This document shows, piece by piece, positions 1 through 64,000 of a stretch of DNA of 64,000 bases. The notes beneath the pieces were generated by a model. That model did not search any database. It had not been told where the DNA came from and worked only from the letters and a program-made list of their open reading frames with translations. The stretch is taken from the IMG/VR virus record IMGVR_UViG_3300037391_000010, positions 91,418 through 155,417 of that record. One strand, 5' to 3'. This DNA is from a virus. The translations under genes and the position numbers were made by a program. The stretch's first letter is position 1. Each line of letters opens with the position of its first letter.

Positions 1-657
1 AAGAAACGCCTCGCCCGCTTTACAGTGGACGAAGACGTTGAAGACTGGACGCAGGATTTAATCATTCACATGAAGTACCTGCCGCAGACCAGCAAGCATC
101 GCAAGCCGGGTGCAAATGACCGCATAAATGGCTGCACGGACGTGATCGAGACGTTCAACCCCATCAGTCAATATGGGGCCAGCGAACGTCGTTTTCGCTC
201 CTATGTCAACATGTGCCTCACGAACAAGTTCAACACCGTGTACTCGAAGCGCAACAAGAATCCAATCTGTCGGCAGGGCAACGTCACCATCGTGACCAAC
301 GTTGATCCGTCGCACGAAAACGGTGAGTATGATGTGGTGGACGATGCGTATTGCCACGTGCATTCAGACTACCTGAGTGCCGCCACGTCCCGCTCCGCAC
401 AGCAGTACGAAAACTACCTGCTCGCCAATGAGTTTCGTCGTTACGTTGAGGCGAAAGACCCCGAGTTGGCACCAGTGGTGGATGCGATCCAGCACGCTTC
501 GTCCCAACACGAGGCTGCTCGATCTTTGGGCATCAGCGAAACCCTTTTCGCCCGTCACCGCACGCGGCTGAAGGAGTTGGCCGCAAGCTTCCAAAACCAC
601 GATGTGGGAGAGGGCAAACGGAAGCGCGGGCGACGTAAAACGGCGCAGGTGGTATAA
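1..657 (+). CDS. Partial (5'-truncated) sigma-factor-like transcription protein with C-terminal HTH
   Basis: Frame open from base 1. 'VEDWTQDLIIH...FRSYVNMCLTNKF' resembles sigma region 2; 'HEAARSLGISETLFARHRTRLKEL' resembles a region-4 HTH. Confidence 0.55.
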   Translation, partial: KKRLARFTVDEDVEDWTQDLIIHMKYLPQTSKHRKPGANDRINGCTDVIETFNPISQYGASERRFRSYVNMCLTNKFNTVYSKRNKNPICRQGNVTIVTNVDPSHENGEYDVVDDAYCHVHSDYLSAATSRSAQQYENYLLANEFRRYVEAKDPELAPVVDAIQHASSQHEAARSLGISETLFARHRTRLKELAASFQNHDVGEGKRKRGRRKTAQVV

Positions 658-695
658 TAGGCAACAAATGCAAGAACTTCGGGTTCTAATCTAGT

Positions 696-1448
696 ATGGG
701 GGCGAGCATGTTCGAAGATAGCCTTTTAGAGTCAGGCCGTAAATTGAAGGACAAACGCGGGCGGTACACGTCGGTCGCATTTCTGATCGAGGCGGTGGTA
801 CTGGGCATCGCGCTCCTGATCCCTCTGTATTACACTGAGGAACTCCCCAAGGCCCAACTCCTCACATTCTTGATTGCCCCAGCCCCGCCCCAGCCGCCTC
901 CCCCTCCAGCGGCAGCCATCGTTAAGACAGTGAAAGTAAAGGTCGAAACCGATCTCACCGATGGCAAACTCAGAACGCCAACACGGATTCCCAACAAAAT
1001 TCAGAAGATCGTCGAAGACGTTGCGCCTCCATCCGTTTCTACCAGCGGCGTGCAGGGCGGCGTAGTCGGTGGAGTTCCGGGAGGCGTCCCGAACGGTGTG
1101 CTAAATGGTATCCTCAGTATGAACCCGACTGTTCAGCCTACACTCGCCCCGCCGAAAGTTGTACGTGTGTCTACTGGCGTGTCCACTGGAAACCTGATCC
1201 GTAGAGTGCAACCGAACTATCCGCCGCTGGCACGGCAGGCCCGCGTTCAGGGCTCCGTGTTGTTAGAAGCCACGATCTCTGAGAACGGCGACATCGTGGA
1301 CTTGCATGTCGTCAGCGGGCACCCCATGCTCGTTACCGCTGCGGTTGAAGCGGTCAAGCAGTGGAAGTACAGACCGTACCTGTTGAATGGGTTGCCTGTC
1401 TCGGTACAGACTCAGGTTCAAGTGAATTTCACCTTGTCTGGTTCATAA
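696..1448 (+). CDS. tonB: TonB family energy transducer (start may be ATG 708)
   Basis: N-terminal TM helix, Pro-rich spacer, GGVxGGV repeats, and TonB C-terminal domain 'PNYPPLARQARVQGSVLLEATISENG...AAVEAVKQWKYRP...VNF'. Confidence 0.92.
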   Translation: MGASMFEDSLLESGRKLKDKRGRYTSVAFLIEAVVLGIALLIPLYYTEELPKAQLLTFLIAPAPPQPPPPPAAAIVKTVKVKVETDLTDGKLRTPTRIPNKIQKIVEDVAPPSVSTSGVQGGVVGGVPGGVPNGVLNGILSMNPTVQPTLAPPKVVRVSTGVSTGNLIRRVQPNYPPLARQARVQGSVLLEATISENGDIVDLHVVSGHPMLVTAAVEAVKQWKYRPYLLNGLPVSVQTQVQVNFTLSGS

Positions 1449-1492
1449 GACTATTGTCTGATTTCCCAGACTACGGTATTATTATAGTGCAT

Positions 1493-1580
1493 GGGGGAGA
1501 AAGACCCCCGAAACGTTGTTCATCTGAGTAGCTAGTTCCAATGAGTTCCGTTAGAATCGGGCTTGGAACTAGCCTTTTTT
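1493..1580 (+). ncRNA. Candidate small RNA or terminator-containing element
   Basis: GGGGG/CCCCC hairpin (1493-1509), perfect 11-bp stem GCTAGTTCCAA/TTGGAACTAGC (1531-1573), then a T run; GGTATTA motif just upstream at 1475. Confidence 0.4.
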
Positions 1581-1604
1581 CTTTCCTCGTGGTATCATCG
1601 GAAA

Positions 1605-1901
1605 ATGAACTGGCAAAGATTCGGTTTCGGAAGCGGCTTCGTTGTTTTCTCGGTCGCCAGCATTCTGTTCGGCCTTGATATCCACCCTGCGGGGCGTTTG
1701 TTTCAATTTCTCGTCTACATGATCGTCTGGGCTCTGATCTCAACTCTCATCATCTATCCCATCAAAACACGACGGGCTGCCAAAAAGCAGAAAGCAGTGG
1801 ACGACGCGAAGCGGGCGGCAGAGATAGCGACCAAAAAAGCGAAAGCGGTTGACTACACCCCCTCATTCGCGGCTGTCCGAAAAGGCGTCCGCAAGAGCTA
1901 A
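1605..1901 (+). CDS. Two-TM membrane protein
   Basis: Two hydrophobic helices and a basic tail; TGGTATCAT -10-like motif ends 6 nt before the ATG. Confidence 0.65.
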   Translation: MNWQRFGFGSGFVVFSVASILFGLDIHPAGRLFQFLVYMIVWALISTLIIYPIKTRRAAKKQKAVDDAKRAAEIATKKAKAVDYTPSFAAVRKGVRKS

Positions 1902-1902
1902 C

Positions 1903-2478
1903 ATGCTGGAATTCAAGAAACTGTTGCGGACAGGCCGAACGCCAAGAGTACACCCCAACGGATTCATTCAACTCGACCTTAACGACGAGCACTCCATGCG
2001 GCTCCACGTTTGGCCCGTAACCGAACTCCCAGACAGGCAGAAGACTCGGCACCCCATCCACGATCACTCGTTTGACATGGTGAGCACGGTTCTGACGGGA
2101 AAGCTGATAAACGAAAACCTCGTGTTCCTCACAGTAGCCAATCACCCCGACCTGATCCCAAACCACCAAGAGTACCGAGGCGTCAAGATCGGGCAGGAAG
2201 AAACCATCCTGCAACCCACTGGTATTTACGGAAGCCTCACCGACATGAGTCGAGAGGTTATCTTCCCGGGTCAATCGTACCGAGTGCCAGCTAAGAGGTT
2301 CCATAACAGCATAGCCGAAGGGCTCACAGCAACGCTCATGTCAAAGCTGGATGGCGAGCCGTATAGCCCCCGCGTACTCGTTCCAGTCGGCGTGCACCCC
2401 GACAATGACTTTCGCCGCGAGCAGACCAAGCCGGAAATCCTATGGGAACAGATCGAACTCGCCCTCGCCGCCTGCTGA
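1903..2478 (+). CDS. Cupin-fold (cysteine-dioxygenase-like) protein
   Basis: 'HPNGF...RLHVW...IHDHSFDMVSTVLTG...FH' cupin metal-binding pattern. Confidence 0.6.
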   Translation: MLEFKKLLRTGRTPRVHPNGFIQLDLNDEHSMRLHVWPVTELPDRQKTRHPIHDHSFDMVSTVLTGKLINENLVFLTVANHPDLIPNHQEYRGVKIGQEETILQPTGIYGSLTDMSREVIFPGQSYRVPAKRFHNSIAEGLTATLMSKLDGEPYSPRVLVPVGVHPDNDFRREQTKPEILWEQIELALAAC

Positions 2479-2809
2479 CCCCCTACCCGTGGTACATGCC
2501 ATTTGGCACCCGTCTGCGGCGTGCTGTCGTCTACAATCCCGCGCACCAGTCTGAAGCCTACACGGGCAATCCCAAGAAAAAGAAGCTTCCTTGGCCTCGA
2601 TGGAGGAAGGAAGTCGCTCGCATCCTCATCATTCTAGACGTGTTCCTGAGCCAGCCCGAATATTGGCTCGTCAGTCATTACGATCTCACCTACCCTCAAT
2701 GCTCTCGCCTGAGACGCCTCCTCCTCTGGGAAACCCGTTTCTACCTCTGGGCTGCTGGTTTCTCCGAATAAAATCTGCCTACCGTCCTTCTTGTTAGGGG
2801 GACATTCTC

Positions 2810-2950
2810 ATGTTCAGTCTAATCAAGCTTGCTATCGATGCTGCGGTTCTTGCGGCTGTGTTCTACGGCGGCGTCAAGTTTGGGATAGCATATCCCACTG
2901 TCGGTGCGAAACTCACTTCACTCTTTAGCTGGGTAAAGTCCTTACTCTAA
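2810..2950 (+). CDS. 46-aa membrane peptide (not in ORF track)
   Basis: Hand translation MFSLIKLAIDAAVLAAVFYGGVKFGIAYPTVGAKLTSLFSWVKSLL; purine-rich AGGGGGA upstream. Confidence 0.65.
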   Translation: MFSLIKLAIDAAVLAAVFYGGVKFGIAYPTVGAKLTSLFSWVKSLL

Positions 2951-2959
2951 GGTGAACCG

Positions 2960-3259
2960 ATGAGCCCGATTAAAGACATTTTGGAGATCGCGGAGAACAT
3001 CACCGTTCTTCTGGCTCTCCTCGGTGGGGCGGCGGGAGGCATCAACTGGTACGTCAAGCGACATGATCGTCAGGCGGCAGGTGAGAAGGCCGTCAGTCAA
3101 ATCGATGCTTTGGCGACAGGCTTCCCCAATATGGTCGCAGACATGGCGGTTGTGAAGAAGACCAACGAGAAAGCTGTCGATCTTCTAACCAGCATGGACA
3201 AGGGAATCGCAGTGATGGCTGCACGAAGCGAAGGTTCTAGAACACGGAGAACTGACTAA
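2960..3259 (+). CDS. Single-TM protein, possibly holin-like
   Basis: One N-terminal TM followed by a coiled-coil-like tail; AAGGTG RBS. Confidence 0.55.
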   Translation: MSPIKDILEIAENITVLLALLGGAAGGINWYVKRHDRQAAGEKAVSQIDALATGFPNMVADMAVVKKTNEKAVDLLTSMDKGIAVMAARSEGSRTRRTD

Positions 3260-3268
3260 GGAGACACG

Positions 3269-3805
3269 ATGCTTACACGACCAACAATAGTAATCAACAA
3301 CGCGCCGATCACGCTCAGCCCCACGTTCGGGATGACAGGCGGACCAACGGGATTGAACCCGCTCTACACGGCCTGCGACCCCGCTAACGGGAATTATTTC
3401 CTGACGACTGGTCGCGATCTGGTGAGCTTCTATTGTGCAGCCGCCGCTACCGCTCTTCCATGGTCTGGCACAACGCAATATCTCCCGGGGCAGGTGGTTA
3501 ATTTCAGCGGTCAGGCTTACATCGCCCTCATTGGCAGCTTGGCTCAGACGCCATCCTTGTCACCCCCATCATCGTTCTGGGGCGCTTATGCGGACGGAGA
3601 TAGTACGATCACGCTTTTCTCGGCTCCTGATGCTTGCACGGGCCGAACGTCCGATGTTGACGATTACGTTGTACCTGTCGCCACGGAGCTTTATCCGGGT
3701 GTCGAATTTCTGGTGCTGCCGTCCTCGGTATTCACGCAGGCGAGCACGCAATTCCAATTTCTAGCCAGTTCGAATCTGGTGAGCGTTTACATAAGGCACT
3801 TCTAA
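3269..3805 (+). CDS. Putative virion structural protein with CBM5/12-like carbohydrate-binding insert
   Basis: 'PWSGTTQYLPGQVVNFSGQAYIAL...P...FW' matches the chitin-binding type-3 pattern; AAGGAG RBS. Confidence 0.6.
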   Translation: MLTRPTIVINNAPITLSPTFGMTGGPTGLNPLYTACDPANGNYFLTTGRDLVSFYCAAAATALPWSGTTQYLPGQVVNFSGQAYIALIGSLAQTPSLSPPSSFWGAYADGDSTITLFSAPDACTGRTSDVDDYVVPVATELYPGVEFLVLPSSVFTQASTQFQFLASSNLVSVYIRHF

Positions 3806-3814
3806 GGAGTCATC

Positions 3815-5938
3815 ATGCCAAATCCTCCAACAATCATCAACGGTCAACTGATTTTCAAGGGTTCCATCTCTGGACAGGTCGCGGTTCAGGCACAGCCCAT
3901 CGCGGGCAACAACCTGATTTTCAACCTGCCTAACACGGTGCCGAATCCGAACGCCGTACTCTCGGTGATCGCGGTCACTGGCAGCACAGTCACCTTCGGC
4001 TTCGCCCCGCCTGCTCCGCAGTCCTTCAACTTCTCGCAGATCACGGGCACCATCGCTACCTCGCAACTGGGCAGCGTTGAAGGCAACGGCTCCAAGGTTC
4101 AGTTGACGACAGGGGCGGCAGTGTCGCCAGTCACTTCAGAACTGGGCACGGCAGCAAACTACGCCATCCTCGCTTACAGCGGTGTCACCAACACTGGTGC
4201 TTCCGTCATCACTGGCGGCAACGTCGGTTCAGCACCGACCACAGGCCCACAGGCTGGCTTTACTTTCATCGCTCCAGCAGCCATCGACAACACGCACGCG
4301 GCTGCGGCACGTCTTGCGGGTAACGCGGCGTTTGCTCATTACTCCGCATTGACCCCGACTCAGACGGGTCTCGCCAACCTCAGCACCAACAGCGGTGGGG
4401 GCGGCGTAGGTATCTATCAAGCTGGTGTCTTCTCTGGCGGTGCGCTCGACATCCCGACCAGCATTACACTGGACGCTCAGGGCAACCCCGGCGCGGTCTT
4501 CGTCTTCATCTCGGCGTCTACCACGATTCTTGAGAGCGGAGCATCCATCCTCCTCGTCAACGGTGCACAAGCGGCTAACGTCGTTTGGTGCGTTGGTAGC
4601 AGCTTCACCCAGATCGGCAACAACAACACGATGATTGGTACGATTCTCGCCTACACGAGCATCACGCTCGACGGCGGCGTCCTCAACGGTCGTGCATTGG
4701 CAGTCGGCGGCGGCAATGGTGCGGTCACCATCGCAGCGGCAGAAGCAATCACTGCGTCGGCTGGAACTGGTTCCGTCCAAGCTGGCGATGTGATTATCTA
4801 TGACGCTTTCGGCAACGCGGTTGATTCAGGCATCCTGCTCAGCAGCCTCGGCGGTGCGGCGGGCGTCACGACCTTCAATACCCGCAGCGGGGCAGTCATC
4901 CCGTTGTCTGGCGACTATGCCTCGTTCTACGATGCGGCGGGCGCAGCAGCAACGGCTCAATCCAATGCTGAGGCATTTGCCACGAGCGCAATTTCGACGG
5001 CTCTGGCTTCGGGCACTTACGGTATCAGCATCACGGGCAATGCAGCGACAGCAACCACCGCTACCTCGGCGACGACGGCAGGTTCAACCACGGTTGTTGA
5101 CGGCGTTACGGTCAGCGGCACGCCATCCACTGGTCAGGTGCTCACGGCTACAAGCCCGACGACGGCGGATTGGCAGACGCCTTCGGGCGGTGCGGTCACC
5201 TTCGATCAGATCGGTTCGGGCACCAACAACGCGGCTAACACCCTCACCGTTGGCAATAGCTCAACGCTGACGTTCACAGGCTCGGGCGTCATTAACGCCA
5301 GTCAGCTTGGCGGCGTGGCGGCATCCGGTTATGCTCTGTTGGCTGGTGCAGTCTTCTCTGGCGCAATCCAGACCAACGGTGCGTTGAACGACGGCTCTGG
5401 CAACCCCGGAGCTTCTGGTTCGCTCCTCAGTTCCACTGGAACGAGTACGGCATGGGTTACACAGGCTTCGATCTTGTCGGGTTACGCACCTTTGGCTGGT
5501 GCAACCTTCAGCGGTGCTGTACAGGCGACAACAGTCTACGCTACTGTTGCGTTGGAAGTCTTCGCGGCCCTCAAGGACGGCAGCGGTTCATCTGGTAACG
5601 CTGGTCAGACACTCACGTCCACTGGCGGCAGCGTTGCATGGGCAAATGCACTGAACAGCCAAACTGGTACGCTCCCAACCACAGCCGACAACCACATTAC
5701 AAGCGGTACAACGACGTTGGCGGCAGGCACGGCTACGATTGCTCTCTCCGCAGGTGGGGCCTTCGGCGATACGGCCTACGCGGTGCAATTGACGTTCCAG
5801 TCCGTACCGGGTGGAGCGTTCCCGGGCACGAATCCTGTCCTGTACATTACCAATCAAACAGCGACGGGGTTCACCATCAACTCTTCGGACGCCACGGACA
5901 GCACCAGCATCATTGGCTGGACGGCAGTCGGCTACTAA
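3815..5938 (+). CDS. Fibre-like structural protein containing a DUF3494 ice-binding-family domain
   Basis: aa ~108-313 'LGTAANYAILAYSGVTNTG...ITLDAQGNPGAVFVF...LVNGAQAANVVWCVGSS...GTILAYTSITL...LNGRALA' is the DUF3494 signature; the flanks are G/A/T/S-rich fibre-like repeats. Confidence 0.85.
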   Translation: MPNPPTIINGQLIFKGSISGQVAVQAQPIAGNNLIFNLPNTVPNPNAVLSVIAVTGSTVTFGFAPPAPQSFNFSQITGTIATSQLGSVEGNGSKVQLTTGAAVSPVTSELGTAANYAILAYSGVTNTGASVITGGNVGSAPTTGPQAGFTFIAPAAIDNTHAAAARLAGNAAFAHYSALTPTQTGLANLSTNSGGGGVGIYQAGVFSGGALDIPTSITLDAQGNPGAVFVFISASTTILESGASILLVNGAQAANVVWCVGSSFTQIGNNNTMIGTILAYTSITLDGGVLNGRALAVGGGNGAVTIAAAEAITASAGTGSVQAGDVIIYDAFGNAVDSGILLSSLGGAAGVTTFNTRSGAVIPLSGDYASFYDAAGAAATAQSNAEAFATSAISTALASGTYGISITGNAATATTATSATTAGSTTVVDGVTVSGTPSTGQVLTATSPTTADWQTPSGGAVTFDQIGSGTNNAANTLTVGNSSTLTFTGSGVINASQLGGVAASGYALLAGAVFSGAIQTNGALNDGSGNPGASGSLLSSTGTSTAWVTQASILSGYAPLAGATFSGAVQATTVYATVALEVFAALKDGSGSSGNAGQTLTSTGGSVAWANALNSQTGTLPTTADNHITSGTTTLAAGTATIALSAGGAFGDTAYAVQLTFQSVPGGAFPGTNPVLYITNQTATGFTINSSDATDSTSIIGWTAVGY

Positions 5939-5961
5939 AACTTAAACAAGGAGAAACAACC

Positions 5962-6174
5962 ATGGCAAACGTAACTATTCTCACAACCGATCAACAGACA
6001 CAGGCAGCGGCCAACAAAGCCGCCGCCGACGCCGCGCTCGCCGCTTACGTTGCGGCACTGGCAACGCACCAGAGCTACATGCTGTCAGTCGCGTCAGCGG
6101 GAAGCCCTCCCGATGTGAACCCAAACGGTCGCGTGCAGCTTACCGATGACGGCACCGCTGTAATCGTCGGCTAA
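5962..6174 (+). CDS. Ala-rich small protein, paralog A
   Basis: AAGGAG RBS and ATG at 5962; similar to the next gene (QQTQAA...AGSPP...QLTxDGT). Confidence 0.75.
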   Translation: MANVTILTTDQQTQAAANKAAADAALAAYVAALATHQSYMLSVASAGSPPDVNPNGRVQLTDDGTAVIVG

Positions 6175-6225
6175 ACCAGCGTCATTGGGTATTAAGAACT
6201 ATAGGGCTCTATTTTAGGGGGGAAC

Positions 6226-6453
6226 ATGAAGGTACAGGCACTCACATCACCGCAACAGACACAGGCAGCTTCCTTGAAGGCCGCTGTTACAAGCGCCCAG
6301 AGCGCACTCGTAGCCGCTCGTGCGGCATTCGCAGCCTATCTGGTTTCATGTCTTCCACCGAACGCAGGGTCTCCTCCGACGCCAGCGACACTAGCGCCCG
6401 GACAGCGGGCTCAGTTGACAAGCGACGGTACGTCTCTCGTTATACTGCCGTAA
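6226..6453 (+). CDS. Ala-rich small protein, paralog B
   Basis: Shares QQTQAA, AGSPP and QLTxDGT motifs with 5962-6174. Confidence 0.75.
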   Translation: MKVQALTSPQQTQAASLKAAVTSAQSALVAARAAFAAYLVSCLPPNAGSPPTPATLAPGQRAQLTSDGTSLVILP

Positions 6454-6471
6454 TTTCAAGTCCATCTCCTC

Positions 6472-6499
6472 AAAAGCCCCGACCAAATCGGGGCTTTTT
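6472..6499. terminator. Intrinsic terminator, probably bidirectional
   Basis: AAAAGCCCCGA-ccaaa-TCGGGGCTTTT after the structural operon. Confidence 0.85.
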
Positions 6500-6620
6500 G
6501 CTTTTCTGCACACTCAAACCTCAAAATTGCAGTATTAGACCATCATAATCGACAATTCGACAATGAACTTTGTCAATTTGAGGTTTCCGATCTACCGAAG
6601 TGTTAATTCAGAGGTGCCAC

Positions 6621-7352
6621 ATGGCAAATAAGAAAGTTCGTACCCCCAAAATCAAGAAACAGCGACAGACGAAGTACACAAAACTCGCCCTCGTATGTGC
6701 AAAAGAGCTTGCAGCCAAGAAGAAAGCGTTGGTTGCGGCTGAGAAACGACTGGCTAAGGCCCAACTGACCCATCAGGAACTCCTATCCGAGGTCGCTCGG
6801 CTGGACATGCTGGATCGCAGCCTCAAGGCAGTCAATGAGAAATCCCAACCACCCCAGAACATCAAGTACGTCTACACGTACCCGCAGTGGGTCTGGAATC
6901 CATACGTTTACAACCCGGGTCAATGGACGTTCACGACCACGCCAACCTATGTCGGCTACAACACGCCGAATACCAGCGGTGCCACGGGCATTGTCAATGG
7001 CGGTCTCAACGGCGGCAACTTCCAAGGCGGCAGCTTGCTCACCAGCAACGGCTCTTACCAAAGCCCTACGGTGACCTGCACACTGGCGAACTCCGATACC
7101 TTCACGTTCACCAACAGCGGGAACGTACAGATCGGCAGCGTCCAAACCACCCCATCGGGCGGCTTGCCCGACGCTGGCCCCACGCTTCAGTTTGACGGCA
7201 GCGGTGCACCAAATTGGGTGCCCGCCAACGATGGGTCTCTCGTCGTAGACCTGACGACTCACGAACCGTATGAGGCACCCGAGGAGCAACTGGATGAGCT
7301 ACATACCAGATTGACGAAGGAAGCGGCTTGCATCGATCTCGTCGAGGCGTAA
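6621..7352 (+). CDS. Hypothetical protein (basic coiled-coil N-terminus, low-complexity C-terminus)
   Basis: GAGGTG RBS before ATG 6621; long ORF. Confidence 0.7.
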   Translation: MANKKVRTPKIKKQRQTKYTKLALVCAKELAAKKKALVAAEKRLAKAQLTHQELLSEVARLDMLDRSLKAVNEKSQPPQNIKYVYTYPQWVWNPYVYNPGQWTFTTTPTYVGYNTPNTSGATGIVNGGLNGGNFQGGSLLTSNGSYQSPTVTCTLANSDTFTFTNSGNVQIGSVQTTPSGGLPDAGPTLQFDGSGAPNWVPANDGSLVVDLTTHEPYEAPEEQLDELHTRLTKEAACIDLVEA

Positions 7353-7386
7353 CCTGACTTCCCTTTTCATTTGAAGGGGGAAGCCA

Positions 7387-7686
7387 ATGCATCAGTATTT
7401 TGATCCTGAGGATCGGCCCCACCGTAGTCCATACCGTGGGGCTGATGCTTACTGGTACTTCTGGCACAAAGGTTCCGTTGAACCGCACCGCTACCGCGAG
7501 GAAGAAGACGAGCCCCTGTTCTACACCCGCACCCGCCACGATCTAGACTTCAAATGCCAATGCTCCGCGTGCACCCGCAAATGCACAATCACCATGGATG
7601 ACGCCAAATTCCTCCGCACAATGGGTATTATGTGGAAGGTGCCTCATGTCGAGCAAGCGGATGAAGTCAGTCCTAACCCACGGTAA
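7387..7686 (+). CDS. Hypothetical protein with CxCxxC motif
   Basis: ORF with GGGGGA RBS. Confidence 0.55.
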   Translation: MHQYFDPEDRPHRSPYRGADAYWYFWHKGSVEPHRYREEEDEPLFYTRTRHDLDFKCQCSACTRKCTITMDDAKFLRTMGIMWKVPHVEQADEVSPNPR

Positions 7687-8005
7687 CAACAGCTACGAAG
7701 ACCGGGTTCTCGATTGGTATGAACGTAGGCAAGGGCAATACACCCTGATCGGCTTCGACGGCAAACCATACAAGTCCGCTGTAAAGGGCACGCTTGGCGG
7801 ACATCGCCAATTGAAAATCTACGGTAGGCTTAACTGCCAGTCTGCTCTGCGGTTCATCGCCAAAGGTCAGTATGTGAAGCATCGGGTATTCTTCGCAAAC
7901 GAGGAAGACGCCCTCGGTGCGGGGTATCGCCCTTGTGCCAAATGCCTGCCTGAAAAATACAAGGAGTGGAAATGCCAAACCTCGACGACAACGAGCCCGA
8001 GATAG
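7646..8005 (+). CDS. Ada metal-binding-domain protein
   Basis: 'KIYGRLNC...RVFFANEEDALGAGYRPCAKC' Ada Zn-binding signature. Confidence 0.8.
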   Translation: MSSKRMKSVLTHGNNSYEDRVLDWYERRQGQYTLIGFDGKPYKSAVKGTLGGHRQLKIYGRLNCQSALRFIAKGQYVKHRVFFANEEDALGAGYRPCAKCLPEKYKEWKCQTSTTTSPR

Positions 8006-8382
8006 TGTACGGGGAGTTCACAGACGCCTGCAATCCGAATGATGAGATGGTCGGTAAGTCCCTGCCGTACTTTACGGGTGCCAACATTCAAGGGGCGGGG
8101 CCGAGTAAGTCCCTACCATACGCCGAGGACAATCAGAAGGAAGTCATCCTTAAAGTTGCCCGTCAAATAGCGGCGGCGAATGATGACGAGGAACAAGCGG
8201 GTCTTTTCTTCACGCGGGTCGTCCAAGCCTTCGTCCTGCTGGATCAAATGGCACCACAGTTTATCGAACTGGTGGATGAGTATCACATCGGCGAAAACCC
8301 GCAGGCCACGAATTGCAGCCTGTGCAAGCTCCGTGCGGCGGCTGAAGAATACTTGGCCGAGCGAGAGAAAACCAATGTCTGA
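7972..8382 (+). CDS. Hypothetical protein
   Basis: AAGGAG RBS; overlaps both neighbours in operon fashion. Confidence 0.6.
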   Translation: MPNLDDNEPEIVYGEFTDACNPNDEMVGKSLPYFTGANIQGAGPSKSLPYAEDNQKEVILKVARQIAAANDDEEQAGLFFTRVVQAFVLLDQMAPQFIELVDEYHIGENPQATNCSLCKLRAAAEEYLAEREKTNV

Positions 8383-8544
8383 GATCGAAACTTTTCTTCG
8401 GCGCTTCCCCGACTACAAGACAACGCCCGCTCAGCTTGCCTTCGCTAAATACTTGGAACAGCGAGGGTTACGGTTCCTCATCGATTTCGGCTTTGAGAAC
8501 GCCGAGAACATTGCATGGGAACTCACCCCTATGGGAACCATTCA

Positions 8545-9321
8545 GTGAGTTTATTCGACGATCAGAACAAGACGGAGATCACGAAGCAGATCACTGCCGC
8601 GACCTGTTTCTGGCTCGATGAACGCGGGGTCAAACCCGTCGAGACCGAGGTCACCGTGGCATTCGGCTGGATCGCCGACATAGCTGGCGTGCTTTGCCCC
8701 ACCGAAACCGAACTGCAAGACCTAAAGCTGATCCGCCGTAAACCCAAATGGAAGAAACCACAGGAAGAGAAAGACGCTTGGCAGCGAGATGCGGACGCCC
8801 TGAACCGAATGATGACCGTGATAGTGGAGGTCAAAACGTCTCGCAACGATTTTCGCGGCGACAAGAAGTGGACGACGGAACCTCCAGCCGATCTATGCTG
8901 GGTTGCGGCACCTGCTGGGCTGATCGCGGAGGCCGAGAGGCCGAAAGGTTGGGGGATTCTTGAGTATAGCCCCACGCGAGACTGCATGATTAGCCGCTGC
9001 GTTCCCGAGATTAGGACGACATCAGCGGAGCGGCAACGGAACTTGGTTCATGCCGTCGCCTGCCGCCGCGACAACCAGACTCGCTACGAGCACATCAACC
9101 GTCTGCGAAAGGAATATCACGAGGAGGACAAGCAGCGTATATCGTTGACCCGTGTGCAGGACGCGATGAGAGCCGCCCTGAGCATTGCGCGTGGGGAGCA
9201 TGGGTCGATTGAAGGGGCGCTTGAGTATCATCGCATCAAGCTGAAGGGTATCTATCAATTGGAAATGCTTGGGCTTACAGCCCTTTGGGGCGTAGCAAAG
9301 AAAGAAACCAATGGCGCGTAA
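8545..9321 (+). CDS. MmcB-like PD-(D/E)XK nuclease
   Basis: 'WIADIAG...IVEVKTSRNDFRGDKKW...CWVAAPAGLI...PKGWGIL'; GTG start coupled to the upstream stop. Confidence 0.75.
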   Translation: MSLFDDQNKTEITKQITAATCFWLDERGVKPVETEVTVAFGWIADIAGVLCPTETELQDLKLIRRKPKWKKPQEEKDAWQRDADALNRMMTVIVEVKTSRNDFRGDKKWTTEPPADLCWVAAPAGLIAEAERPKGWGILEYSPTRDCMISRCVPEIRTTSAERQRNLVHAVACRRDNQTRYEHINRLRKEYHEEDKQRISLTRVQDAMRAALSIARGEHGSIEGALEYHRIKLKGIYQLEMLGLTALWGVAKKETNGA

Positions 9322-9712
9322 GGGTCAGGAGTTCACGTGGGACGATTTCCCCGCCCGTAAGGATGCGGCAGGTTACCATTGCCGTTATTGCAAGAAGGTT
9401 TTGACGGGCCGCAAGCAAGCGTGGTGCTCGAAGGAATGCCTGATCGAGGTTCGTTCCCGTTGTGACTGGAACTACATCCGCAACAAGGTTCGTCGTCGAG
9501 ACAAATGGAAGTGTCAGTGGGTGATGGAGAGTGGGGGTATCTGCGGGCTGCCTGCCAAGGACGTAGACCACATCATTGAGCTTGCGGACGGCGGGTGCTT
9601 CCACGATCTGAACAATCTGCGGTCGCTGTGCAAGCCCCACCACAAGCGCAAGACCACCGCATCCCGTAAGGCACGGGCTGAACGTAAGAAATTAGCAGAA
9701 AAATCCGCATAA
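9311..9712 (+). CDS. HNH endonuclease
   Basis: 'RDKWKCQ...DVDHIIELADGG...NNLRSLCKPHHKRKT' plus an N-terminal Zn ribbon. Confidence 0.88.
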   Translation: MARKGQEFTWDDFPARKDAAGYHCRYCKKVLTGRKQAWCSKECLIEVRSRCDWNYIRNKVRRRDKWKCQWVMESGGICGLPAKDVDHIIELADGGCFHDLNNLRSLCKPHHKRKTTASRKARAERKKLAEKSA

Positions 9713-9741
9713 ATGCGGTATTAGGGAGTAAGGAGATCATC

Positions 9742-10982
9742 ATGGGCGCAAAGTTTTCGGCAATCAAGCAGGGTGAGTTTTTCTACATCGACGGCGAAAC
9801 GTTCAAGAAGACCACGGACATCAGCTATGAAGACACGGCAGGGTTCGAAATCTACCTTGACCCGATTCGCGAAGCCAAGATGACCACCGTCAATCCCGCA
9901 GCGGCAGCAGCGGTTAAACAGGGTAAGGGGCCGCTCACCGACTCACAAGCCTACATCACCGACCCGGCTACCCGCGTGCAGACCAAGAACCCGAACTTCG
10001 GCAAGAAGATCAAGAAGACGAAAGTTCAGGCGGCGGGGGACGCGCTCACTCAACCACAACCACCGAAGAAGATTGCCACTCCCAAGAAGAAGTGATATGA
10101 TCTGTCCTACGTGCAAAACGGAAGCTGGCGATCAGGTTTGTATGTGCGGGAAGTGTCCGTCCTGCGACCCCAAGCATTTCAATTCTAAAAATACGGTCGA
10201 GCGGTACGACGAGTTCGATCTGGAGATTCGAGCCAACGCCGAAAGGATACTGGCCGAGGGCGATAACGGAGAAGTGGAGTTCTAATGGCATTCATCCACT
10301 GTCACGGCGAGAGATGTCACTGGGAGCAGGACGACTTCTGGAGTTGGAACTACAACCCCATCCAGACATTCTTCAGCTACGTCAAGGACATGAAGCTGTG
10401 GTATCCCCACATGCTGGAGTTCGACCGCCATACGATGCCTCCGACAGGGAAGATTCATTCCTATGCGTTTGTCCGCAGGCTGTTTCGCAAGATGCTCGTG
10501 AAGTTCGGGCGCATGGAATGGTGGACGTGGGAAGCTTACAAGAAAGCAAAGGCGGCAGGTGAAGTGTGTTGTCCGCAGTGCGGCAAACGCGATCTCTGCA
10601 TCGACTAATGAGCGTATATCCTCCATACGGCAGCGGTTTCGGCAAGACGGGCACCACGCTTCCAAGTGGAGAGGTTGTGGTCACGTCCGAAGGTCTGTAC
10701 GCCAGCCATTGGCTCTCCGTCAGTCGGCATTCGGACTATTGCACCTGTTCATTCTGTCAGCCGTGGTCGTTAAAGACGTACAAGAAACTCCCCAAACCCG
10801 GGAGATTCGGAATCGACGTTCCGTCGCGTGAGAATCCGTACCGCTGGACACACGTCCATGTGCGGCTGGGCAAGTGGATTTATTTCGTGACATCGCAAAT
10901 TCAGTTTTTCCCCAGTGTTTGGCCGTTCTTTCACGCCGAGCAATGGGAAGAGAAGACCTGTGAAGTTCAAAGGAGCAACTAA
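9742..10982 (+). other. Four small hypothetical CDSs (9742-10095, 10097-10285, 10285-10608, 10608-10982)
   Basis: Abutting or overlapping stop-start junctions; several CxxC motifs. Confidence 0.6.
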
Positions 10983-11755
10983 TGGGACGCAACAGCAAGA
11001 GAAACAAAGCCATCACGAAGATGTACCTCCCCCGCCTCAAGAAGTATTGCGAAGAGCTTGAGAAGCAGCTTGAAGCCTTGAAGACCGACCCGAACACGAC
11101 GCTGGGTCAGGTCATCAATCAGGCCCGCGAACTTTACACCCAGAACAGCCGTCTGTCGGTGCTCACCGCTGCATTACTCGAAGCACAGGGCAACAAGGTC
11201 ACGGTCTCGAAGGCCGCGATGGACAAGTTCGAGAACCACCGCGTCCTCATCAAGTGGGAACTCCCCGAAGGCGTAGAGAAGGCTGAAGACGCCAAGGAAT
11301 TCGTGTTCATGTACGAGGCGGTCAAGAACCAAACCCCGATGCAACCGATTCAAGTTGGGCCGATGACGCACGCTTCCGTTCCGATCACCGAAGCTGCCAT
11401 CACAGGAACCGCCCCTCTCGCAGTTGATGACCCGTCTGTCGTCCTCGTGGAGGGATCAACGGATGCGGTCGATCCTGAGATTGCAGGCGAGTTGACCGAG
11501 GGTGAAGAGGACTCGGCGGAACCAACGGAACTGGACGCGGCAGAGGATCAGGGTGACATCATTTCCTCCGCAATGGCTGGCGTCGATTGCCCGTACTGTG
11601 AGGACGGCACTGAGCACGTTCACGATGGCGTGACCTACAACCCCAACCCAGCGCCAGACGATAATCCTGAGTTCGATTGTCCGTATTGCGAGGATACCAC
11701 CGACCACAAGCACAGCGAGGAAGATGTCGCTCACTTGCGAGCCGCGCTCGACTAA
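10982..11755 (+). CDS. Hypothetical protein: coiled-coil N-terminus, acidic tail with two DCPYCED..HxH repeats
   Basis: AGGAG RBS; repeats visible at 11585-11623 and 11675-11713. Confidence 0.7.
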   Translation: MGRNSKRNKAITKMYLPRLKKYCEELEKQLEALKTDPNTTLGQVINQARELYTQNSRLSVLTAALLEAQGNKVTVSKAAMDKFENHRVLIKWELPEGVEKAEDAKEFVFMYEAVKNQTPMQPIQVGPMTHASVPITEAAITGTAPLAVDDPSVVLVEGSTDAVDPEIAGELTEGEEDSAEPTELDAAEDQGDIISSAMAGVDCPYCEDGTEHVHDGVTYNPNPAPDDNPEFDCPYCEDTTDHKHSEEDVAHLRAALD

Positions 11756-11873
11756 TCGACTACCAGAGCCTTAAACATACCTTGCTGCCGCTGGCCTTTA
11801 ATGGGCTGCCCCTTCAGGGTAGAACCGACTGGCACGGTCAGCCATCAAGCGAGACGCTGATTACCTTTCTTAG

Positions 11874-11911
11874 GCGGGAATGGCCCTCGCTCCATTCCCG
11901 CTATTTCTTTG
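11874..11911 (+). terminator. Intrinsic terminator-like hairpin
   Basis: Perfect 10-bp stem GCGGGAATGG/CCATTCCCGC followed by TATTTCTTTG. Confidence 0.6.
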
Positions 11912-11944
11912 TAAACTTTTGCCCCCTCCACAGGTTCTATTGGT

Positions 11945-12073
11945 ATGAGGAAATTTTGGAGATGGCTGTTCCCGTCGCGGCGTCCCGCGACCCTCGCCGA
12001 ATTGTTGGCGAAAAAGTACCCCACCGACTTCGCTCGCCGTGCAATCCAGTATTTAGATAAGTACAAGGATTGA
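11945..12073 (+). CDS. 42-aa small ORF (not in track)
   Basis: Hand translation MRKFWRWLFPSRRPATLAELLAKKYPTDFARRAIQYLDKYKD. Confidence 0.4.
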   Translation: MRKFWRWLFPSRRPATLAELLAKKYPTDFARRAIQYLDKYKD

Positions 12074-12223
12074 CTTTTTCGACTTTCAGTCCTATGATCT
12101 AGAGAGCGAGCGTAAGTCCTGCAAAGTCCGGTATCGCGGGTGTCGTTCTCAAATTCAATCACCACAGAGGAGCACAGCCATGTCAAGTACGCTTTAGAAG
12201 ACCAACCTAAAGGAGTAACTGAC

Positions 12224-12883
12224 ATGACCATCTCAATCTGGCGGAAGATTGATCTCTTCCTCCGTAATCGCCCTATCCCTATCCCCACTGACATTGCTCG
12301 TACTGTGCCTTGGGACCCTGACTTCCTCTACGACAACCCCGACCCATGGTACACGTCCGCTTACTGGACTATCCGCCGTGGAATCAAGCACATCCGCGAG
12401 TTCCCCGAGAACTCTTACTACGCCATCAAGTGGTTCATTCAACGCGGAGCCCGAGGCTGGGCACCACGCGACACTTGGGGTCTCGACTCCTACCTCGCTG
12501 GCTGGCTGCCACAGGCTCTCCGCTACCTCAAGGAGCACAAGCACGGCGTTCCCATGCAGTGTTTCCCCGAGGGGCCCGAGTACACCAAGGACTGCGGCAA
12601 CCCCACCGACGAGGCATTCAAGATCGCCGAAGCTCGCTGGGACGAGATCATGGAGAAGATGATCGCCGGATTCGAGGCCAACAATCGCATGGATGATTGT
12701 CTCTACGAGAAGGAACTCGGCCCCTACCCTAGCCGCCGTCCTAATGGCGTGAGCCAAGAGGCATGGCACAAGGTCAAGGACGATCACTTCGTCGCTCTGC
12801 GGGCTCTGGAAGCGCGGGATCAGGCTATTTTGGAGGAGGGTCTGGCTTTGTTCGCAAAGCATTTCCAGTCCCTCTGGGACTAA
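12224..12883 (+). CDS. Phage hypothetical protein
   Basis: AAGGAG RBS; 'QRGARGW..RDTWGLD...GLALFAKHFQSLWD' pattern recalled from phage proteins. Confidence 0.75.
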   Translation: MTISIWRKIDLFLRNRPIPIPTDIARTVPWDPDFLYDNPDPWYTSAYWTIRRGIKHIREFPENSYYAIKWFIQRGARGWAPRDTWGLDSYLAGWLPQALRYLKEHKHGVPMQCFPEGPEYTKDCGNPTDEAFKIAEARWDEIMEKMIAGFEANNRMDDCLYEKELGPYPSRRPNGVSQEAWHKVKDDHFVALRALEARDQAILEEGLALFAKHFQSLWD

Positions 12884-12892
12884 GGGGGAGCC

Positions 12893-14697
12893 ATGGGATC
12901 AGGCAACGCACACGCTAATCGCCACGGGCATCGTCCTGACTGTATCTTCTGCTCCATGCGTCCTAAGGAAGCACGCCGCAAGAAGGTTTACCGCAACTCA
13001 TGCCACGGCTCCCGTGCCTCCAAAGGCAACGTGAGCGGTATTAAGAAGAAGAACAAAAAGGGCACGGAGGTAAAGAAGAATGCTCGGCTATAGCAAATAC
13101 TGGACAGCAGGGTTCTCGGCGTGCCAATGGCACGAGATCACCCATCGCAAACAATACGGCTGGGTTGATTTCAACCTCATCAACATCAGGCTGGGGTACG
13201 ACAACCACAGCCAAGACTGGGAGTTTGAGTTCTACCTATTGGGCGTGCGGTTCTGGCTCATGATCGCCGACCCGTGGGGCACGCACCCCACAGATGTCGA
13301 AGTGGCTCTCGGGGAATTCCTGAAGGACGAACAATGCAATCAAACCCCAAGCGACCAAAAGTAATTCGGCGGGGGTGCCCGTGCTGCGGCACCTATCACC
13401 GTGTTATCATCAACCCACAGGGAAAGAAAATGAAGGGGAAACACTAATGAAGAAACGCTATCACACACTCGGAAACGCTCACGACGCTTGGTGGTTCCTG
13501 TACTACCACCCGAAACTCCAACTCCGCGAACGAGTAGAGATCGAGCCCAAAGACGCCGACAAGCGGGAAGCCGAGGGCTACATCATCACCCGCGATACGG
13601 GCGGCAAGTGCTACAAGGAGTATCGGCACACCTTCCGCCATGCTGTCGCTCACAATCTCGACATCCATTACACCTACGTGAACGACAAAGGTCGCATCGA
13701 CGACGATGGCAAGAAGAACGTGAACGTCGAGTGCTGGCTGGAGTTCGGCCCCGAGGAATACATGTACTGGTACGGCACCGATGGCAACAACGACTGGGAC
13801 ACCGAGACCGCTCGCATGAATACCCACGATCCTCGGCTAGACTGCGGTGGGGTGAGCTTCGATGAGGCTCTGGTACGGCTTGCCAAGCTGGTGCGGAAGC
13901 ATTATGGGGACTACAATCCCGATAAGCCCCGCCGTTGTCCCCGCACCGATAAAGCGTGTGTGGAATGTCGCGAGTTGCGACGGTGGATGAAGAAACAGGG
14001 ATTGGAAGGCAAAAAGAAGAAACCTGTGGTATCATTGCTTGGATGAGACGCCCAGCCGCAGCCATCGGTTATGTTCTTTCCGCCGTGCTGGTCTGGTGTG
14101 TGCTCTGGATGGTAGCTGTGCTGGTGCGAGCAATCTTCGCCCCGCCCCATCTACCGAAGCACCGCGTCACATGGCTGGTTTGGAAGAACGCGAAGGACGC
14201 CAAACACGACCCCGATTGCTACCCCGACACTTTAGGACCAGATACGATGGCGGTGCCCTGCAAATGAAAAAGCAAGCACAAATGGCGATGTGGTTCCTGA
14301 TCTTGGTGCATTTCAGCCTCCACCATTACCCCAACTTTAAGCATCGCGAGAGCCTCTACAGGAGGGCGGGCGTCACGTCCTATCAAGTCTGCGGCGTTGA
14401 CACCGAGTTGGTTCAGGTCCCCAACAAGCAAGTTTGGAAGGCTCTTGCTACGCTGAAACACGACAAGGCCGTGGAGAGCGCGGGAGTGAGTATCGAGGGA
14501 ACCTGCAAATGATGTTCGAGACCAAGGGGTTCCCCATCGTACCGTACATTCTTCATTCGTCGGAACCGCTGAAGGTTGGGTACGTTTTCTTTGAATACTG
14601 GACTGGCGGGCCTTACAAAGTCAAGAAGGTCACTAAGTACAAAAGAGTGTTTAACGGGTGCCGCATCGACGGAACCGTAACGGTTGAGCGTGCATGA
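12893..14697 (+). other. Run of small hypothetical CDSs (12893-13093, 13080-13364, 13447-14046, 14043-14267, 14264-14512, 14509-14697)
   Basis: ATGA-type overlaps and phage-like packing. Confidence 0.6.
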
Positions 14698-15095
14698 TCG
14701 GCTACCATTACACGAGTGCCGAGAACTACGAGAAAATCAGAACCGAGGGCTTGGCCCCGTACTGGATCAAGAAGAAAGACCTTGAGGCTTATTTTGAAGG
14801 CGGCATCCACGGCATCTGGCTGTGGAAGAACGACCTCTCAGGCAACGATCATCTTGGCTCAGTGCTGTGGCAACTCATGACCAAAGCCAGCACGAATATT
14901 GTGAAGTTGCGGGTGGAATACGAAGAGGCAGATCAGTACGTCAAGCACGGCTCCCCCGTGGAAATTCTGCATGGCGGCAGGTTGGGCGTGTGGCACTATC
15001 ATGATCGTGTGCCAGCCGTCGTCATCGGGAAGCCCATCCCACCCGAGAGGATTGCGGTGATCGCCAAATACGATCTCCGCGCTGTGGTATCATAG
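14694..15095 (+). CDS. Stand-alone ADP-ribosyltransferase-fold protein
   Basis: 'YHYTSAENYEKIRTEGL...GIWLW...IPPERI', the same pattern as the modules in the giant ORF. Confidence 0.55.
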   Translation: MIGYHYTSAENYEKIRTEGLAPYWIKKKDLEAYFEGGIHGIWLWKNDLSGNDHLGSVLWQLMTKASTNIVKLRVEYEEADQYVKHGSPVEILHGGRLGVWHYHDRVPAVVIGKPIPPERIAVIAKYDLRAVVS

Positions 15096-15283
15096 AGTAT
15101 GGCAAAACCTACCCCATCCGAGGAGTTGATCGAAGGACTGGCGCTGATCTTCATCTTCGTCGTATTCGGTCTCCTCTTTTTGGTTGCCGCCGCCATTATT
15201 CTCGTCAGCAGTCCGATTTCGTGCGTGGTCGCAGCCTTCTGTGCATACGTGCTCTGGGCAGCCGACAAGGGGAAACTATTTTG

Positions 15284-15805
15284 ATGGACACGTTTCTGGA
15301 AACCTACAGTTGTTTCAACCGTCTCTTGGCCGAGTACCGTGAGCACAAGAAGCTCATCGTCGCAGTCGATTTCGACGACACCGTGTTCGACTATCATCAG
15401 AAGGGCAGGACTTACGAGTACATCATCGCCCTGCTTAGACGGTGCCAGAAGCACGGATTTTGGATCGTGCTTTTCACGGCGTGCTCCCCTGACAAAGCAG
15501 AATCACAGAAGGCATACCTTGCGATGCGAGGCATCGAAGTCCACTCCGTGAACAAAAACCCCGTCGATCTGCCGTTCGGAAACGACGGGAAGATTTACTT
15601 CAACATCCTGCTGGACGACCGAGCGGGGCTGGGGCAAGCTGCCGAGATTCTGCATCAGGTGCTTGACGAAATTGAATACGACGGCGATCAGCCGTGGAAG
15701 AAAGCGAACGGCAGCGGAGAACTTCCGGGCGACATCTGTTGCCTCCGTGCTACTGGCGGCGTATGCTACGAGCACAATCCATTTAACTATCGGGGGAAAG
15801 CATGA
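15284..15805 (+). CDS. HAD-superfamily phosphatase (BT0820-like)
   Basis: 'IVAVDFDDT' motif I, 'LFTAC' motif II, 'KIYFNILLDDRAG' motifs III/IV. Confidence 0.8.
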   Translation: MDTFLETYSCFNRLLAEYREHKKLIVAVDFDDTVFDYHQKGRTYEYIIALLRRCQKHGFWIVLFTACSPDKAESQKAYLAMRGIEVHSVNKNPVDLPFGNDGKIYFNILLDDRAGLGQAAEILHQVLDEIEYDGDQPWKKANGSGELPGDICCLRATGGVCYEHNPFNYRGKA

Positions 15806-17350
15806 ACTCAATGCCATTCAAAACCTTCACGCTGCGTGCGTATGTGGTCGATGACCATTACGACGAACCTCGCAAGCGAATGAGCCTCGAAGCCGCCTTT
15901 CGTGCGTGGCTGAAAAACCAGAAGTTCAAGATCGAGACAATCGAAGTCGTCGAAGTTCAGCGGGGTATGAAATGACGATGCGGTTAGTCAGGATTGAGAA
16001 CATGGATGAAGTGCTCGTCACCTTCACCGATGAGGACGGCAGGGAAGGACTCAAGATCGTCCATCCCACGGAGCTTCATGGCTACACGCTCACCCCGCCA
16101 GAGCCGCTTGACCCCAAGGTCATCAAGCGAGTGGAGGAGTGGGAGAAGGAGTGCGGGCCGTTACCTAAGCCGCCCGCTGGCATGTTCCCATGGCGAGAAC
16201 CCGTGGTTGTCGAGACCCCTAAGCGGTCTGGTGTCGAAGTGGATGAAAGGGGATTCTACCTCATCGACGGACTGTATGTGCCAGACACGGAGGCGGGTCG
16301 CCTGAGGCTCCAGTATGCACTGATGAACGAGAGGATGAACCATGAGAACGAAAGTATTCAAGGTCGAAGTGCTGATTGTGAACCACGACAACCTGACGAT
16401 GAACGAGATCGCGGAAACTCTTGAGAACGCGAACTACCCCAACGACTGCATCAACCCTCAGGTCATGGAGATCACGTCCCGCGAGGTCGAGTGGAGCGAC
16501 GAGCATCCGCTGAACAAGCACTCGACTCAAAAGGACGCCTACATCAAACTCTTCGGCTACCCAACCGTCTAACCCCCAGAAAACACGGGGCTAAAACCTA
16601 TAGTTCAGCCTCTATTTTTGGGTATAATAGGGGTATGATTCCCTGTTGCCAAATCTGCGGAAGCAAGCGCACGGCGGATGCCAAGCAGCCCAACCTCTGC
16701 TACTACATGTGCTACTGGCTGCTCGAAGGCTGGCTCGGTTGGAACGCCCGCACGAACAAAGTTGCCATCAGGGATCAACGTGCCCTCCCATTCGTACCAG
16801 ATGGACTCTCCTACCGTAAGGCCATCGCCAAGGCCCGCTCGCTCGGCTGGCGTGGCCGCGAAAATAAAATCGGAACCTTTTTGACTACCGCCGCGCATCC
16901 GTGGTAACATGGGGGCATGAGAACCTTCACACTGAACGATACGCAGGTAGAGCAATACTCCGCTTGGCAAGAGGAACACCGAAAGACTTGTAAGGTTGTG
17001 CCCGACTTCTCAGGCGCACATTGCAAGATCATCTTTGTCCCGAGTGGTCTCGGGGACAGCGCCACGGTTGAGTGCTTCTGCGGCGAGAAAAAGTATCTGG
17101 ACGACGGAGTGGAACTCTGATGACGAAGCTTCCTAGCAAAGAGTTCTGCGATAACGTCAGGGCGATGAGCGATGAAGACTTGCTGCGCCAGTACGATACC
17201 TATAACGCTCAGATGGACAGCCTCACAGCAGAACGCCAACGATGTTGGGATCGTTTCATGGAGATCAACGAGATTCAGGATGTGGTGGGCGGCGAATTCC
17301 AGATGGTGAGCATCGAAGCCCGTATGAACCGCAAGCTTAAAGTTTCTTAG
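15802..17350 (+). other. Small hypothetical CDSs (15802-15975, 15972-16424, 16342-16572, 16635-16907, 16917-17120, 17120-17350)
   Basis: Coupled ORFs; two start directly after -10-like motifs. Confidence 0.55.
16609..16637 (+). promoter_or_regulatory. Extended -10 promoter, probably leaderless
   Basis: CCTCTATTTTTGGGTATAATAGGGGT-ATG; near-identical to the element upstream of 63691 on the - strand. Confidence 0.7.
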
Positions 17351-17780
17351 CCATCGTCAGAGCGTGGTAGTGGAGTTTGTAGTAGTGGCGACGGAATGCA
17401 GTCACCCGATAGCCTAGCTTGAAGTACAACACCTGCGCCGGGTTCTCGACGCTGACCTCCAGCTTGATCTCAGTAAGGCCGCGCTTCTTTGCCGCCGCCT
17501 CGTACAAGCCAATGAGTTTAGTCGCTATGCCCTTGCCGCGTGCCTTGGAGGAAACGTCCACGGTGTCGATGTACCCCTTGCCGAATTCTTTATCCGCCAG
17601 CAGGAAGCCTAGTATCTTGTCGTTCTCTGCGGCGACCCAAACGTTGTTTTTCTTGGCGGCATCAAGGAGGGATTTATTGAAAACGGTTTGGCTCCAGAGA
17701 AAGGGTGCTTGGAAGCACCCCTTTTCTATTTCGTACAGGGAAGGAAGTTCTTCGGCATCGAGGCTATTGCGAAAGGTCAT
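17337..17780 (-). CDS. RimI-like GNAT N-acetyltransferase
   Basis: 'YIDTVDVSSKARGKGIATKL...IKLEVSVENPAQVLYFKLGY...RRHYY'. Confidence 0.88.
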   Translation of the reverse strand: MTFRNSLDAEELPSLYEIEKGCFQAPFLWSQTVFNKSLLDAAKKNNVWVAAENDKILGFLLADKEFGKGYIDTVDVSSKARGKGIATKLIGLYEAAAKKRGLTEIKLEVSVENPAQVLYFKLGYRVTAFRRHYYKLHYHALTMAKKL

Positions 17781-17804
17781 GTAGCCTCAGTGTATCACGT
17801 TTTG

Positions 17805-19067
17805 TTAGTCGAGGAAGATCGGCGTTGCCATCGTCTTCGAGTTGAACTTCTTGTTGATGAGGAAGAACGCCTGTGTGGGCTTCTCGAATGCAGCGCCGAT
17901 GTTGTTAGCGAAGGCGTTGTAACCAATCAAGCTGCCGTTTGTGACGAACGTTCCGCTGTCGATGTACTGGTGGAAGTGACCGAACAGGTCGAGATTCGGC
18001 GTCCGTGCATTGTTGATGTTCCAGTTGGCGATCTTTTTGTTGACGGGAATTGTGATACCGCCCACACCGCCGCCACTCTTGATGGCGTGGCCGTGATGAG
18101 TACGAAGGCGATAAGCCCCGCCGAAGAAGTCGTGCGTGCTGTGATAGCCGTCCGCAATGCACCATTCGATGCGGCGGGCGTACTTCGAGTCGCTATCCAG
18201 AATCATCTTCATTTCGCGGTACATCAAGCGTTCCCACGAGTTAGCGGGCTCGGTCTTCTGACGCTGTTTTGCCGTGCTGCGACCATGATTACCCGTGTGG
18301 CAAGCGATTTTGAGGAGTGTGTCTTTCTTGAGGTTATCGAGAGCGAACTTGATGCCGTTGATGAGGCGTTCCTGCACCCACCAGATCGCATCGCCCGGAC
18401 CAAGTTGGTTGCTTTCAGCCACGTCCTCGTGAATGGTGTTGGTGATAAAGTCACCCAGCAAGGCCAGAAAAACGACGGGGATGTTAGTGTCTTTCTGCAT
18501 GATGTCTGTCAGCCGCATCATGTTCTGCCAGTATTTCTCAATGCGCTTGTGGGCGACACCCAGATTGAACACGTTGCGACCTTCGATATCGTTGTAATCG
18601 ACCGTCTCTTCGACGTGCCAATCGCTTGCAGCCCACACTGCGACTGATTCGCTTGTGCCACTGACGACCTTCGGTAGGAATGAAAGGTGCTGTGGCGTTT
18701 TAGTGCGAAGGTCCTGCAATACAGCCAGCGTTTCCTCGGCGCGTTCGGCGCGGTGGATTGCTGCGTCGTACTTGGCTTTCAGATTGGTCTTGCGGTCGCG
18801 GACTTTCTCGATCTCAAGTTCGACTTGCTTGTCGGGTGATGGCTTTGCGATCTTGGAAACCACTTTTGCTTCGGCCAGAAATGCTTGGAAGGTCGGCCAG
18901 TAAAGATTCCATCCGTCCTTGAACTCGCTTTTGTTACGGAAAAAATCACGTGTGAGTTCGTCTGTTTGAGTTGCTAGGCGCTGGGCTTCAGCGATGAGGG
19001 TTTGCTTCGAAACTTTCTTTGAATCTTTTTTCTTAGCCAAGAATGTTTCCTCCGAGAAGAGACTCAT
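17805..19067 (-). CDS. Calcineurin-like metallophosphoesterase
   Basis: All five motifs present: SDWH, LGD, GNHGR, HGH, GHFH. Confidence 0.85.
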   Translation of the reverse strand: MSLFSEETFLAKKKDSKKVSKQTLIAEAQRLATQTDELTRDFFRNKSEFKDGWNLYWPTFQAFLAEAKVVSKIAKPSPDKQVELEIEKVRDRKTNLKAKYDAAIHRAERAEETLAVLQDLRTKTPQHLSFLPKVVSGTSESVAVWAASDWHVEETVDYNDIEGRNVFNLGVAHKRIEKYWQNMMRLTDIMQKDTNIPVVFLALLGDFITNTIHEDVAESNQLGPGDAIWWVQERLINGIKFALDNLKKDTLLKIACHTGNHGRSTAKQRQKTEPANSWERLMYREMKMILDSDSKYARRIEWCIADGYHSTHDFFGGAYRLRTHHGHAIKSGGGVGGITIPVNKKIANWNINNARTPNLDLFGHFHQYIDSGTFVTNGSLIGYNAFANNIGAAFEKPTQAFFLINKKFNSKTMATPIFLD

Positions 19068-19328
19068 CTAAAGCAACACATAGTTGCTAAAGTGGCCTCT
19101 TATCAAACGTAGCGCCAGCGCCAGTGGGATGAGATGGCCTGCCGCGTTTTGGGTGCAGTCTCCCACATTTTGTTAATACCAGTTCTGACTGACAATTTGC
19201 GCGGAAATATTTATTGATAGCCAATGATCGGCGAAACTCCCCGATTTCGGTATCTTCTAGTGAGGGCTGCCGCAGGGTGCGGGTAACCCATCGGACCCCT
19301 CCAAAACCACAGAAAATAGGGCATTTTC

Positions 19329-20825
19329 GTGAAAATCGTCATCGCCGACAAGCTACCACAGGAACACTCTACCGAATTCAGGGGGCTCCCTGTTATAATT
19401 GAATGGCCGAAGGGAAGCACCCGTGTGGGTAAGAACCCTGACGGTACGACGTTCAAAACAGAGATGAAAGTCGATTATGGCTACATCCCCGACACGACGG
19501 CGGCTGGGGACAAGGAAAAGCTCGACATCTACGTCGGGACCAATGAAGATGCGGAATATGCCTACATTGTTGAGCAATTGGACGACAAGGGCGAATTCGA
19601 CGAGTACAAAGTGATGCTGGGATTCGACACGCTGGAAGCTGCGGAAGAGGCGTACATTGGGCAGGCGGGTGAGGACCTGCTGGGCGACATCTCCGAGGTT
19701 GATTTCGAGTACCTGTTCGACACGGTGAAAGAGAAACAGAAGGAAGCCGCTGCTAAGAAAGAAGCCAAGTTCGCCGTTGGTGAGAAATACACAGTAATTG
19801 AAGCCTTTTTGAAGAACTACAAGCACGAGGTGGACTTCTACGATGAAGTCGCGCACCTCGTACAGGACAAGTTGGATCAGGCTCTTCAGGACGCGGGAAT
19901 CAAGGCGGTGGTTAGCTCCCGTGCGAAAACCCCAGATCGGCTGAGGAAGAAGCTGTACAAGCGGAACCAAAAAAGAAACTACAAGACGTTCCGCGACATC
20001 GACGACGACATCATCGATTTAGCTGGCTGCCGCGTGGCTCTGTACATGCCCGCCGACCGCGATGCGGTTGGAAAGCTCATTGAAAAGTTATTCGTTCCCG
20101 TGCGACCCCCAAAGAGCTTCCCCGAAGCCAGCAAGCCCGAAGAAGGCGATACGCTGGGTTACACGGCGACTCACTATCTTGTGCGCCTGCGCCCCGAAAC
20201 GCTTCGTAAGAAGGAGCTTCGGTACGCCGACACTCAGATCGAGATTCAGGTAGCATCCGTCCTGATGCACGCTTGGGCTGAAGTGACCCATGACTTGCTT
20301 TACAAGCCTGAAAAGGGTGAACTGACACCCGAAGAAAAAGCAGCCCTGAGCAATCTGAATAGGTTGGTGCAGGAGGGAGAACGGGAACTTGAAAAGCTTC
20401 AGTTCGCCATCGAAGGCCGCACGGATACAAGCCTTCGGTTTGAAATCGCAGCAGCTTTGGCGACGAGTCTCAAAGCCCGGTCGATGGGAAAGACTGCCTC
20501 CCTGACCGTAGGCGACATTGAGAAGGCCGTTAGAGCTATTGTTGGAAGCAAGACATCACTGTGGTCGATTTACTTGAAAGCCACGGAGACGCTCAGGAAA
20601 GCTCGTTGGGAAAGGCCCGACGAGGAGAAATACCGCAAGGCATGGGAATCCGCTGGATATGCGAAACCCGAGGAATCGCCCGCGAGTGAAACACATTACA
20701 TTCGCGAGGCCATGGAGAAGCTCGCCCCGGGTAAGCCAGTTAGTACGTTGTGGGTTCTGCCGAATCGTAGTGAGATCATAGCTCTTGCTCAACAGTTGAA
20801 AGCCGAGGCAACAAAGGAAAAATAA
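19329..20825 (+). CDS. Inorganic pyrophosphatase-like domain fused to a RelA/SpoT-family (small alarmone synthetase-like) domain plus a C-terminal domain
   Basis: InPase: 'IEWPKGSTR...DYGYIP...D.EKLDIYVG...FDEYKVMLGF'. RelA/SpoT: RAK, DLAGCRV, GYTATHY, EIQV and HAWAEVTHDLLYK. Confidence 0.88.
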   Translation: MKIVIADKLPQEHSTEFRGLPVIIEWPKGSTRVGKNPDGTTFKTEMKVDYGYIPDTTAAGDKEKLDIYVGTNEDAEYAYIVEQLDDKGEFDEYKVMLGFDTLEAAEEAYIGQAGEDLLGDISEVDFEYLFDTVKEKQKEAAAKKEAKFAVGEKYTVIEAFLKNYKHEVDFYDEVAHLVQDKLDQALQDAGIKAVVSSRAKTPDRLRKKLYKRNQKRNYKTFRDIDDDIIDLAGCRVALYMPADRDAVGKLIEKLFVPVRPPKSFPEASKPEEGDTLGYTATHYLVRLRPETLRKKELRYADTQIEIQVASVLMHAWAEVTHDLLYKPEKGELTPEEKAALSNLNRLVQEGERELEKLQFAIEGRTDTSLRFEIAAALATSLKARSMGKTASLTVGDIEKAVRAIVGSKTSLWSIYLKATETLRKARWERPDEEKYRKAWESAGYAKPEESPASETHYIREAMEKLAPGKPVSTLWVLPNRSEIIALAQQLKAEATKEK

Positions 20826-20831
20826 GTCATC

Positions 20832-21374
20832 ATGGCAGTCGCACCCTTCACCCGCATTGTAGTCGATAAGAAGGAGGAGGCGAAGTTCCGCCGCCGAGCC
20901 CTGAATCATTACCCACTGGAATACATGGAAGCCCTGTGGGGCAAAGTACGTGGTGATATCCTCTACATTCATGCCTTTGTGAAGGTCGATCATAAGCCCG
21001 GAAAACGCACCCTTCGGTACGAGGATTACGAGATTGACGAGCATGAAGAGGATGCAGCCGAAATCGGGCTGACCTACCTTGGCACCATCCACACTCACCC
21101 AAACGCCGAAGATGCTCAATTTAGCGAGGTTGACTGTGAACAATCGCAGGACTCTCAGGACGTAATGATGGGCATCTGTGCCATCCAAACTACCTATCTT
21201 GATGAGGAAACCAAGACTCAAAAGCCCCTGAACCGCAAGGTCGTCCGCGTCGAATACTGGCCGACCGTAACCCCACTCATCGCCATTCGTCGCGACACAC
21301 CACCCTCAAGGTCGGTCAAACGAGCCCTCAAAAGGGGCTATAAACTGGCGAAAAAGAAGAAGTCCCGTCGATAA
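20832..21374 (+). CDS. JAB/MPN+ metalloprotease
   Basis: N-terminal Glu (PLEYME) and 'LGTIHTHP...FSEVD' HxH...SxxD motif. Confidence 0.8.
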   Translation: MAVAPFTRIVVDKKEEAKFRRRALNHYPLEYMEALWGKVRGDILYIHAFVKVDHKPGKRTLRYEDYEIDEHEEDAAEIGLTYLGTIHTHPNAEDAQFSEVDCEQSQDSQDVMMGICAIQTTYLDEETKTQKPLNRKVVRVEYWPTVTPLIAIRRDTPPSRSVKRALKRGYKLAKKKKSRR

Positions 21375-21392
21375 ACTTCCGCTTTCTATGGT

Positions 21393-24300
21393 ATGGGCGC
21401 TAGAATGAATCCATTGCTTCAAATGAAGACCGCCGCGTTCTCCTCGGTACGGGAAATCAATATCTCGGAAGATCAGGGCTCCGCAGAAGGGTACACAGCG
21501 GACACCAGTGCGGAACAACTCCAGAATTGGCTCGACCGCTTCGGCTACACGAACGAGGAATTCGTTGCCGACCTGCGGAAGAAATACGATAGCTTCGCCG
21601 TATTGAATAACATCAATGTGTACGAAGATTCCCGTGGCAAGGGCTACGGCGATTACCTGCTTCAGGAATTCCTGCGAGAAGCTGGGGATCATGGTGCGGG
21701 TATCTGCCTGCTGGTCGCCGACACTGCCGAGGAACAGGCCAAGGGTTTCAGCTTGGTGGAGTGGTACGAACGTAACGACTTCGAGCAGATTGCCTCGGTC
21801 TACGGCGGGGAACTGATGATATTGGGCATCATGAATCCGAAGATTGTGGCAAAGAAAGCAGCCGCCGACATCGGTCAGATGAAGAACATTGTTGCCGAGA
21901 TGATGAGCGTACTCACCGCTGGGCTACCACAGCCCGAAGTCAAGATCATAAACCAGACCAATAGAACGTTGGGGCAATGCCGTTGGCTTTGGGGCAAGAA
22001 AGCCGATCAGACTTGGGGCGATGACAATACCACGTTGGAAATTCAGAAGAAAGTTCTGGGGCACGAGGAGACCCTCCGTCGCGTCATCGCCCACGAACTG
22101 TGTCACCATGAAGTTGCTTTGCTCGTTGCTAAACCAAAGCTTCTGGAGATCGGCTACGAAACCTACAAACGGTATCAGAACATTTTCGGGCCTGATGGAC
22201 ACGGCAAGGAATGGAAGGAAGTCGCCAAGCGTTTCGATGCAAAATACGGTGCGGACTTTGTGACAGAGAAATCCGATAAGGACACCGTAGTGGACGAACA
22301 AGGCAAAGAAATCTTCATCCTGCTCAATAACTATGTCTACGGTCGGCACAAGCAGCGTTTGGGCTGGCAGTGGGCAGTGGGGCTTAGCCGTCAGGCTATG
22401 GCGTACCTCGATGGGATTGATTGGACTTCAGGCGAATTCAAACTGGTCAAGACGACTGATGCTGTATTCACCAAGGGGCGAGGCCGAATCAAGCAGTACA
22501 CAGGATGGAATTTGCCGCGCACCCCTGAACAGGAACAGAAGCTTCAAGACCTCTGGGCGAATGCTCCGATGGCGAAGTTCGGTGCCGACGAAGACAAGAC
22601 TGCCAAGTCAGGCCCGCACAAGAATGCGACATCCCAGATCAACCTGCCGCCCGAAGCCGCCGCTGGGATGATGGAAGCCGCGAAGCAAATTCCCGATGAG
22701 GAACTCGGCAAGGATGGTCGCGAGGATGACCCACACATCACAGTTAAGTACGGAGTAAAGCCCGATCCCGATTTGTTGAGTCAAGTTGTAGGTGAACAGC
22801 AACCATTTACGGTAACGCTGGGCAAGACGCACGTATTTTCCGTGAGCGAAAGTTCCGACGCTCAAGCTCCTATCGTGGTTCAATGCCATGCTCCCGAACT
22901 TGAGGCTCTCCACAACAAGGTCGCGGAAGCGATTGGCACTCGCAAGGATGATTTCCCCTACGTGCCACATGTAACTCTCGCTTATGTCAAGCCCGACGTT
23001 GCCGCCAAATATGAAGGAATGGACTGGGCTGAGGGCATCTCCTTCCAAGTAGACGCCATCACCCTGAGTACGAAGGGCGGCGGTCAGGTTCGAGTGCCAT
23101 TTGGCAAGCCTCGTAAGTCCGCATCCCACAAAACCCCACCGATGAGCGACACGCAGTACCAGAACCCTGAGATGGGTGAGGAGACGAACGCTTACGCAGA
23201 CATTCCAGAGCGTGTGAAGGGTGTCGAAGACCTGCCTTCGCTCGAATCGCTTTCGCCTGACCTATTCAAGACGGGAGCGGGCAGCGTTCACGATCTCGAT
23301 TTACAGGACGTGGTTGCTTGGGGCGGCAGCCTCAGTGAGGCACAGGGCGATTGGAACAAGATCAGGGCAGAGGCCGCTGAACGTGTGAAGGCTGAAGGCA
23401 AGGATTGGGAGAAAATGCCCGAGGCTGAACAGGAAGTGTGGCTCGACAAGATTGGCTGGGAGTGGCTCGGGGCGACATGGGAAGTCACCATGAACCGCCT
23501 CCAATCTCTGAAGTTCCCTCTCGTAGTCTACCGTGGGCTGGGCTCCGTCAGCCTCAAGGAGATCAACAAGGGGCAATACAAAGAGAAGGGCACGGGCATC
23601 TATTGGTCTTATGATGAGAACAACGCTTACGTGCATGAGGAACTCGCCGCTGGGCATTCGCACATCATAATGTTGCGAGGCGTCGTGAGTTCACCAAAGC
23701 AGATCGATTGGATTCGTACCGCTTATGTCAACCTCGTGGCATCGGATGAGAAGGAAATCAACATCTGGCCGGGTGAAGAGGTTCAGATCACGGGCTACAA
23801 GTACAAGGGTGAGAAGGCGTGGAAGAATCCACCGAAGAATCTCCGTCAAGTACGTGCCGCCGCCACGAACTTCAAGCCCATGCTGTTCGACAACTGGTGT
23901 GACGCGAACCCGATGTACCAGCCTGACGATTTCAACGAGGCCGAATACCGTTACGATGAGAATGTCGCCCACTTCAGCACTGTGGATTTCCCCATCACGA
24001 TCTACCGTGCGGTTCAAGTTGAGCAAGGCACGCAGCCGAACTTGGAGAAGGCTGGCATCTATTGGACGTGGGTTGAGAACAGTGCTGATGCGTACTTTGG
24101 TTCGGGGTCGATATGGGATCAAGGCGGGCCGCATCCGAAGAACCCTCAAACCTTAATTCTAAAAGCCAAGGTGTTGCGTTCGACCGATGTGGATTGGGAC
24201 GCGACTCTTCTCGCCAACATGCTCAACGAAGACGAGAACGAGATCACTGTTGAGGCAGGTGCCCAGCTTCAATTGATTGGTATCGATTACGGGCAAGGCT

Positions 24301-27300
24301 ATAAGAAGCCCGCTCAGAAAAGGGTCATGGCATACGGCGACGAATCCAAGAACCTGCCTTTACGTGGACAGAAAGGTGTGGGCGGACAGGACTTTCCTCT
24401 GATGTTCGACCCGCCGTTGTTCTCGGATGAGAAGGAAGCCGCAGGCAGACCGAAGTTCTACCACGGCACGGCAGCGGAGAACCTCGACGACATCCTAAAG
24501 AACGGGCTCAAAGCCAGCAAGGATATGAGCAGCAACGAGTGGGGTCGGTCTGTGTACCTCGCCTGCGATGCATACACGGCAAAGAACTACGAGGGGCATC
24601 AAGGCAAGGGTCGCGGCAACTGGGTCATATTGGAGATCGACGGCAATAAGCTCCATGAAGACCTGCTTCGTCCCGACGATTACGATTTCCGCGACATCTT
24701 CGAGAGCTTGCCCGAGGAAGAGAAGGCAAAATGCGAGGGCAACTGGGCGTGGTGCGATTGGCGAATAAGCCTTGAGCACAGTTGTCAAGTGGCGTACATG
24801 GGCGATGTCCCGCCTGACGCCATTAAGGTCGTTCCAACGCCGAAGTTCAGCGCAAAGATCAATCCCAAGTTAAAAGCATGGTTCAACGGTTCGAAGGTTG
24901 TGGACGACAAAGGACAGCCACGCATTGTGTACCACGGCAGCAAATCCACGTGGATCAGTTCCTTCGATCTGGGTATGGAAGGCACAGGCACGGCAGGCAG
25001 CACAAAGTGGGGCGGCATTTGGTTCACATCGAACCAAGGAAACGCCAGTTGGTTCGCCGATCCGCCCGAGGAAAAGGTTGAAGCACGCACTGATGACGTG
25101 ACGGTCTACGGTAATGACCCGTATTATGCCGCCATCACCGACATTAACGGCGAAGGCATTTTCGAAGTTGGCCCGCATCCTACAGAAGAGGAAGCGGAGC
25201 GAGACGGCATTGCACAGGCGAAAATGTACAACGAGCATCTGGGTGAGGACACCAACGTCCAAGCCGTCTACCTGAAGATCGTCAACCCGTATGTCACCGA
25301 TCAGATTCCGCGTGACAAGGAATTCAAAGCCGCTCGGGATGGCGGACACGACGGGATCATCGCCAAAGAGGTAACGGATGGTGTGGAGGTTAGCGATGTG
25401 TTTGTCGTGTTCAGTCCGAATCAGGTCAAGTCCGCTACCCGCAATGTCGGGAACTATGACCCGAACAACCAAAGCATTATAGCGGGTGGGTCAACCCAGT
25501 TGTTGCCCGACGAAGTGGAGCTAGTTGCAGACATCGCTCAAAGCGGCGGCGGGAAGGCATTCCCGAAGCTGGAGAAAGAGCCATTGTTCCCCGAGGATAA
25601 AGAGAAAACTGCCAGTGCCACACCAGAAATCAAGGAAGAAGCAAACAGTCTCCGATTAGAAGTTGGGGGGCAGAAGATTGGCTATATCGGTTATCGCGTG
25701 GATCAAGTCGGCAAGAAGAAGTTTGCCGAAATCTCCGGTCTCGAAGTGGACAAGGCATGGCGTAGACAGGGGTGGGGAACAAAGCTGTACGAAGCTCTTG
25801 CCGCAAAAGCGAAACGCGAAGGCATCTCGTTCCTGACCTCCAACCTCAGCGGTATGACCTCTTCTGACGCAGAGGGTGTGTGGTCTCACCTTATTGGTAA
25901 AGGGTACAACATTGAGGAGGTTGCATCCGAGGATTCGGAGACGGGCAAGCCGTATTTCAAGTGGAAAGTCGCCAAGCAGTACGGCCCCGTCTATCACGGC
26001 ACCTATCACGAATGGTCTGACAAAATCCAGAATGACAAATACAAGATCGGAAAGTTTTTCAGTTCAGACCCGCTTGTGGCACAGGCATACGGCAGCTTCG
26101 TGCATGAATGTTATCTGACGATGAACAAACCATTCATCGTGGACGCGAAGGGAGAAAGTTACTCCTCAATCCCCACGCCCGAAGCGTTGAAGCGTTGGGT
26201 TGCCTCTGGAATGGATACGGTCGATACTGACAACATTGCTGATTACGCCTCCAAACATGGGTACGATGGCGTCATCATTAAAAACGTTGTTGAGCTTCAC
26301 CACCAAGTCGAGGCGGACGACTACATCGTGTTTAAGCCCAATCAGATTAAGGTGAAGGGCGTCATTGAGCCTGAGATCAGTCCTTACACTGCCAACAAAT
26401 ACCATAAGCAAGAGTTGCAGCGTCGTTTTGAAAAGAAATACCCCCAGACGGCAAGCTCGCACACGGCGGCGGGACTCCCGTCATTCAATGCGTGGGTGAA
26501 GAAGAACGGCGGCATCGCCAAGATTCTCGACATGTACGACGTTGACACAGCGGAGACTTACGGTTCCGGGTTGGAAGAGCCCGAGAATCAAGCTGACGTT
26601 AAACGTTACGAGAAAGAACTACACAAGCGTGCCTTGGCGGACTTTCAAGAGCGATACGAGCATTTTATCGCGGAGTACCAAAGCTGGCAATTCCCGATGG
26701 ATGTGTTCCGTTGCATCTCTTTGCCAAAGCCTGACAGCAACGCAGGACAGCAGCACTTGTTCCCCGATACTCCGCAGGCACAGTTCCAGCAAGGATTGCA
26801 GGCGATAAAGTACAACGGCGTCGGCATCTTCTGGTCGTGGGATGAAAACTCCGCAGAATGCCATTGGGGTTCTGGCGGGCCGAACGTGACGCTGCACGGC
26901 ATAATCAACAAAGACAACGTTGATTGGGAAGGCACGCTTTACGCCAACATGTTTCCCGCATTGGGCGACGACGAAAAAGAAGTCCGTCTGATAGAGGGTA
27001 CACAATTTGAGCTTGAGGGAATCCAATACGACGAGAAGTCGGGATGGTCGCAGCCCCCAGTGAAGACGGTTACGGCAGCGAAGGCCAAGAAGCGTGTGTT
27101 CTACCATGCGACGAGTGCCGCGAACATCAATGGCATTGCACAGCACGGGTTGAAGCCTTCGGAGAAGACGAACTGGGGTGGTATGCTGGGAGATAGCTCC
27201 CTTGGCAAGACGTTTTTTGCAAAAACACCCGCCTCGGCGATGTACTACGCCATGATTATCTTCCGCGACAAGCTGGAGGATAACGGTCAAGCACATGTCC

Positions 27301-30300
27301 CGATCTGCCTTCGTGTGACCATACCTGAGAAGGTTCAGTTGGACACGGAGCGGGCCCAGAATGTGCAGAGGGGAGTCCATTTACCAGAAAGTGAAGCCTA
27401 TGCTCCCGATGAGGAATCGTGGGTCACGGAGGGGATTCCGCCTGCGAACATTCAGATGTTCTGGCAGGGTAAGTGGCAGCCAGTCAAATCGGGCGATTGG
27501 GATTCCATGTTCTATTATGAAGAGGGAGAGGGCGTTGGGTACGTGGACTGGGAAGGCTCCCCCGTTGGAGATTCCGTTCCTGAAGCTATGGCTGACGTTG
27601 AGAGCTTCACGATGCCGAAGAAAGCAGGCGTGATGGGTCAGGTATACCTCCTGCACTTCGATATCGATCCGAAGGAAGAGATTCCTAGCACCCGCGAGGA
27701 CGCTAAGAAGCCGTTCCACGCTCGTCACTATATGGGCTGGGCCGAGAACGCACAGGAGCGCATCGACCAGCACTACAAGGCAACCTCAGGCGTCAAGCTG
27801 ATCGAAGCCATCCATGCCAAGGGTATTTCGTTCACCGTCGCCCGAATTTGGGATAACGTGGATCGGGACTTTGAGCGTAGGATGAAGAATCAGGGCGGAT
27901 TGAACCGTCACTGTCCTATTTGCAAGAAGCTGGGGCTCATCCCCGCGTCTCGCTATCGCGGCAAGGCATTGGAGAAGCAAGTGGCACCAGCAACACCTGA
28001 AGCAGGGCTAGATTTCGTGGAGATAGAGAAGAAGGCCGCAGCGGGTGATCTCGCCAATCTGCGGAACTACCTCACTCTGAGCCGCCGCGAGATGGGCGAG
28101 GAGTTAGCTCGGAATTTCAGCAGCTATTGGTCAGAGTTCGTAGAGAATGAGCATCCCGAGCTTGCCAATCTTATCGACGAAGATGGCTACACTGACAATT
28201 TTGACACTGTTCCCGAGGATGTATTGAGCGACTTCCTCGACCAGTACGGCAGTCGGGCACTACAGGATGACCCCGCTATGGCTCCCACGTTCCTGACTGT
28301 GGACTATCGTCGCGATGTCAAGAACGCTTGGCTCGTGCATTTCACCGACTTCCCCGATGAGATTGCCAAGAGTGGTTTCAAGTACGGCATGGATCGGGTG
28401 GAAACGCTCGCTCTAACGACCTACTTCAAGGAGGACGCGAAGAAGTTCGGTGGGTATAACTTTGCCCTCGACGCCCATCACCGCAACCTTGAATCTCTCG
28501 GGAGCAACTACGGCAAGCATTGCGTTCTGTTCCAAGCGAACGGTATTGAGACGTGGCATACAGGCGATGACTTTGAACAGATCATTTTCTGGGGTAAGGA
28601 CGCGAGGAACATCATTCCGATCTACGACAGCGGCGGGTATGGTACGTGGTCAGTCGGTGAGGACAAAGACGGTAACCCGCTGTTTGAGAGTGAAGACCTG
28701 TCGCAGGTTGTGGAGTGGGCAATTACGAACTCCGCGAAGTTGTTACCCAAAGCCAAGAAGCCGAAAGCTCAGCGTGCAGTCGCCAGTGAGATGACAACGT
28801 TATACCACCGTACTCGCCCGGGCCGTGAGGGACAGATTGACACGCAAGGATTGAGCCATATCGAAGGCGGCGGTGAACTTTGGTTTACTGATGATCCGTC
28901 TGCTTATTATGGGGACTCGCCAAACGCAATGTATAGCGTTGAGGTTCCTAAAGAAGAAGCCGAGGCCGCACACGTGGGTGGACACGATTACCGTTTCATG
29001 GGCCGTTCATTCGCCCCCGAACAAATCAAGAAGGTCGGTGCGGAGCCATGGGAAATGCGACAAGATGAATACGCGGGTCGCTGGAACGAGCAAGAGACAG
29101 AGGAGCAGAGCGGTGTGCGTCACCAGAAGAACCAAGATTGGGAACAGAATTCCCTAGCCGCCCTGTCGCTCGGTAAGATCACACCAGAACAGGCGAAGGA
29201 ACGCGGTGTGTACGAAGCGAAATCATTCATACCCCTGCCTCAGACCCCGTTGTATCACGTCACAACCGCCAAGAGTCAAGTCGAAGCGAATGGTCTCAAG
29301 ACTCGTCGTGAACTCGGTCAAAATTACGGCAAGGGGTTGGGCGGCGGCACCAGCATGAGCATCAGCTTCACTGATGATATGAGCATCGCACAGGGCATTT
29401 ACGATAACCTGCTGATCGCTCGTAAGGTTGCCGCAGGCGAGATGACCTTGGACGATCTGATTAGCACTGCCACTAAGGGCATGGGTGCGAACCGTCCGTG
29501 GATCGACGACATTCTCAAGTCGCTGGGCGGCTCCAACCCGAAGGACAAGATCAACGTGGAACTGGATGCCATACAACGTGGTGTGGCGTTCGAACACGGG
29601 CTGGGTCGTCCACCCGATGACGAAGCGATTCTGCCGCAGTACCGCAAGCCCGGGCCGTGGCGTCCTACTCCTTGGAGCCAACATTGGAAGGGCGGCGATG
29701 GAGAAGAGAAGTACACGTACTGGGAACGCGACCTCACTCCTGAGGAAAAGCAGGAACGTGTGTTTGAGTTCTTCAAGAAGTGGAGCTTCTGGCGTGAGCA
29801 AGCGGGCGGGGGACTTGATCCGCTGTACTTCATGAGTGATCCAAAAGCTTTGGGTCAGACACCCGAGAGTGAGATCACCATCCTGACATTCAAGGCTGTG
29901 CCCGGAGCAATGGGCACTCGTGAATCGGCATTGGGTGAATGGCGTGTGTACACGGGTGCGGCTGTGCAGCTTACGGGTAACGCGGCGGCGGCAAAGATGG
30001 GGATGTTTAATCCCAACCGAGCTAACGTTCAGTACAATTCCGAGAAGGGTACAGGCGAGTGGGAAGGCTGGAACATCGATTTCAGCGCCGATCCAGTCAA
30101 GGAGCACATGCTGCCCGCATCGTTCGTTCGGAAGCTGAAAGGAATTGAGCAGAAGTTCATCAACGTCGCCGATGTAGTGGAGACACAGAGCGAGCACTGG
30201 ACAAAATCCGAACGTGTGGATGAGATTCACACACAGATGGAAACCGAGAAATGGTTCGAAGCCATTCTCGTAGACGAGTACGAAGATCAGCAAGGGAAAT

Positions 30301-33300
30301 ATTACTTGGAAGAGGGGCATCACCGCACCCGTGTAGCAAAGAAGATGGGCAAAACGACTATTCCAGCCGTGATTATGAAGCTGGAACCTCGTAAACCTCA
30401 CTGGTCGTTATCGTCAGGTATCGTCAGAAAATCGTCAGATATCGCCAAGTTTGCGTTCCTCATCGAAGTTCCGAAGGAGTCACGCGGCCATTTCTGGGAT
30501 GAGCCGCCCGCCCACAATCTGGAGTTCTGGGCCTTCCGAAGCCGTCCTCCTGTCCTGATGAACGAGAAGGTCTACTTCACGTTCGACAAGATGCCCGTGG
30601 CGGAAACTACCTGCCTGAAGATTGAGAAACCCGGCGAGTCGCTGTGTGAACTGAGCGGCAAGTACGAGGATCACTGGAAGCTCTACTGGGAACCGAAGCA
30701 GTTCGTCAAATACGCTGGAGCCACAGTTACGTTGTACCATGGCACTTGCCCTGAAAATGCAACCGCACTCGTTGAAAAGGGATGGCAGCCGAATCAAGTG
30801 AGCAGTGGGGCGAATCGTGGTCAGTCGAAGTATTTGTACCTGACAAATATGACGGACAACGCTCGCTGGTTTGCTCAAGAACATGGGTGCGACACGCTAA
30901 TCGAAGTTCGCAATATCCCTCTGAGCTACATCGCACTCGACCCTGAGGACGCTACTCAGGACACGGTGGAGGCTGAGCTTGACTATAACGGCACGGGATT
31001 GCCCGGCACGGTTGTCCTCACACAGCCGTTGGGGGCGGAACATTTCCACGTGCTCCATGGTAAAGTCGGTAGCTTGAATGAGAAACGAAATGAAAAGTGG
31101 ATTTACCACCCCGATTACGGTGCGTTCTCACAGAAGGGAAGCATAGGTCCTCATGCGACGTTGATAGCGAGAACCATGGGTGAGGGCATGGCCTCTGGGT
31201 GGAAGTACACTGAGGTACTACGAGGCTACGCAGTAATTGACGTGGATCAAAAAACCGTAACCTTGGCGACTCCCACGAAAGAGTTCATACCGAACGACGT
31301 AGTGGATTTGTTCAAGAAGAAATACCCCCAGTACGACCTATCGATTCCTGCGGAATCGAAAGCGGTTGGTGTGACCGCCGCCATGCCGAAGAAGTGGTAT
31401 CACGGCACGTCCCTGAAGAACGCTGAGAAAATCCTGAAGGACGGCTACCTCCAGCCAGATCAAGAGACGACCTACGACATTGACATCCCGCGTGACGGGG
31501 CGGTATACATCGCCGACTTCGATATTGCGGAGCAGTACGCTATCGAACGCAGCGGTGTGGTGTTGGAAGTTGCCGCCCCGGATATCAGCAAGCTCCTGCC
31601 CGATGAAGATGATGTTTACGAACTGCTCAACGACCGTGGTGGTGAACTAAACGCCAAGGGTTCTGCCCAAGCCAAGCGTGTGAAAGCTCTGTGGCTCAAG
31701 CAATGGAATGATGAGAACGCTTCCTACAATGAGCCCGAGAAGTTCCCGATCTATAAGAACTTCGAGGAAGCATGGAAGGCATGGGGCGAAATCGAGTTCG
31801 AGGGCTCAGCCGAACTTGCCGAGCAGATGAAGTATTTGACCGACTACATTGTCAAGAATGATCCCAAGCTCGCTCGTGCGATCATCGAACTGGCGGGTAA
31901 GGCTGCTCACATAGGGCCGCTCAAGGTTGTCCGTCAGGTCAAGACGGGTGCTCCGAAGTCCATCTGGTATCACGGCTCCAGCCTGAAGAACCTGCAAAGC
32001 ATCATGAGTCAGGGATTGGTTCCCGAAGGTAAGGAAAAGGTCTGGGGGGACGATCCTGACGCTGGGCTATCTGCACCGAGTCGTCAATCTTACGGCGGAA
32101 TCTACGTCACACAGAACCTCATGACGGCGACGGGAGCCCCCAATACCGAGGACAAGAAGGCTCGTGGCGGCGTACTGATTGTCGCCATGGAGCTTCAGCC
32201 GAACACGATGTACCTCGACGAGGACAACGTTACGGGAGTCTTAGGCGCTCCAATCAAGCACCTGAGTGACAACACCTTCCACGTTCTCTGTTATTATTTG
32301 GCGGCTACACAAGAAGGCGCTGCTGAGACTTGGCAACAAGAGATAGAAGGAATGCGTGCTGACTATATTCGCAAGTGCCTTACGCAATGGGAGAGCAAAT
32401 TTGCGGAGCGTAAGATACCGTTCCACCCCGAACTGAAAAAGGAACTTGAGAAGATTCTACCCAGTGTGTGGCTCGCGGGCGTAACACGAGCGGCAGGCCA
32501 TGTCAAGGACAACTACTCCTACATTCGGGCTTGGGATCAGGTCTTCTACGGCACTCCGAAGGAGAAGCAGCGTCCCGACGCGAACACCGTGCTGCCCGAC
32601 GCATCTGAGGGAGAGGCGGCGTTCCGCGAAGCGGCAGAGAAGGTCACCCGCACGCTGCGGCTCCTCGCTCGTCCCGCTGAAGAGTCTTCGAAGAATCAGA
32701 TTTACAACATGAACACCTCTCGCGTCAACGAGCCGATTGGTTTCAGCGGGTCGAATCACATCCTCGCCCTCATAGAAGTTCGAGATCGCCAGCAGCCTGC
32801 TCAGATGATCCTGCACTGGGGCACCATTCCGCCAGACTTCTTCACCCAGTGGAACATAAAGTTTGGCAGCAAGTACGAAGTGGTGGACGCCCGCAAGGGT
32901 CAGCCCAAGGCTAGGGGTGTGGCAGCCTCAGCTAAAACCGCCGATGATTACGCCGCCGATTACGATCAGGAAGTCTTCTACCACGCGACCACGTGGAAGA
33001 TCGCTGACTTGATCGACAAAGAAGGATTGAAGTCAAGCGACAATCAACTGACTCAGGGTAAGAAGTACATCTGGTGCTCTATCGATATGGCTGCGGCGAA
33101 AACTTACGGTCGGTACTTTAGCCAAGACGAGGATAACGAACAGTTTGCTGTGGTGGAATTCATCTGGAATTACGATAAGAGCGAGCCTGACCCGGAGCAC
33201 TTTGAAGAGGGCGACACGTACCGCCGCATCGAGTCCGACATTCCTCGGTCGGCAATCACCAAAATTTACTATTTCGCACACGATCAGGTTGTCAAGACGG

Positions 33301-36300
33301 CTGCGGTAGAGGATAAAATCAAGGTAACCACGGCTCCAGACGGACGAATTACGGCCAAACACGTCGATGGAAGTGCTTCAGGCACCGTGGAAGACCGTGA
33401 AGGACTGGCTAAGTGGTTTGATTGGAACACTTTACCACGTGGCGGGGCTGGAATTTACGACAAAGCCTTCGTTTTGGGCACTGTAACGGTCAAAGTCTCG
33501 TGCCGCCGTACAGGGCTCGGCAGGGCGCTTATAGGGGCTGTGCTCGACGCAGCGAAGGCTCAGGGTGCCCAAGTGTGCTTCCTGCTCGCCCATTCGCTCA
33601 CAGGGCTCTCCGCGAAGGAATTGAGTGCTTTCTACAGCAGCCTTGGGTTCCAACCATACGTCATCGACCCGCCGCCGCGATGGTTCGATTCCTCGACCGC
33701 TGGCATTTTCATGAAGAAGCTGGCAGGCGTGGCAAAGCTCGCCGCCATGAACCGCATCAGCCAGCAGGACGCCGTGGATCGCAAGATGTTCGGCCCTGTC
33801 TACCATGGCACCACCGAGGAGAAACAGGAGAACATCGGGAACGAGGGCTTCAAGGTCTACATCGGTGACGCGGGATCGGGCGACGTTGCTCACGGTTACG
33901 AAGGTAACCAACCCTATCATGACGGCATCCCTGCCCCCGTTCACCATCTGGGGTACGGCGTGTACTTCACGACCGCCAAGGCTATCGCCAAGCAGTTCGC
34001 GGGCGGCACCACGCGAGGTATGAAGACTTACTACCTCGACGTGCCACGGCTGGAGACCATCAACTTCGGAGTACCGAAGACCATGATGAAGTGGTGGGTG
34101 AGTCAGGGCTACGACGGGGCGCTCGCAAAGAAAGATCGCGTGGCAGCGACCAAGCAGATGACCGAGCACCTGAAGGCTCAGTTTGATGCCGTGTGGTTCA
34201 AGGGCAAGGGCATGTACAAGTTGCTCGATGGCGATCAGATTTGTGTGTTCGATTCGAGTCGCATCTATGAAGTCGATGCAGCTATGTCGAAGCCGGGTGA
34301 CATCGGCTCCAAGGTCATTCGTAAGGCCGATGGGATGAAGGGCGTCATCAAGAACATCCGTCCGATCCCGCCTGAAGTGGCACAGCAGTATCACGGTGGG
34401 GCGGACAAGTTCTACGAGATCAAGTGGACGAAGGGCGGCACCGACCACAACGTCTACGCCCGCGATATCGATTTCGTTGGGGCGAAGGCTCAGGGCGCTA
34501 CGGCGTCAATGAAGACCGCCGAAGGATTCAACGATGAGGGTTTCTGGGCAGGCGAAGGCAATGCCGCGTCTGGCGTTCTGCCAATCTGCACCACCACGGG
34601 CCGCATCTGTCTCGCATGGCGATCACCCGATGTCCATATCGGCAATTGCTGGGGCACCATCGGTGGGGCGGTCAAGCCGGAGATGAGCTTGTCAGAAAGT
34701 GCCAAGGCGGAACTGAAAGAAGAGACGGGGTTCGGCGGCGGTGTTACCATGATCCCCGCTTACGTGTTCAGCAGCGGGAGTTTCTCTTACCACAACTTCC
34801 TCGGAACCGTGGGCACGGAGTTCCGCTTCGCTCCGCAGAGCGAACATCACTGGGAGACCACTGGGCTCGAATGGTTCACATGGGATGAGATTCAGCAGAT
34901 GGTAAAGGAAAACTCCAGCGATTTCCACCCGGGCCTCATCAGCTTGTTCAAGAGCGACGGCAAGAAGATCGAACAGCTTCTCGGCAAGCCAAAGACAGCA
35001 GCGGGCGACGATGGGGATATGCCGAACATGCTTCAAGTCTTCCCCGAACGTCCCGATGTGATGGAGACTTTCCGCCACATGCGCCCATTCGAACGGGATC
35101 GATTGATCGAGGAAGCTCAAATCGAAGAGATACATCCCGCCGATCTGAAGACAAATCAGGCGACTCTTTCACGGAAAGACCTCCAGTATTTCTTGGACAA
35201 CCCCGAGGAGATCACCAAGCCGCACAGCAACGTCGGACTGAGCGACACGGAGCAGTTGTACCCGCTCGTGTGCCGCACCAGTGAAGGCGATTGGCTGTAC
35301 GATGGTAATCATCGTGCGAATGCCGCCATGAAGCTCGGCATCATGCTCAAGTGCAAGGTTGTAGACCTACGGGATTACGAGGAGCCACAAGGAAAGGTTT
35401 CCAGAAAGCTCGCCGCACGAGGCGAGGTTGGCCCTGTCTATCACGGCACCGACAAGAAGTTCGACAAGTTCGAGCAGAAACCCGGCACCCGATACATTCT
35501 CTTCTCCGAGATTAAGGTACAGGCTGGTGGGTTCTTCTTCACCGATGACCCTGAGGAGGCGAAGGAGTTCGGCTCGAACGTCATGACCTGCTACTTGAAG
35601 ATGAAGAAGCCACTGATTCGGCAAGAAGACCAGTATAACTTGAGCAAAAAGCAAATCGCCGACCTGACTTACATCTGCGAGCCATGCATGAGTGACGGCT
35701 ATTCCGACTTGCAAGGCAATTCCGTCAAGACGATTGAACTTGGAGCCTTTGCCATCGATGTAGACCCAGAAGGCAACTGGCTCAACGAGATTGTGAAGCA
35801 GAACGGGCTCGATTGGAACATCTTGGATAATCAAGAAGCCGTTAATCGCATGAAAGAGCGCGGCTACGACAGCACCATGGTGGATGAGTACAACGGCAAG
35901 TATAGCTATTGCGTGTTCTCGACCGACCAGATCAGGGTCAGTGGCGGCAAGACAGCCTCGGGTTGGAAGGACGAAGGCTTGCTCAACGAAAGCGACATGA
36001 AGAAGTGGAAACAATACTGGGACGGTCAGGGGCACAGTATCCAAGTTGACAAAGCCCACGGCGGGCTGTATCACTGCTGGATCAAGTTCGCAGCCGCCCC
36101 AGCCCGAGCATTGAAGCTCTACCATGTCACGACGGTGCCTATCGCCGAGGACATCAAGGCTCACGGCTTCAAGCCGGTCGATCAGGGTGTGTGGAAGAAC
36201 TATTACGCCCCGCAGGGACGCGACGGCATCTACTTTTACGACGATCTGAAATACTCCGAGGCTTACGCCGCCTACACCGAGGGTCAACTTTACACGCGCA

Positions 36301-37847
36301 ACATTCAGCCCGATAGACCTTGGAGTGAAAATAAGAAACACCTACCTCAGATGGCGATTATCGAAGTGCAGGTGCCCGAGGGTGTCGCGATTACCACCGA
36401 CCAGAAAGAGGATGGGTTCTTTGTACCCACCGCTGATCTGGACAAGGTTAAGATCGTCAGCATGAACAAGTACGACTACGTTCCAGCCAACGGTAGAAAG
36501 CCGGGTGAGAAGTTCGGGGCAGCCTTCCCAACCTTCGAGCAGGTCATGGATGAATCTACCTTAAGCATGACTAATGAGTTCATGTTCGGCCCAGATGAGG
36601 AATGCAAAAGATGGTACGACCAAGCGTTGGCGTTCTGGAAATCCCAAAAATTCCCATTGACGATCTATCGTGGCATGGCGGTATTTGAGAAAAGCCACGA
36701 GATCGACTACAACACGTTTGGTTGGTCGTGGTCTTTGGATAAGAAGTTCGCCCAGAATTTCGCCGAGGACAAGTACATCGACTATCCTGATGAACATCAC
36801 ATTGAAGTCTTCGAGGGCAAGGTCACCGCGTTTGCTGTGGACTGGCTCAACACCTTTAGGGCATGGGTCACTATTCCCGAAGAGAAAGAAGTCCGCCTTA
36901 AACCCAAAGCCAAGGTACAGATACCTAGCCTGAAGCGCACGGTGACGGCAGCCGACAAACCTCGCAGCAAGTATGACAAGGTTTGCTACGCTATCGCCAC
37001 GGACGACCAGTTGTGGGGATACTTCGCCGAGTATGTGCAGTGCTCCGACGCTTTTGAGAACCATCCCGAAGCCTCAGGCAGAGTGGTCGATCTGGTCAAA
37101 TCTATCCCGCCATTCGTACCGCCGACAACACGGAAGTGCCTTTATCGCGGGGAAGAAATTCGCATGGGGGATGATCGCCTACCCGCGAAGTGGGAGCCGC
37201 ATCTTCGGGACCTGCTGTCTTGGTCGGCAGCTTACGACACCGCCAAAGGGTTCTCTGGCGGACATCGAGGTATCGTGTGGCAGACCGTGGGCAAAATTCA
37301 GGGGATAGCCCTTGAGGATATCGTTCTCTGGCGCAATCGGACGCATCCAGATGAAAGCAACTATTCGGGTATGCAGTCCGAATGGTTTGTGATGAACACC
37401 TGCAACGCCAAGGAAGCAACCCCACCCAGCGCACAGCCAGCCCGAAGCTATGTGACCGCTGCGGCTGATGGGTTCCTTTACCACGGCATGAGCATGACGG
37501 ATTACAACCGAGCCATGAACGCTGACGGTATTCTACCTGAGCCTAGCTGGTGGGGCACCGCTGAGATTGCCGAGTATTACGCTGAGACCGCTGCCGAAGA
37601 GATTGGACCTGAGGAAGAATACAAAATCATCAAGCTGCCGCTCAGTGCGTTCAATCCATCGCTGTTGGAGGCAGATCAGAACTCGGTTGCCGAGCCTCTG
37701 ACCTATACACTTGGTCGCAGTGAGGATGAGTTGTACGAAGAATGGCAGAACTGCAAGGGCACGTGGGAAGATAGCCTGAGAATTTATGGGAGCGTTGTTT
37801 ACAACGCCCCCATCGAAGTTACCGCACAAACCGTCCCTTCTTCTTAG
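21393..37847 (+). CDS. 5484-aa polyvalent protein: ~20 ART-fold modules, 3 GNAT, SprT zincin, 2H phosphoesterase, GIY-YIG, NUDIX, 2 ParB/Srx and unknown modules
   Basis: Uninterrupted 16.4-kb ORF. Motifs read directly: HELCH; HITV/HVTL; repeated (V/F/L/W)YH(G/A/V)T...GL; FPxxxYR...W(S/T)...EKE; RxxGxG; G-x5-E-x7-ELKEETG; DGNHR/EGHHR. Confidence 0.92.
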   Translation: MGARMNPLLQMKTAAFSSVREINISEDQGSAEGYTADTSAEQLQNWLDRFGYTNEEFVADLRKKYDSFAVLNNINVYEDSRGKGYGDYLLQEFLREAGDHGAGICLLVADTAEEQAKGFSLVEWYERNDFEQIASVYGGELMILGIMNPKIVAKKAAADIGQMKNIVAEMMSVLTAGLPQPEVKIINQTNRTLGQCRWLWGKKADQTWGDDNTTLEIQKKVLGHEETLRRVIAHELCHHEVALLVAKPKLLEIGYETYKRYQNIFGPDGHGKEWKEVAKRFDAKYGADFVTEKSDKDTVVDEQGKEIFILLNNYVYGRHKQRLGWQWAVGLSRQAMAYLDGIDWTSGEFKLVKTTDAVFTKGRGRIKQYTGWNLPRTPEQEQKLQDLWANAPMAKFGADEDKTAKSGPHKNATSQINLPPEAAAGMMEAAKQIPDEELGKDGREDDPHITVKYGVKPDPDLLSQVVGEQQPFTVTLGKTHVFSVSESSDAQAPIVVQCHAPELEALHNKVAEAIGTRKDDFPYVPHVTLAYVKPDVAAKYEGMDWAEGISFQVDAITLSTKGGGQVRVPFGKPRKSASHKTPPMSDTQYQNPEMGEETNAYADIPERVKGVEDLPSLESLSPDLFKTGAGSVHDLDLQDVVAWGGSLSEAQGDWNKIRAEAAERVKAEGKDWEKMPEAEQEVWLDKIGWEWLGATWEVTMNRLQSLKFPLVVYRGLGSVSLKEINKGQYKEKGTGIYWSYDENNAYVHEELAAGHSHIIMLRGVVSSPKQIDWIRTAYVNLVASDEKEINIWPGEEVQITGYKYKGEKAWKNPPKNLRQVRAAATNFKPMLFDNWCDANPMYQPDDFNEAEYRYDENVAHFSTVDFPITIYRAVQVEQGTQPNLEKAGIYWTWVENSADAYFGSGSIWDQGGPHPKNPQTLILKAKVLRSTDVDWDATLLANMLNEDENEITVEAGAQLQLIGIDYGQGYKKPAQKRVMAYGDESKNLPLRGQKGVGGQDFPLMFDPPLFSDEKEAAGRPKFYHGTAAENLDDILKNGLKASKDMSSNEWGRSVYLACDAYTAKNYEGHQGKGRGNWVILEIDGNKLHEDLLRPDDYDFRDIFESLPEEEKAKCEGNWAWCDWRISLEHSCQVAYMGDVPPDAIKVVPTPKFSAKINPKLKAWFNGSKVVDDKGQPRIVYHGSKSTWISSFDLGMEGTGTAGSTKWGGIWFTSNQGNASWFADPPEEKVEARTDDVTVYGNDPYYAAITDINGEGIFEVGPHPTEEEAERDGIAQAKMYNEHLGEDTNVQAVYLKIVNPYVTDQIPRDKEFKAARDGGHDGIIAKEVTDGVEVSDVFVVFSPNQVKSATRNVGNYDPNNQSIIAGGSTQLLPDEVELVADIAQSGGGKAFPKLEKEPLFPEDKEKTASATPEIKEEANSLRLEVGGQKIGYIGYRVDQVGKKKFAEISGLEVDKAWRRQGWGTKLYEALAAKAKREGISFLTSNLSGMTSSDAEGVWSHLIGKGYNIEEVASEDSETGKPYFKWKVAKQYGPVYHGTYHEWSDKIQNDKYKIGKFFSSDPLVAQAYGSFVHECYLTMNKPFIVDAKGESYSSIPTPEALKRWVASGMDTVDTDNIADYASKHGYDGVIIKNVVELHHQVEADDYIVFKPNQIKVKGVIEPEISPYTANKYHKQELQRRFEKKYPQTASSHTAAGLPSFNAWVKKNGGIAKILDMYDVDTAETYGSGLEEPENQADVKRYEKELHKRALADFQERYEHFIAEYQSWQFPMDVFRCISLPKPDSNAGQQHLFPDTPQAQFQQGLQAIKYNGVGIFWSWDENSAECHWGSGGPNVTLHGIINKDNVDWEGTLYANMFPALGDDEKEVRLIEGTQFELEGIQYDEKSGWSQPPVKTVTAAKAKKRVFYHATSAANINGIAQHGLKPSEKTNWGGMLGDSSLGKTFFAKTPASAMYYAMIIFRDKLEDNGQAHVPICLRVTIPEKVQLDTERAQNVQRGVHLPESEAYAPDEESWVTEGIPPANIQMFWQGKWQPVKSGDWDSMFYYEEGEGVGYVDWEGSPVGDSVPEAMADVESFTMPKKAGVMGQVYLLHFDIDPKEEIPSTREDAKKPFHARHYMGWAENAQERIDQHYKATSGVKLIEAIHAKGISFTVARIWDNVDRDFERRMKNQGGLNRHCPICKKLGLIPASRYRGKALEKQVAPATPEAGLDFVEIEKKAAAGDLANLRNYLTLSRREMGEELARNFSSYWSEFVENEHPELANLIDEDGYTDNFDTVPEDVLSDFLDQYGSRALQDDPAMAPTFLTVDYRRDVKNAWLVHFTDFPDEIAKSGFKYGMDRVETLALTTYFKEDAKKFGGYNFALDAHHRNLESLGSNYGKHCVLFQANGIETWHTGDDFEQIIFWGKDARNIIPIYDSGGYGTWSVGEDKDGNPLFESEDLSQVVEWAITNSAKLLPKAKKPKAQRAVASEMTTLYHRTRPGREGQIDTQGLSHIEGGGELWFTDDPSAYYGDSPNAMYSVEVPKEEAEAAHVGGHDYRFMGRSFAPEQIKKVGAEPWEMRQDEYAGRWNEQETEEQSGVRHQKNQDWEQNSLAALSLGKITPEQAKERGVYEAKSFIPLPQTPLYHVTTAKSQVEANGLKTRRELGQNYGKGLGGGTSMSISFTDDMSIAQGIYDNLLIARKVAAGEMTLDDLISTATKGMGANRPWIDDILKSLGGSNPKDKINVELDAIQRGVAFEHGLGRPPDDEAILPQYRKPGPWRPTPWSQHWKGGDGEEKYTYWERDLTPEEKQERVFEFFKKWSFWREQAGGGLDPLYFMSDPKALGQTPESEITILTFKAVPGAMGTRESALGEWRVYTGAAVQLTGNAAAAKMGMFNPNRANVQYNSEKGTGEWEGWNIDFSADPVKEHMLPASFVRKLKGIEQKFINVADVVETQSEHWTKSERVDEIHTQMETEKWFEAILVDEYEDQQGKYYLEEGHHRTRVAKKMGKTTIPAVIMKLEPRKPHWSLSSGIVRKSSDIAKFAFLIEVPKESRGHFWDEPPAHNLEFWAFRSRPPVLMNEKVYFTFDKMPVAETTCLKIEKPGESLCELSGKYEDHWKLYWEPKQFVKYAGATVTLYHGTCPENATALVEKGWQPNQVSSGANRGQSKYLYLTNMTDNARWFAQEHGCDTLIEVRNIPLSYIALDPEDATQDTVEAELDYNGTGLPGTVVLTQPLGAEHFHVLHGKVGSLNEKRNEKWIYHPDYGAFSQKGSIGPHATLIARTMGEGMASGWKYTEVLRGYAVIDVDQKTVTLATPTKEFIPNDVVDLFKKKYPQYDLSIPAESKAVGVTAAMPKKWYHGTSLKNAEKILKDGYLQPDQETTYDIDIPRDGAVYIADFDIAEQYAIERSGVVLEVAAPDISKLLPDEDDVYELLNDRGGELNAKGSAQAKRVKALWLKQWNDENASYNEPEKFPIYKNFEEAWKAWGEIEFEGSAELAEQMKYLTDYIVKNDPKLARAIIELAGKAAHIGPLKVVRQVKTGAPKSIWYHGSSLKNLQSIMSQGLVPEGKEKVWGDDPDAGLSAPSRQSYGGIYVTQNLMTATGAPNTEDKKARGGVLIVAMELQPNTMYLDEDNVTGVLGAPIKHLSDNTFHVLCYYLAATQEGAAETWQQEIEGMRADYIRKCLTQWESKFAERKIPFHPELKKELEKILPSVWLAGVTRAAGHVKDNYSYIRAWDQVFYGTPKEKQRPDANTVLPDASEGEAAFREAAEKVTRTLRLLARPAEESSKNQIYNMNTSRVNEPIGFSGSNHILALIEVRDRQQPAQMILHWGTIPPDFFTQWNIKFGSKYEVVDARKGQPKARGVAASAKTADDYAADYDQEVFYHATTWKIADLIDKEGLKSSDNQLTQGKKYIWCSIDMAAAKTYGRYFSQDEDNEQFAVVEFIWNYDKSEPDPEHFEEGDTYRRIESDIPRSAITKIYYFAHDQVVKTAAVEDKIKVTTAPDGRITAKHVDGSASGTVEDREGLAKWFDWNTLPRGGAGIYDKAFVLGTVTVKVSCRRTGLGRALIGAVLDAAKAQGAQVCFLLAHSLTGLSAKELSAFYSSLGFQPYVIDPPPRWFDSSTAGIFMKKLAGVAKLAAMNRISQQDAVDRKMFGPVYHGTTEEKQENIGNEGFKVYIGDAGSGDVAHGYEGNQPYHDGIPAPVHHLGYGVYFTTAKAIAKQFAGGTTRGMKTYYLDVPRLETINFGVPKTMMKWWVSQGYDGALAKKDRVAATKQMTEHLKAQFDAVWFKGKGMYKLLDGDQICVFDSSRIYEVDAAMSKPGDIGSKVIRKADGMKGVIKNIRPIPPEVAQQYHGGADKFYEIKWTKGGTDHNVYARDIDFVGAKAQGATASMKTAEGFNDEGFWAGEGNAASGVLPICTTTGRICLAWRSPDVHIGNCWGTIGGAVKPEMSLSESAKAELKEETGFGGGVTMIPAYVFSSGSFSYHNFLGTVGTEFRFAPQSEHHWETTGLEWFTWDEIQQMVKENSSDFHPGLISLFKSDGKKIEQLLGKPKTAAGDDGDMPNMLQVFPERPDVMETFRHMRPFERDRLIEEAQIEEIHPADLKTNQATLSRKDLQYFLDNPEEITKPHSNVGLSDTEQLYPLVCRTSEGDWLYDGNHRANAAMKLGIMLKCKVVDLRDYEEPQGKVSRKLAARGEVGPVYHGTDKKFDKFEQKPGTRYILFSEIKVQAGGFFFTDDPEEAKEFGSNVMTCYLKMKKPLIRQEDQYNLSKKQIADLTYICEPCMSDGYSDLQGNSVKTIELGAFAIDVDPEGNWLNEIVKQNGLDWNILDNQEAVNRMKERGYDSTMVDEYNGKYSYCVFSTDQIRVSGGKTASGWKDEGLLNESDMKKWKQYWDGQGHSIQVDKAHGGLYHCWIKFAAAPARALKLYHVTTVPIAEDIKAHGFKPVDQGVWKNYYAPQGRDGIYFYDDLKYSEAYAAYTEGQLYTRNIQPDRPWSENKKHLPQMAIIEVQVPEGVAITTDQKEDGFFVPTADLDKVKIVSMNKYDYVPANGRKPGEKFGAAFPTFEQVMDESTLSMTNEFMFGPDEECKRWYDQALAFWKSQKFPLTIYRGMAVFEKSHEIDYNTFGWSWSLDKKFAQNFAEDKYIDYPDEHHIEVFEGKVTAFAVDWLNTFRAWVTIPEEKEVRLKPKAKVQIPSLKRTVTAADKPRSKYDKVCYAIATDDQLWGYFAEYVQCSDAFENHPEASGRVVDLVKSIPPFVPPTTRKCLYRGEEIRMGDDRLPAKWEPHLRDLLSWSAAYDTAKGFSGGHRGIVWQTVGKIQGIALEDIVLWRNRTHPDESNYSGMQSEWFVMNTCNAKEATPPSAQPARSYVTAAADGFLYHGMSMTDYNRAMNADGILPEPSWWGTAEIAEYYAETAAEEIGPEEEYKIIKLPLSAFNPSLLEADQNSVAEPLTYTLGRSEDELYEEWQNCKGTWEDSLRIYGSVVYNAPIEVTAQTVPSS

Positions 37848-38124
37848 CGTCACGCAGGCGCTTCTTTTCCGCACGCTCCTTCATGACCTTCTGCTCGACC
37901 GCCCACAGGAACAATCCCTCCCACGAGAAGTCGTAGGTCTGTCGCGTGCCCTTCAGTCGCACGGTGCCGTGCCAGCCGTTGTCCACATCCACAACGATGC
38001 TGCGAGATACGGGAACACGCCGCGTCTTCCTCTTCTCCTTGTCCACGGTGATGCTACCCCACCCCCGCATCTCGGCGTCCGTCTCGAAACTCAGCCGCGT
38101 CTTCCGTTCGCTAATCTTGGTCAT
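37819..38124 (-). CDS. Small basic hypothetical protein convergent with the giant ORF
   Basis: AAGGAGG RBS and TGGTATAAT promoter (-10 at 38148-38153). Confidence 0.75.
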   Translation of the reverse strand: MTKISERKTRLSFETDAEMRGWGSITVDKEKRKTRRVPVSRSIVVDVDNGWHGTVRLKGTRQTYDFSWEGLFLWAVEQKVMKERAEKKRLRDAKKKGRFVR

Positions 38125-38293
38125 GTGACCTCCTTGTCACTGTAACCATTATACCATTCGGGTTTTGGATAAGGGCGTAAAACGTGGCGTTTGATGCACT
38201 TACGGGCGAACAAGTCTCGTGATTTCAACGCGATATTTTTTGCTTGACAAGGATTTCCCACGACTTTCGGGCTCTTTCATAGGGGACAATTTC

Positions 38294-38617
38294 ATGGGCT
38301 TTGCGGAGATTATCAAAGAACACAGCGACAGGCTTAAGGGGCTTCTCGATAAGCTGACCAACGACGCGCACGTGCCAATTGCGATGGCCGTCTTCGCAAC
38401 CACCTCGGCGTATTGTTTCCACACGGGCAAGGACTTGCTTCCCGGCTACGTGAGTTCTCTCTACGCATTCTACGGCTTCCTCGGCGGTCACGCTTTGGTG
38501 TACCAGAAGTGGCCTGATCCATCAACGCCTGCTCCAACGGTGAACGTGGATGTGAGCAACACGAACACCAATGCGGCGACGGCTACCGCTGCGGCTCCCG
38601 ATCCCTCAAAGGGGTAA
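38294..38617 (+). CDS. Two-TM membrane protein, possibly holin-like
   Basis: Two moderately hydrophobic segments; AGGGGACA upstream, as for the 2810 peptide. Confidence 0.55.
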   Translation: MGFAEIIKEHSDRLKGLLDKLTNDAHVPIAMAVFATTSAYCFHTGKDLLPGYVSSLYAFYGFLGGHALVYQKWPDPSTPAPTVNVDVSNTNTNAATATAAAPDPSKG

Positions 38618-38619
38618 CT

Positions 38620-39285
38620 GTGGGCATTCCATGCTTTCTGTTGACGCCAGTCTCTAAGATTCGTGTCTGGGCTCGCCGCTACAACTCAGGCACGCCGAAC
38701 TGTTGCCCGCTCTATCCGGGCGAATACTCCTACCACACCAATATGAACCTCATCGGCGACTTCGACTTCCCGCATGTCGAGGGTGAGGGTTTGGAGAAGG
38801 ATTGGAACGATTTCGTTGAGACCCTTCGTCCATCAAAAGGCGATCCACTTTGGCCGACTCACTGCAAGTGCGGAGCATTGATAGATGAGATGCCACACGA
38901 ACCGCGTGGTGGGCAGATGTTCGTTCATCGCCTGTACTCGCGGTCTGACGGCGGACCAATTACCACGCTTCACGAAGCCCCTGCGGGTGCTCTCTGGTAC
39001 GCATGGTGGTACAGGATGGATAACGGTAACTTCGGATGGGATTGGGATAATGCCGTAGGCCCGCCTCTCATGTGTATGCTGCCGAACAACAGGGAATGGA
39101 ACATCGATGGACGGGCATCTAACTGCACCATGAAGGAAGATCGGTTGCACCGTTGCTGGGTTCGCCATGGGGAGCCGCCTAATATCCACGTGGATAAGAA
39201 CGGGCATACGTGTCAGGCTGGTGCGGGCTCGATCCTCAGCGGGAACTGGCACGGGTTCCTGCACAACGGACAACTGGTGCCATGA
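38620..39285 (+). CDS. Cys/His-rich protein with DUF6527-like C-terminus
   Basis: Ends 'CW...G...GSI....WHGFLHNG'. Confidence 0.6.
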   Translation: MGIPCFLLTPVSKIRVWARRYNSGTPNCCPLYPGEYSYHTNMNLIGDFDFPHVEGEGLEKDWNDFVETLRPSKGDPLWPTHCKCGALIDEMPHEPRGGQMFVHRLYSRSDGGPITTLHEAPAGALWYAWWYRMDNGNFGWDWDNAVGPPLMCMLPNNREWNIDGRASNCTMKEDRLHRCWVRHGEPPNIHVDKNGHTCQAGAGSILSGNWHGFLHNGQLVP

Positions 39286-39626
39286 AACTAACAGACCTCA
39301 ATCCACATTGGGTTACGGTTCCTCAGGCTGCTCCCGGGTATCACGGGGATGACTCAAGCTATGTGAAGCTGTACATCGGAATTACTTTCCGCTGCCCGCA
39401 TTGCCCCGTGGGGGATCGCGGCGAGGTCTTTTACATTGGGGTGTTCTTTGCGAATCCGATTGACCCCGATAACTGGCTGCCACGGATAACGCCGCTCGGA
39501 AAGCTGGCAGAGCATGTGTGGAATCGGACGGGGGATACTTTCGAGAACTTGAGCCTGACGCCCTCGGTGGACGCTTCCAAGTACGGACACTGGCATGGGT
39601 TCATTACGAACGGGGAAGTTCGGTAG
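39282..39626 (+). CDS. DUF6527-like protein
   Basis: 'FRCPHC...WNRTGDTFENLSLTPSV....GHWHGFITNGEV'. Confidence 0.7.
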   Translation: MKLTDLNPHWVTVPQAAPGYHGDDSSYVKLYIGITFRCPHCPVGDRGEVFYIGVFFANPIDPDNWLPRITPLGKLAEHVWNRTGDTFENLSLTPSVDASKYGHWHGFITNGEVR

Positions 39627-40025
39627 GCTCTTCGTAGTCCGAGAAGTCGTAGGTCGATTCGTTCAACCGCTTCAAGTCAGCTTCCAGAATAGCCTCTGGC
39701 GTCGTTCCTAGCCTCACTGCGGCAGCTTTAGCCGCCTGTAGGTATCGAGGCTCCCCCGTCACTTTGGCGGCTTCGTCAAGAGAGACGCCTAACCGCTTCG
39801 CCCGCCGTGCCAACACTCGTTCGTAGGCTGTGCTCATTTCACCCATCCTTTGGCTTTCCACGATTCGCGGGATTTGTTGTAGGCGTCGATAATGCGCTGA
39901 TCCATGGTGGGCTGAGTCTTGTCGCAGCGGCGGCAATGCTCCTGCCCGCTGTTGGTGGGGTCTTCGGGCGTATACCAGACATGCCCGAACACGAAACAAA
40001 TCGCCGATGGAACCCACTCCAGCAT

Positions 40026-41189
40026 TTACGCCCCTGCGCCCCCAGATGGTTTCCGCGTGGGAATTGGGATGATGGGTCTCACGTTGATGGGCTCACGCTG
40101 TGGAGCCGCCGCTGACCCGTAACGTTCGAGCAGCATGGGCACCATGGCGTTCTCGGATTCTTTCACAAACACGGTGGTTTCGCCGTCCATGTCCACCTTG
40201 ATGAAATCGCCCAGCTTGACCTGACCAGTGGCAACAAGGTTCGCCATCGGGAAGACCAAATTGCGTTCAATGGCACGCTTCAAGTGACGCGCACCGTACT
40301 TCGGGTCCGTGCCTTCCTTGAGCAAGAATGCCTTGACCGCTGACGTGCAGTTGAATACGAACTGGTTCGCACCAGCCGCCATCAACACGCGCTGTTGCAC
40401 CATACCAAGTTCGATCTCAAGGATCAATTCCAAATGCTCGGGGCGTAGAGTCTTGAACACGACCGACTTGTCGATGCGGTTCATGAACTCGGGGGTGAAC
40501 TTCCGCTTTGCGGCGTCAACCGCACTACGGTCGATCTTTGCGTCCAGCGAATCATCAACGGTGACGTTCTCGCGAGCGTTGCCGAAGCCCATACCACCGT
40601 TCATCAGTTCGCTCATGTCGGCGGCACCGAGGTTCGATGTCATAATGATAATGCACTGGCTCAGGTCAACGCGGCGGTTGTCGCCGAGGGTCAGAGTTGC
40701 CTTGTCGAGGATGCCGAGCAGGAGTTGCCACAGTGAGTCAGAAGCTTTTTCGATCTCGTCGAACAGAAGGATCGACAGCTTCAATTTCTCCGAATACCAT
40801 TGGTTCAAGGCTTCTTGTGTGAGTAGAGGGTGAGTTTCGCGGTGACCGAGGTAGCCCGGAGGGGAACCGATCAGCTTGGCGATTTCGTGGGAATGTTGGA
40901 ATTCAGCGCAGTCAATCTTGATGCAGGCTCGGGCGTCCCCGAAGAGGGATTCAGCCATCGCTTCTACTACACGGGTCTTGCCGCTTCCCGTGGGGCCGAG
41001 GAAGAGCAGGTTACCAACTGGACGACCCGGAGCATTCAGACCAGCCAAGAACATCTGATAAATTTCAACAACCTTCTCGACGGCGGCGTCTTGTCCAACG
41101 ATACGCTTACGCAGGGCCTTCTCGAAATCACGCGCATCGTTTGAACGCTTGGTAGGGTCTAACTTGAGTCCAGTGCCAGTACCTTTCAT
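40026..41189 (-). CDS. Stand-alone ClpA/ClpB D2-type AAA+ ATPase
   Basis: Walker A GPTGSGKT, pore loop GSPPGYLG, Walker B LLFDEIEKA, TSNLG, PEFMNRID, GARHLKRAI; no N-domain or D1 ring; AGGAG RBS. Confidence 0.93.
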   Translation of the reverse strand: MKGTGTGLKLDPTKRSNDARDFEKALRKRIVGQDAAVEKVVEIYQMFLAGLNAPGRPVGNLLFLGPTGSGKTRVVEAMAESLFGDARACIKIDCAEFQHSHEIAKLIGSPPGYLGHRETHPLLTQEALNQWYSEKLKLSILLFDEIEKASDSLWQLLLGILDKATLTLGDNRRVDLSQCIIIMTSNLGAADMSELMNGGMGFGNARENVTVDDSLDAKIDRSAVDAAKRKFTPEFMNRIDKSVVFKTLRPEHLELILEIELGMVQQRVLMAAGANQFVFNCTSAVKAFLLKEGTDPKYGARHLKRAIERNLVFPMANLVATGQVKLGDFIKVDMDGETTVFVKESENAMVPMLLERYGSAAAPQREPINVRPIIPIPTRKPSGGAGA

Positions 41190-41304
41190 GCCTACTCCTG
41201 TTCCGTATCCGAGTCCCACAAGTACCACCTTTCTAAGGTTTGAGAAGTGACTTTCCCCGTTCTGATAGGTGCCGACTCCCTTAAAATCTCACCAATACCG
41301 TGAA

Positions 41305-41670
41305 TTACGCCTTCTGCTCCTCGGGCGTCTTGAACCGCATTGTTACGCCGTCGTCGGTCGTGAAAAGTTCCTTCGAGCACTTCGTACAGAACTGCATCGG
41401 TTTGGGCAGCGCCGTGTTGAGGCGATCCAATTCCATCTGGATCATCCGCTCGTGCCGCTGTGTCATCACATACGAGCATACCATGACCGTGCGGAATCGT
41501 GACCAGCCCTTTGCGCGGGCGAGGGCGAAGACGCGGCTGAGGATGGGGTCAGTCTGGGCGGCGTCAACCAGTGCCAGCCAGATCGAGGCGTCATTGTCCT
41601 CTTGGAGAACCTTGCTGAACTCGTCGTCGGTCAAGAGGGGTTTCGATGCGGGCCAAGTCATTCCACTCAT
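41305..41670 (-). CDS. Hypothetical protein
   Basis: Coupled to the upstream stop. Confidence 0.55.
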   Translation of the reverse strand: MSGMTWPASKPLLTDDEFSKVLQEDNDASIWLALVDAAQTDPILSRVFALARAKGWSRFRTVMVCSYVMTQRHERMIQMELDRLNTALPKPMQFCTKCSKELFTTDDGVTMRFKTPEEQKA

Positions 41671-42182
41671 TAGATGCCGTCCTTCGCCGCTTTGGTTTTG
41701 AATTCTTTGGCGTTGTCGTAGATGCAGAGGACACCAAAATGCTCGGTGTTGCTGACGATCATGGTGAAGTCCTTGCCGCGATAGGTCTCGGCGGCTGAGA
41801 ACTCAGACCACGGGCGATCCGTGCAGTCCTGTAGGGTGACCTCCCGACACACGTTGTGGAGGACTTTATCGAATTCCTCGTCATAGCCGAAGTATTCGTA
41901 GATTCGCTTCCGAAGCAGGTTGTAACCAGTGAGCAGCGGGAATCCGGCGGATGTCGGCATGGTGAGTTTTGAGTCTGACAGAGTGAGGCCGAAGCTGTCA
42001 AGCCAAAGCTTGATGTAGGCCAGCACTTTCGTGCCCGCCCACTTCGCCCGCAGGATTTGCTCGGGCGTCAGTTTGGTCACGTCTTCGAGGGTCTCGCAAC
42101 CCAGTCGCTTCAGAACGTTCTTCGCTCGTGTCGGTAGGTTCTGCGATTTCTCAACGCTGATCGCTGCTACGTAGGCATCCAT
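41670..42182 (-). CDS. RNA polymerase alpha-CTD-like domain protein
   Basis: 'LPTRAKNVLKRLGCETLEDVTKLTPEQILRAKWAGTKVLAYIK' aligns by eye to alpha-CTD; AAGGAG RBS and TGGTAGAAT upstream. Confidence 0.8.
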   Translation of the reverse strand: MDAYVAAISVEKSQNLPTRAKNVLKRLGCETLEDVTKLTPEQILRAKWAGTKVLAYIKLWLDSFGLTLSDSKLTMPTSAGFPLLTGYNLLRKRIYEYFGYDEEFDKVLHNVCREVTLQDCTDRPWSEFSAAETYRGKDFTMIVSNTEHFGVLCIYDNAKEFKTKAAKDGI

Positions 42183-42270
42183 AGTGTTCTCCTTGCACCT
42201 CTATTCTACCAAGAAAACACGGATTTCGGTTAGGAATTGTGGCTTTGGAATCAAAGACTTACATAAAGCC

Positions 42271-42295
42271 AAAGGGAACACCTCACGGTGTCCCC
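42271..42295 (-). terminator. Intrinsic terminator downstream of the ncRNA candidate
   Basis: Minus strand GGGGACACC-GTGA-GGTGTTCCC-TTT. Confidence 0.7.
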
Positions 42296-42313
42296 TAAGC
42301 GAAAAGATTAAAA

Positions 42314-42630
42314 GAACGGCGGTCCGACTCCTGACTACGGACAAGCCTTGGCAGTGCTACATTAGTTCCGCCACGAACCCCGCAGGTTATGATCCTATCA
42401 GGTGCCCCCTTTACGGAGCGTTCGGGGAGATTGGTTGCTCCCAACAGGATACAGCCTTCAGTCGATGGGTATCGATTTGTCCTGTCCTTACGACCCTCAC
42501 GGTTAGCCAACCGTGGGTGTTTCGGCGTTATGCAGCAACTTGCTGTACCACCAGACGCTACTCTCTTCGCTTTTCAGCGGCAGCGCCCGTGCTTTCCCTT
42601 AGGCAAAGGGCTAGTTCAGCCAAGCCGTTC
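42314..42630 (-). ncRNA. Large multi-stem structured ncRNA candidate, family unassigned
   Basis: Ends pair (GAACGGC/GCCGTTC); at least 6 internal helices, some with G-U pairs on the - strand; AGTATTA motif upstream, terminator downstream; no credible ORF. Confidence 0.7.
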
Positions 42631-42650
42631 ACATTACATAATACTGGAAG

Positions 42651-43058
42651 TCAAGATTGTTTGGCCGAGAATTTTGTGGCAAAAGGAGTGACTTTCACAA
42701 CGACGGCGGGAATGGTGTCGAAGCCCAGCCGTTCCCATGCAATGAGCCGATGGTGTCCATCCAGAATGGTAAGCTGTCCGTCCTTCAGTTGGAGCCAGAT
42801 GGCCTCTAATTCCTTGCTGCGCCAAATGGTCTTCACCAGATCGACGACTTCTTGCTCGAAAAGAGGTGTGTCCCACCGCCATTTGCCGCCATCGGTGGGA
42901 TTCCGCTCGATTGAGGTGAGGGGCACGTCCTGATTCTCTATCGCTAGGTTGGTCTGGTTGGAGAGGTAGAGAGCCCGAAGATTAAACCATGCGACGGAGC
43001 GACGGCGGGTGTGATCCGAGAATGGATCAACATAGTTGATTACGAAGGGATCGTACAT
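42651..43058 (-). CDS. ParB/Srx-like domain protein
   Basis: 'LTILDGHHRLIAWERLGFDTIPAVVV'. Confidence 0.8.
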   Translation of the reverse strand: MYDPFVINYVDPFSDHTRRRSVAWFNLRALYLSNQTNLAIENQDVPLTSIERNPTDGGKWRWDTPLFEQEVVDLVKTIWRSKELEAIWLQLKDGQLTILDGHHRLIAWERLGFDTIPAVVVKVTPFATKFSAKQS

Positions 43059-43699
43059 AGCCTGTCCAGTTCCCGCTGCATATTCTCCCGAGCCTGAAGG
43101 GTGTAGGCTCCCGCGAACTGGGGGCTGAAGTAAAGCTGCGGTCGAGCGAGGAAGGTCTTCAGGAATGCCATACGGCCAGCTTTCCACATCTCATCGCTGG
43201 CGAAGTTGTACTCCATGCGGATGAGGCGGGTATTTTCATCGTACTGCTCGGCTGACGACCCCAGTCCCGCGAGATCGATATCGGTGACGAGGTTGACGTG
43301 CTCGGTGTGGGTGGTGCTGAGGATCAGGGCAATGATTTTGTCGGCATCCTCTACGTCGAATCCCAGTACAGGGTTATCCTTCTCGAAAACCATCGCGCTG
43401 CGGGCTTCGTTGTCGTCACGGGTGGGGTCGTAAACCGCATCGTGGTAAGCCCACGCAAAGAAAGTAATGGGGCTCATTTTGTCGAAAAACTTGAAGTATT
43501 CGCTGAATCCGAACTGGATGTGTCCCAGTGTGTGGTAGTGGCGGTGGGGTTCCAGATAGCGGTTCATCAGCGCCTTCCAGACGTACCCGATCCTGATATC
43601 GGTGGGACAATTTCTTCCCGCACGTGGAGCCGTCCGAACAAAGTCCGAGAACTTCAGGATGGGGGACGGCTTGTAGTCTTCGTAGGGCGGATACTTCAT
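43040..43699 (-). CDS. HD-superfamily phosphohydrolase (COG4339-like)
   Basis: 'RHYHTLGHI...YHDAVYDP...NEARSA...DIDLAGLG...IRMEY'. Confidence 0.85.
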   Translation of the reverse strand: MKYPPYEDYKPSPILKFSDFVRTAPRAGRNCPTDIRIGYVWKALMNRYLEPHRHYHTLGHIQFGFSEYFKFFDKMSPITFFAWAYHDAVYDPTRDDNEARSAMVFEKDNPVLGFDVEDADKIIALILSTTHTEHVNLVTDIDLAGLGSSAEQYDENTRLIRMEYNFASDEMWKAGRMAFLKTFLARPQLYFSPQFAGAYTLQARENMQRELDRLCTIPS

Positions 43700-43704
43700 A
43701 CTAC

Positions 43705-44241
43705 TTAATACCGCTCAAACCACTTAATGTTCGCCCCAACCTCTTTGAGTTTCTCCGGGGTGACATTGGTCATTTCAAAGAGTTTCTTGCACGCATCGGC
43801 GAAAGCCCACACTTCGCGGGGATGGACTTGGATGTAACGGCTCTCCAAGCCAGCTTCCCGTAGGCGAAGCAGGTCGTCGCCGTAGAGCGGGTCTTCCAGC
43901 CAGTACCAGTCCTCAGGGCCTTCCAGCACGGCATCTACTTTCTCATTCTTGGCACTCGAAAGTCGCGTCATCCACGCACAGTATTCGGTGTCTCGCCAGA
44001 TGTCCTGCCCATACAGGCTGTCGATCAACTTTTTCAGCGGCTCAGGTCCCCAGCAGGTAAGCCAGCGGACGTTGTAAAGCTCCTTGAGCACGCGAAGCTG
44101 GGTCATGATGTTGGGACGAAGATCGAAGCCAGAGCCGTCCCAGATGCAGGCGATGATGGTGTCGTCGATGTCGATGTAAAGAGTCGGACGCTTCAGAAGA
44201 CCTGTCACGTCAATGCGCTTGGATGTTGGGGAACGTTTCAT
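43705..44241 (-). CDS. HAD phosphatase (RNA-repair-like HAD)
   Basis: 'LYIDIDDTI...WLTCW...K...WLED'. Confidence 0.7.
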   Translation of the reverse strand: MKRSPTSKRIDVTGLLKRPTLYIDIDDTIIACIWDGSGFDLRPNIMTQLRVLKELYNVRWLTCWGPEPLKKLIDSLYGQDIWRDTEYCAWMTRLSSAKNEKVDAVLEGPEDWYWLEDPLYGDDLLRLREAGLESRYIQVHPREVWAFADACKKLFEMTNVTPEKLKEVGANIKWFERY

Positions 44242-44491
44242 AGGTAGATGGAAATCTCCTGTAGTCGTTCTTGAATCCACTTTGGAAGCTGCTCGAATTC
44301 TATCTCCGTGCCGAGTTTTTCCACGTCGTACAAACGGTCTCCTGTGAGCCACAGACCCGGTTTGTCGCCAGCGAGAATTGCCTCATAAGTGGATGGGTAA
44401 TTGGGAAGACCGCTATACTCGCTAGGTCTGTTCATGAGCAGGATACAGTAACGGTCGAAGCACGTGCACCCCGAGTCGTAAATTTTCAGGT

Positions 44492-44944
44492 TCACTTGGA
44501 CGCTTGACCTTTCAGCAGATTGATCGTGCCTCGGCATTTCTTTGTACCGCAAAGGCAGATGACGGGATTTTTGTCGTACTCGAACTGGTAATCTACGGTC
44601 AGTTCTTCGCCCCTCTTGATTCGCCGAAGCGAGTAGAAGTAGACGCGGTGCCCGCGAATTTCCGCGTAAAGGTTCGGGTCGCACGAGTGGTTCACCCGCT
44701 CGGCTCCGCTACCCCTCACCGCTCCATCTAGCGACCAGTAATCGTCCAGACAGTATGTGTAGATGTACTTCCGACCGCTTGTCACTTCTTTGTGTTGGCG
44801 GCGGTTCAGCAATTGGCCCGTGTATTCGATGACGTATTCCCCAGCCGGGATGCTTTGCTCGGCGATGACGCCCCAGCGGTGGATGGGGGATCGAACAATC
44901 GCCAGATTGAACCACGTGTAATCGGAATTGATGCGGGGTATCAC
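44492..44944 (-). CDS. SET-domain lysine methyltransferase with post-SET
   Basis: 'WGVIA...EYTG...NHSCDPN...GEELTVDY...CLCGTKKCRG'; start uncertain. Confidence 0.92.
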   Translation of the reverse strand: MIPRINSDYTWFNLAIVRSPIHRWGVIAEQSIPAGEYVIEYTGQLLNRRQHKEVTSGRKYIYTYCLDDYWSLDGAVRGSGAERVNHSCDPNLYAEIRGHRVYFYSLRRIKRGEELTVDYQFEYDKNPVICLCGTKKCRGTINLLKGQASK

Positions 44945-45028
44945 TGCGGGTCTCCCGGCAGACGTTGCGCGATGACGCGGTGAACCAGCCAGATGACGAA
45001 GCCGCCCCATCCAAGACCCAACGCGATT

Positions 45029-46057
45029 TTACCGAGCAGTAGCCAATCCATTGTACTCAACTGCCTTTCGCATCCAGTGTTGATCTGTCTGCACATGCTT
45101 CGCACGGACGTATTTCCCAACAACATAGGGAAATTCCACCATACTAAACGCTCTTGCAGGCCGAACGACTAGCCCCTCCTGCGTCTCAGGGTTGAGTTGC
45201 TTGCACAACTCTTGGCACAACCCGTCTGAGTACGTCCCCCAATAGATCAGGGGCACTGTGGTGAGGCCGAGTAATGCTGACCACTCCATTGTCTCACTCC
45301 ACGACAGGCAAGTCAAACCGTTCCAGATGTTGAAGACCATGAAGTACGACGGGAGGTTCTCGTACCGAATGGAATGCACTGCCGTCAGGTTCTCGCCACA
45401 GACGCGGTAGTTCTCGGGAATTTCGTAGCCTACCTCGGCGTGGATCGCCTTGATGTGGGTGCGTGATTCGTGGGGCTCGAATTCCATGGAGCGGGCGTGG
45501 AGACTGTTGTGGTAGAACGTGGTGCCCTCGCCGTCCATTTTCTCGGTTATGACGACTTCCCGCCCATCCCATCCTTCAGTGCTTGGCAACTGACGGTCAT
45601 CATTTTTGAGCCCCGGTGACCACAGGAAATGGTATGTCCGAGGGTATTTGATTCGCTCGGTGAACAGGTGGAGGACGGGCTTGAGGATTTTCTGAACACC
45701 CTCTTCCTCAAAAAGTTCACCACGCATTCGACGACCGTCTGGAAGGATCGCGTTCCCCCACTTGTCGTACTCTTGGTCGGCAAAGAAGTGGGGCGGTAAA
45801 ACGACTGTTGTGATGCCAGCCCTTTCTCGCAAATGACTACATCTGATGAGCGTAGCTTCTGCCGCAAGATGACATTCCGAGCAGAGGCACGCCCCATTGT
45901 CCAAAAAATATCCGCCATCTGGAAATAACCTCCGTTCTATGATGTGGTGGGCGTCTACGCCGGGACGCCCGCAGTTGACACATTTCCCCTTGTCCCGATA
46001 GAACACACCATCGCGGAAGAGTTGTCGTGTTGAACCGCTCCAGCTAAGATCGCTCAT
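45029..46057 (-). CDS. HNH domain fused to an RNA ligase-family nucleotidyltransferase
   Basis: HNH: 'CVNC...DAHHI...NGACLCSECH'. Ligase: 'KYPRT.H', 'TEKMDG', 'GEN', 'EGLVVR', 'KYVR'. Confidence 0.87.
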   Translation of the reverse strand: MSDLSWSGSTRQLFRDGVFYRDKGKCVNCGRPGVDAHHIIERRLFPDGGYFLDNGACLCSECHLAAEATLIRCSHLRERAGITTVVLPPHFFADQEYDKWGNAILPDGRRMRGELFEEEGVQKILKPVLHLFTERIKYPRTYHFLWSPGLKNDDRQLPSTEGWDGREVVITEKMDGEGTTFYHNSLHARSMEFEPHESRTHIKAIHAEVGYEIPENYRVCGENLTAVHSIRYENLPSYFMVFNIWNGLTCLSWSETMEWSALLGLTTVPLIYWGTYSDGLCQELCKQLNPETQEGLVVRPARAFSMVEFPYVVGKYVRAKHVQTDQHWMRKAVEYNGLATAR

Positions 46058-48714
46058 TTCTTCAATGCCAGTTTCGAAAGCTTACAGACTTCGGGTTCGC
46101 GGGTGCCGTCAGGGTCGTCGCAATGAGTGCTCAGCCACTTGAAATAGTCAAGCGCCGTGGTGTGGAAGCCCTCGTTCCATTTGACGACGGCCCAATTGTA
46201 ACCGCTCACAGTCCAGCCGGAATCGTCGGTCAACGCATACCATTCCCACGCTGTGGCATCCGCGTTTTGCGGATGAGTGAGAATCTTGTTAAACCTGTCT
46301 ACCCACTGCTGGTGCTCTTTCTCGTGATGCTTCCGCACGTGCTGTGGCGGTGTAGTCAGCGGTGCGATGGTCTGAGCCTGTGCCAATGACGGGAGGATCA
46401 GTAAAGCCAACCATAGTTTCATCACGCCCTACCTTCCAAGATCATTTCACGTGCTGTCCGCAGGTCGGACTCCCGTTCAGCCATTTTCCACCACTTGAGG
46501 AATCCCTCCACCCCGCCGCCCCGTCTCCATGTCAGATGCTTCAAGGTCGGGAAGAACTTGTAATATTTGAACGGTTCCGTCTGGTGGATAATCCAATTAC
46601 ACGGCGGCTTTTTCGTGAAGTCATTAGGTGTCAGCTTGCGCCCCAACCTTTTCGCCAAGCACGGGAGGCAGACGTTCTCATTATACGTGAGCCCCGCCTT
46701 CTTCCACACGCTATCTTTCGCCATGTAGACGTAGTGCGGATACGGTGTCGGTATTTTGCAGTCCTGACAGCCCCAACCCATTTATCCCCCGTGTCCCACG
46801 GCAGCGTAAGAAGTCTTGACGGAGCCCAGCTTATGAACAGGCGGCTGCCAGCCGATGTCTACGTGCCAGACATACCCTTGCTGACGTTTGTGGGCGACCT
46901 CTTCACGTATGCCGACCGCCGCTGGGTGGGAAAGGCGGATAGCCGTGTAGAAATCTCCGTGATTTCTGCGGATATGCAAGCCGCGTTTCGCAATGAGCAG
47001 TGGGAACGGGGCGGTTTCGACGTACTGCCTCGCCGTCCAATCGATCAGGACGTTTTTCGTGCCCACGATGCTATGCCAGTCCGCCCGAACCTCACCCATC
47101 TCATTCAGGCCATTCCTGTAAATCTTCGGACAGAGCCCGATGCTCGGCCCGACCTCGAATTCAAACCTGTGGATACCGAAGCGGCTAATCAGGAGCGAGT
47201 CCACCTGATTGACGAACTTCATAAACTCGGCGGTAGCATCGCAGCACTGGTACAGGGCACCAGCTTGCGTGTTGTACTTGCTGAAGTCCAGCTTGAACCT
47301 CTCAATGAGCGACTTGAGTTCTTTCGAGAGCATTCCCTTCCTCCGTTTTAGGCTCGTACAGGTACGCGGAGCCGATAAGTTGGTGCTTTGTTAAGGGCAG
47401 CTTGCAAAAATGCAAATCGGGTTGGTCTCCCCATGCGATAAGGGGTATTCTACGCTTCATGCAGATGGTAAGCAACTCGGGGTTTCGTCCGACGTAGTAT
47501 CGCGGCCCGTATGGAAGTTTCAGACCATCATAGCCGGGACGGTGGTCGATGGCGAATAGGTGCAGGGCAATCACAGCGTCGATCTTACGGTAACGCTGGA
47601 TGGCATCGAACGCATCCCCCTTCTTAGGCAGGGTAGCCATGTCGTAGTGATCCAAATCGCCTGCGATGATGCGTTGCCCCAGTGTCCGCCAGCCATTCTC
47701 AATCAGCCAGTCCGAGATACACTCCAGAGCACGTTCGTCGTACTCGGCGTTGTTCTTACCGATGCAGATGATGCGACTCAATCGCCCTCCTTGAAAATGC
47801 CGAGCCAAACCTTCTTGTCTTCCTTCTCGTGCAGGTTGTTCCAGTCCTGCGAAAGCTTGTGGGTCTTCTTCGGGAAATGCTTCTTCTGAATCTGCTTCAC
47901 CCACTCGGCTGCCAACACCATGTTGTCGAACTTCTTGTCGAACTGCTGGCCGCGACACTCCTTGTCGTCCCAACATTCTTGCCAGACTTCATCCTTGTGG
48001 TTCCAGATCGCGTTGCTATCTTCTTTGAGGGTGACGTAGTAGTGCCGCCCGATGCCCCAGAAGCCCATTACGGTGACTTCCACGTGGCGCTTACGGCGTC
48101 TGTTGTCGTACCAGCGAACCCATGGCTTCGGGATTTCTTTCAGCTTCCCGCCATGCCGCCATTTCGTTCCGCCGCTCGGAACTGTGTACTTGCGTGTTTT
48201 CATTTCTTGCCCATTTTCTTGATGACATCGATCCAGCCCGCCGTCTGACCTTCGGACTTCCGAGGCTTCGGTTTGCGTGCCATCTTGAGGGTCACCGCAC
48301 ACTTGGGGCAATACGCCGCCCCGTCTCTGAACCGCCAGCCACGAGCCCTCGCATCCTGCATACAGTCACCTTCGGTGTGCCCCGTGAACTGATGGGGAAA
48401 CTCCCGAAAGCCGTGCTGAGGCTCGCCCTCTTCACGGTCGCAATACAGATCGAGTGTGTAGCAGCCGACGATCACCAGTCTCTCCTCTTAAGTTCTTCCG
48501 ACAATCGCTCAACTTCGCATATCAAGCACACAATGTGCTTGCCGCCGTCTTCGGTACGGGAATATTGTTCAGGATGTCCGCAAAGGGATTTCGACTCCGC
48601 TAGAGACTGATAGAATTGAATCGTCTCCAATAGGTCGTTGACGGTGTACTGTGCCCCGCTCACCCAACGCATATCCCCGTCGATCTGAGCGACTTGTCTT
48701 GGGGTGAGGATCAT
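46054..48714 (-). other. Small hypothetical CDSs (46054-46425 with signal peptide, 46422-46781, 46782-47333 with possible C-H-D triad, ~47302-47780, 47778-48203, 48200-48475, 48472-48714)
   Basis: Coupled ORFs. 46782-47333 has 'C...WH...IDWTARQY', resembling papain/transglutaminase-like folds. Confidence 0.55.
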
Positions 48715-50012
48715 TTTGTGTCCTCATCGCAAACGACTTGCCCTTCATCCTTCAAAAAGATAAACCGCTTCGGCACGCTGGCTTTCAACGTCAGCATTGG
48801 TTTGCCGTCGTAGTAGTCGCCGTAGTAGTCATAGAGTTTTTCCGGGCCGCTGTAGGCACAGGTGGTGAATAAAATTTCGTCGGCAAATAACCCCGTAGGC
48901 AGCTTCACTTGTCTGCCTGTGTACCACGGGACGACAGTATCTATCTCCCCTGACCGCAAGGTGATGACAGTTTCAGCCGTGACTGTCTTGCAAATCGCTT
49001 TGGGAGTGCCGTCGCCTCGAATGTTCCAGTAGTTGCAAGTGTACACGTCTTGATCGCCTACGGAAACTTCCACGTCGGTGCCGCGTATGCCGATGGTTCC
49101 TGTGGGGACTTTAATTTTTTCGTTCATCGTCCTGCTCGGCATCGCTTTGCCCGTCACCCAACGGAAAACCCCTTTGGTTATCCTAGCCGTGATCTTGCCT
49201 ACGGACGTGTTGGGGTCGTACACAAATTCGTCGAGAACCATGTCGGAGTTAGGCCCCATAGTGAAGGTAGTTCCGTCCAGCAACGTGAATTGCACGTGAC
49301 TGTCAACCCCCGTTCTGATGTGTGCGTTTTTCCAAACTACATCGCTGGGCTGTAACTGCCTGAGACAACAATCATCACTTGAGACCAACCAAACACTCCC
49401 GCTGATCGTACCCACTTCCCCAATCTTGTTCAAACGTATTTGCTCTCTCGCCTCCGCAGCCATGCGTGCGAGTGCCGCCTCATTCGCTTGATGCTGGCGC
49501 TCCATTTCGGCTTCCGCCTCCTGCTGGCGTTTCCGTTCTGCGGCTGCCGCTTCATTTCTCTGAGCCGCCTGAGCATCCTCAATCAACTTTCGAAGCTTTT
49601 TCCCATTGACACCCTCGCCCCCGTAGCCGAGAACCATCTGCATCGATGAGACGACTCCATCGTAGTTGCCTTCCTGCATCAGGCAGATCGCGTAGTTGTA
49701 GTGCGCCATGCCATAGTACCAATCTATGTTCATGGCTTGAACCAAGGTAAGCTTGGCTGACGCGCAATCGCCAGCGTTGATCTGGGCGACCGCTTCGTTG
49801 TTCAAATCGACCAGTTGGTTGTGGCGGATTTGAGCCGCCGAAAGTCCACTGCTTCTCGAACCACCCCCACCGCCGTTGTTATTTCCGCCGCCCGAACTAG
49901 GGCAGTCACCCGTTGTGGGGGGAGCCCCATTGGGGCAGCTATGTGACACACTTTGTGCCGATGCCGCCACGCACAGTACCAGTGCGATCAGAATTAAATA
50001 GAGTCCTTTCAT
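48711..50012 (-). CDS. Secreted TPR + FecR-domain protein
   Basis: Signal peptide; TPR 'AHYNYAICLMQEGNYD'; FecR 'IRTGVDSHVQFTLLDGTTFTMGPNS...GTIGIRGT'. Confidence 0.85.
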   Translation of the reverse strand: MKGLYLILIALVLCVAASAQSVSHSCPNGAPPTTGDCPSSGGGNNNGGGGGSRSSGLSAAQIRHNQLVDLNNEAVAQINAGDCASAKLTLVQAMNIDWYYGMAHYNYAICLMQEGNYDGVVSSMQMVLGYGGEGVNGKKLRKLIEDAQAAQRNEAAAAERKRQQEAEAEMERQHQANEAALARMAAEAREQIRLNKIGEVGTISGSVWLVSSDDCCLRQLQPSDVVWKNAHIRTGVDSHVQFTLLDGTTFTMGPNSDMVLDEFVYDPNTSVGKITARITKGVFRWVTGKAMPSRTMNEKIKVPTGTIGIRGTDVEVSVGDQDVYTCNYWNIRGDGTPKAICKTVTAETVITLRSGEIDTVVPWYTGRQVKLPTGLFADEILFTTCAYSGPEKLYDYYGDYYDGKPMLTLKASVPKRFIFLKDEGQVVCDEDTK

Positions 50013-52078
50013 ACTTCCTCCCTGAACTGCCAATTGTTTGCGATGCATGTCCGACACCCCAGATCGTTGTGGCGGTTGCAGTGCTGGTGCTTTCGCTCGT
50101 CGTCGATAGGGTCGCCGTCGTTCTTCTCGTAGTCTTCCAGCATCTTGACGAATGACGCCCTGTCGCCGTTCATATAGAAATCATACCACTGATCGAGGAT
50201 GCGGTCTTGCGCTACTTCTGCGTATCCTGCGAGCCTGATGACGTTGCGGAACCGTTCCCGCAGTGATTGGTCTGGATTGGGGGGAATGGGCGTCCAGCTA
50301 TCACAGTCGTGTAGCCTCTCATGAGGCTCACGGCTATGATAGCCTTCGACCTTGCAGATACCCCGCTCCATTACTCTTTCCCTTCACCCTCGGTCAACGC
50401 CAGCCCCCGCTTGAACGTGCTCTCAGGCAAGCTGGCTTGGACGGTCGAGATGCCGATGTCGCGGAGCCGCTGTTGCGTGATGCCCTCGAATTCGATCAGG
50501 GCCTCGCTCATCTTGTTCTCCATCGTCTCGTCGAAGCACTTCTCGACGTAGGGCAGGTTGCTCTGGATCGCCATGACAGCGTGCTCCAGCCCTTCGATCA
50601 AGACCTTCTGCTCGCCCTTGTTCAGAGTTTTGTTCCCGGGCAGGTTGCTTTCCTTGAGCGTCTTGAGCAGTTCTTTCAGGGTCTCCGCAGCCTTGCCGAC
50701 CGTCTTCTTGATCTCGTCGCGGAACTCGCTGGTGAAGTGCGTCGGCTCAGGTGTCTTCTCAAGCTGACGCCCGTCGATAGAGCGGAGCGTGCAGGGCGTA
50801 CCCGTGCCATCGCCAAAAGAACTGACGAAGCGAGCCCATTGAGCCTCGGTCATGAAAAGGTCGCAGACAGGCATACGGCTCGAAGAAGAGACCCAATCAT
50901 GCGACAGGCTGCGGTGCATCTCAGCGTGCCTGATCTCGACATGGACGAAGTGTTGGTGCTCGGCGTCGGAGCCGAACAGGTATCCCCGCCCGCTGCATCG
51001 GCTGACGGTCACCGCGCCATAGGACTCGTGCTCGTAGACCTTGCCGTCCTCAATGTGCGATTTCTTGGTCGTCGATTCCATTAGACCACCACCTTTCCCG
51101 CATCGGCATTCTCGATGGCGAGTATGCCCTCGGTTTGGATTTTGGCACCAGCTTTGCCGATCACAAACTGACTAACTAAAACGCGAACGTAGCTCACTAC
51201 GTCGCCAGCCTGCCCGAAGGCAAAATGAGCGCAACGAGAATTCTCGGGGCGTTGAGCATTCGTCATGGGCGGGTTCTGGTAGTCGCGTTTGCCGAGCCAA
51301 TCAATGACGCAAATGTTGTCGCAGGAGCCGTGCTGTGTGATCGTGAAGTACAGAACAGGGTCCTCGACTCTGGCGAAACTCTTGACCACGAATACGAAGC
51401 CGTAGGCACCGCCCGCGAAGTTGTAGAACGGATACGTAAAGACATCGAACTTTTCCGCGACCTTTTCGAAGTTGTCGTAATCCGCTCCAGTGAAGCCGAG
51501 GCAAAAATCGCCCTCACCAAGGATGTTCAAGACCGCCCAAATTTGAGCGGGAATGCCGAGATTTCTGTCTCCGAGTTTCATAGTTTTATCTCCTCGATTT
51601 CTTCCATTATACCGTAAAAATTGTCGTGCTTCATGCCTATTACTTTCACGCCTTCGCCAAGCTGGAGCAGGTGCAGAACCGTGCCGCCCTTCACCACCTT
51701 GGTCTCGCCTTCCTTGTCGCACACCGTGCCGCTGACGAACTTGATGTCACCCTTCGTGACGATCTTCGGCTGTTCGAGGTACACCGCCTGCTTGCTGGAC
51801 GGATGCAGTACCTTGACGTACCCGAATTTGAGTTCCTCAGTCGCCATCAGCTAACTCCAGTTCAGCCACGTCACATTTGAAACTCTCGTCGTCCATCAGT
51901 GTCGTCAGGTCGTGCTCATGCCGATCTGTCGTGCAAACCTTGCGGAACTCGGGCTTGTACGCCTCCGCACCCTCAGCCGTGCGGAACAGTCGCTTCGAGG
52001 CCATCGTCCACACCCCATCGTCCACACCCCATCGACCCACGACCGTCGCCCGCTCACCCTGAGTTGAAACAGTTTCAC
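50009..52078 (-). other. Hypothetical CDSs (50009-50371, 50371-51081, 51081-51581, 51578-51847, ~51837-52078)
   Basis: Coupled ORFs; a TATAAT promoter (51606-51611) precedes 51581. Confidence 0.6.
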
Positions 52079-52419
52079 AGCGTCTCCCGTAGGCGTTCGA
52101 TGTAGAACTTCGAGTCCTTGAGTCCCGCACTCGTCAACTCGCGAGCCCGCTTGATGGCATTGATGAACGGGTCGCCGGGGAACGGCTCCTCGCCGCGTAT
52201 CTTGCCCCGCAAGATGTTCTTCAACTCGGTAACGTACTTTCGCGGCAGGGTGTCCAGAGTGAATTCTGGGATGTCCCTCTGCAATCGGTACGAGGCTTGC
52301 CCCCGCTCGAAGGCGTCATGCTGAGCCGCCTGAAACTTTTCGATCAGGGTGTCGCCGAAATTCTGAGACATCCACCGTTGCCCGCGCACGAATTCGCAAA
52401 ACTCGTCATGATGGTTCAT
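52075..52419 (-). CDS. Protein with ribosomal L7/L12 C-terminal-domain-like motif
   Basis: 'INAIKRARELTSAGLKDSKFYIE' resembles bL12 'I.VIK.VR..TGLGLKEAK.LVE'. Confidence 0.65.
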   Translation of the reverse strand: MNHHDEFCEFVRGQRWMSQNFGDTLIEKFQAAQHDAFERGQASYRLQRDIPEFTLDTLPRKYVTELKNILRGKIRGEEPFPGDPFINAIKRARELTSAGLKDSKFYIERLRETL

Positions 52420-53055
52420 TTGACCCTCGTAAGATTTTCGCCGTCCCACTCGAAACGGATGGCGGATTTGGTATCCCAGAGCCTCGGGCTCTCCAGCGTT
52501 ACGCCGTCAGGCTTCACATAGACGCAGCCCTCGCCGTCCACATTCCACCAGCAACGGATATCTTGGTCGATGTAACGTTTGCGGTTCTTATCATGGTGCC
52601 AGTCTTCCTGCTTGTACCACGGCTGCACCAGCGCGTTGATCGCGGTCTTAAGCTTCCGAGGGAAGGCGTCCCGCTTCGTCGGCTTCGTTCGAATGACGAT
52701 GAAGTTCGAGCCCTTCTCAGGCTCGGTGAATGTGCCGTAGACGCTGAACGCCATGTAGTCGCCATCCTCACGCTCTTCCATACGCCCGATACGACCGTCG
52801 CGGGTTCGCGTGTACAGGATTAGGAATGACTTTTTCACCGTGCTTCTCCCACGATCTGATTCATGTTCACCGTGATGTGGCCGCCTAGCTCGTTCTTCAT
52901 TACGACCGATCCCCGGCGATCAGGCTTCTGAAACGCCTGCATCCGCAGGGTCATGGGGGTTCGACGTGTGGAGAATGGCGGGATAGCTACCTCATACCAT
53001 TTGCCCATCGTCAGGGACTTCACCGTTTGTTCCAAGTTGTAGCGATCTACGATTT

Positions 53056-53853
53056 TCATAGTTGGCTCCTGAAATCCTTGTTGACCACGATCTGGCTGAG
53101 TAAGCACTCGGCGGGCATCTTGTCGGTGCGAATCCGCTCCATGTGAATCTCCATGATGTGCATATTCCGCGTGCCCTTGTTGTACTTCACTTCAACCACG
53201 TCACCCTTCTTCGGGTGGAAATTTAGAATCTTGGCTCCGCAAACTTCACGCAGGATGCCGCGATCATCGTAGCACGCGAGGCGAACGCTGTGGTGACCCT
53301 TGGGACAGGGGCCGATCACAACCGCATCCAGTGTCTTCCAGAACTTCACCTTGAAATGTTGCCCAGACTTGCCCTCGACATACGAGGCCGTCATGTCTCG
53401 CCCGATCACGCCCTCGGCTCCCTCTTCGAGTAACTGGATCACCAGTTGAGCCTTCGCTTCATGCGTGCGGGCGGTGTATACGGGCTGGATCAGCTTGCTG
53501 AACCCATCGAACTCCTGATGGTAACGGGCTTCGCGATGCTCGTAAGAATTCGCACCACACATTTCGTCGCCCAGAACCAGAGCGTCGAACAGCTTGAAGG
53601 TTTTGTTGCCGACTAGCTCGCCTGCGATAATGAATTGGTGGAGGGGATGGTTCTTGAGAACAGCGATTAGGTCGCTTGGTAGACCCTTGGCAGGGTCGCC
53701 GTTGCGATTGAAATCGTGGATGCCGCTCGAATCCTTGCAGATGGTGCGATACTCGCCGTTGAACTTTTCTTGATAGCCCCAACGCGGGTCGGGGCAATAG
53801 CGAGTTAGAACCGCTTTGTCTACTTCGACAGGTAGGTCTGCACGGATCGCCAA
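53056..53853 (-). CDS. Minimal ATP-dependent DNA ligase
   Basis: Motif I 'QEKFNG', 'AGELV', 'LFDAL', 'EGVIGR', 'KVK' and an OB-fold C-terminus; TTG start with GGAGG RBS. Confidence 0.82.
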   Translation of the reverse strand: MAIRADLPVEVDKAVLTRYCPDPRWGYQEKFNGEYRTICKDSSGIHDFNRNGDPAKGLPSDLIAVLKNHPLHQFIIAGELVGNKTFKLFDALVLGDEMCGANSYEHREARYHQEFDGFSKLIQPVYTARTHEAKAQLVIQLLEEGAEGVIGRDMTASYVEGKSGQHFKVKFWKTLDAVVIGPCPKGHHSVRLACYDDRGILREVCGAKILNFHPKKGDVVEVKYNKGTRNMHIMEIHMERIRTDKMPAECLLSQIVVNKDFRSQL

Positions 53854-53870
53854 GAGTTCCCCTCCAGTGT

Positions 53871-53897
53871 CATTATACCCAAAAAGAGAGGTAAATC
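53871..53897 (-). promoter_or_regulatory. Conserved promoter element
   Basis: GATTTACCTCTCTTTTTGGGTATAAT. Confidence 0.7.
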
Positions 53898-53923
53898 TCT
53901 AGCTTTTATGCCTTTGTTTTCAG

Positions 53924-54196
53924 CTATTTGGAGACCAATTTTCGAGCGGCAAACGCGATGCCCACGATTTCGGCTGCCATAACCACCGCGAAGATCAGAA
54001 GACCCAACCCGCCGCCCTCGCCGCCCGTCAGTTTGCCTGCGGCGACCATCGGGATGAAGAAGAACAGGAAGATGCCAGCGGCGACAAAGGGGAAGGCAAC
54101 AATTACGCCGAGCACCTTCGCCCACCACGCCATTTCTTTCTTTGGTGGTGCGAACGATTTCTGAGACGGGAGGAAACCGTATCTGGACTTGCTCAT
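53924..54196 (-). CDS. Two-TM membrane protein
   Basis: Two long hydrophobic helices. Confidence 0.65.
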   Translation of the reverse strand: MSKSRYGFLPSQKSFAPPKKEMAWWAKVLGVIVAFPFVAAGIFLFFFIPMVAAGKLTGGEGGGLGLLIFAVVMAAEIVGIAFAARKLVSK

Positions 54197-54392
54197 TTCT
54201 TCGCCGCCTTCGCTCGCTCTTTCTCCAGTGCCGTCACACAGCCTTTGCAGTTATCGGGGCTCAGGTCGCCGCCCTGCTCGAAGTCGTTGCCGAATGTCAT
54301 CCACCGCTTGCACAGTGAACGCCCGCCTCGGAAGTAATGCCACTTGGGTGAGTTGTAGAGGTACGTCCAGCCCTCGGTCGGTTTGATTGCCT

Positions 54393-55247
54393 TTAGCTCC
54401 ATATTTGTGCAAACTCCTCGGGCGTCCAGCCCACCAGATCGCTCACCTGCCCGTCGCCACATTCTACCACACGCGGCGTGAAGTCTGCACGTGTGGCGAT
54501 GTCAACGGAGAAGAACGGGGCCGTGATGCGGTGCGCTACTTCGTTCGCCAGCGGAAGGTAGCTGGTGTTCGCCACGATGTTGAAATTGGTGTCGATCTTC
54601 GGGGCAAACACCTTCCCGTTGACGACAAAGAAACGAATCTCGGTCTGCGGGATGTACTCCTCGAACTGGCGGATGCACAGACCGCCTTCGATGGTGCCCC
54701 GGAACTTCGCCATCTCTTCCACGACGCGGCGTAGGTCGGCGGCACTGCGAACCATGGAGCCGCCAGCCGTCTTGAGGGACTTCACGTAGTCCTTCACGAA
54801 GCACTCACGCCAGCCCGTGCGCTTTAAGTTCCGCTCGAAGAACCGATCCCAGAGTTCGTCGGTATCGTCGAAGTCGATGGTCTCTTTCGGAAACACGAGG
54901 GTTTCCGCCGTCATGTCGCTGAGCATGACATGCCAGTTCGGAATGTGGTGCGTCTGGTAATACTGCTCTTTGGTCGTGCGGAGCGTGCCGCCGTACCAGT
55001 CGGCCAACTCTTCCATCCTGTCGTATTCATGCTCGTTGAGCATCCAGCCGCGATAGACGATATTGTCCTGCTTGAACGGGGTCTGTGCGACCAGACCGCC
55101 CCGAGGCGACCAGACCGAATCATCTTCGAGATTGAGTATGGCGTAGCCATAGCCAGCATCGGTCAGGGCCTTCGCCTGTAGTTGGAAGTCACAGTCGATG
55201 ACACGATGGTTCAACGGATCAGCGGGGAACAGGAAATATGGTTTCAT
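54393..55247 (-). CDS. ATP-grasp domain protein (R2K/DUF4343-like)
   Basis: 'YRGWML...FVKDYVKSLK...EIRFFVVNG...FFSVDIA...VVECGDGQVSD'. Confidence 0.82.
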   Translation of the reverse strand: MKPYFLFPADPLNHRVIDCDFQLQAKALTDAGYGYAILNLEDDSVWSPRGGLVAQTPFKQDNIVYRGWMLNEHEYDRMEELADWYGGTLRTTKEQYYQTHHIPNWHVMLSDMTAETLVFPKETIDFDDTDELWDRFFERNLKRTGWRECFVKDYVKSLKTAGGSMVRSAADLRRVVEEMAKFRGTIEGGLCIRQFEEYIPQTEIRFFVVNGKVFAPKIDTNFNIVANTSYLPLANEVAHRITAPFFSVDIATRADFTPRVVECGDGQVSDLVGWTPEEFAQIWS

Positions 55248-55886
55248 GGTTTGCCTACCAGTTCGAGATTGTTCTGCACCAACCACTCTCCGAACGATGC
55301 CGTGATCTGAGCCTTTTCATACAGCCTCGTCGCTCTGTCGAAGCCGACAAGTTTCTTGTCACCGCGAAGATAGCCCCGAAGACGCAAGAGTGGTATGTCT
55401 AGGCCGCACCCGCCGCACAGGATACGCCCGTCAACCAGTTTCGTCTCAGGCGTAGCGCAAATTGGGCATGGGTCCTTACCCATCAGAATGTTTCCCCTTT
55501 CAGGCGCGTGATCTCCTGTTGCTGCTTGGTGATTTGCTTGCTCAAAGTCTGGACGCGGTGGTCACGCATCTGAGCGAGACTGCCGAGTATGTAGCTCGGG
55601 ATACTGTAGCCCGCCCGCTTCGCCGCAGGATAAAACTCAAGCTGAAATGATAGAGCGGCGTCGGAGCCTTCGCCGTTGCACGGCCAGCTTCGTCCTCTGC
55701 CGAGGACATCCCACACCACGAGCGTACTGAACACTTCGCGGACTGCGGTGTCTGTGCAGTCATCCCTCAGGTCTCGTTGCAGGCGGCGATCACCTTTCGC
55801 GAGTTCCTCTAATTGCTTTGGCGTGAAGATGACGCCGTAGTTCTTCTCCATCTCATTCCTGAGTTGTGGGTACTTTTGGCGTTTCA

Positions 55887-56327
55887 TCAGTATGTCCCCC
55901 AATACTTCCGCTCGAAGCCGCCGATGGTCGTGTCGCCGAGGAACGGTTCCCATACCGTATCGAACAGGCAGTTCTCGGGTGCGTTGAAGAAGATCGGTGC
56001 GATCTGCTCTTTCGTCCAGCCTGCAAAGCCGCAGCCGATCTGGGTGATCTGAAATAGCTCAGAGTTCTCAGGCTTCCTGAACATGTCCGCGTACAGCATG
56101 AATGACCTGATGTAGTAGTCCACCCGTTTAAGGGGAATCTCCCACCCGGGACGGCCTACTGGCACGTGGCAAGTCGGGATGCCGAAGCAGTTGCCCTGCG
56201 GCCCGAAGCCCTGATGCAGGATGGCTCCGTGCTTGTCGCGGGCGACCTTCGCCGCCCCGCCGCCGTGGATACCCTGCTCGTTGCTGCCGAACACGAAGAT
56301 CATCGGCTTAGGTTCGATTGGCGTCAT
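55887..56327 (-). CDS. A1S_2505-family phage protein (macrodomain-like)
   Basis: 'IFVFGSNEQGIHGGGAA...GPQGNCFGIPT...F.IT.IGCGFAG'. Confidence 0.78.
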   Translation of the reverse strand: MTPIEPKPMIFVFGSNEQGIHGGGAAKVARDKHGAILHQGFGPQGNCFGIPTCHVPVGRPGWEIPLKRVDYYIRSFMLYADMFRKPENSELFQITQIGCGFAGWTKEQIAPIFFNAPENCLFDTVWEPFLGDTTIGGFERKYWGTY

Positions 56328-57453
56328 CGCGCTAACCTCTGATCGGTCACGATGTAGGGCTGACGGTACATCGTCTGGCACTTGTCCAGTGCGTAGCCAT
56401 CGTTCGTGGCGATCTCGCGCTTCGGAGCCTTCTCCAACCGTTTCAGGAATTCCTTCCCGTTAGCAGCACCGTATACCCGTAGGCCGAGGGCGACGATCAT
56501 GAAGCCGCCGAAGATGCCTACGATGCCGCTCGACCACGGGCTGTCGAGGTAGGGCTGGAGAATGAACCCATGCGAAGTTCCAATCACGATGACGATTAGC
56601 GACCAGCACACCGCCGCCAGAACGAAGATTGAGAACAACAACTTAGCTTTCATATTCGCCTCCCATGTTCAAAAGATAGGCCATCGCTTCCACGACGGTC
56701 GGCGTGACGTTACGGTCGAGAGCAATCGCCGACATCAGCTTGTACCGCTTGGCGTAGTCCACTAGCTGGTGCTTCGAGCCACGGCCTGCTTGGTACTCGA
56801 ATTCCACCCACTCGATACGACGGTCGATAATGTCAAACGGGTTATCTTTGCTCTGTCTCGGTGTCATTCGCCCGCTCCAACGCCCTTAGCTTTGACCTCT
56901 TCGGTTAACCAGCAGGGCTTGCTGTTTGCAAACATCAAGGTTGCCTCCGTCGCCAACGCTGCGACCACTTGCTCGTCAGATAGCGGCTTCGGTTCTACCT
57001 TCGGCTCTGGGAATTTCGCCATCAGCCGATCTAAAAATTCGTTCATCTGTTTTTCGATTTCCCGATTGCTGACCTGTGAAGAGATTCGCGGGCCGAATGA
57101 CTGGCTTATATTTGCAGGCTTGCGAACTGGCAGAGCGGTCGGCTGCTCGTAGAACGAGGACAATGGAACCACGGTCGCCTCGCCTTTGCGTCGATCATTT
57201 TTGCGCCGATCTTCTGCACGCCGTTCGTTTATTTCTTCAAGAAAAGGCATATTCTCCTCAGGCTGTCGCGTGCTTTCTGACGGGCTTGCCCGTCGATGTC
57301 GTGTGCCCAAGCTGAGCACTTTCAGGATGCCGACCGCCGCAATCAAAGGCTTCTTGCCGATGGGCGTGCCGTACAGATAGATGACGGCCTTACGCAATTT
57401 CTTGGCGTAGTAAGACTTCGACCTCGCCGCCCTCTTGAGTTCTTTGTTTGTCA

Positions 57454-58059
57454 TTACTGTTTCCCCCTGAGTCCTAGCCAGCGGTCGCCGCCGATCCCCG
57501 TGTAGCTGTGTTTCGTACCGAGGCGGAAACCGATGGAGAACAGTTCGAACGCAAATGCGATGTTGCAAAATCCGTGCTTCCCTGTTGGGTTGGACAAGTT
57601 CTCAGCCCATTCGTTGATAATCGGGGGAACCATCCCTTTGTATGCCGCAGGGAAATTTACCGTGATGCTCACGCCCTGCTTGTCGGCTTTGATAATAGAA
57701 ACGTTCGGCGTCTCGTCTGTAATCGAGTCGCCCGTGGCGTTGAAGTAATGCGTCATAAACCAGCCAAGTCTAGCTTTCGGTAACTGCACTCGGATGCTGG
57801 CTTCGTTTTGCAGCATGTCGAAAAAGTCGGCGTACTCTACCTGCTCTGCAAAATGTGTGGTTGTTTTCGGGCTCGGCTCAAAATGCGTGCGTAGCGAGGG
57901 GGCCTCATCTAACGAGGTTTCGGGCTGGTTTTTTCGTAGTCCGATTTTATCGTAATTCACGGTGTACGTTTGCGTGGTTGCGTCGAAGGAATCCACCGTC
58001 CCCTTGACGCCATTGATCTTAGCTTTGACCCGTGATCCGATCTCAAACCGATTCGCCAT
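57454..58059 (-). CDS. Hypothetical protein with N-terminal SH3/KOW-like domain; probably leaderless
   Basis: 'FEIGSRVKAK...GTV...YTVNYD'; TATAAT ends 5 nt before the ATG. Confidence 0.65.
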   Translation of the reverse strand: MANRFEIGSRVKAKINGVKGTVDSFDATTQTYTVNYDKIGLRKNQPETSLDEAPSLRTHFEPSPKTTTHFAEQVEYADFFDMLQNEASIRVQLPKARLGWFMTHYFNATGDSITDETPNVSIIKADKQGVSITVNFPAAYKGMVPPIINEWAENLSNPTGKHGFCNIAFAFELFSIGFRLGTKHSYTGIGGDRWLGLRGKQ

Positions 58060-58097
58060 ACCCCATTATACCCAAACGGAGAGGTAAATCGATAGGA
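58060..58097 (-). promoter_or_regulatory. Conserved promoter element
   Basis: TCCTATCGATTTACCTCTCCGTTTGGGTATAATGGGGT-ATG. Confidence 0.75.
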
Positions 58098-58116
58098 ATT
58101 GTGCCTTTGTTTTCAG

Positions 58117-58662
58117 CTACTTAGGAGTCCACAAGGGGAGGTAGTCGAGGTAGCCCTGAACTTGCAGCTTATCCACGGGCACCGTGGCGAACGCCGTAGT
58201 AACTTCGCCCTTGCACGGCTGAGTGCAACCGACGCAGTAGACCGCCGCATTCGTGTCGTTGAATTTGAAAGCCAACACGCCAGCGTGGTCGCGGAGGATG
58301 TTGTAGGTGTGCTCCAGTTCGAAGCTATCGCGGCACGAGAGGATGATGGTTGTGATGGGCTCATAGACAACCAAGCTACCCAACGCACTAATCACCTGTT
58401 TGAATTTCTTAAAACTTTTGACGATGCCATTGAAGAGGAGCAATTCTTTCACGGCGTCGATGACCATGTGGTGCCCCATGCGGCGGACGGCGTGGCACGC
58501 CTGAGCCGCGAGCCGACCCGGAATCTGCACGATGTCGCGAGTCTTGCTGCCGCAAGGAACTCCCGAGAGACGTACAAGACGCTGACCGACAATCGTAGTC
58601 GTCGTCGGATGCTGAACGGTCTCCGCAACTACAACGTAGATTATTTTTTCTTCGGTGCCCAA
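58117..58662 (-). CDS. Peptidyl-tRNA hydrolase Pth2-like protein
   Basis: 'IPGRLAAQACHAV...TTIILS...F.D...TTA....P......YLPLW' matches the PTH2 GK.AAQ..HA pattern; start uncertain. Confidence 0.72.
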   Translation of the reverse strand: MGTEEKIIYVVVAETVQHPTTTTIVGQRLVRLSGVPCGSKTRDIVQIPGRLAAQACHAVRRMGHHMVIDAVKELLLFNGIVKSFKKFKQVISALGSLVVYEPITTIILSCRDSFELEHTYNILRDHAGVLAFKFNDTNAAVYCVGCTQPCKGEVTTAFATVPVDKLQVQGYLDYLPLWTPK

Positions 58663-58906
58663 AATTCACGCTCCTTGCTGTTCGCCTTCTTGTAGTCGTC
58701 GATGATCTTGTACAGGTCCTTGGTCAGCTTCCGCAGCTTTGTCGCTCTGCAATCGAAGGGGGCGATTGGGCTCCCACTCAGGCCGTGTCCCTCTCCGAGG
58801 TTGAAGCCGACGTTATCCTTGCAGCCCACGCAGATGTTGCCAGCCTCGATATGTAGGAGGGCGGCGAGGGCTTCCAACGCGGCAGTGTCGATATAGCGCG
58901 ATTGCT

Positions 58907-59452
58907 TCATTTGATTTTGTAGGTCTTTATCACGTCATTCATCTTCGACATGATGTCATCGTTTTCCTTGGCTATAGGAATTACACCCTCAAACTCTATC
59001 ACACTGCGGCTCTTGGTGTCCAGCTTATCGCCCGCGAACGACCATCTACCAGCCACGTAGTCCTTACCGTCCACATTCCGTGTGTAGCCGAACAGCACGC
59101 CGTACTCATCGCCCGCTTGGTATTCTTTCGTGACTAATTCCGCCACGCCCCTCTCGTCCTCGGTTGCCGCTATCCGCGAGGCGATAACGTCCGCCGCGCT
59201 CAACTTGTCTGTCGGCAGGATCGTCACATTCAGCATAATGTTGCGCGGTGCCTTGTCCTCGCCCATCAAAAGGAGCACTTGCGAGTTGTCCGTCGTCCCC
59301 AGCTTCCAGACGGTGGGATCGTACTGCACACTTACGGTCGGGGTGATCTGCCAGACCGCCAGCTTCGGGATAGCTGGTGACGGTTTAGCAGTCTGCGAGA
59401 ATAGGCTGACGGTGAGCAGCAACAGCAATGGCAACAGGGTGAGTTTTCTCAT
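58907..59452 (-). CDS. Secreted/periplasmic protein
   Basis: Signal peptide MRKLTLLPLLLLLTVSLFS. Confidence 0.65.
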   Translation of the reverse strand: MRKLTLLPLLLLLTVSLFSQTAKPSPAIPKLAVWQITPTVSVQYDPTVWKLGTTDNSQVLLLMGEDKAPRNIMLNVTILPTDKLSAADVIASRIAATEDERGVAELVTKEYQAGDEYGVLFGYTRNVDGKDYVAGRWSFAGDKLDTKSRSVIEFEGVIPIAKENDDIMSKMNDVIKTYKIK

Positions 59453-61832
59453 GCGATCACATCCAGCGGTAGTCCCGCTTGTTCTACCCGATCCCGCACG
59501 CCCGGGTAGCAGTAAGCGTACCATGGGTTCTCCGTGCGGTTGTCAGGGTCGTACATGATCGCCCGCTTGTGATTGGGGTCAATCTCAACCAGTTCGATCT
59601 TCTCCTCGGGCTTGGTCTCGGTGATGATCGCAGGCCCCTTGTTGCGGTCGTAGGAGTAGCCGTGCTTCACGAGCAGGGCGTTCAGTTGCTCGTAGGAGTT
59701 CATCTGGTCGGCGGCACGCCACACACAGCGTCCATCCTTCTCAGCCTTCTCCACGTACTTGAGAAGCACCTGATGCGTTGCCTGAGCCTCGGTGGTGTCC
59801 TTGAAAATCCACATGAGTTCGTCCGATTCGCCTTGTGTACCGGGCTCGAACGCATGACGGCGAGTGCAGCCGAAGTAATACAGGCCGCGCTCCAAATCCT
59901 TCTCGGTGACCCTATCGTTTTTGATCTCCCTCAGGAGAGCGGTGAACGATACGAATAGTTTGCGATTCATCTGGGTCTCCTTTTCATCTCTTTTCGATAC
60001 TCCACTGGCTGACACTCAGGGCATGGAACCGCCCGCAGCGGGTGCTTGGGGTCAGTCGTACCGATGATCGCGTTCTTGCTGCCGTCACAATATACGCAAC
60101 GACGAACGTCGGGAATCGTCAGCCGCTTTGCCGCCATCATGATGAAGTGCCGCAGGTCTGCGCTGTTCTCGATCAACCCATAAGACGTGTTTCTGCCCGT
60201 ATGGAAATTGATGCAAGCAGTCTTGCCCTTGCCGATGACCTTGACGCCGCCCTCGCTAGTCTCGATTCTGACTGGCCGTTCGCGCACGCTTCCCCCTCGT
60301 TTTAATTGCCGCATTGAGCAACTCCGCATTCGCCAGTGTGTCGAGCAACTGGATGGCGAGTTCGAAATTGTTCATCACGTAGTCGTGGTCGGATTCCATA
60401 TACCCCGCCATCGTTTCGTGTTCTCTACGCGGACGTATTTTCGGGCTTGGCATCTGTAATCTTCACTTTCCAGCCGTTTGCTTCGCAGAAACCTAGAACG
60501 GTGTCCGCGCTCACGTTGGTGAAGAAGCAATCGGCCCAATGGTGCTCGTTACCCTCGAAGATGTCACCGTCTTCCACGACTATCCACATAATGGTTGCTC
60601 CCCGCACAGGATGTCGAGAGCCAGTTCCGCCAGCCCCTTCCGTACCGCGTCGAGGCTCCTATCCTTAGCGCCCCGCCCGAACCTGTTCTCGATCACGATC
60701 ATTGGATACGTGTCGCCAGCTAGCAGCCTCCCATGGCTTCGTTCTCAGCGGCATGAATGGCTTCGATGTCGTCTGCATCGGCCTCGGTCTCGAAGCCGTA
60801 CAGGTATCGCATTCGATCTGCCAGCCATTTTGCGCTGCTGGTGTTGACGCTCTCGTAAAGCTTCTGATAGGTCATCGGGTGTCCACCTTCCGCTTGAACC
60901 ATCCGAAGTTGAGGCCGTAGGGCTCGAACTCGATCTCGTCGCCGACCTGAACGTTGTCCTCTGGGCCTGCGATGACGTGGAAGTTCGGGCTCTTACCGTA
61001 CAGTAACACTCGGTCGCCTTGATCGTCAACCCTGCTGACATTGATGAATTTGCTCATAAATTTGCTGGCGGCTCTCGTTTTAACGACCTTCGCTCTTACC
61101 TACAGGAACGGTCACGCTGTCGGCCAGCTTCCTACTTTGGTATTCTTCCCAAGTCTCGCGCTTCACTCGCATCTTGATTACTCGCGATGCGTGGTACTCG
61201 GTGCCGTTGTCGTCGGTGAACGTTACATTCACCTGAACCCTAGCAGTGCGATTCCAGTCTGTCAATTGCTCGTCTAGGCTCATGGCTTCCTCGCCAGTAA
61301 GCTTCAACGTCAACTCGGCGTCCGTGTGCCGCCTCGGGCTGTAATCGTCATGAGCCATAATCTGCATAGGGCGGTTCGGCTTCTAACCGTTCCTTCCCGC
61401 ATCACCTGCGAGTGCTTGTCGCTAAGCCCTCCCCGCTGCTACAGGGTGTCGTCTTCCGTGGGCCGCTCTGTTGCGGAACCCGCCCTATCGCCGCACCGTT
61501 TAGGGTGCGGTCTCTTCTCGTTACAGAACTCGTCCAAGCCTGTTAGCGGCAGGCATCAATTTCAGGTAGTTGGAGACGACCTTCCTCGCCCCCGCTCGCG
61601 CCTGAGGAGCCAGCTTGCGTAGCGAGCGCCCCGCGTCATTCAGTGAGGCGACCGTGCGCTTGGCTTCCTCGAAGTCAACCGTCTGCCCGACTTCTCTCAC
61701 GCTCAGAACCTTGCCGTACCGCCCCTCTTTATCGCTCGTGGCACGAACCTCAACTACCATAGCATTCAGGTTGGGAACCCAATTCGGCATCGTCAGAATT
61801 CCGTAGTGACGCATTACCTTCGGTTTCGCCAT
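59449..61832 (-). other. Small hypothetical CDSs (59449-59970, ~59967-60290, 60256-60453, 60425-60590, 60720-60875, 60872-61057, 61080-61367, 61521-61832)
   Basis: Tightly packed short ORFs typical of a phage early region. Confidence 0.5.
61366..61510 (-). ncRNA. Structured intergenic RNA candidate
   Basis: Closing helix ATAGGGCGG(G)TTC/GAACCGCCCTAT enclosing several hairpins; preceded by the CCGCACC/GGTGCGG hairpin. Confidence 0.5.
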
Positions 61833-61841
61833 AGTCCCTCC

Positions 61842-61982
61842 TCAAAATCTTTGCAGGATGTCACTTCTGCTGGAATGAGCCCGATCCCGTTTCTCAGGGT
61901 CAAAAGATGAACCGACGTAGGCGTAGAGCCCCGTATAAGGACCCCGTACCCATTTGTAGGCGTAAATGAAGCGGATAGTCAT
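61842..61982 (-). pseudogene. Truncated GIY-YIG-like fragment (46 aa)
   Basis: Hand translation MTIRFIYAYKWVRGPYTGLYAYVGSSFDPEKRDRAH..., with IY...YVGS...R..H and an early stop. Confidence 0.45.
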
Positions 61983-63691
61983 TACGCCCCCAACCCCGCC
62001 AACACGCTCAACACCCGCACCATCGCTATCGTGTCTTGTCCACAGTAGGTAAACAGGGCAGTACGAAGCTGCAATCGCCCCTCAGGGGTCATGCTCTTGT
62101 CGTTCAGCAAGCGTTCCCACGCAGGTAGCACTTCAAGCCCACTACCAATAGCCAAGTCCGTGTAGTTCATCTCGGGCACCAACGCAGGCAGCACTTTCTT
62201 GATGGAGAAGCTTCCTCGAAACTCAGGGTGGTAGGTAGTGTCACGGACAACCTCGCACAAGTCCCAAGCTCGCGCCTTGAGCGCCCGCAGGCGCTCGGCG
62301 TACTGCGGATACTGCTTCGCTAAGGGCTCGTTCACATTGTTGAATTCGTACATCGAGTAGGTGATGATGGTGCCCTCGGTGCCGACCGCAGCCAACAGCG
62401 CCTCAATGAACGGCACGCGGGGATCGGTTCCGTCCGCCTCGCCGAGGAACTCTTGATGTGTGAACGTGCCATCCACATCCAAGCGGTCGTTAGATAGCTG
62501 CATCGCGATGGCATCCCACGGCTTGGTATTGGGACAATTCGGGAGGGCGTAAGCTACCGTCTCATAGTCGAGAAAATTGAGCGGGTACGTCAGCTTATTT
62601 TGCCATTCGCTAAGCCTCGGCAAATCAGCTACAACGCCGCCGCTCTTGAGGGCCTTCTGCACGCGGTCAATCTTCTCTCGATATTGAAGGGCGAATTTGC
62701 TGCTGTCGATGTCACAGATCGAAGTGACCCCCTGTCCTCGCATCCCATCAATAGGAGCCCATTTGCCCGCACCGAGAATGTTAGGTATGTTGCTGATGTC
62801 GTCGAGCGGCAAGCCCTTGTGACAGTGCTCGCTGAATTCACATTCGTATGGCTTCGTGCATTGTCCGCCCACGGCAATCTCAGGAGCACTCGGCTGTCCG
62901 AGAATAACAAACAGCGGATTGAGTTGGGCAATCAACTGACTGTCGGGTAGTGGCGTAATCGGCACGGGGATGAACAGTTCAGCGAAATTATACTTGCGGG
63001 TTCCATCGGCGTCCACCGCACCGTCCCATACATACCCTTCGCCCAGATGAGCGTAGGTGTCTGCCGCTACATACGTAGCTACATCGCCTGTGATCTCTGT
63101 GTTACACCCTTTACGGTTCAGGTGCATGATGGTCACGTCGGTCACGTTGATGCCGCATCGCCGCAGGACGAATGCCTGAAAACTAGCGTCCTCGATATGG
63201 TGCTTTTTCACTTTGGTGGATGCTTTGACCTCGCCAACGATGGCACCGACAGCGTAATCACCGTCCTCATCTACGGGAGTGTGCTGCACCGACCACCCGT
63301 CGCCTTTGCGGACGAGGATATCAACTCGAACGATCAATCCGTTATAGTAGAATGCAGCCTCGAAAATGATGCTAACCTTCGGATCGGCCATGGCAGCCTT
63401 AGTTGCCGCAACAGCCTCTTCCCGCTTGTAACTTGGGATATCGATGAGGATACCACCGGGGAACGCCTCTTGAGCGGCTAGTCCAACTTGCGTGCCTTGT
63501 TCTTTGATACTCAGAGCGGTCTTGACGGCAAATTCAGGGTGATTTTTCTGTAACCACAGGCGTTTTTCACATTGGAGGCCCGCGATGAAAGAACTCTTGG
63601 AGATTTGGTGTGCCGAGGGATTGACGATATCCACCACGTTTAGGAGGGCTTCCAACTGAGCCGATAGTTGAGCTACCTTTGCTGTACTCAT
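61982..63691 (-). CDS. DUF2779-domain protein (Cas4/RecB-like nuclease + RNase H-like domain)
   Basis: 'SKS.F..GLQC.KRLWL', 'VDIL', 'EVKAST', 'C..PYECEF..HC', 'FLDYET', 'GSFSIKKVLPAL', 'YC..DT'. Confidence 0.88.
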   Translation of the reverse strand: MSTAKVAQLSAQLEALLNVVDIVNPSAHQISKSSFIAGLQCEKRLWLQKNHPEFAVKTALSIKEQGTQVGLAAQEAFPGGILIDIPSYKREEAVAATKAAMADPKVSIIFEAAFYYNGLIVRVDILVRKGDGWSVQHTPVDEDGDYAVGAIVGEVKASTKVKKHHIEDASFQAFVLRRCGINVTDVTIMHLNRKGCNTEITGDVATYVAADTYAHLGEGYVWDGAVDADGTRKYNFAELFIPVPITPLPDSQLIAQLNPLFVILGQPSAPEIAVGGQCTKPYECEFSEHCHKGLPLDDISNIPNILGAGKWAPIDGMRGQGVTSICDIDSSKFALQYREKIDRVQKALKSGGVVADLPRLSEWQNKLTYPLNFLDYETVAYALPNCPNTKPWDAIAMQLSNDRLDVDGTFTHQEFLGEADGTDPRVPFIEALLAAVGTEGTIITYSMYEFNNVNEPLAKQYPQYAERLRALKARAWDLCEVVRDTTYHPEFRGSFSIKKVLPALVPEMNYTDLAIGSGLEVLPAWERLLNDKSMTPEGRLQLRTALFTYCGQDTIAMVRVLSVLAGLGA

Positions 63692-63730
63692 ACCCCTATT
63701 ATACCCAAAAATGAGGACAAATCGATAGGA
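63692..63730 (-). promoter_or_regulatory. Conserved promoter element, probably leaderless
   Basis: TCCTATCGATTTGTCCTCATTTTTGGGTATAATAGGGGT-ATG. Confidence 0.75.
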
Positions 63731-63755
63731 TTTTTGGGGTTTATTGGGTTTATTT

Positions 63756-64000
63756 TCAAAGACTTAACCCTCGTCTATTTACTTCTATGAGCAACTGTTC
63801 ATTGGTTGCTGACCGTAATGTGGGGGTGGGTCTTCTCGGTCGTTTATTTTTAACCTGTTCTTCCCATGTAGCCCATCGAACATTGCCTGCCTCATAGTGA
63901 CCGTCATTATTTGGAAAGCGGTCAATGGTGTGTTTCGGGCTGGGGCGAGGACCCATCACTTTGAAAAATTCGTAGAAAGATGCAAATCGAAACTCGATGC
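63756..64000 (-). CDS. Partial phage HNH-type endonuclease
   Basis: 'MGPRPS..HTIDR..NNDGHYEAGNVRWAT..EQ'; runs off the window end. Confidence 0.8.
   Translation of the reverse strand, partial: IEFRFASFYEFFKVMGPRPSPKHTIDRFPNNDGHYEAGNVRWATWEEQVKNKRPRRPTPTLRSATNEQLLIEVNRRGLSL

Follow-up and report, generated by a model that had tools for sequence, protein, structure and literature searches.

A pyrophosphatase–RelA/SpoT synthetase fusion at the head of a polyvalent-protein operon in an uncultured jumbo phage: a candidate capsid-delivered alarmone effector

[quoted passage not shown] The locus described here raises the question of what such a synthetase does when it is encoded by a phage and joined to a pyrophosphatase. 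It lies in a window of 64,000 nucleotides (positions 91,418 to 155,417) of the IMG/VR virus contig IMGVR_UViG_3300037391_000010, a record that encodes a tail sheath, a terminase, a capsid protein and a head protease. Coordinates below refer to the window unless stated otherwise.

Positions 19329-20825 of the plus strand form a single ORF with a GTG start, encoding a protein of 498 aa. Pfam searches placed an InPase domain at aa 13-128 and a RelA_SpoT domain at aa 197-328, and the helical C-terminal module that follows had no match, in agreement with the three-module layout proposed in the initial annotation. The two linker motifs also lie where that annotation had put them, AKFAV from nt 19764 (K147-V150) and GKTAS from nt 20487 (K388-S391). 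Homologues share the N-terminus MK(I/T)V(I/T)ADKLP with the 498-aa protein, and the pairing of InPase with RelA_SpoT is present in more than 100 metagenomic homologue clusters. Phage searches did not find the full InPase-RelA/SpoT fusion in cultured phages.

The InPase domain (19365..19712, plus strand) was assigned as a type I pyrophosphatase-like OB fold from Pfam, residue conservation and structure matches. The match to PF18823 had an E value of 2.4e-31 (108.8 bits against a cut-off of 26.8), and comparison with type I PPases in VIA gave Z values of about 6. An acidic constellation of D61, E63, D66, D91 and E92, together with K94, R32 and Y50, is conserved among 59 homologues (D61 in 52, E63 in 51 with Asp in 7 more, D66 in 58, D91 in 54, E92 in 58 and K94 in 58). 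Judged from these residues, the domain is apparently an active type I-like pyrophosphatase. Other InPase domains are fused to portal proteins, minor head proteins and many polyvalent proteins, and the C-terminal portion of portal gp19 (9b41) matches the domain studied here. In the relevant passages of Iyer et al. 2017 (PMC5512222), InPase and RelA/SpoT are both counted among the phage-type polyvalent domains, for which packaging is presumed, and nucleotide-like substrates are proposed for InPase.

The synthetase domain (aa ~156-364, 19794..20420, plus strand) has a small-alarmone-synthetase fold according to Pfam, Foldseek, VIA and its invariant residues. The PF04607 match covered aa 197-328 (E 2.8e-11, 44.1 bits against a cut-off of 27; 47 bits in the genome search), and AlphaFold modelled aa 156-362 with pLDDT >90. 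Foldseek with this model gave TM scores of up to 0.82. In VIA the closest structures were RelQ (Z 18.4, rmsd 2.6, 182 residues aligned) and RelP (Z 17.9), whereas toxSAS-type structures scored lower (CapRel 11.8, Tas1 10.2 and FaRel 7.5). The modelled fold is thus closest to the housekeeping RelQ/RelP enzymes and not to the toxSAS toxins, and a profile search of PDB sequences with the synthetase likewise returned RelQ/RelP-type enzymes only. Residues R198, K200, K208, R212, D230, G233, R235, Y278, H282, E305 and Q307 are invariant in 59/59 homologues. Alignment to 2be3 and 3l9d assigned R198, K200 and K208 as the Syn1 basic residues, D230 as the Mg-Asp and Y278 as the G-loop tyrosine. The domain is apparently an active enzyme of the small-alarmone-synthetase type, as far as conserved residues can tell.

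The initial annotation had reported all four Syn motifs. This holds for the catalytic Glu and Gln, but not for the Arg-Thr of Syn4, which reads EIQVAS instead of the canonical E-[IV]-Q-[IV]-R-T. Since A309 and S310 are invariant (59/59), the four-motif claim is limited to the catalytic E/Q. The acceptor of an EIQVAS enzyme could differ from that of every characterised enzyme. Three signature sites separate guanosine from adenosine 3'-pyrophosphokinases (PMC12226406, section 16), and the synthetase is G-like at two of them, with G-C/V-R in Syn2 (versus AVR) and A-x-H in Syn3 (versus SxH). Because swaps of Syn motifs left specificity unconverted (PMC12226406), this signature reading is a weak guide to the acceptor.

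The C-terminal module (aa 392-498, 20502..20822, plus strand) is all-helical and matches no known family or fold. Pfam gave no match to it, the best Z across VIA was 4.8, and all Foldseek hits in BFVD had E values of at least 2. The module did not match the antitoxin domain of CapRel either, and the phage record contains no paralogue of it. A phmmer search with the module against 1.8 billion representatives returned three matches, one of them spurious; this was the 4261-aa repeat protein P0138, which was rejected because its score had been added up across the repeats. The module is kept in close relatives and lost or replaced in some others.

Upstream of the ORF, a divergent intergenic region of 261 nt (19068..19328), presumed to be the promoter region, separates the operon from an exonuclease/Metallophos-like gene (420 aa, 17805..19067, minus strand), which is its conserved left neighbour. 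No k-mer motif was shared between the regions upstream of the operon and of other genes, and scans for sigma-70 promoters and terminators gave results at chance level. Six nucleotides downstream of the ORF is a Prok-JAB metallopeptidase-like ORF (180 aa, 20832..21374, plus strand) with the motif E...HTHx8SxxD, which recurs in the locus of relatives. It is followed after 18 nt by the ORF of a 5484-aa polyvalent protein (21393..37847, plus strand) containing the same linker motif. The domains of this giant protein include an SprT-like zincin (aa 172-283), 2H/LigT, many ART/PARP domains, GNAT, NUDIX and ParB_N.

The arrangement is conserved. In 7/7 homologue loci examined, the gene lies directly upstream of a large 2H/ART-PolyVal/GNAT/NUDIX protein, with one small intervening gene (JAB, SprT-like or unknown) in some of them. 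The slot directly 3' of the gene is occupied by JAB (the present locus, P0018 and P0102) or SprT (P0034) in four of eight loci. Relatives of 613, 677, 745, 834 and 1422 aa carry GNAT-like, ART or unknown inserts exactly at the two linkers, and in P0092-P0094 the InPase domain encloses the synthetase, with KKAS as a junction motif. A search with the synthetase module among proteins of up to 2490 aa found one InPase-bearing polyprotein (P0121, 1422 aa); its other matches were RelA/SpoT-domain proteins of ~1000 aa without InPase, two of them labelled as coming from bacterial MAGs. The protein combines unrelated effector domains (InPase and RelA_SpoT) in an architecture that is shuffled among relatives. 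Its proposed membership of the polyvalent system of its neighbour is borne out by the common operon, the synteny and the linker inserts. Candidate processing peptidases are the SprT-like zincin in the giant ORF, the adjacent JAB protein and a motif-flanked head protease.

The AlphaFold model of the 498-aa protein has only two short inter-domain dips in pLDDT, at aa 148-153 and 387-389, and each holds one Lys-x-Ala motif. The motif in linker 1, K147-F-A-V150 (19767..19778, plus strand), is at the end of a long helix rich in acidic residues and Lys, and is a candidate protease site; that in linker 2, K388-T-A-S391 (20490..20501, plus strand), is a weaker candidate. Across the family, linker 1 is a hypervariable acidic stretch containing a conserved K-[VITLF]-A island, and K-x-[AG] occurs no more than 16 aa from the start of the synthetase in 68/88 members. 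At linker 2 the strict motif is present in 34/80 members, with KTAS as its commonest form. The idea of a shared linker motif is therefore supported at the first joint, and by the head protease described below, while the KTAS joint is much less conserved.

The head maturation protease (G000 C1:27942-28898) was identified through phrog_18299 (E 2e-14) and the GenBank annotation of its homologue in phage Tunturi_5; it had no match among Pfam or PDB sequences. K-x-A-[SA] is found on both sides of its catalytic domain. These flanking motifs are kept in ~40 distinct homologues with 59-97% identity, despite nearby indels, and the Tunturi_5 head protease (gp331) has the same flanks, KTAA ... KVAS. A catalytic domain bracketed by such motifs is typical of autoprocessing prohead proteases. 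In the head-module and giant ORFs the motif was counted 59 times, compared with 19.5 ± 4.1 in shuffled sequences (about threefold), and in all other ORFs 17 times, compared with 23.6 ± 4.6, under a grouping that was chosen post hoc. The N-terminus of the capsid protein contains KTAG/KLAA, but it is invariant in its entirety across 46 distinct homologues and so adds no support. Because Lys-x-Ala joints also flank the head protease, the 498-aa protein is probably an injected and cut polyvalent effector.

Our main reading, to which we give a probability of roughly 45%, is that the protein is a small, protease-jointed effector, probably delivered from the capsid, that makes a (p)ppGpp-like alarmone. 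Its packaging, cleavage and ejection, its acceptor and its effect on the host are all steps that we infer. The source would be an uncultured jumbo myovirus of soil Acidobacteria. The 498-aa protein, as the product of the first gene of an operon that appears to run through the JAB gene to the 5484-aa polyvalent protein, would be made along with the giant polyprotein and then enter the prohead. There the head protease would cut at K147-F-A and, less certainly, at K388-T-A, and the pieces would be ejected with the DNA. In the new host the freed synthetase would use ATP to pyrophosphorylate the 3'-OH of a purine nucleotide, most likely a guanosine nucleotide, giving (p)ppGpp or a close analogue, and the host would enter an immediate stringent-like state. 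The pyrophosphatase would be a separate cargo enzyme, removing PPi or a nucleotide diphosphate. A bolder version is that the protein is a pro-enzyme stored in the capsid and cut, along with three to four giant polyproteins, by a head protease of novel Lys-x-Ala specificity, that the injected EIQVAS (p)ppGpp-type synthetase triggers a stringent-like response within the first seconds, and that editing of the product, or of nucleotides in the host pool, falls to the pyrophosphatase; taken in full, this is rather doubtful.

Two observations sit less easily with delivery from the capsid. The gene is ~75 kb from the head module, amid genes of DNA and RNA metabolism (exonuclease, GNAT, ligases), and its product is therefore not necessarily late or virion-borne. 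In P0092-P0094 a cut at the KKAS junction would split the pyrophosphatase, which counts against the main reading. Both would suit a cytoplasmic multi-enzyme that is neither cleaved nor packaged, in which the two enzymes jointly act on the host or phage nucleotide pool and Lys-x-Ala reflects linker composition or a site for the JAB protein or SprT-like zincin. Such a protein would be at home among replication and repair genes, and the nested forms argue that both enzymes can function within a single polypeptide. The 498-aa protein shows no N-terminal signal for targeting or cleavage, and the JAB or SprT-like gene directly after the ORF in half of the loci, like the JAB gene that precedes the InPase gene in Tunturi_5, would supply the peptidase. 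Composition is nevertheless hard to reconcile with a motif that brackets the head protease in ~40 homologues and Tunturi_5, that persists as an island in an otherwise hypervariable linker, and whose enrichment is confined to the head-module and giant ORFs; InPase, moreover, occurs elsewhere as an appendage of portal and minor head proteins. We consider the cytoplasmic multi-enzyme unlikely.

The pairing of the two enzymes could also mean that they form a coupled machine. The synthetase would add a 3'-diphosphate to a nucleotide, a signal or an RNA end, and InPase would trim it to the 3'-monophosphate or trim another diphosphate; the product could then not be reversed by SpoT/SAH-type hydrolases of the host, or an immune signal would be inactivated. 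The domains co-occur in those >100 clusters and are arranged in three ways: in tandem, in tandem with inserted domains, or with the synthetase enclosed by InPase. The canonical RelA/SpoT reaction releases AMP and not PPi, so a PPi-clearing role for InPase is not obvious, and InPase may act on nucleotide-like substrates, as proposed in the passages of Iyer et al. cited above. The syntenic InPase of Tunturi_5, however, is joined to a GP88 domain and not to a synthetase, and the many polyvalent, portal and minor-head contexts of InPase mark it as a general cargo module instead of a synthetase-specific partner. Cleavage at the joint, if real, would also part the two enzymes. We regard a coupled machine as highly improbable. 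The toxSAS framing of the initial annotation leads to another alternative, a synthetase module that targets translation and does not make an alarmone. Among the RelA/SpoT homologues from phages and conflict systems that have been characterised, most pyrophosphorylate tRNA or synthesise (pp)pApp, going by the relevant parts of PMC7229694. From strand alternation, the Arg missing from Syn4 would point into the active site, and its loss could suit an acceptor that lacks 5'-polyphosphates; the protein has a weak PADLOC match to the defence candidate PDC-S33; and RNA-end enzymes are encoded nearby, a 2H phosphoesterase in the operon and an RNA ligase in the window. The fold (Z of about 18 with RelQ/RelP), the PDB-sequence search and the guanosine-type Syn2 and Syn3 nevertheless all point away from such an enzyme. 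As the initial annotation had observed, no small cognate gene lies next to the ORF, and no antitoxin, SAH or CapRel-like C-terminal zinc-finger-like domain was found. A toxSAS toxin–antitoxin module was rejected, the neighbours being the exonuclease-like gene on the opposite strand and the JAB gene, with a downstream gene that varies between loci. A tblastn search of phages gave no PhRel-, PhRel2- or CapRel-type match above 31% identity, and an HD-type (HD_4) alarmone hydrolase was not found in the 155-kb record, which covers about half a genome. The toxSAS framing is not supported, and a translation-targeting enzyme seems improbable.

If the main reading, a capsid-delivered alarmone synthetase, is true, it would be the reverse case of host-encoded alarmone signalling: a clade of soil jumbo phages would set the stringent response of the host through a conserved synthetase that is predicted to be catalytically intact. 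The synthetase gene heads a putative injected-effector operon, and the joints of its product resemble the recognition motif of the head protease itself. Given the invariant EIQVAS and the obligatory pairing with a pyrophosphatase, the product may be one that has yet to be characterised. With 498 aa and two sites, the protein offers a tractable test of Lys-x-Ala as a cleavage code for the larger polyproteins, and a cultured relative, Tunturi_5, is available. The protein is a further variant of the known polyvalent proteins, with a function that is inferred only.

The closest general precedent is the phage-type polyvalent proteins (Iyer, Burroughs, Anand, de Souza and Aravind 2017, J Bacteriol, PMC5512222), which carry several unrelated effector enzymes per phage polypeptide and for which virion packaging and proteolytic release are also predicted in the passages concerned. 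The 498-aa protein adjoins a giant protein of this kind, with SprT-like zincin, 2H, ART-PolyVal, GNAT and NUDIX domains. Unlike the systems treated in those passages, it has only 498 aa and three modules and is encoded by a separate gene that heads the operon, and a direct InPase-RelA/SpoT fusion is not described in the corresponding text. For the present protein, the candidate cutter is not just an MPTase, as proposed there, but the head maturation protease, with a defined K-x-A as its site.

Among synthetases, RelQ/SAS1 and RelP/SAS2 (PDB 5dec, 6ewz, 6fgk and 2be3) gave the best structural matches, with Z values of 18.4, 17.9 and 16.8 over ~180-194 residues. They share the catalytic Asp and Glu, the Syn1 basic residues, the G-loop Tyr and His, and guanosine-type Syn2 and Syn3. 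The identity is only 18-21%, and the phage enzyme differs in having EIQVAS instead of EIQIRT, in being phage-encoded within an effector operon, and in its fusion to InPase and a helical tail. With the toxSAS enzymes (FaRel, FaRel2, PhRel, PhRel2 and CapRel; Jimmy et al. 2020, PMC7229694) and CapRelSJ46 (PMC9712102) it shares a RelA/SpoT synthetase domain, which there serves as a phage-host weapon; CapRel (PMC9712102) also has a C-terminal extension in the same chain, where it is regulatory. In contrast to toxSAS (PMC7229694), the locus lacks an SAH and a bicistronic antitoxin, the C-terminal module consists of helices only, and the gene belongs to a lytic-type jumbo phage, where it presumably provides offensive cargo instead of defending the host.

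A similar case is the MuF polymorphic toxins bearing Apk2 adenosine 3'-pyrophosphokinase domains (PMC12226406), where a RelA/SpoT-type pyrophosphokinase is carried on a phage module that lies inside the head, with presumed delivery by the virion. The carrier here is InPase and not MuF, to which the protein has no match, genes resembling the IapK/Aph1 immunity genes are absent next to the ORF, and the motifs differ (A-T-H instead of GxN in Syn3, V-A instead of YH in Syn4).

The nearest cultured relative is Tunturiibacter phage Tunturi_5 (PP885688; PMC11924767), a 309-kb myovirus of Acidobacteria. Its InPase is fused to PF17338 (GP88) and not to a RelA/SpoT synthetase, and its JAB gene precedes the InPase gene, whereas here it follows. 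The gp271-gp273 locus is otherwise syntenic, with an exonuclease gene on the minus strand, JAB, an InPase fusion and a NUDIX/ART-PolyVal/GNAT polyvalent protein. The InPase domains are 57% identical, the Tunturi_5 linker reads EKTAAP, and the head proteases are 62% identical and carry the same flanking K-x-A motifs.

The window forms the final 64 kb of a linear IMG/VR virus record of 155,417 bp, estimated by CheckV to be ~48% complete. Because the record encodes a tail sheath, large terminase, major head protein and head maturation protease, we regard it as a fragment of a jumbo myovirus. A single open frame at 19329-20825 (+), with a GTG start, encodes a 498-aa protein containing an InPase domain (PF18823, aa 13-128, Pfam E 2.4e-31) and a RelA_SpoT domain (PF04607, aa 197-328, Pfam E 2.8e-11). 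The initial annotation had described this fusion with the motifs A-K-F-A-V from nt 19764 and G-K-T-A-S from nt 20487, and ORF, Pfam and motif mapping reproduced these positions. The motifs mark the InPase/synthetase joint (linker 1, K147-F-A-V150) and the joint between the synthetase and a C-terminal module (linker 2, K388-T-A-S391). An AlphaFold2 model built with 59 homologues has pLDDT > 90 at aa 13-125 and 156-362, and its short inter-domain dips at 148-153 and 387-389 coincide exactly with the two motifs.

In an alignment of 59 sequences (44-93% identity to the window protein), the synthetase residues R198/K200/K208/R212 of Syn1, D230-x-x-G233-x-R235 of Syn2, Y278 and H282 of the G-loop, and E305-x-Q307 of Syn4 are invariant. 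The counterpart of Y278 is the Tyr whose mutation removes toxSAS toxicity (PMC7229694). The full Syn4 motif, EIQVAS, is itself invariant, compared with EIQIRT in RelQ-type enzymes. The InPase retains its acidic cluster (D61, E63, D66, D91, E92), together with K94, R32 and Y50. Judged by these residues, both enzymes look active.

The best structural matches of the synthetase were RelQ (Z 18.4, rmsd 2.6, 182 residues), RelP (Z 17.9) and SAS2 (Z 16.8), followed by long Rel (13.9), CapRel (11.8), exported SAS (11.5), Tas1 (10.2) and FaRel (7.5). A profile search of PDB sequences recovered only RelQ/RelP-type chains. In the model, its nearest structural kin are thus housekeeping small alarmone synthetases. 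Guanosine- and adenosine-3'-pyrophosphokinases carry the signatures AVR/SxH/IR and RYT/GxN/YH, respectively (PMC12226406, section 16). At these sites the window protein has G-C-R (G-V-R in the family), A-x-H and V-A, and so appears guanosine-like at Syn2 and Syn3, with a Syn4 resembling neither type. Since Syn signatures are insufficient for switching specificity (PMC12226406), this points only weakly towards guanosine as the acceptor. No HD_4 alarmone hydrolase was found in the half-genome available (155-kb record), and the sole obvious candidate for degrading such products would be the NUDIX module encoded downstream in the giant ORF.

The C-terminal module (aa 392-498) folds into six helices in a domain-only model (pLDDT 76). 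It has no paralogue in the phage record and no Pfam or PHROG family; its best match among PDB representatives reached Z 4.8, nothing with E < 2 was found in BFVD, and a library-wide phmmer search returned family members only. Some relatives lack it (P0038, P0047, P0095-P0108). The module may have a regulatory or inhibitory role like that of the CapRel tail, may serve in targeting, or may simply be one more cargo.

Both domains occur together in > 100 metagenomic clusters (90% identity level), on contigs of up to 455-894 kb; the full fusion was absent from the cultured phages searched. In longer relatives, additional modules sit precisely at linkers 1 and 2. P0003 (613 aa) has a GNAT-like module at the InPase/synthetase joint, and P0040 (677 aa) has unknown modules following 'KVAA' and 'GKTAAG'. 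In P0100 (834 aa), ART and GNAT modules precede the synthetase core and another ART follows it, with a repeated 'QKEDQK[YH]GS' joint; the P0121 form reaches 1422 aa. A different topology is seen in P0092-P0094 (~374 aa), where the synthetase sits in an InPase loop, Pfam detecting two InPase stretches on either side of RelA_SpoT, and where the distal junction bears KKAS. The EIQVAS synthetase is also shared by P0110 and P0119 (~415 aa), which lack InPase and end in a HEPN-like R-N-x-L-V-H-G. P0110 (locus L009:6001-7257) lies on a 283-kb contig in a non-phage context, with neighbours of the TPR-CHAT protease and S41 peptidase types. The EIQVAS clade may have its cellular origin in this form, or may here be put to use in defence.

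The InPase-synthetase gene heads an operon. Six nt 3' of it lies a Prok-JAB gene (20832-21374, +, 180 aa), whose JAMM-type motif (E...H-T-H-x8-S-x2-D) is apparently intact, and 18 nt further the 5484-aa polyvalent ORF (21393-37847, +), with SprT-like, 2H/LigT, many ART/PARP, GNAT, NUDIX and ParB_N modules. The JAB ORF, situated between the two polyvalent genes, recurs at P0018, at P0102 and in the phage Tunturi_5 (gp271); it gave weak PADLOC matches to Cap3-like JAB models, and may act as a peptidase in processing or as a deconjugase that counters defence. Gene order is the same in all seven homologue loci fetched: InPase-synthetase, in some loci a small gene (JAB, SprT-like or unknown), and a large protein with 2H phosphoesterase first, then ART-PolyVal, GNAT or NUDIX. 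Large-ORF boundaries vary by phage (e.g. 1444 + 1262 + 3659 aa vs 5484 aa), which fits one functional array split differently by stop codons. Upstream and divergent is an exonuclease/Metallophos-like gene (17805-19067, -, 420 aa, phrog_284), with opposite-strand counterparts in 5/7 loci and in Tunturi_5; at P0094 and P0102 this position is taken by HTH-domain genes. A stand-alone GNAT (17337-17780, -) comes after the exonuclease-like gene, likewise in the P0082 locus. Elsewhere in the window are an RNA ligase with an HNH-like N-terminal region (45029-46057, -, phrog_24030), a DNA-ligase-like ORF (53056-53853, -) and an AAA+ ATP-dependent-protease-like ORF (40026-41228, -), from which the phage appears to have RNA-end repair functions beside its 2H and synthetase modules.

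Linker 1 is hypervariable and acidic with indels, and contains a conserved K-[VITLFM]-A island. K-x-[AG] lies 16 residues or fewer from the synthetase start in 68/88 members, the rest having mostly a V/L-T-A-[AD] variant. Linker 2 is weaker: 34/80 members have the strict motif, mainly KTAS, and many clades have QSKG[KRL]A instead. The giant neighbour contains 18 copies of K-[TVIFLM]-[AG]-[ASG], against 4.5 ± 2.2 in shuffled sequences (maximum 11 in 500), a density of 3.3 per 1000 aa compared with 0.86 in other proteins. With ORFs grouped after inspection, the head-module and giant ORFs of the record contain 59 motifs (expected 19.5 ± 4.1) and the remaining ORFs 17 (expected 23.6 ± 4.6). In the head maturation protease (C1:27942-28898 of the whole record; phrog_18299, E 2e-14, aa 58-263) the motif occurs as 'GHKSASG' (aa 51) and again as 'AKIASG' (aa 290). 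K-x-A-[SA] is present on both flanks in ~40 distinct IMG/VR homologues (59-97% identity), in forms including FCKTAS, FWKTAS, FAKAAS and FAMTAS, and the surrounding sequence changes, with residues gained and lost. Because autoprocessing prohead proteases, e.g. T4 gp21 and phiKZ gp175, are bracketed by their own cleavage motif, K-x-A is best read as the recognition site of the phage's head protease. KTAG/KLAA in the capsid protein N-terminus was uninformative, the entire N-terminus being invariant. K-x-A is also present in the ORFs flanking the protease (C1:26305-27969 and C1:28898-31093, equal to L003:7305-8969 and L003:9898-12093), which have no family match. DDKVAAS lies close to the C-terminus of the 554-aa ORF, which may be a portal, and the 731-aa ORF has five copies of the motif; both are likely further substrates or scaffold-like proteins.

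We consider the best supported reading, with a probability of about 0.45, to be a small polyvalent effector that is packaged, cut and ejected. It would be co-expressed with the giant polyvalent protein, loaded into the prohead, cut by the head protease at K147-F-A and perhaps also K388-T-A, and then ejected. Using ATP and a guanosine nucleotide, its synthetase would then produce an alarmone resembling (p)ppGpp, with a possible effect on the host. Of this reading, the architecture, residue conservation, synteny and modular insertions, and how the motif is conserved and distributed, were observed directly; packaging, cleavage, product and host effect are inferred. An unprocessed cytoplasmic enzyme seems rather unlikely, even though the gene lies amid genes for replication and repair and the nested forms are not neatly cuttable. 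That the synthetase is a toxSAS-type tRNA-CCA pyrophosphokinase is improbable. An obligatorily coupled InPase-synthetase pair, making or editing an unusual 3'-phosphorylated product, is attractive because the RelA/SpoT reaction frees AMP rather than PPi; we find it quite improbable, however, given the InPase-GP88 fusion of Tunturi_5 and the occurrence of InPase in many other contexts.

Tunturi_5, a cultured Acidobacteria jumbo phage of 309 kb (PMC11924767), has a syntenic locus, in which the InPase of gp272 (L173:5926-7263) is 57% identical, but a PF17338 (GP88) domain takes the place of the synthetase, joined through a linker containing 'EKTAAP'. InPase is accordingly the constant module and its partner variable. 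Tunturi_5 gp331 (L174:401-1264), annotated as a head maturation protease, is 62% identical and has KTAA and KVAS at the corresponding flanks, making this phage a laboratory model for packaging and cleavage tests.

The gene does not fit the definition of a toxSAS toxin-antitoxin module, nor the protein that of a MuF/Apk2 toxin. In the literature text searched, a widespread dedicated InPase-synthetase gene heading an operon, the invariant EIQVAS site, the nested topology and a K-x-A code common to effector and head protease seem to be undescribed. The protein matters chiefly because it offers a compact substrate on which to test the proposed protease code, and because it may be an alarmone synthetase that the virus delivers. 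In Iyer et al. (2017, PMC5512222), InPase and RelA/SpoT are among the domains specific to phage-type polyvalent proteins, for which packaging and proteolytic release were proposed; the InPase-synthetase protein belongs to this group, and is not a new category.

Follow-up and report, generated by a model that had tools for sequence, protein, structure and literature searches.

Herpesvirus assemblin cleaves at the consensus (V/L/I)-x-A↓S (↓, scissile bond), MARTX-type toxins carry a cysteine protease within the chain and viral polyproteins are processed by 3C-like proteases. Phage T4 directs proteins into its capsid with a capsid-targeting sequence and matures them at x-x-E↓ motifs (PMC5694885), whilst in phage P1 an N-terminal signal of <30 residues suffices to package the 250-kDa antirestriction protein DarB (PMC9024508). 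The N4 virion RNA polymerase is packaged without processing. Polyvalent proteins join 2 to 15 domains in one chain, and zincin autoproteolysis has been proposed for them (Iyer, Burroughs, Anand, de Souza, Aravind 2017, PMC5512222); the consulted portion of that paper makes no mention of the word 'linker'.

The window analysed here, a stretch of 64,000 nucleotides (positions 91,418 to 155,417 of the IMG/VR virus record IMGVR_UViG_3300037391_000010), contains a giant ORF, P0001, a polyvalent protein of exceptional size from an uncultured soil jumbo myophage related to Tunturiibacter phage Tunturi_5. The contig carries tail sheath, capsid protein and head protease genes, and its capsid protein shares 71% identity with that of Tunturi_5. 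P0001 resembles the polyvalent proteins covered in the consulted portion of PMC5512222 in its domains (ART-PolyVal, InPase, ParB, zincin, GNAT, NUDIX), phage origin, presumed delivery with DNA and suggested proteolytic release, but has around 33 modules in 5,484 aa rather than 2 to 15 domains, and a tag shared with head proteins that points to the prohead protease and not to zincin autoproteolysis. With the internal proteins and Alt (an ADP-ribosyltransferase) of T4 and the cargo of phiKZ and SPN3US it would share a short N-terminal leader into the prohead that ends in a protease motif, a common protease fold, a three-residue motif read from P3 to P1 and a protease that cuts its own tails. Those phages, however, use a separate gene per cargo, one or few sites and Glu at P1 (head cuts at (S/A/G)-x-E in phiKZ and SPN3US), whereas P0001 strings dozens of cargo units into one chain with a predicted site of Ala or Gly at P1 and Lys at P3. 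DarB is likewise a giant multi-enzyme head cargo, if P0001 is indeed packaged, but has few domains, and no internal cutting is described in the consulted part of its report (PMC9024508). MARTX-type toxins and viral polyproteins offer a functional analogy, not homology: many effectors per chain are freed at short inter-domain sites, but by other proteases and through another delivery route than the one proposed here. Read as a protease-jointed phage effector polyprotein, P0001 would use a herpesvirus-like Ala-P1 code.

Gene order and module content of P0001

P0001 is read in a single frame without interruption, and its true start is probably M5 (nt 21405), since relatives begin MNPLL. It lies among non-structural genes, around 78 kb from the capsid gene, behind two genes on the same strand:

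19329..20825, + strand: InPase + RelA/SpoT + C-terminal domain protein, 498 aa (Pfam InPase 2.4e-31, RelA_SpoT 2.8e-11)
20832..21374, + strand: JAB-type metallopeptidase, 180 aa, directly upstream of P0001 (Pfam Prok-JAB 6.9e-8)
21393..37847, + strand: giant polyvalent ORF P0001, 5,484 aa
37846..37862, + strand: terminator-like hairpin and T-run straight after the P0001 stop codon (consensus match only)

This gene order suggests that the three proteins would be made from one operon; a sigma-70 promoter scan returned fewer matches than in shuffles and was therefore uninformative. The InPase-RelA/SpoT protein carries KEAA (aa 138) and KTAS (aa 388) at both of its domain joints, positions kept in its homologues in the related genomes G003, G004 and G005.

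The Pfam families of P0001 (ART-PolyVal, E = 5e-32 and 1e-15; PARP-like; three GNATs; SprT zincin; 2H phosphoesterase; NUDIX; and a weak ParB_N match) form a phage-encoded mix of unrelated effector and enzyme domains from the set characteristic of polyvalent proteins. Together with InPase (plus RelA/SpoT) and JAB domains in the two upstream genes, this bears out the initial annotation, which had called P0001 a polyvalent phage protein of about 30 enzyme modules. About 33 autonomous units are counted in one chain, and Pfam matches only about half of them, so that the figure of 30 enzyme modules is partly inference; Pfam searches with 20 single modules returned almost no matches. Self-BLAST of whole P0001 gave the identity match only, and internal paralogy was instead found by masked-window BLAST. 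Around 19 modules look likely to have an ART fold, comprising 14 H-type units (YH[GAVR][TSM] start) and 5 R-type paralogues, a label that combines internal paralogy with a weak Atlas lead. The remainder include the three GNATs, SprT zincin, 2H phosphoesterase, NUDIX and ParB-like units. The modules are as follows (all + strand; ↓, predicted bond; breakpoints, alignment ends against relatives):

21405..21434, +: N-terminal leader MNPLLQMKTA, a candidate capsid-targeting peptide that closes with the first K-x-A site
21435..21863, +: module 2, GNAT (Pfam), ends KAA↓AD; placed elsewhere in G004 (alignment covers aa 12-143)
21864..22604, +: module 3, SprT-like zincin (Pfam 6.6e-7), ends KTA↓KS; breakpoints aa 148, 399
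22605..23123, +: module 4, 2H phosphoesterase, LigT/Acb1-like (Pfam 7.2e-15), ends KSA↓SH; the G003 ORF starts exactly with this module
23124..23276, +: module 5, small and without a family, ends KTG↓AG; breakpoints aa 573-576, 623-642; G004 ORF1 ends where this KTGA lies
23277..23861, +: module 6, R-type ART-like paralogue (VVYRGL; internal paralogy, no Pfam match), ends RAA↓AT
23862..24440, +: module 7, R-type ART-like paralogue (TIYRAV; paralogy), ends KEA↓AG; ART families as Atlas neighbours, with scores of 0.80-0.90 (no more than a lead)
24441..24851, +: module 8, PARP-like ART (FYHGT; Pfam PARP 5.2e-6), ends KFS↓AK
24852..25613, +: module 9, ART-PolyVal (Pfam 5.4e-32), ends KTA↓SA
25614..25973, +: module 10, GNAT (Pfam 8.5e-11), ends KVA↓KQ; breakpoints aa 1525-1530
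25974..26468, +: module 11, ART-PolyVal (VYHGT; Pfam hit, second stretch), ends HTA↓AG; breakpoints aa 1679-1700
26469..27077, +: module 12, R-type ART-like (DVFRCI; paralogous to modules 6 and 7), ends VTA↓AK
27078..27626, +: module 13, PARP-like ART (FYHAT; Pfam PARP 1.4e-5), ends KKA↓GV
27627..28040, +: module 14, no family, ends KAA↓AG, exactly at the G004 ORF2/ORF3 boundary
28041..29039, +: module 15, probably two units, ends KVG↓AE; breakpoint aa 2473, before LYHRT
29040..29987, +: module 16, no family (LYHVT aa 2620), ends NAA↓AA; one internal strict site, KVAA at aa 2678
29988..30455, +: module 17, ParB_N-like (Pfam 0.002, below cut-off), ends KFA↓FL; the 1,733-aa G005 ORF starts at this joint
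30456..30716, +: module 18, small, ends KYA↓GA; breakpoints aa 3013-3018, 3106-3119
30717..31070, +: module 19, H-type ART-like (LYHGT; Arr-ms 0.1), ends KVG↓SL; breakpoints aa 3221-3223
31071..31379, +: module 20, no family, ends VTA↓AM
31380..31949, +: module 21, H-type ART-like (WYHGT), ends KTG↓AP
31950..32942, +: module 22, PARP/Tpt1-like (WYHGS; Pfam 5e-5 and 1.5e-4, below cut-off), ends KTA↓DD
32943..33302, +: module 23, H-type ART-like (FYHAT), ends KTA↓AV; joint in a pLDDT<50 segment
33303..33743, +: module 24, GNAT (Pfam 4.6e-6), ends KLA↓AM; joint in a pLDDT<50 segment
33744..34520, +: module 25, ART-PolyVal-like, with stand-alone orthologues and pLDDT above 90, ends KTA↓EG
34521..35000, +: module 26, NUDIX (Pfam 4.5e-8), ends KTA↓AG; breakpoints aa 4372-4382, 4530-4537
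35001..35414, +: module 27, ParB-like (DGNHR), ends KLA↓AR
35415..35957, +: module 28, ART-PolyVal (Pfam 1.3e-15), ends KTA↓SG
35958..36092, +: module 29, small, ends KFA↓AA; G004 ORF2 starts at the LYHVT just past this joint
36093..36518, +: module 30, ART-PolyVal-like (LYHVT; Pfam 0.039), ends KFG↓AA; breakpoints aa 4907, 5042
36519..36950, +: module 31, R-type ART-like paralogue (TIYRGM; paralogy), ends VTA↓AD
36951..37460, +: module 32, R-type ART-like (CLYRGE), ends VTA↓AA
37461..37844, +: module 33, C-terminal, H-type ART-like (LYHGM); breakpoint aa 5356; its homologue is the first module of the G001 protein

The joint motif in P0001 and its relatives

The initial annotation had described a K-x-(A/G)-(A/S) or VTAA linker, listing 27 examples. 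All 27 strings occur at the nucleotide positions given for them, but only 20 fit that formula and 7 do not, and the joints are better described as K, less often V/R/H, then x and A/G, followed by A/S/G and sometimes D/E/K/F. Since any of A, S, G, D, E, K or F can follow the Ala, the motif is only weakly defined. The strict form K.[AG][AS] occurs 23 times in P0001 versus 9.8 ± 3.1 expected, 23 being the maximum across 2000 shuffles, and VTAA occurs 4 times versus 0.12 expected. The catalytic YHGT is the most over-represented short word, with TAA, K.AA, VTAA and KTA among the top; after correction for 8,000 tripeptides, single short words were not significant.

Motif location was compared with four independent boundary definitions, none based on the motif itself. 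At eight of the 14 ART starts ([FVLWIY]YH[GAVR][TSM]), a strict motif lies no more than 30 aa upstream, mostly at a distance of 8-11 aa, compared with 1.9 starts under random placement (p about 1e-4). Alignment-end clusters from BLAST against rearranged relatives fell within 12 aa of a strict motif in 14 of 29 cases (random 3.35, maximum 11 in 20,000 trials), and most remaining clusters sit at the looser K-x-A-x (KTAK, KTAE, KTAD, KYAG, KFAF, KVAK). In an AlphaFold model of aa 3830-4560, a region for which a single-sequence locus search found only close relatives, the four joints (KTAA 3968, KLAA 4115, KTAE 4374 and KTAA 4534) coincide with four short pLDDT<50 segments (model residues 136-141, 283-288, 536-547 and 705 onward) in the well-modelled part. 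The module between two of these joints (aa 4118-4376, module 25) also occurs on its own, in more than 80 orthologues of 245-300 aa that start around 3 aa after KLAA and stop 12 aa before KTAE. Module interiors are depleted in the strict motif (3 versus 8.5 expected, P = 0.03) and in K.A (18 versus 31.2, P = 0.007), confirming the predicted concentration at boundaries; the three strict sites that do lie inside modules count against cutting. The motif codons vary synonymously, and selection therefore acts on the peptide rather than on a DNA repeat; a DNA-level repeat or recombination site at the joints was rejected on this ground.

The same motif spreads through the relatives. Most polyvalent ORFs of G001, G003, G004 and G005 carry it at roughly twice the expected frequency; it totals 155 versus 75 expected in 21 further long homologues (p = 4e-16) and recurs at joints whose flanking modules differ between relatives. 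The polyvalent gene is split into three ORFs in G004 and two in G005, whose stops and starts fall on P0001 motif sites at aa 626, 2214, 3019, 3106 and 4898, and the G003 ORF starts at site 402; one rearrangement, a deletion in G001, begins inside module 8, off any joint. Alignment breakpoints and ORF ends thus agree with the suggestion that modules are exchanged as cassettes at the motif, and comparison of the relatives indicates that modules can be inserted, lost, reordered or separated without loss of function because each carries its own tag. The cultured Tunturi_5 encodes a 1,362-aa homologue (gp321; 6 motifs versus 2.65 expected) whose gene lies in the virion gene cluster, between the head-tail connector and tail genes. 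Among distant members of the protease clade, the motif was present in the portal and protease of phage G but not found in its capsid protein, and in Mycobacterium phage Alice gp90 a KTAG immediately follows the protease core. Neither the multi-omics study of phage G nor the Tunturi paper gives cleavage sites, and a limited literature search found no description of a K-x-A cleavage motif.

Head proteins, the prohead protease and the leader

Two genes of the same contig, outside the window, bear on how the joints might be used (genome coordinates):

26305-27969: 554-aa head-module protein with NPLLQK leader
27942-28898: prohead protease, in the head module by the scaffold and capsid genes

The initial annotation had suggested finding a prohead protease and searching capsid and scaffold propeptides for the motif, and this check was positive. 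K.A[AS] occurs 13 times in four head-module proteins (5.5 expected) and 25 times in four other mosaic proteins (7.9 expected), versus 19 in all other ORFs (20.5 expected). With P0001 excluded and low-complexity and zinc-ribbon patterns set aside, K.AD and K.AA head the list of enriched patterns in these head and mosaic proteins. Residues 19-29 of the major capsid protein include KTAG and KLAA, matched by KSAA and KLAA in Tunturi_5 and by KTAA and KLAA in the uncultured phage LR745208; conservation of the capsid motif is uninformative, because the whole N-terminal segment of 47 residues is almost invariant across 79 close relatives.

The protease gene lies 83 kb upstream of P0001, and its product matches the PHROG 'head maturation protease' (2e-14). 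Across 46 homologues, which share 61-87% identity with the first aligned sequence, KTAS and KxAA are conserved just before the core and K-x-A-S just after it, within otherwise variable tails that are disordered in the model; on sequence grounds, this bracketing is the pattern expected of a self-processing prohead protease. Invariant His and Ser residues, candidates for the His-Ser-His triad of such proteases, include H57, H111, H121, H153 and S169. Foldseek alone gave 5jbl (T4 gp21) as top match with an E of only 0.015, whilst VIA-align filled its top 14 rows with T4 gp21 and herpesvirus proteases, giving a moderate Z of 8.0 for 5jbl (rmsd 3.3, 128 aa aligned), 5.4-7.3 for the herpesvirus enzymes and 4.7 or less for unrelated folds, consistent with an assemblin-like fold. 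The likeness to assemblin would extend to the predicted site V/K-x-A↓A/S, with Ala at P1 and a small P1' residue, but the phage enzyme carries an inserted zinc ribbon, Lys dominates at P3 and the substrates would be effector modules, not only scaffold. By analogy with the assemblin consensus and with x-x-E↓ in T4 and phiKZ, the cut most likely falls after the Ala.

The NPLLQK leader is common to the polyvalent genes of G001 and G004, the unrelated 554-aa head-module protein and the homologues of that protein, and is absent from the G003 ORF, G004 ORFs 2 and 3 and the G005 ORFs.

Proposed modes of processing and their implications

Since the same tag flanks the capsid protease and marks head proteins, P0001 is probably processed within the capsid into individual enzymes that modify the host. 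The reading we favour, with somewhat better than even confidence, is that P0001 is a polyvalent protein loaded into the capsid, where the prohead protease cuts it at (K/V)-x-A↓(A/S), the packaging, cleavage and scissile bond all being inferred. The MNPLLQ leader, shared with the head-module protein, would direct P0001 to the prohead interior, in the manner of the T4 capsid-targeting sequence and the P1 DarB signal. There the protease, of gp21/assemblin fold, would cut the joints at (K>V,R)-x-(A/G)↓(A/S/G...), as the motif distribution suggests, and, judging from the family and its domain content, around 33 separate small enzymes would enter the host along with the DNA to take it over and counter its defences. 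Against this reading stand the place of the gene among non-structural genes far from the capsid gene, the missing leader in several relatives, the G001 deletion that begins off a joint, the absence of the motif from the phage G capsid protein, the looseness of the residue that follows the Ala and the low Foldseek score of the protease.

The strongest competitor, itself unlikely, is that the 620-kDa chain works, and may be packaged, whole, with K-x-A-A as a preferred flexible linker or a junction that tolerates recombination. Cutting is not obligatory in large polyvalent proteins, as the unprocessed N4 polymerase illustrates, and the motif lies in disordered linkers as any linker would. A passive linker is nevertheless a poor account because it leaves unexplained the depletion inside modules, the bracketing of the protease core in 46 homologues, the enrichment in scaffold-like head proteins and not in other multidomain ORFs, and the joints that become gene ends in relatives. 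Less probable still is cutting by another protease, before packaging or after injection, whether a host enzyme, the SprT-like zincin inside the chain (Pfam 6.6e-7) or the JAB peptidase encoded directly upstream. JAB peptidases normally cut after Gly-Gly, however, and the motif marks the prohead protease flanks, scaffold-like proteins and capsid protein, none of them related to SprT or JAB. That zincins release polyvalent domains has been proposed by Iyer et al. 2017 (PMC5512222), but G004 ORFs 2 and 3, the G003 ORF and both G005 ORFs retain the motif without a match to the SprT module (aa 158-404) in the comparison with P0001; SprT and JAB are possible cutting agents that rank below the prohead protease as less likely. 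Chance, composition or common descent, with the motif an inherited N-terminal extension of duplicated ART domains, is already disfavoured and highly improbable: ART paralogues are many, masked-window BLAST shows two-module units duplicated along with their linker and single words fail correction, but the motif also precedes GNAT, SprT, 2H, NUDIX and ParB modules, recurs in unrelated head proteins and in relatives, has unconserved codons and gives p of 1e-4 or less in positional tests.

Cutting by the prohead protease leads to a broader proposal, which we advance tentatively and with slightly less than even confidence: in jumbo phages related to Tunturi_5 and phage G, an MNPLLQ-type leader and a herpesvirus-like (K/V)-x-A↓(A/S) tag may form a general, evolvable cargo code by which any module between tags is loaded, cut free and injected, P0001 being a single-transcript arsenal of about 33 enzymes, around 19 of them NAD-using ARTs. 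The predicted specificity, Lys/Val-x-Ala↓Ala/Ser, would be new for a large, barely studied clade of soil jumbo phages, would link phage and herpesvirus protease codes and would provide a rule for reading mature protein ends in genomes of the clade. The pairing of leader and tag also suggests a portable system for loading foreign proteins into capsids, and the mechanism is directly testable in the cultured relative Tunturi_5. If true, a 620-kDa payload of 33 enzymes could pass capsid and tail as small pieces, the swapping of tagged cassettes would explain fast arsenal evolution, and the delivery of effectors as protease-processed polyproteins would be widespread among large phages, though so far undescribed.

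The contig and its giant polyvalent gene

The window is the final 64 kb of a 155,417-bp IMG/VR viral contig (completeness estimate about 48%), whose genes include those for a tail sheath, a head-maturation protease and the major capsid protein. This capsid protein shares 71% identity with its counterpart in Tunturiibacter phage Tunturi_5, a cultured 309-kb jumbo myophage; remoter kin occur in Bacillus phage G, the cluster-C mycobacteriophages and LR745208, an uncultured phage of 485 kb.

Features discussed (genome coordinates refer to the whole record and lie outside the window)
Genome 8092-10438: nicotinamide phosphoribosyltransferase (locus L002; PHROG 1e-140), beside a 313-aa ORF
Genome 27942-28898: prohead protease
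Genome 46638-52646: mosaic protein, 2,002 aa
Genome 74174-76105: mosaic protein, 643 aa
Genome 76657-82572: mosaic protein, 1,971 aa
Genome 82547-85717: mosaic protein, 1,056 aa
Window 19329-20825 (+): InPase-RelA/SpoT protein
Window 21393-37847 (+): giant ORF, a single open frame of 5,484 aa
Window 40026-41228 (-): AAA+ ATPase, 400 aa (AAA_2 1e-36, ClpB_D2-small 2e-15; PHROG 'ATP-dependent protease')
[quoted passage not shown]
Window 45029-46057 (-): RNA ligase (PHROG 3e-110) with an HNH-like segment at its N-terminus

Pfam searches of the giant ORF returned three GNAT domains, one SprT-like zincin, a 2H (LigT/Acb1-like) phosphoesterase, several PARP-like and ART-PolyVal domains, NUDIX and a weak match to ParB_N. 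By its defining features it is a polyvalent protein sensu Iyer et al. 2017 (PMC5512222), far larger than those treated in that paper, which carry 2-15 domains. A YH[GAVR][TSM] strand opens 14 of its modules, and five others form a paralogous Y/F-R-G group that may be ART, a lead only, taken from the Atlas neighbours of one member, all of them ART families. The initial annotation had counted about 30 enzyme modules; Pfam enzyme families were indeed found, but about half of the modules gave no Pfam match when scanned singly. Directly upstream on the same strand lie the InPase+RelA/SpoT gene and a JAB peptidase gene, and the stop codon is followed by a terminator-like hairpin.

Two kilobases downstream of the giant ORF lies the AAA+ ATPase gene, which also adjoins polyvalent genes in the related phage genomes G001 and G004 and may encode an unfoldase tied to the giant cargo. 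The alpha-CTD-like protein is a curious neighbour for some 19 ART modules, given that the alpha subunit of RNA polymerase is a target of T4 ARTs; it might act as a decoy or take the subunit's place. NAD salvage by the phosphoribosyltransferase could work against NAD-depleting defences or supply the many ARTs that use NAD.

The motif at module joints

All 27 linker motifs listed in the initial annotation were found where it had placed them; seven misfit its formula (K-x-(A/G)-(A/S) or VTAA), the remainder fit, and a better description is (K, sometimes V/R/H)-x-(A/G), then mostly A/S/G. The strict form K.[AG][AS] occurs 23 times in the giant ORF (9.8 +/- 3.1 expected) and VTAA four times (0.12 expected), with TAA, K.AA, VTAA and KTA among the most over-represented words behind the catalytic YHGT. 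Motif codons vary from site to site, and the constraint therefore lies at the peptide level. As a whole, the motif observation was confirmed and strengthened by this follow-up.

The further claim, that the motif marks domain boundaries and not interiors, held under four boundary definitions that made no use of the motif: ART starts, rearrangement breakpoints, a structure model and stand-alone orthologues. A strict motif lies within 30 aa upstream of 8 of the 14 ART starts, typically at 8-11 aa, against 1.9 under random placement (p about 1e-4). Complete genomes of relatives, found via the capsid protein, carry homologous polyvalent genes in G001 (3,883 aa), G003 (3,341 aa), G004 (three consecutive ORFs of 1,518, 1,262 and 3,659 aa) and G005 (2,982 and 1,733 aa), whose module orders and numbers differ from those of the giant ORF. 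BLAST alignment ends against these rearranged relatives, in giant-ORF coordinates, collapsed to 29 breakpoints, 14 of them no more than 12 aa from a strict motif (chance 3.35; maximum 11 over 20,000 trials), with most others on looser K-x-A-x forms. In an AlphaFold model of giant-ORF residues 3830-4560 (48 sequences; mean pLDDT 75) the GNAT, ART and NUDIX domains are well folded, and the four short interdomain segments with pLDDT<50 coincide exactly with KTAA 3968, KLAA 4115, KTAE 4374 and KTAA 4534. More than 80 orthologues of the ART-PolyVal-like module at 4118-4376 are encoded as stand-alone proteins of 245-300 aa on contigs of other huge phages; they start about 3 residues past KLAA and end 12 residues short of KTAE. 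Module interiors hold 3 strict motifs (8.5 expected from composition) and 18 K.A (31.2 expected), a pattern that selection against internal cutting would produce.

The relatives' ORF ends also fall on joints, and therefore the modules flanking these joints work as separate polypeptides elsewhere.

ORF ends in related phage genomes, by giant-ORF joint
G004 ORF1: stop falls at the position of KTGA 626
G004 ORF2: starts at LYHVT past KFAA 4898, ends at KKAAA 2213
G004 ORF3: starts with MEKQA at KKAAA 2213
G003 ORF: starts with the 2H module past KTAK 402
G005, two ORFs: start at joints 3106 and 3019

Consistent with the proposal that modules behave as cassettes, relatives' joints keep the motif despite different neighbouring modules (e.g. 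ASKTAAELAPPLYHGT, GKTASH, SPKLAAEED, TVTAAMNRIS, AKFAAMNTIS). A further 21 long metagenomic homologues contain 155 motifs against 75 expected (p=4e-16). The G001 homologue (loci L101/L102) lacks giant-ORF residues about 1046-2865; the deletion begins inside module 8, off-joint, with a 35-residue remnant of this PARP-like module joined to the next linker. The same homologue has two additional modules between the conserved leader and GNAT.

Head proteins and the prohead protease

The initial annotation had connected the motif with a prohead protease, and such a protease was found on the contig, with the motif in the capsid and head-module proteins. Capsid residues 19-29 contain KTAG and KLAA, with counterparts KSAA and KLAA in Tunturi_5 and KTAA and KLAA in LR745208.

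Motif counts, observed and expected
Giant ORF, K.A[AS]: 15 and 5.0
Four head-module proteins, K.A[AS]: 13 and 5.5
Four other large mosaic proteins, K.A[AS]: 25 and 7.9
All other ORFs (35,220 aa), K.A[AS]: 19 and 20.5
Tunturi_5 gp328 'ejection protein', motif: 12 and 2.4
Tunturi_5 gp332, scaffold-like, motif: 6 and 1.9
Tunturi_5 gp321, polyvalent, motif: 6 and 2.65

With low-complexity and zinc-ribbon patterns set aside, K.AD and K.AA were the top enriched patterns of the head and mosaic set without the giant ORF; the same scan of the remaining ORFs returned nothing like this enrichment. The four mosaic proteins, for which Pfam scans gave no informative family match, are jointly about threefold enriched in K.A[AS]; those of 2,002 and 643 aa are each enriched in the strict motif on their own, and part of the former is similar to gp328. 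Both domain joints of the InPase-RelA/SpoT protein bear K-x-A-[AS], at positions kept in G003, G004 and G005; this protein looks like a further member, with three modules, of the system to which the giant ORF belongs.

Conservation at the protease's own flanks is the most telling evidence for a link between motif and head machinery. Across 46 homologues (61-87% identity to the alignment's first sequence), KTAS and K-x-A-A precede the conserved core and K-x-A-S follows it, kept in tails otherwise variable in sequence and length; in the protease model these flanks are disordered and the core confident. The 14 top rows of the fold comparison all belong to T4 gp21, at Z 8.0, and to herpesvirus proteases, at Z 5.4-7.3, against Z <=4.7 for unrelated folds; Foldseek alone was weak (E 0.015). 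Herpesvirus assemblin cleaves at (V/L/I)-x-A|S. Enzymes with the gp21/assemblin fold recognise three residues, P3-x-P1, and also trim their own tails; in T4, phiKZ and SPN3US cleavage follows x-x-E (PMC5694885). The (K/V)-x-A then A/S seen here has the same shape, with Ala at the putative P1. The motif extends to remote members of the protease clade: phage G carries it at its portal N-terminus (AKQAAS) and in its protease (VKTAAK), and Mycobacterium phage Alice has KTAG right behind the protease core of gp90.

The longest ORF of the protease gene begins 18 codons upstream of the homologues' start (MPFTK...), and inserted in the core is a Cys/His zinc-ribbon-like element (C179, C182, C193 and H195 invariant) not noted for T4 gp21. 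In the AT-rich distant polyvalent proteins P0178, P0186 and P0196, metagenomic homologues of the 4118-4376 module, joints have, in place of K-x-A, stretches such as INEE and VREE that resemble T4-type (I/V)-x-E sites; speculatively, protease specificity and joint tag may vary together.

Probable capsid loading and processing of the giant chain

The giant chain begins MGARMNPLLQMKTAA; the G001 polyvalent protein starts MNPLLRKIAK, then continues into a different module, MNPLLQKITAA is contained in G004 ORF1, and MKPSNPLLQKQAL opens an unrelated protein of 554 aa, encoded immediately upstream of the protease, as well as its homologues in relatives. In form, a ten-residue leader that closes with the protease motif matches the T4 capsid-targeting sequence exactly (PMC5694885), and P1 DarB, also polyvalent, carries a packaging signal at its N-terminus (PMC9024508). 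By analogy, the leader is suggestive of a capsid-loading signal, and only suggestive because several relatives' ORFs lack it. Tunturi_5 gp321, which has SprT, 2H and ART-PolyVal modules in common with the giant ORF, is encoded between head-tail connector and tail genes; on the present contig, 78 kb separate the giant gene from that of the capsid protein.

We consider it probable that the giant polyvalent chain is loaded into the capsid and that the assemblin-fold prohead protease would cleave it at (K/V)-x-A|(A/S), yielding about 33 small enzymes; we infer the cleavage, its scissile bond, the packaging and the timing alike. That the chain stays uncut, its motif being a favoured linker, appears unlikely beside the depleted module interiors. 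Cutting by SprT (a module of the chain), JAB (encoded upstream) or a host protease is more doubtful still when set beside the motif sites flanking the prohead protease, and chance or common descent is very improbable as the source of a motif that turns up in unrelated head proteins and in relatives too.

A limited literature search found no published account of protease-jointed phage polyproteins. In gp90 of Mycobacterium phage Alice (L010; 1,511 aa), a homologous protease domain forms the first 204 aa and is immediately followed by KTAG and, twice, RTAA; this protease-headed polyprotein, from a cultivable and well-studied phage group, could be an experimental model.

What the first reader, a model, noticed from the sequence alone, without database searches (positions are those of the whole stretch)
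42271..42645. ~320-nt highly structured ncRNA candidate with its own promoter motif and terminator
Seen on the - strand: closing helix GAACGGC/GCCGTTC; CTTGGC/GCCAAG; GGGCGCTGC/GTAGCGTCT (with G-U pairs) enclosing CGCT-GAAA-AGCG; CAGCA/TGCTG; CACGGTT-GGCT-AACCGTG; CAGGA/TCCTG; GGGAG/CTCCC; CGAAC/GTTCG; GTCCG/CGGAC. It fills one of the largest ORF-free gaps in a dense genome, with AGTATTA ~9 nt upstream and a terminator ~20 nt downstream. I cannot match it to RNase P, tmRNA, SRP, 6S or a group I intron. Inference: a possibly undescribed large phage RNA, conceptually like GOLLD/ROOL-class RNAs.
Basis: partly seen in the sequence, partly recalled or inferred. Interest (0 to 1): 0.8.

Follow-up and report, generated by a model that had tools for sequence, protein, structure and literature searches.

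The report
Self-pairing manA-like RNA of giant phages
The gene-free gap holds a real gene for a folded RNA of about 320 bases that belongs to a widespread, uncatalogued family in giant phages (including the Lak megaphages), is a larger cousin of the cage-forming "manA" phage RNA, and carries two self-complementary loops that suggest it also assembles with copies of itself.

Summary
Window 42314-42630 (minus strand) encodes a structured RNA followed by a terminator (42273-42296). Folding energy alone is not significant (z -1.3). Comparative evidence is: 23 homologues give 90% paired cells against 37-43% for slid controls, and 80 of 96 pairs show changes on both sides. Two are not (CTTGGC/GCCAAG and CAGCA/TGCTG).

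No Rfam 15 family reaches its threshold. Several members give consistent sub-threshold global matches to manA RNA (RF01745, up to 31 bits; cut-off 55). They share its 5' CUGAAUAA-hairpin-UAA module and its 3' hairpins. So this is a larger, differently built relative of manA.

The family occurs once per genome in jumbo and megaphages (Lak-A1, the 735-kb LR756501, soil phages). It often sits inside co-oriented tRNA arrays, and it is sporadic in a few bacterial MAGs.

Two apical loops are self-complementary in nearly every member, although the words differ. Together with a 2026 preprint showing that manA forms RNA-only cages, this points to a trans-acting, self-assembling RNA. Its function is unknown.

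This scan already described the same family on other genomes (e1-1941074, e1-1941116, e1-5810735).

The parts
42314..42630 (-). Core of the structured RNA, from the P1 5' strand to the P1 3' strand (317 nt)
   Evidence: CM R1 match 42308-42634, 281.7 bits. Helix coordinates. Covariation.
42639..42651 (-). Promoter-like motif ACTTCCAGTATTA, 8 nt upstream of P1; it overlaps the last base of the upstream gene's stop codon
   Evidence: Conserved as ACTTTCAGTATTA in the L002/L018/L019 clade. Not enriched in the window. No sigma-70 match. Promoter function is inferred only.
42624..42630 (-). P1 5' strand GAACGGC. It pairs with 42314-42320 (GCCGUUC).
   Evidence: All 7 pairs show changes on both sides; 94% of cells paired.
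42596..42612 (-). P2a hairpin, flanked by the conserved GGCUGAAC (5') and AAAGC (3'). This is the module shared with manA.
   Evidence: Helix 5 is 93% paired, and 6 of its 7 pairs covary. manA alignment.
42550..42592 (-). P2b long hairpin ending in CGCU-GAAA-AGCG (42568-42579). The CUGAAAAG loop is nearly invariant.
   Evidence: Helices 6 and 7 are 93-94% paired, and 15 of their 16 pairs covary.
42495..42517 (-). P4 hairpin. Its apical loop GGCU (42505-42508) is self-complementary.
   Evidence: The loop core is self-complementary in all 21 members examined: GGCC, GGUC, GGCU, GCGC or GUAC. The stem is 95% paired.
42445..42484 (-). P5 (CAGGA/UCCUG) with the conserved internal loops GGACAAAUCG and CUGUAUCC. 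CUGA at 42458-42461 forms the pseudoknot with the P8 loop.
   Evidence: P5 is 100% paired. Pseudoknot pair counts: 213-385 CG16/AU3/GC1/UG1; 218-383 GC22/UA1.
42425..42442 (-). P6 hairpin GGGAG-CAACCAAU-CUCCC, the second module shared with manA
   Evidence: 99% paired, and 4 of 5 pairs covary. manA alignment.
42375..42422 (-). P7 domain: closing helix AACG/GUUC, a GNRA-like hairpin, and the P7b hairpin (42379-42401). The P7b apex holds the palindrome GAUC (42391-42394).
   Evidence: The P7 closing helix covaries (helix 14). The P7b apex holds a Watson-Crick palindrome of at least 4 nt in 22 of 23 members, in at least 7 different words.
42361..42372 (-). P3 3' strand (GGCGGAACUAAU). It pairs with 42524-42535 and encloses P4-P7.
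   Evidence: The inner 4 bp covary: 133-335 is UA14/CG7/GC2. The outer part is misaligned for the window by R1. By eye it is GCUGCAU/AUGUAGC.
42321..42343 (-). P8 hairpin GUCCG-UAGUCAGGAGU-CGGAC, directly before the P1 3' strand. UCAG at 42331-42334 is the pseudoknot partner.
   Evidence: 95% paired, and 5 of 7 pairs covary.
42273..42296 (-). Intrinsic terminator hairpin followed by a U-rich tail
   Evidence: Terminator scan. Compensatory changes in L002, L018 and L019.

Best explanation
Window 42314-42630 (minus strand) is a stand-alone gene for a stable, trans-acting structured RNA. A promoter-like motif lies upstream and an intrinsic terminator follows it.

The RNA belongs to a family of about 300-350 nt that is present once per genome in many jumbo and megaphages. 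There it is usually co-transcribed inside tRNA arrays.

Its fold has these features:
- a 7-bp closing stem (P1);
- a 5' domain with a nearly invariant GAAA-capped hairpin;
- a central multi-helix domain (P3-P7);
- a 3' hairpin (P8) that stacks next to P1 and pseudoknots with the P5 internal loop.

The family is a distant, larger relative of the manA RNA motif of T4-like cyanophages.

Two apical loops (P4 and P7b) are self-complementary in almost every member. The most likely mode of action is therefore that the RNA pairs with copies of itself through kissing loops into a dimer or a closed higher-order particle, as manA, ROOL and GOLLD do.

Shown here: the fold, the family, its distribution, and the self-complementary loops.
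Inferred: self-assembly; release from tRNA-array transcripts by tRNA-processing enzymes acting at the tRNA-like P1/P8 stack; and a role in translation or tRNA biology during infection.
For: Structure:
- 23 homologues; 90.3% of cells paired against 37-43% when partners are slid; 80 of 96 pairs changed on both sides; 0 of 500 shuffles reach the observed values.
- The three closest lineages alone already show compensatory changes in every helix.

Family and distribution:
- Full-length CM matches of 88-210 bits in diverse viral contigs of 157-300 kb, at GC 33-58%.
- Matches in Lak-A1 and in the 735-kb LR756501.
- One copy per genome in 5 giant phages.

Not a cis-regulator:
- It has its own terminator.
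- The downstream gene has its own leader, conserved in L013 and L014, which lack the RNA.
- Elsewhere the RNA sits between co-oriented tRNAs. In L083 the match starts 3 nt after tRNA-Met, and in Lak-A1 it lies between tRNA-His and tRNA-Met.

Link to manA:
- Global sub-threshold RF01745 matches in 6 members (31.1, 26.4, 24.2, 19.9, 16.4 and 9.7 bits), and no other non-tRNA family recurs.

Self-pairing:
- The P4 loop is GGCC, GGUC, GGCU, GCGC or GUAC in 21 of 21 members.
- The P7b apex holds a palindrome in 22 of 23 members, with at least 7 different words; the chance of this per sequence is about 0.26.
- manA forms RNA-only 60-mers, 10-mers and 8-mers through kissing loops (preprint 10.64898/2026.07.01.735769).
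- ROOL and GOLLD form cages and lie near phage tRNA islands (PMC12286853).
Against: - No expression data could be obtained, so the transcript, its ends and its abundance are unproven.
- The manA scores are below Rfam's cut-off (55.2 bits). The narrow model R1 does not find a true manA, and nhmmer sees only the GUGACUGAAUAA word.
- The order of some modules differs from manA, so the shared motifs could be convergent.
- A 4-nt palindrome in a loop closed by U-A pairs may be sterically hard to use for kissing unless the stem end opens.
- The palindromes could reflect something else, such as an extended-duplex dimer or a protein site.
- The window itself has no tRNAs, so the tRNA-array argument comes from relatives.
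- The alignment was fitted by a CM, which leans towards its own structure. The slid controls argue that this bias is small.
Confidence: 0.7

Rival explanations
1. A monomeric trans-acting RNA that works by binding a protein or acting as a decoy. For example, it could sponge a host tRNA-targeting defence nuclease, or partner with RNA-repair or Ro60-type proteins. In this reading the palindromic loops are incidental.
For: - tRNA-array context.
- In the window the RNA follows an HNH-RNA-ligase / SET / HD cluster.
- In L097 a Ro60/TROVE gene lies 0.7 kb downstream.
- The topology of P1 (7 bp) plus the P8 hairpin is that of a tRNA acceptor/T-arm (sequence).
Against: - Neighbouring protein genes differ in almost every lineage.
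- The ParB-like gene is absent next to the RNA in L061, and its homologues in L006-L008 lack the RNA.
- Self-complementarity is kept while the loop words change. That is hard to explain without RNA-RNA pairing.
Confidence: 0.14
2. A ribozyme, for example a phage tRNA-processing catalyst comparable to RNase P, or a self-processing RNA.
For: - Its size, pseudoknot, invariant junction nucleotides and conserved GAAA loop are typical of large ribozymes.
- It is embedded in tRNA arrays.
Against: - No match to any RNase P, intron or small-ribozyme family, even at E up to 10.
- None of the conserved RNase P sequence blocks is present (from my own knowledge of M1 RNA).
- Its closest relative, manA, is a structural assembly with no reported catalysis.
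Confidence: 0.08
3. A cis-regulatory leader or riboswitch for the downstream alpha-CTD-like gene, as manA was first proposed to be.
For: - manA was catalogued as a riboswitch candidate in 5' UTRs (PMC2864571).
- The RNA is co-oriented with the downstream gene.
Against: - A terminator with no competing alternative fold lies between the RNA and the gene.
- The gene's own conserved leader is present in L013 and L014 without the RNA.
- Many members are flanked only by tRNAs.
- The downstream genes are unrelated across lineages.
- Even true manA in P-TIM68 is followed by an opposite-strand gene.
Confidence: 0.04
4. Not an RNA gene: a protein-coding or antisense ORF, or chance hairpins in a spacer.
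For: - The antisense strand is open for 108 codons in the window.
- The MFE z-score is only -1.3.
Against: - The longest ORF falls to 41-58 aa in AT-rich members, and the open frame changes between members.
- Helices covary pairwise.
- Indels are not multiples of three.
- The element lies between tRNAs in many phages.
Confidence: 0.01

Closest known systems
manA RNA motif (Rfam RF01745; Weinberg et al. 2010, PMC2864571; cryo-EM preprint 10.64898/2026.07.01.735769)
   Same: - Phage-borne.
- The 5' module G-CUGAAUAA-hairpin-UAA(A/G)G.
- A GNRA-capped hairpin and a GUGGU element.
- A P5-like stem, followed by a hairpin of the form UKG-nnGG-UAA..AAU-CCnn-C just before the closing strand.
- Global sub-threshold CM matches in six members.
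- Apical loops suited to kissing contacts, which build the manA cages.
   Different: - 300-350 nt rather than 192 nt.
- Extra helices: a long-range P3, a P4 with a palindromic loop, the P7 domain, and P8 with a pseudoknot.
- The order of the GAAA hairpin and the GUGGU element is swapped.
- Scores are far below the gathering cut-off.
- Found in giant phages of soil, gut and rumen, inside tRNA arrays, rather than next to metabolic genes of T4-like cyanophages with no tRNA within 2.5 kb.
ROOL and GOLLD RNAs (Rfam; Kretsch et al. 2025, PMC12286853)
   Same: - Large ornate RNAs of phages and prophages, often near tRNA islands.
- Function unknown.
- They form homo-oligomers through loop-loop contacts.
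   Different: - No sequence or CM similarity.
- This RNA is about half the size of ROOL and well under half the size of GOLLD.
- Its self-assembly is predicted here, not shown.
tRNA-like domains of tmRNA and bacterial Y RNA (YrlA)
   Same: - The 5' and 3' ends pair in a 7-bp stem.
- A hairpin lies directly before the 3' strand.
- It is encoded among tRNAs, and in one phage next to a Ro60 gene.
   Different: - No T-loop sequence, no encoded CCA and no G-U identity pair.
- ARAGORN finds nothing in 27 loci.
- The P8 loop has 11 nt and is used for a pseudoknot.

Membership tests
manA RNA (RF01745) | Covariance-model score at or above the gathering cut-off (55.2 bits) | tested here: not met
   Window 9.7 bits. 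The best family member, L106, scores 31.1 bits. A true manA in P-SSM2 scores 181.6 bits.
manA RNA (RF01745) | 5' module GUGaCUGAAUAA-hairpin-UAAgG | tested here: met
   The window has UUGGCUGAAC-[P2a hairpin]-GAAAGC. The family consensus is GUGGCUGAAYAA-hairpin-UAAAGC.
manA RNA (RF01745) | Overall architecture: 192 nt, with the closing helix returning right after the P6-like hairpin | tested here: not met
   Here P1 closes only after the additional P7 domain, the P3 3' strand and P8. The core is 317 nt.
manA RNA (RF01745) | RNA-only homo-oligomers built by kissing loops and GNRA-receptor contacts | not testable with these tools
   There is sequence evidence only: two self-complementary apical loops and an invariant GAAA loop.
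GOLLD / ROOL | Match to the Rfam models | tested here: not met
   No match at gathering score on the window or on 7 loci. No match at E up to 5-10 on the RNA or on 7 other members.
GOLLD / ROOL | Phage or prophage location next to tRNA islands | tested here: met
   Met for the family. Not met for this window, which has no tRNA.
tmRNA / tRNA-like RNA | Acceptor stem plus canonical T-arm; for tmRNA also a tag reading frame | tested here: not met
   ARAGORN finds none in the window or at the RNA in 26 loci. The P8 loop is UAGUCAGGAGU, not UUCRANY.
RNase P RNA / group I intron | Match to Rfam models; for an intron, interruption of a host gene | tested here: not met
   No matches. The upstream ParB-like ORF ends where its homologues end, and the downstream gene keeps its own leader in phages without the RNA.
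Riboswitch / cis-regulatory leader | Consistent position in the 5' UTR of a gene, with an expression platform | tested here: not met
   A terminator and a separate conserved leader lie before the next gene. Many members are flanked by tRNAs only.

The most novel reading that the evidence does not exclude
The RNA is a third kind of phage tRNA-island RNA, beside GOLLD and ROOL. It is cut out of tRNA-array transcripts by RNase P/Z acting at its tRNA-like P1/P8 stack. It then uses its two self-complementary loops to build a closed RNA-only particle in the infected cell, and that particle scaffolds or encloses tRNAs or translation components. If so, manA would be a trimmed version of the same device rather than a riboswitch.
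Probability: 0.3. Interest if true: 0.85.

Novelty: new variant of a known kind. Interest (0 to 1): 0.68.

Why it matters
Giant phages carry large tRNA islands whose non-tRNA content is almost unexplored. This RNA is one of the most conserved non-coding sequences shared by megaphages of very different hosts: Lak phages of Prevotella, a 735-kb phage, and soil jumbo phages. No RNA database names it.

It ties the long-orphan manA "riboswitch candidate" to a broader class of trans-acting phage RNAs. It also extends the recent finding that phage RNAs can build protein-free assemblies to a new and larger scaffold.

It gives structural biologists a defined construct (window 42314-42630, or the Lak version). 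The test is clear: two palindromic loops to mutate and to rescue.

Tried and rejected
- Single-sequence folding: z -1.3 on the RNA strand and -1.5 on the other strand, so uninformative.
- blastn of the gap, or of other members, against GenBank phages: nothing for the window. Only Lak phages and LR756501/LR756503 for other members; no cultured phage.
- Pattern scans built on the 5' domain or the P8 loop gave only the known clade plus chance hits: GAAGAGAGT..GGTGGTACAG, GCTGAAAAGC..GGTGGTACAG, AAGGCTT..GTAGTCAGGA and TGGCTGAAC..GGTGGTACAG. The extra hits were checked with the CM or by eye.
- The central-domain pattern opened up the family. It also hit a prasinovirus-type protein gene in 16 loci, which I discarded.
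- The ParB-like gene as an obligate partner: rejected. L006-L008 have the gene without the RNA, and L061 has the RNA without the gene.
- Housekeeping bacterial RNA: rejected. It was found in 1 of 151 Bacteroidales sampled and in 2 of 41 genomes of one genus.
- A broader CM from 20 sequences could not be built, because calibration was forecast at 8 minutes. The reciprocal test against true manA was therefore done only with the narrow R1 (no hit) and with nhmmer (only the GUGACUGAAUAA word).
- S-PM2, Syn9 and S-RSM4 hold no manA, so they gave no context.
- Literature searches by motif words returned only primers.

Full report
**What is in the window**

On the minus strand a ParB-N-like ORF ends at 42651-42653. 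The next gene, an RNA-polymerase alpha-CTD-like protein of 170 aa, starts at 42182. That leaves 468 nt without a credible gene.

A terminator-like hairpin with a U-rich tail lies at 42296-42273. Rfam 15 gives no match at gathering score anywhere in the 64-kb window. In permissive mode there is only a 9.7-bit match to manA. ARAGORN finds no tRNA or tmRNA.

The minimum-free-energy fold is no better than shuffles (z -1.30). The hairpins seen in one sequence are therefore not evidence by themselves.

The window is the 3' part of a 155-kb IMG/VR record judged 48% complete, which makes it a jumbo phage.

**Finding relatives**

- The flanking proteins led to a sister clade (L002-L005, L018, L019). 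Its gap is about 70% identical over its whole length.
- A metagenome scan with a 5'-domain pattern added a third lineage, L061.
- These three lineages already show compensatory changes in every helix. P1, for example, is GAACGGC/GCCGUUC, GAGCCAC/GUGGCUC and AGACGAU/AUCGUCU.
- A pattern from the central domain (GGACAAATCG..CTGTATCC), screened with a covariance model built on the close clade (R1), then opened the family. It gave full-length matches of 88-210 bits in viral contigs of up to 300 kb and in seven MAG contigs, at GC 33-58%.
- blastn from these members reaches the Lak megaphages and the 735-kb phage LR756501. R1 confirms both, at 98 and 134 bits.
- Five giant phage genomes each hold exactly one copy.
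- In bacteria the RNA is sporadic: 1 of 151 sampled Bacteroidales, and 2 of 41 genomes in one genus.

**Structure**

I counted pairs on the 23-sequence alignment, using a structure revised by a scan for covarying columns.

- 90.3% of cells are paired, against 37-43% when partners are slid by 1-3 columns.
- 80 of 96 pairs change on both sides, and no shuffle out of 500 reaches any observed measure.
- The alignment was fitted by a CM, which leans towards its structure. The gap to the slid controls is far too large for that to be the explanation.

The fold, in window coordinates, has these parts:

| Element | Coordinates | Notes |
|---|---|---|
| P1 | 42630-42624 / 42320-42314 | 7-bp closing stem |
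| 5' domain | 42622-42540 | Invariant GGCUGAAY, hairpin P2a, UAAAGC, and a long hairpin capped by a nearly invariant CUGAAAAG |
| P3 | 42535-42524 / 42372-42361 | Long-range helix enclosing P4-P7 |
| P4 | 42517-42495 | Hairpin with self-complementary loop |
| P5 | 42484-42445 | Carries the invariant GGACAAAUCG and CUGUAUCC |
| P6 | 42442-42425 | Hairpin shared with manA |
| P7 domain | 42422-42375 | Closing helix, GNRA-like hairpin, P7b hairpin |
| P8 | 42343-42321 | Hairpin directly before the P1 3' strand |

A 4-bp pseudoknot joins CUGA in the P5 internal loop (42461-42458) to UCAG in the P8 loop (42334-42331). Two of its pairs covary.

CTTGGC/GCCAAG is paired at background level (66%), and CAGCA/TGCTG is peculiar to the window.

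Coding is excluded. ORF lengths and frames are not conserved, and AT-rich members have nothing longer than 41-58 codons.

**Context**

- In many phages the RNA sits inside co-oriented tRNA arrays at tRNA-like spacing. In L083 the match starts 3 nt after tRNA-Met. In L106 it lies between tRNA-Met and tRNA-Pro. In Lak-A1 it lies between tRNA-His and tRNA-Met. Arrays of 7-18 tRNAs surround it in L094, L110, L098, L100, L077 and L069.
- In the window's lineage it is free-standing.
- The ParB-like gene and the RNA together are absent from L013 and L014. There the HD-phosphohydrolase gene (86% identical) abuts the conserved leader of the alpha-CTD-like gene.
- The ParB-like gene is not an obligate partner.
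- Neighbouring genes otherwise vary: a ClpB-D2-like AAA+ ATPase in L061 and L104, as in the window two genes further on; Ro60/TROVE in L097; a reverse transcriptase in L112; sugar-metabolism genes in Alistipes-type MAGs.

This is the pattern of a trans-acting RNA gene, not of a leader.

**Relation to known RNAs**

In permissive Rfam searches, the only non-tRNA family that recurs on the element is manA (RF01745). The matches are always global and on the right strand: 31.1, 26.4, 24.2, 19.9, 16.4 and 9.7 bits, against a cut-off of 55.2.

The alignments show which modules are shared:
- G-CUGAAUAA-hairpin-UAA(A/G)G;
- a GNRA hairpin;
- a P5-like stem;
- the P6 hairpin just before the closing strand.

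The architecture differs in size, in extra helices and in the order of two modules. My narrow model does not find a true manA. I therefore call this RNA a distant, larger relative of manA and not a member.

True manA RNAs in P-SSM2, P-SSM7, P-HM2 and P-TIM68 lie before unrelated genes, once before an opposite-strand gene, and no tRNA is annotated within 2.5 kb of them.

A July 2026 preprint reports that manA RNAs form RNA-only 60-mer, decamer and octamer cages held by kissing loops and a GNRA-receptor contact (10.64898/2026.07.01.735769). ROOL and GOLLD, which are also phage RNAs near tRNA islands, form cages too (PMC12286853).

**Self-complementary loops**

- **P4 loop.** The core is GGCC (12 members), GGUC (3), GGCU (2, including the window), GCGC (2) or GUAC (2). 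All 21 examined are self-complementary, and the middle pair switches GC, CG, UA.
- **P7b apex.** It holds a Watson-Crick palindrome of at least 4 nt in 22 of 23 members, in at least seven different words: GAUC in the window, then UAGCUA, UGAUCA, UCAUGA, UCGCGA, AGCU/CAUG and AUAUAU. Shuffled loops do as well only about a quarter of the time.

Self-complementarity that is kept while the words change is what selection for loop-loop pairing between identical molecules would produce. Two such sites per molecule allow rings or cages, not only dimers. This remains an inference from sequence.

**Mechanism, and how sure I am**

- The RNA gene, its fold and its family: about 0.95.
- Kinship with manA: about 0.75.
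- Self-assembly through the two loops: about 0.6.
- Processing from tRNA transcripts at the P1/P8 stack, which has the strand topology of a tRNA acceptor/T-arm; and a role in translation or tRNA biology: plausible but untested, about 0.2-0.3.

No expression data could be obtained.

**Earlier notes of this scan**

After I had reached the manA link and the P4 palindrome on my own, a look-up by sequence showed that follow-up agents had already described the same family on giant gut-phage genomes (e1-1941074, e1-1941116). They also named the preprint and a second self-complementary loop. I then checked both the preprint and the second loop myself.

**Verdict**

The RNA is not yet in Rfam, and I found no paper that describes it. 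It is, however, a variant of a known kind: the manA / ROOL / GOLLD-type phage RNAs.

Noticed in passing
window 42183-42262 (minus strand); L013:2930-3000; L014:1811-1886: The leader of the alpha-CTD-like gene (TAAGTCTTTGATTC..AAAGCCACAATTCCTAACC..CTTGGTAGAATAGAGGTG) is conserved in four lineages, whether or not the RNA cassette is present. It contains an extended -10-like TGGTAGAAT and looks like a phage promoter with its 5' UTR.
   Followed up: partly
window 42268-43058 compared with L013 and L014: The ParB-N-like gene, the RNA and its terminator together behave as an indel of about 0.8 kb between the HD-phosphohydrolase gene and the alpha-CTD-like gene. In L013 and L014 these two genes are adjacent.
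   Followed up: partly
L097:1220-4047: In a complete 215-kb phage the RNA is followed by a weak tRNA-like match (1707-1777, 23 bits) and then by a Ro60/TROVE + vWA gene. The tRNA-like piece may be a phage Y RNA (YrlA-type) beside its Ro protein.
   Followed up: no
L110:7324-7398; L069:3716-3788: The tRNA arrays around the RNA include suppressor-type tRNAs (anticodon tta, and cta called 'Pyl'). Some host phages may therefore use a recoded stop codon.
   Followed up: no
L107:2864-3170; L108:3144-3450; L111:7026-7330: Alistipes/Bacteroidales MAG contigs carry the RNA in a chromosomal-looking setting (GH95 fucosidase, sugar nucleotidyltransferase, glycosyltransferase, host-type tRNAs). It lies divergent from the nucleotidyltransferase gene. 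Only 2 of 41 genomes of that genus have it.
   Followed up: partly
L112:1018-3826: In one Bacteroidales MAG a 155-aa ORF and a reverse-transcriptase gene (RVT_1) follow the RNA on the same strand.
   Followed up: no
window 44492-46057 (minus strand): Upstream cluster: an HNH endonuclease fused to an RNA ligase (45029-46057), a SET-domain protein (44492-45010) and an HD phosphohydrolase (43040-43699).
   Followed up: partly
L129 (P-TIM68 KM359505 152815-152989): A true manA RNA is followed by a gene on the opposite strand. In other cyanophages it precedes purL, gp32 or a hypothetical gene. This fits a free-standing RNA better than a riboswitch.
   Followed up: partly
window 42308-42634, plus strand: The strand antisense to the RNA is open for 108 codons here and in L061, and the plus-strand ORF 42184-42933 (249 aa) overlaps the region. 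This open frame is not conserved in AT-rich members and is most likely an effect of base composition.
   Followed up: yes
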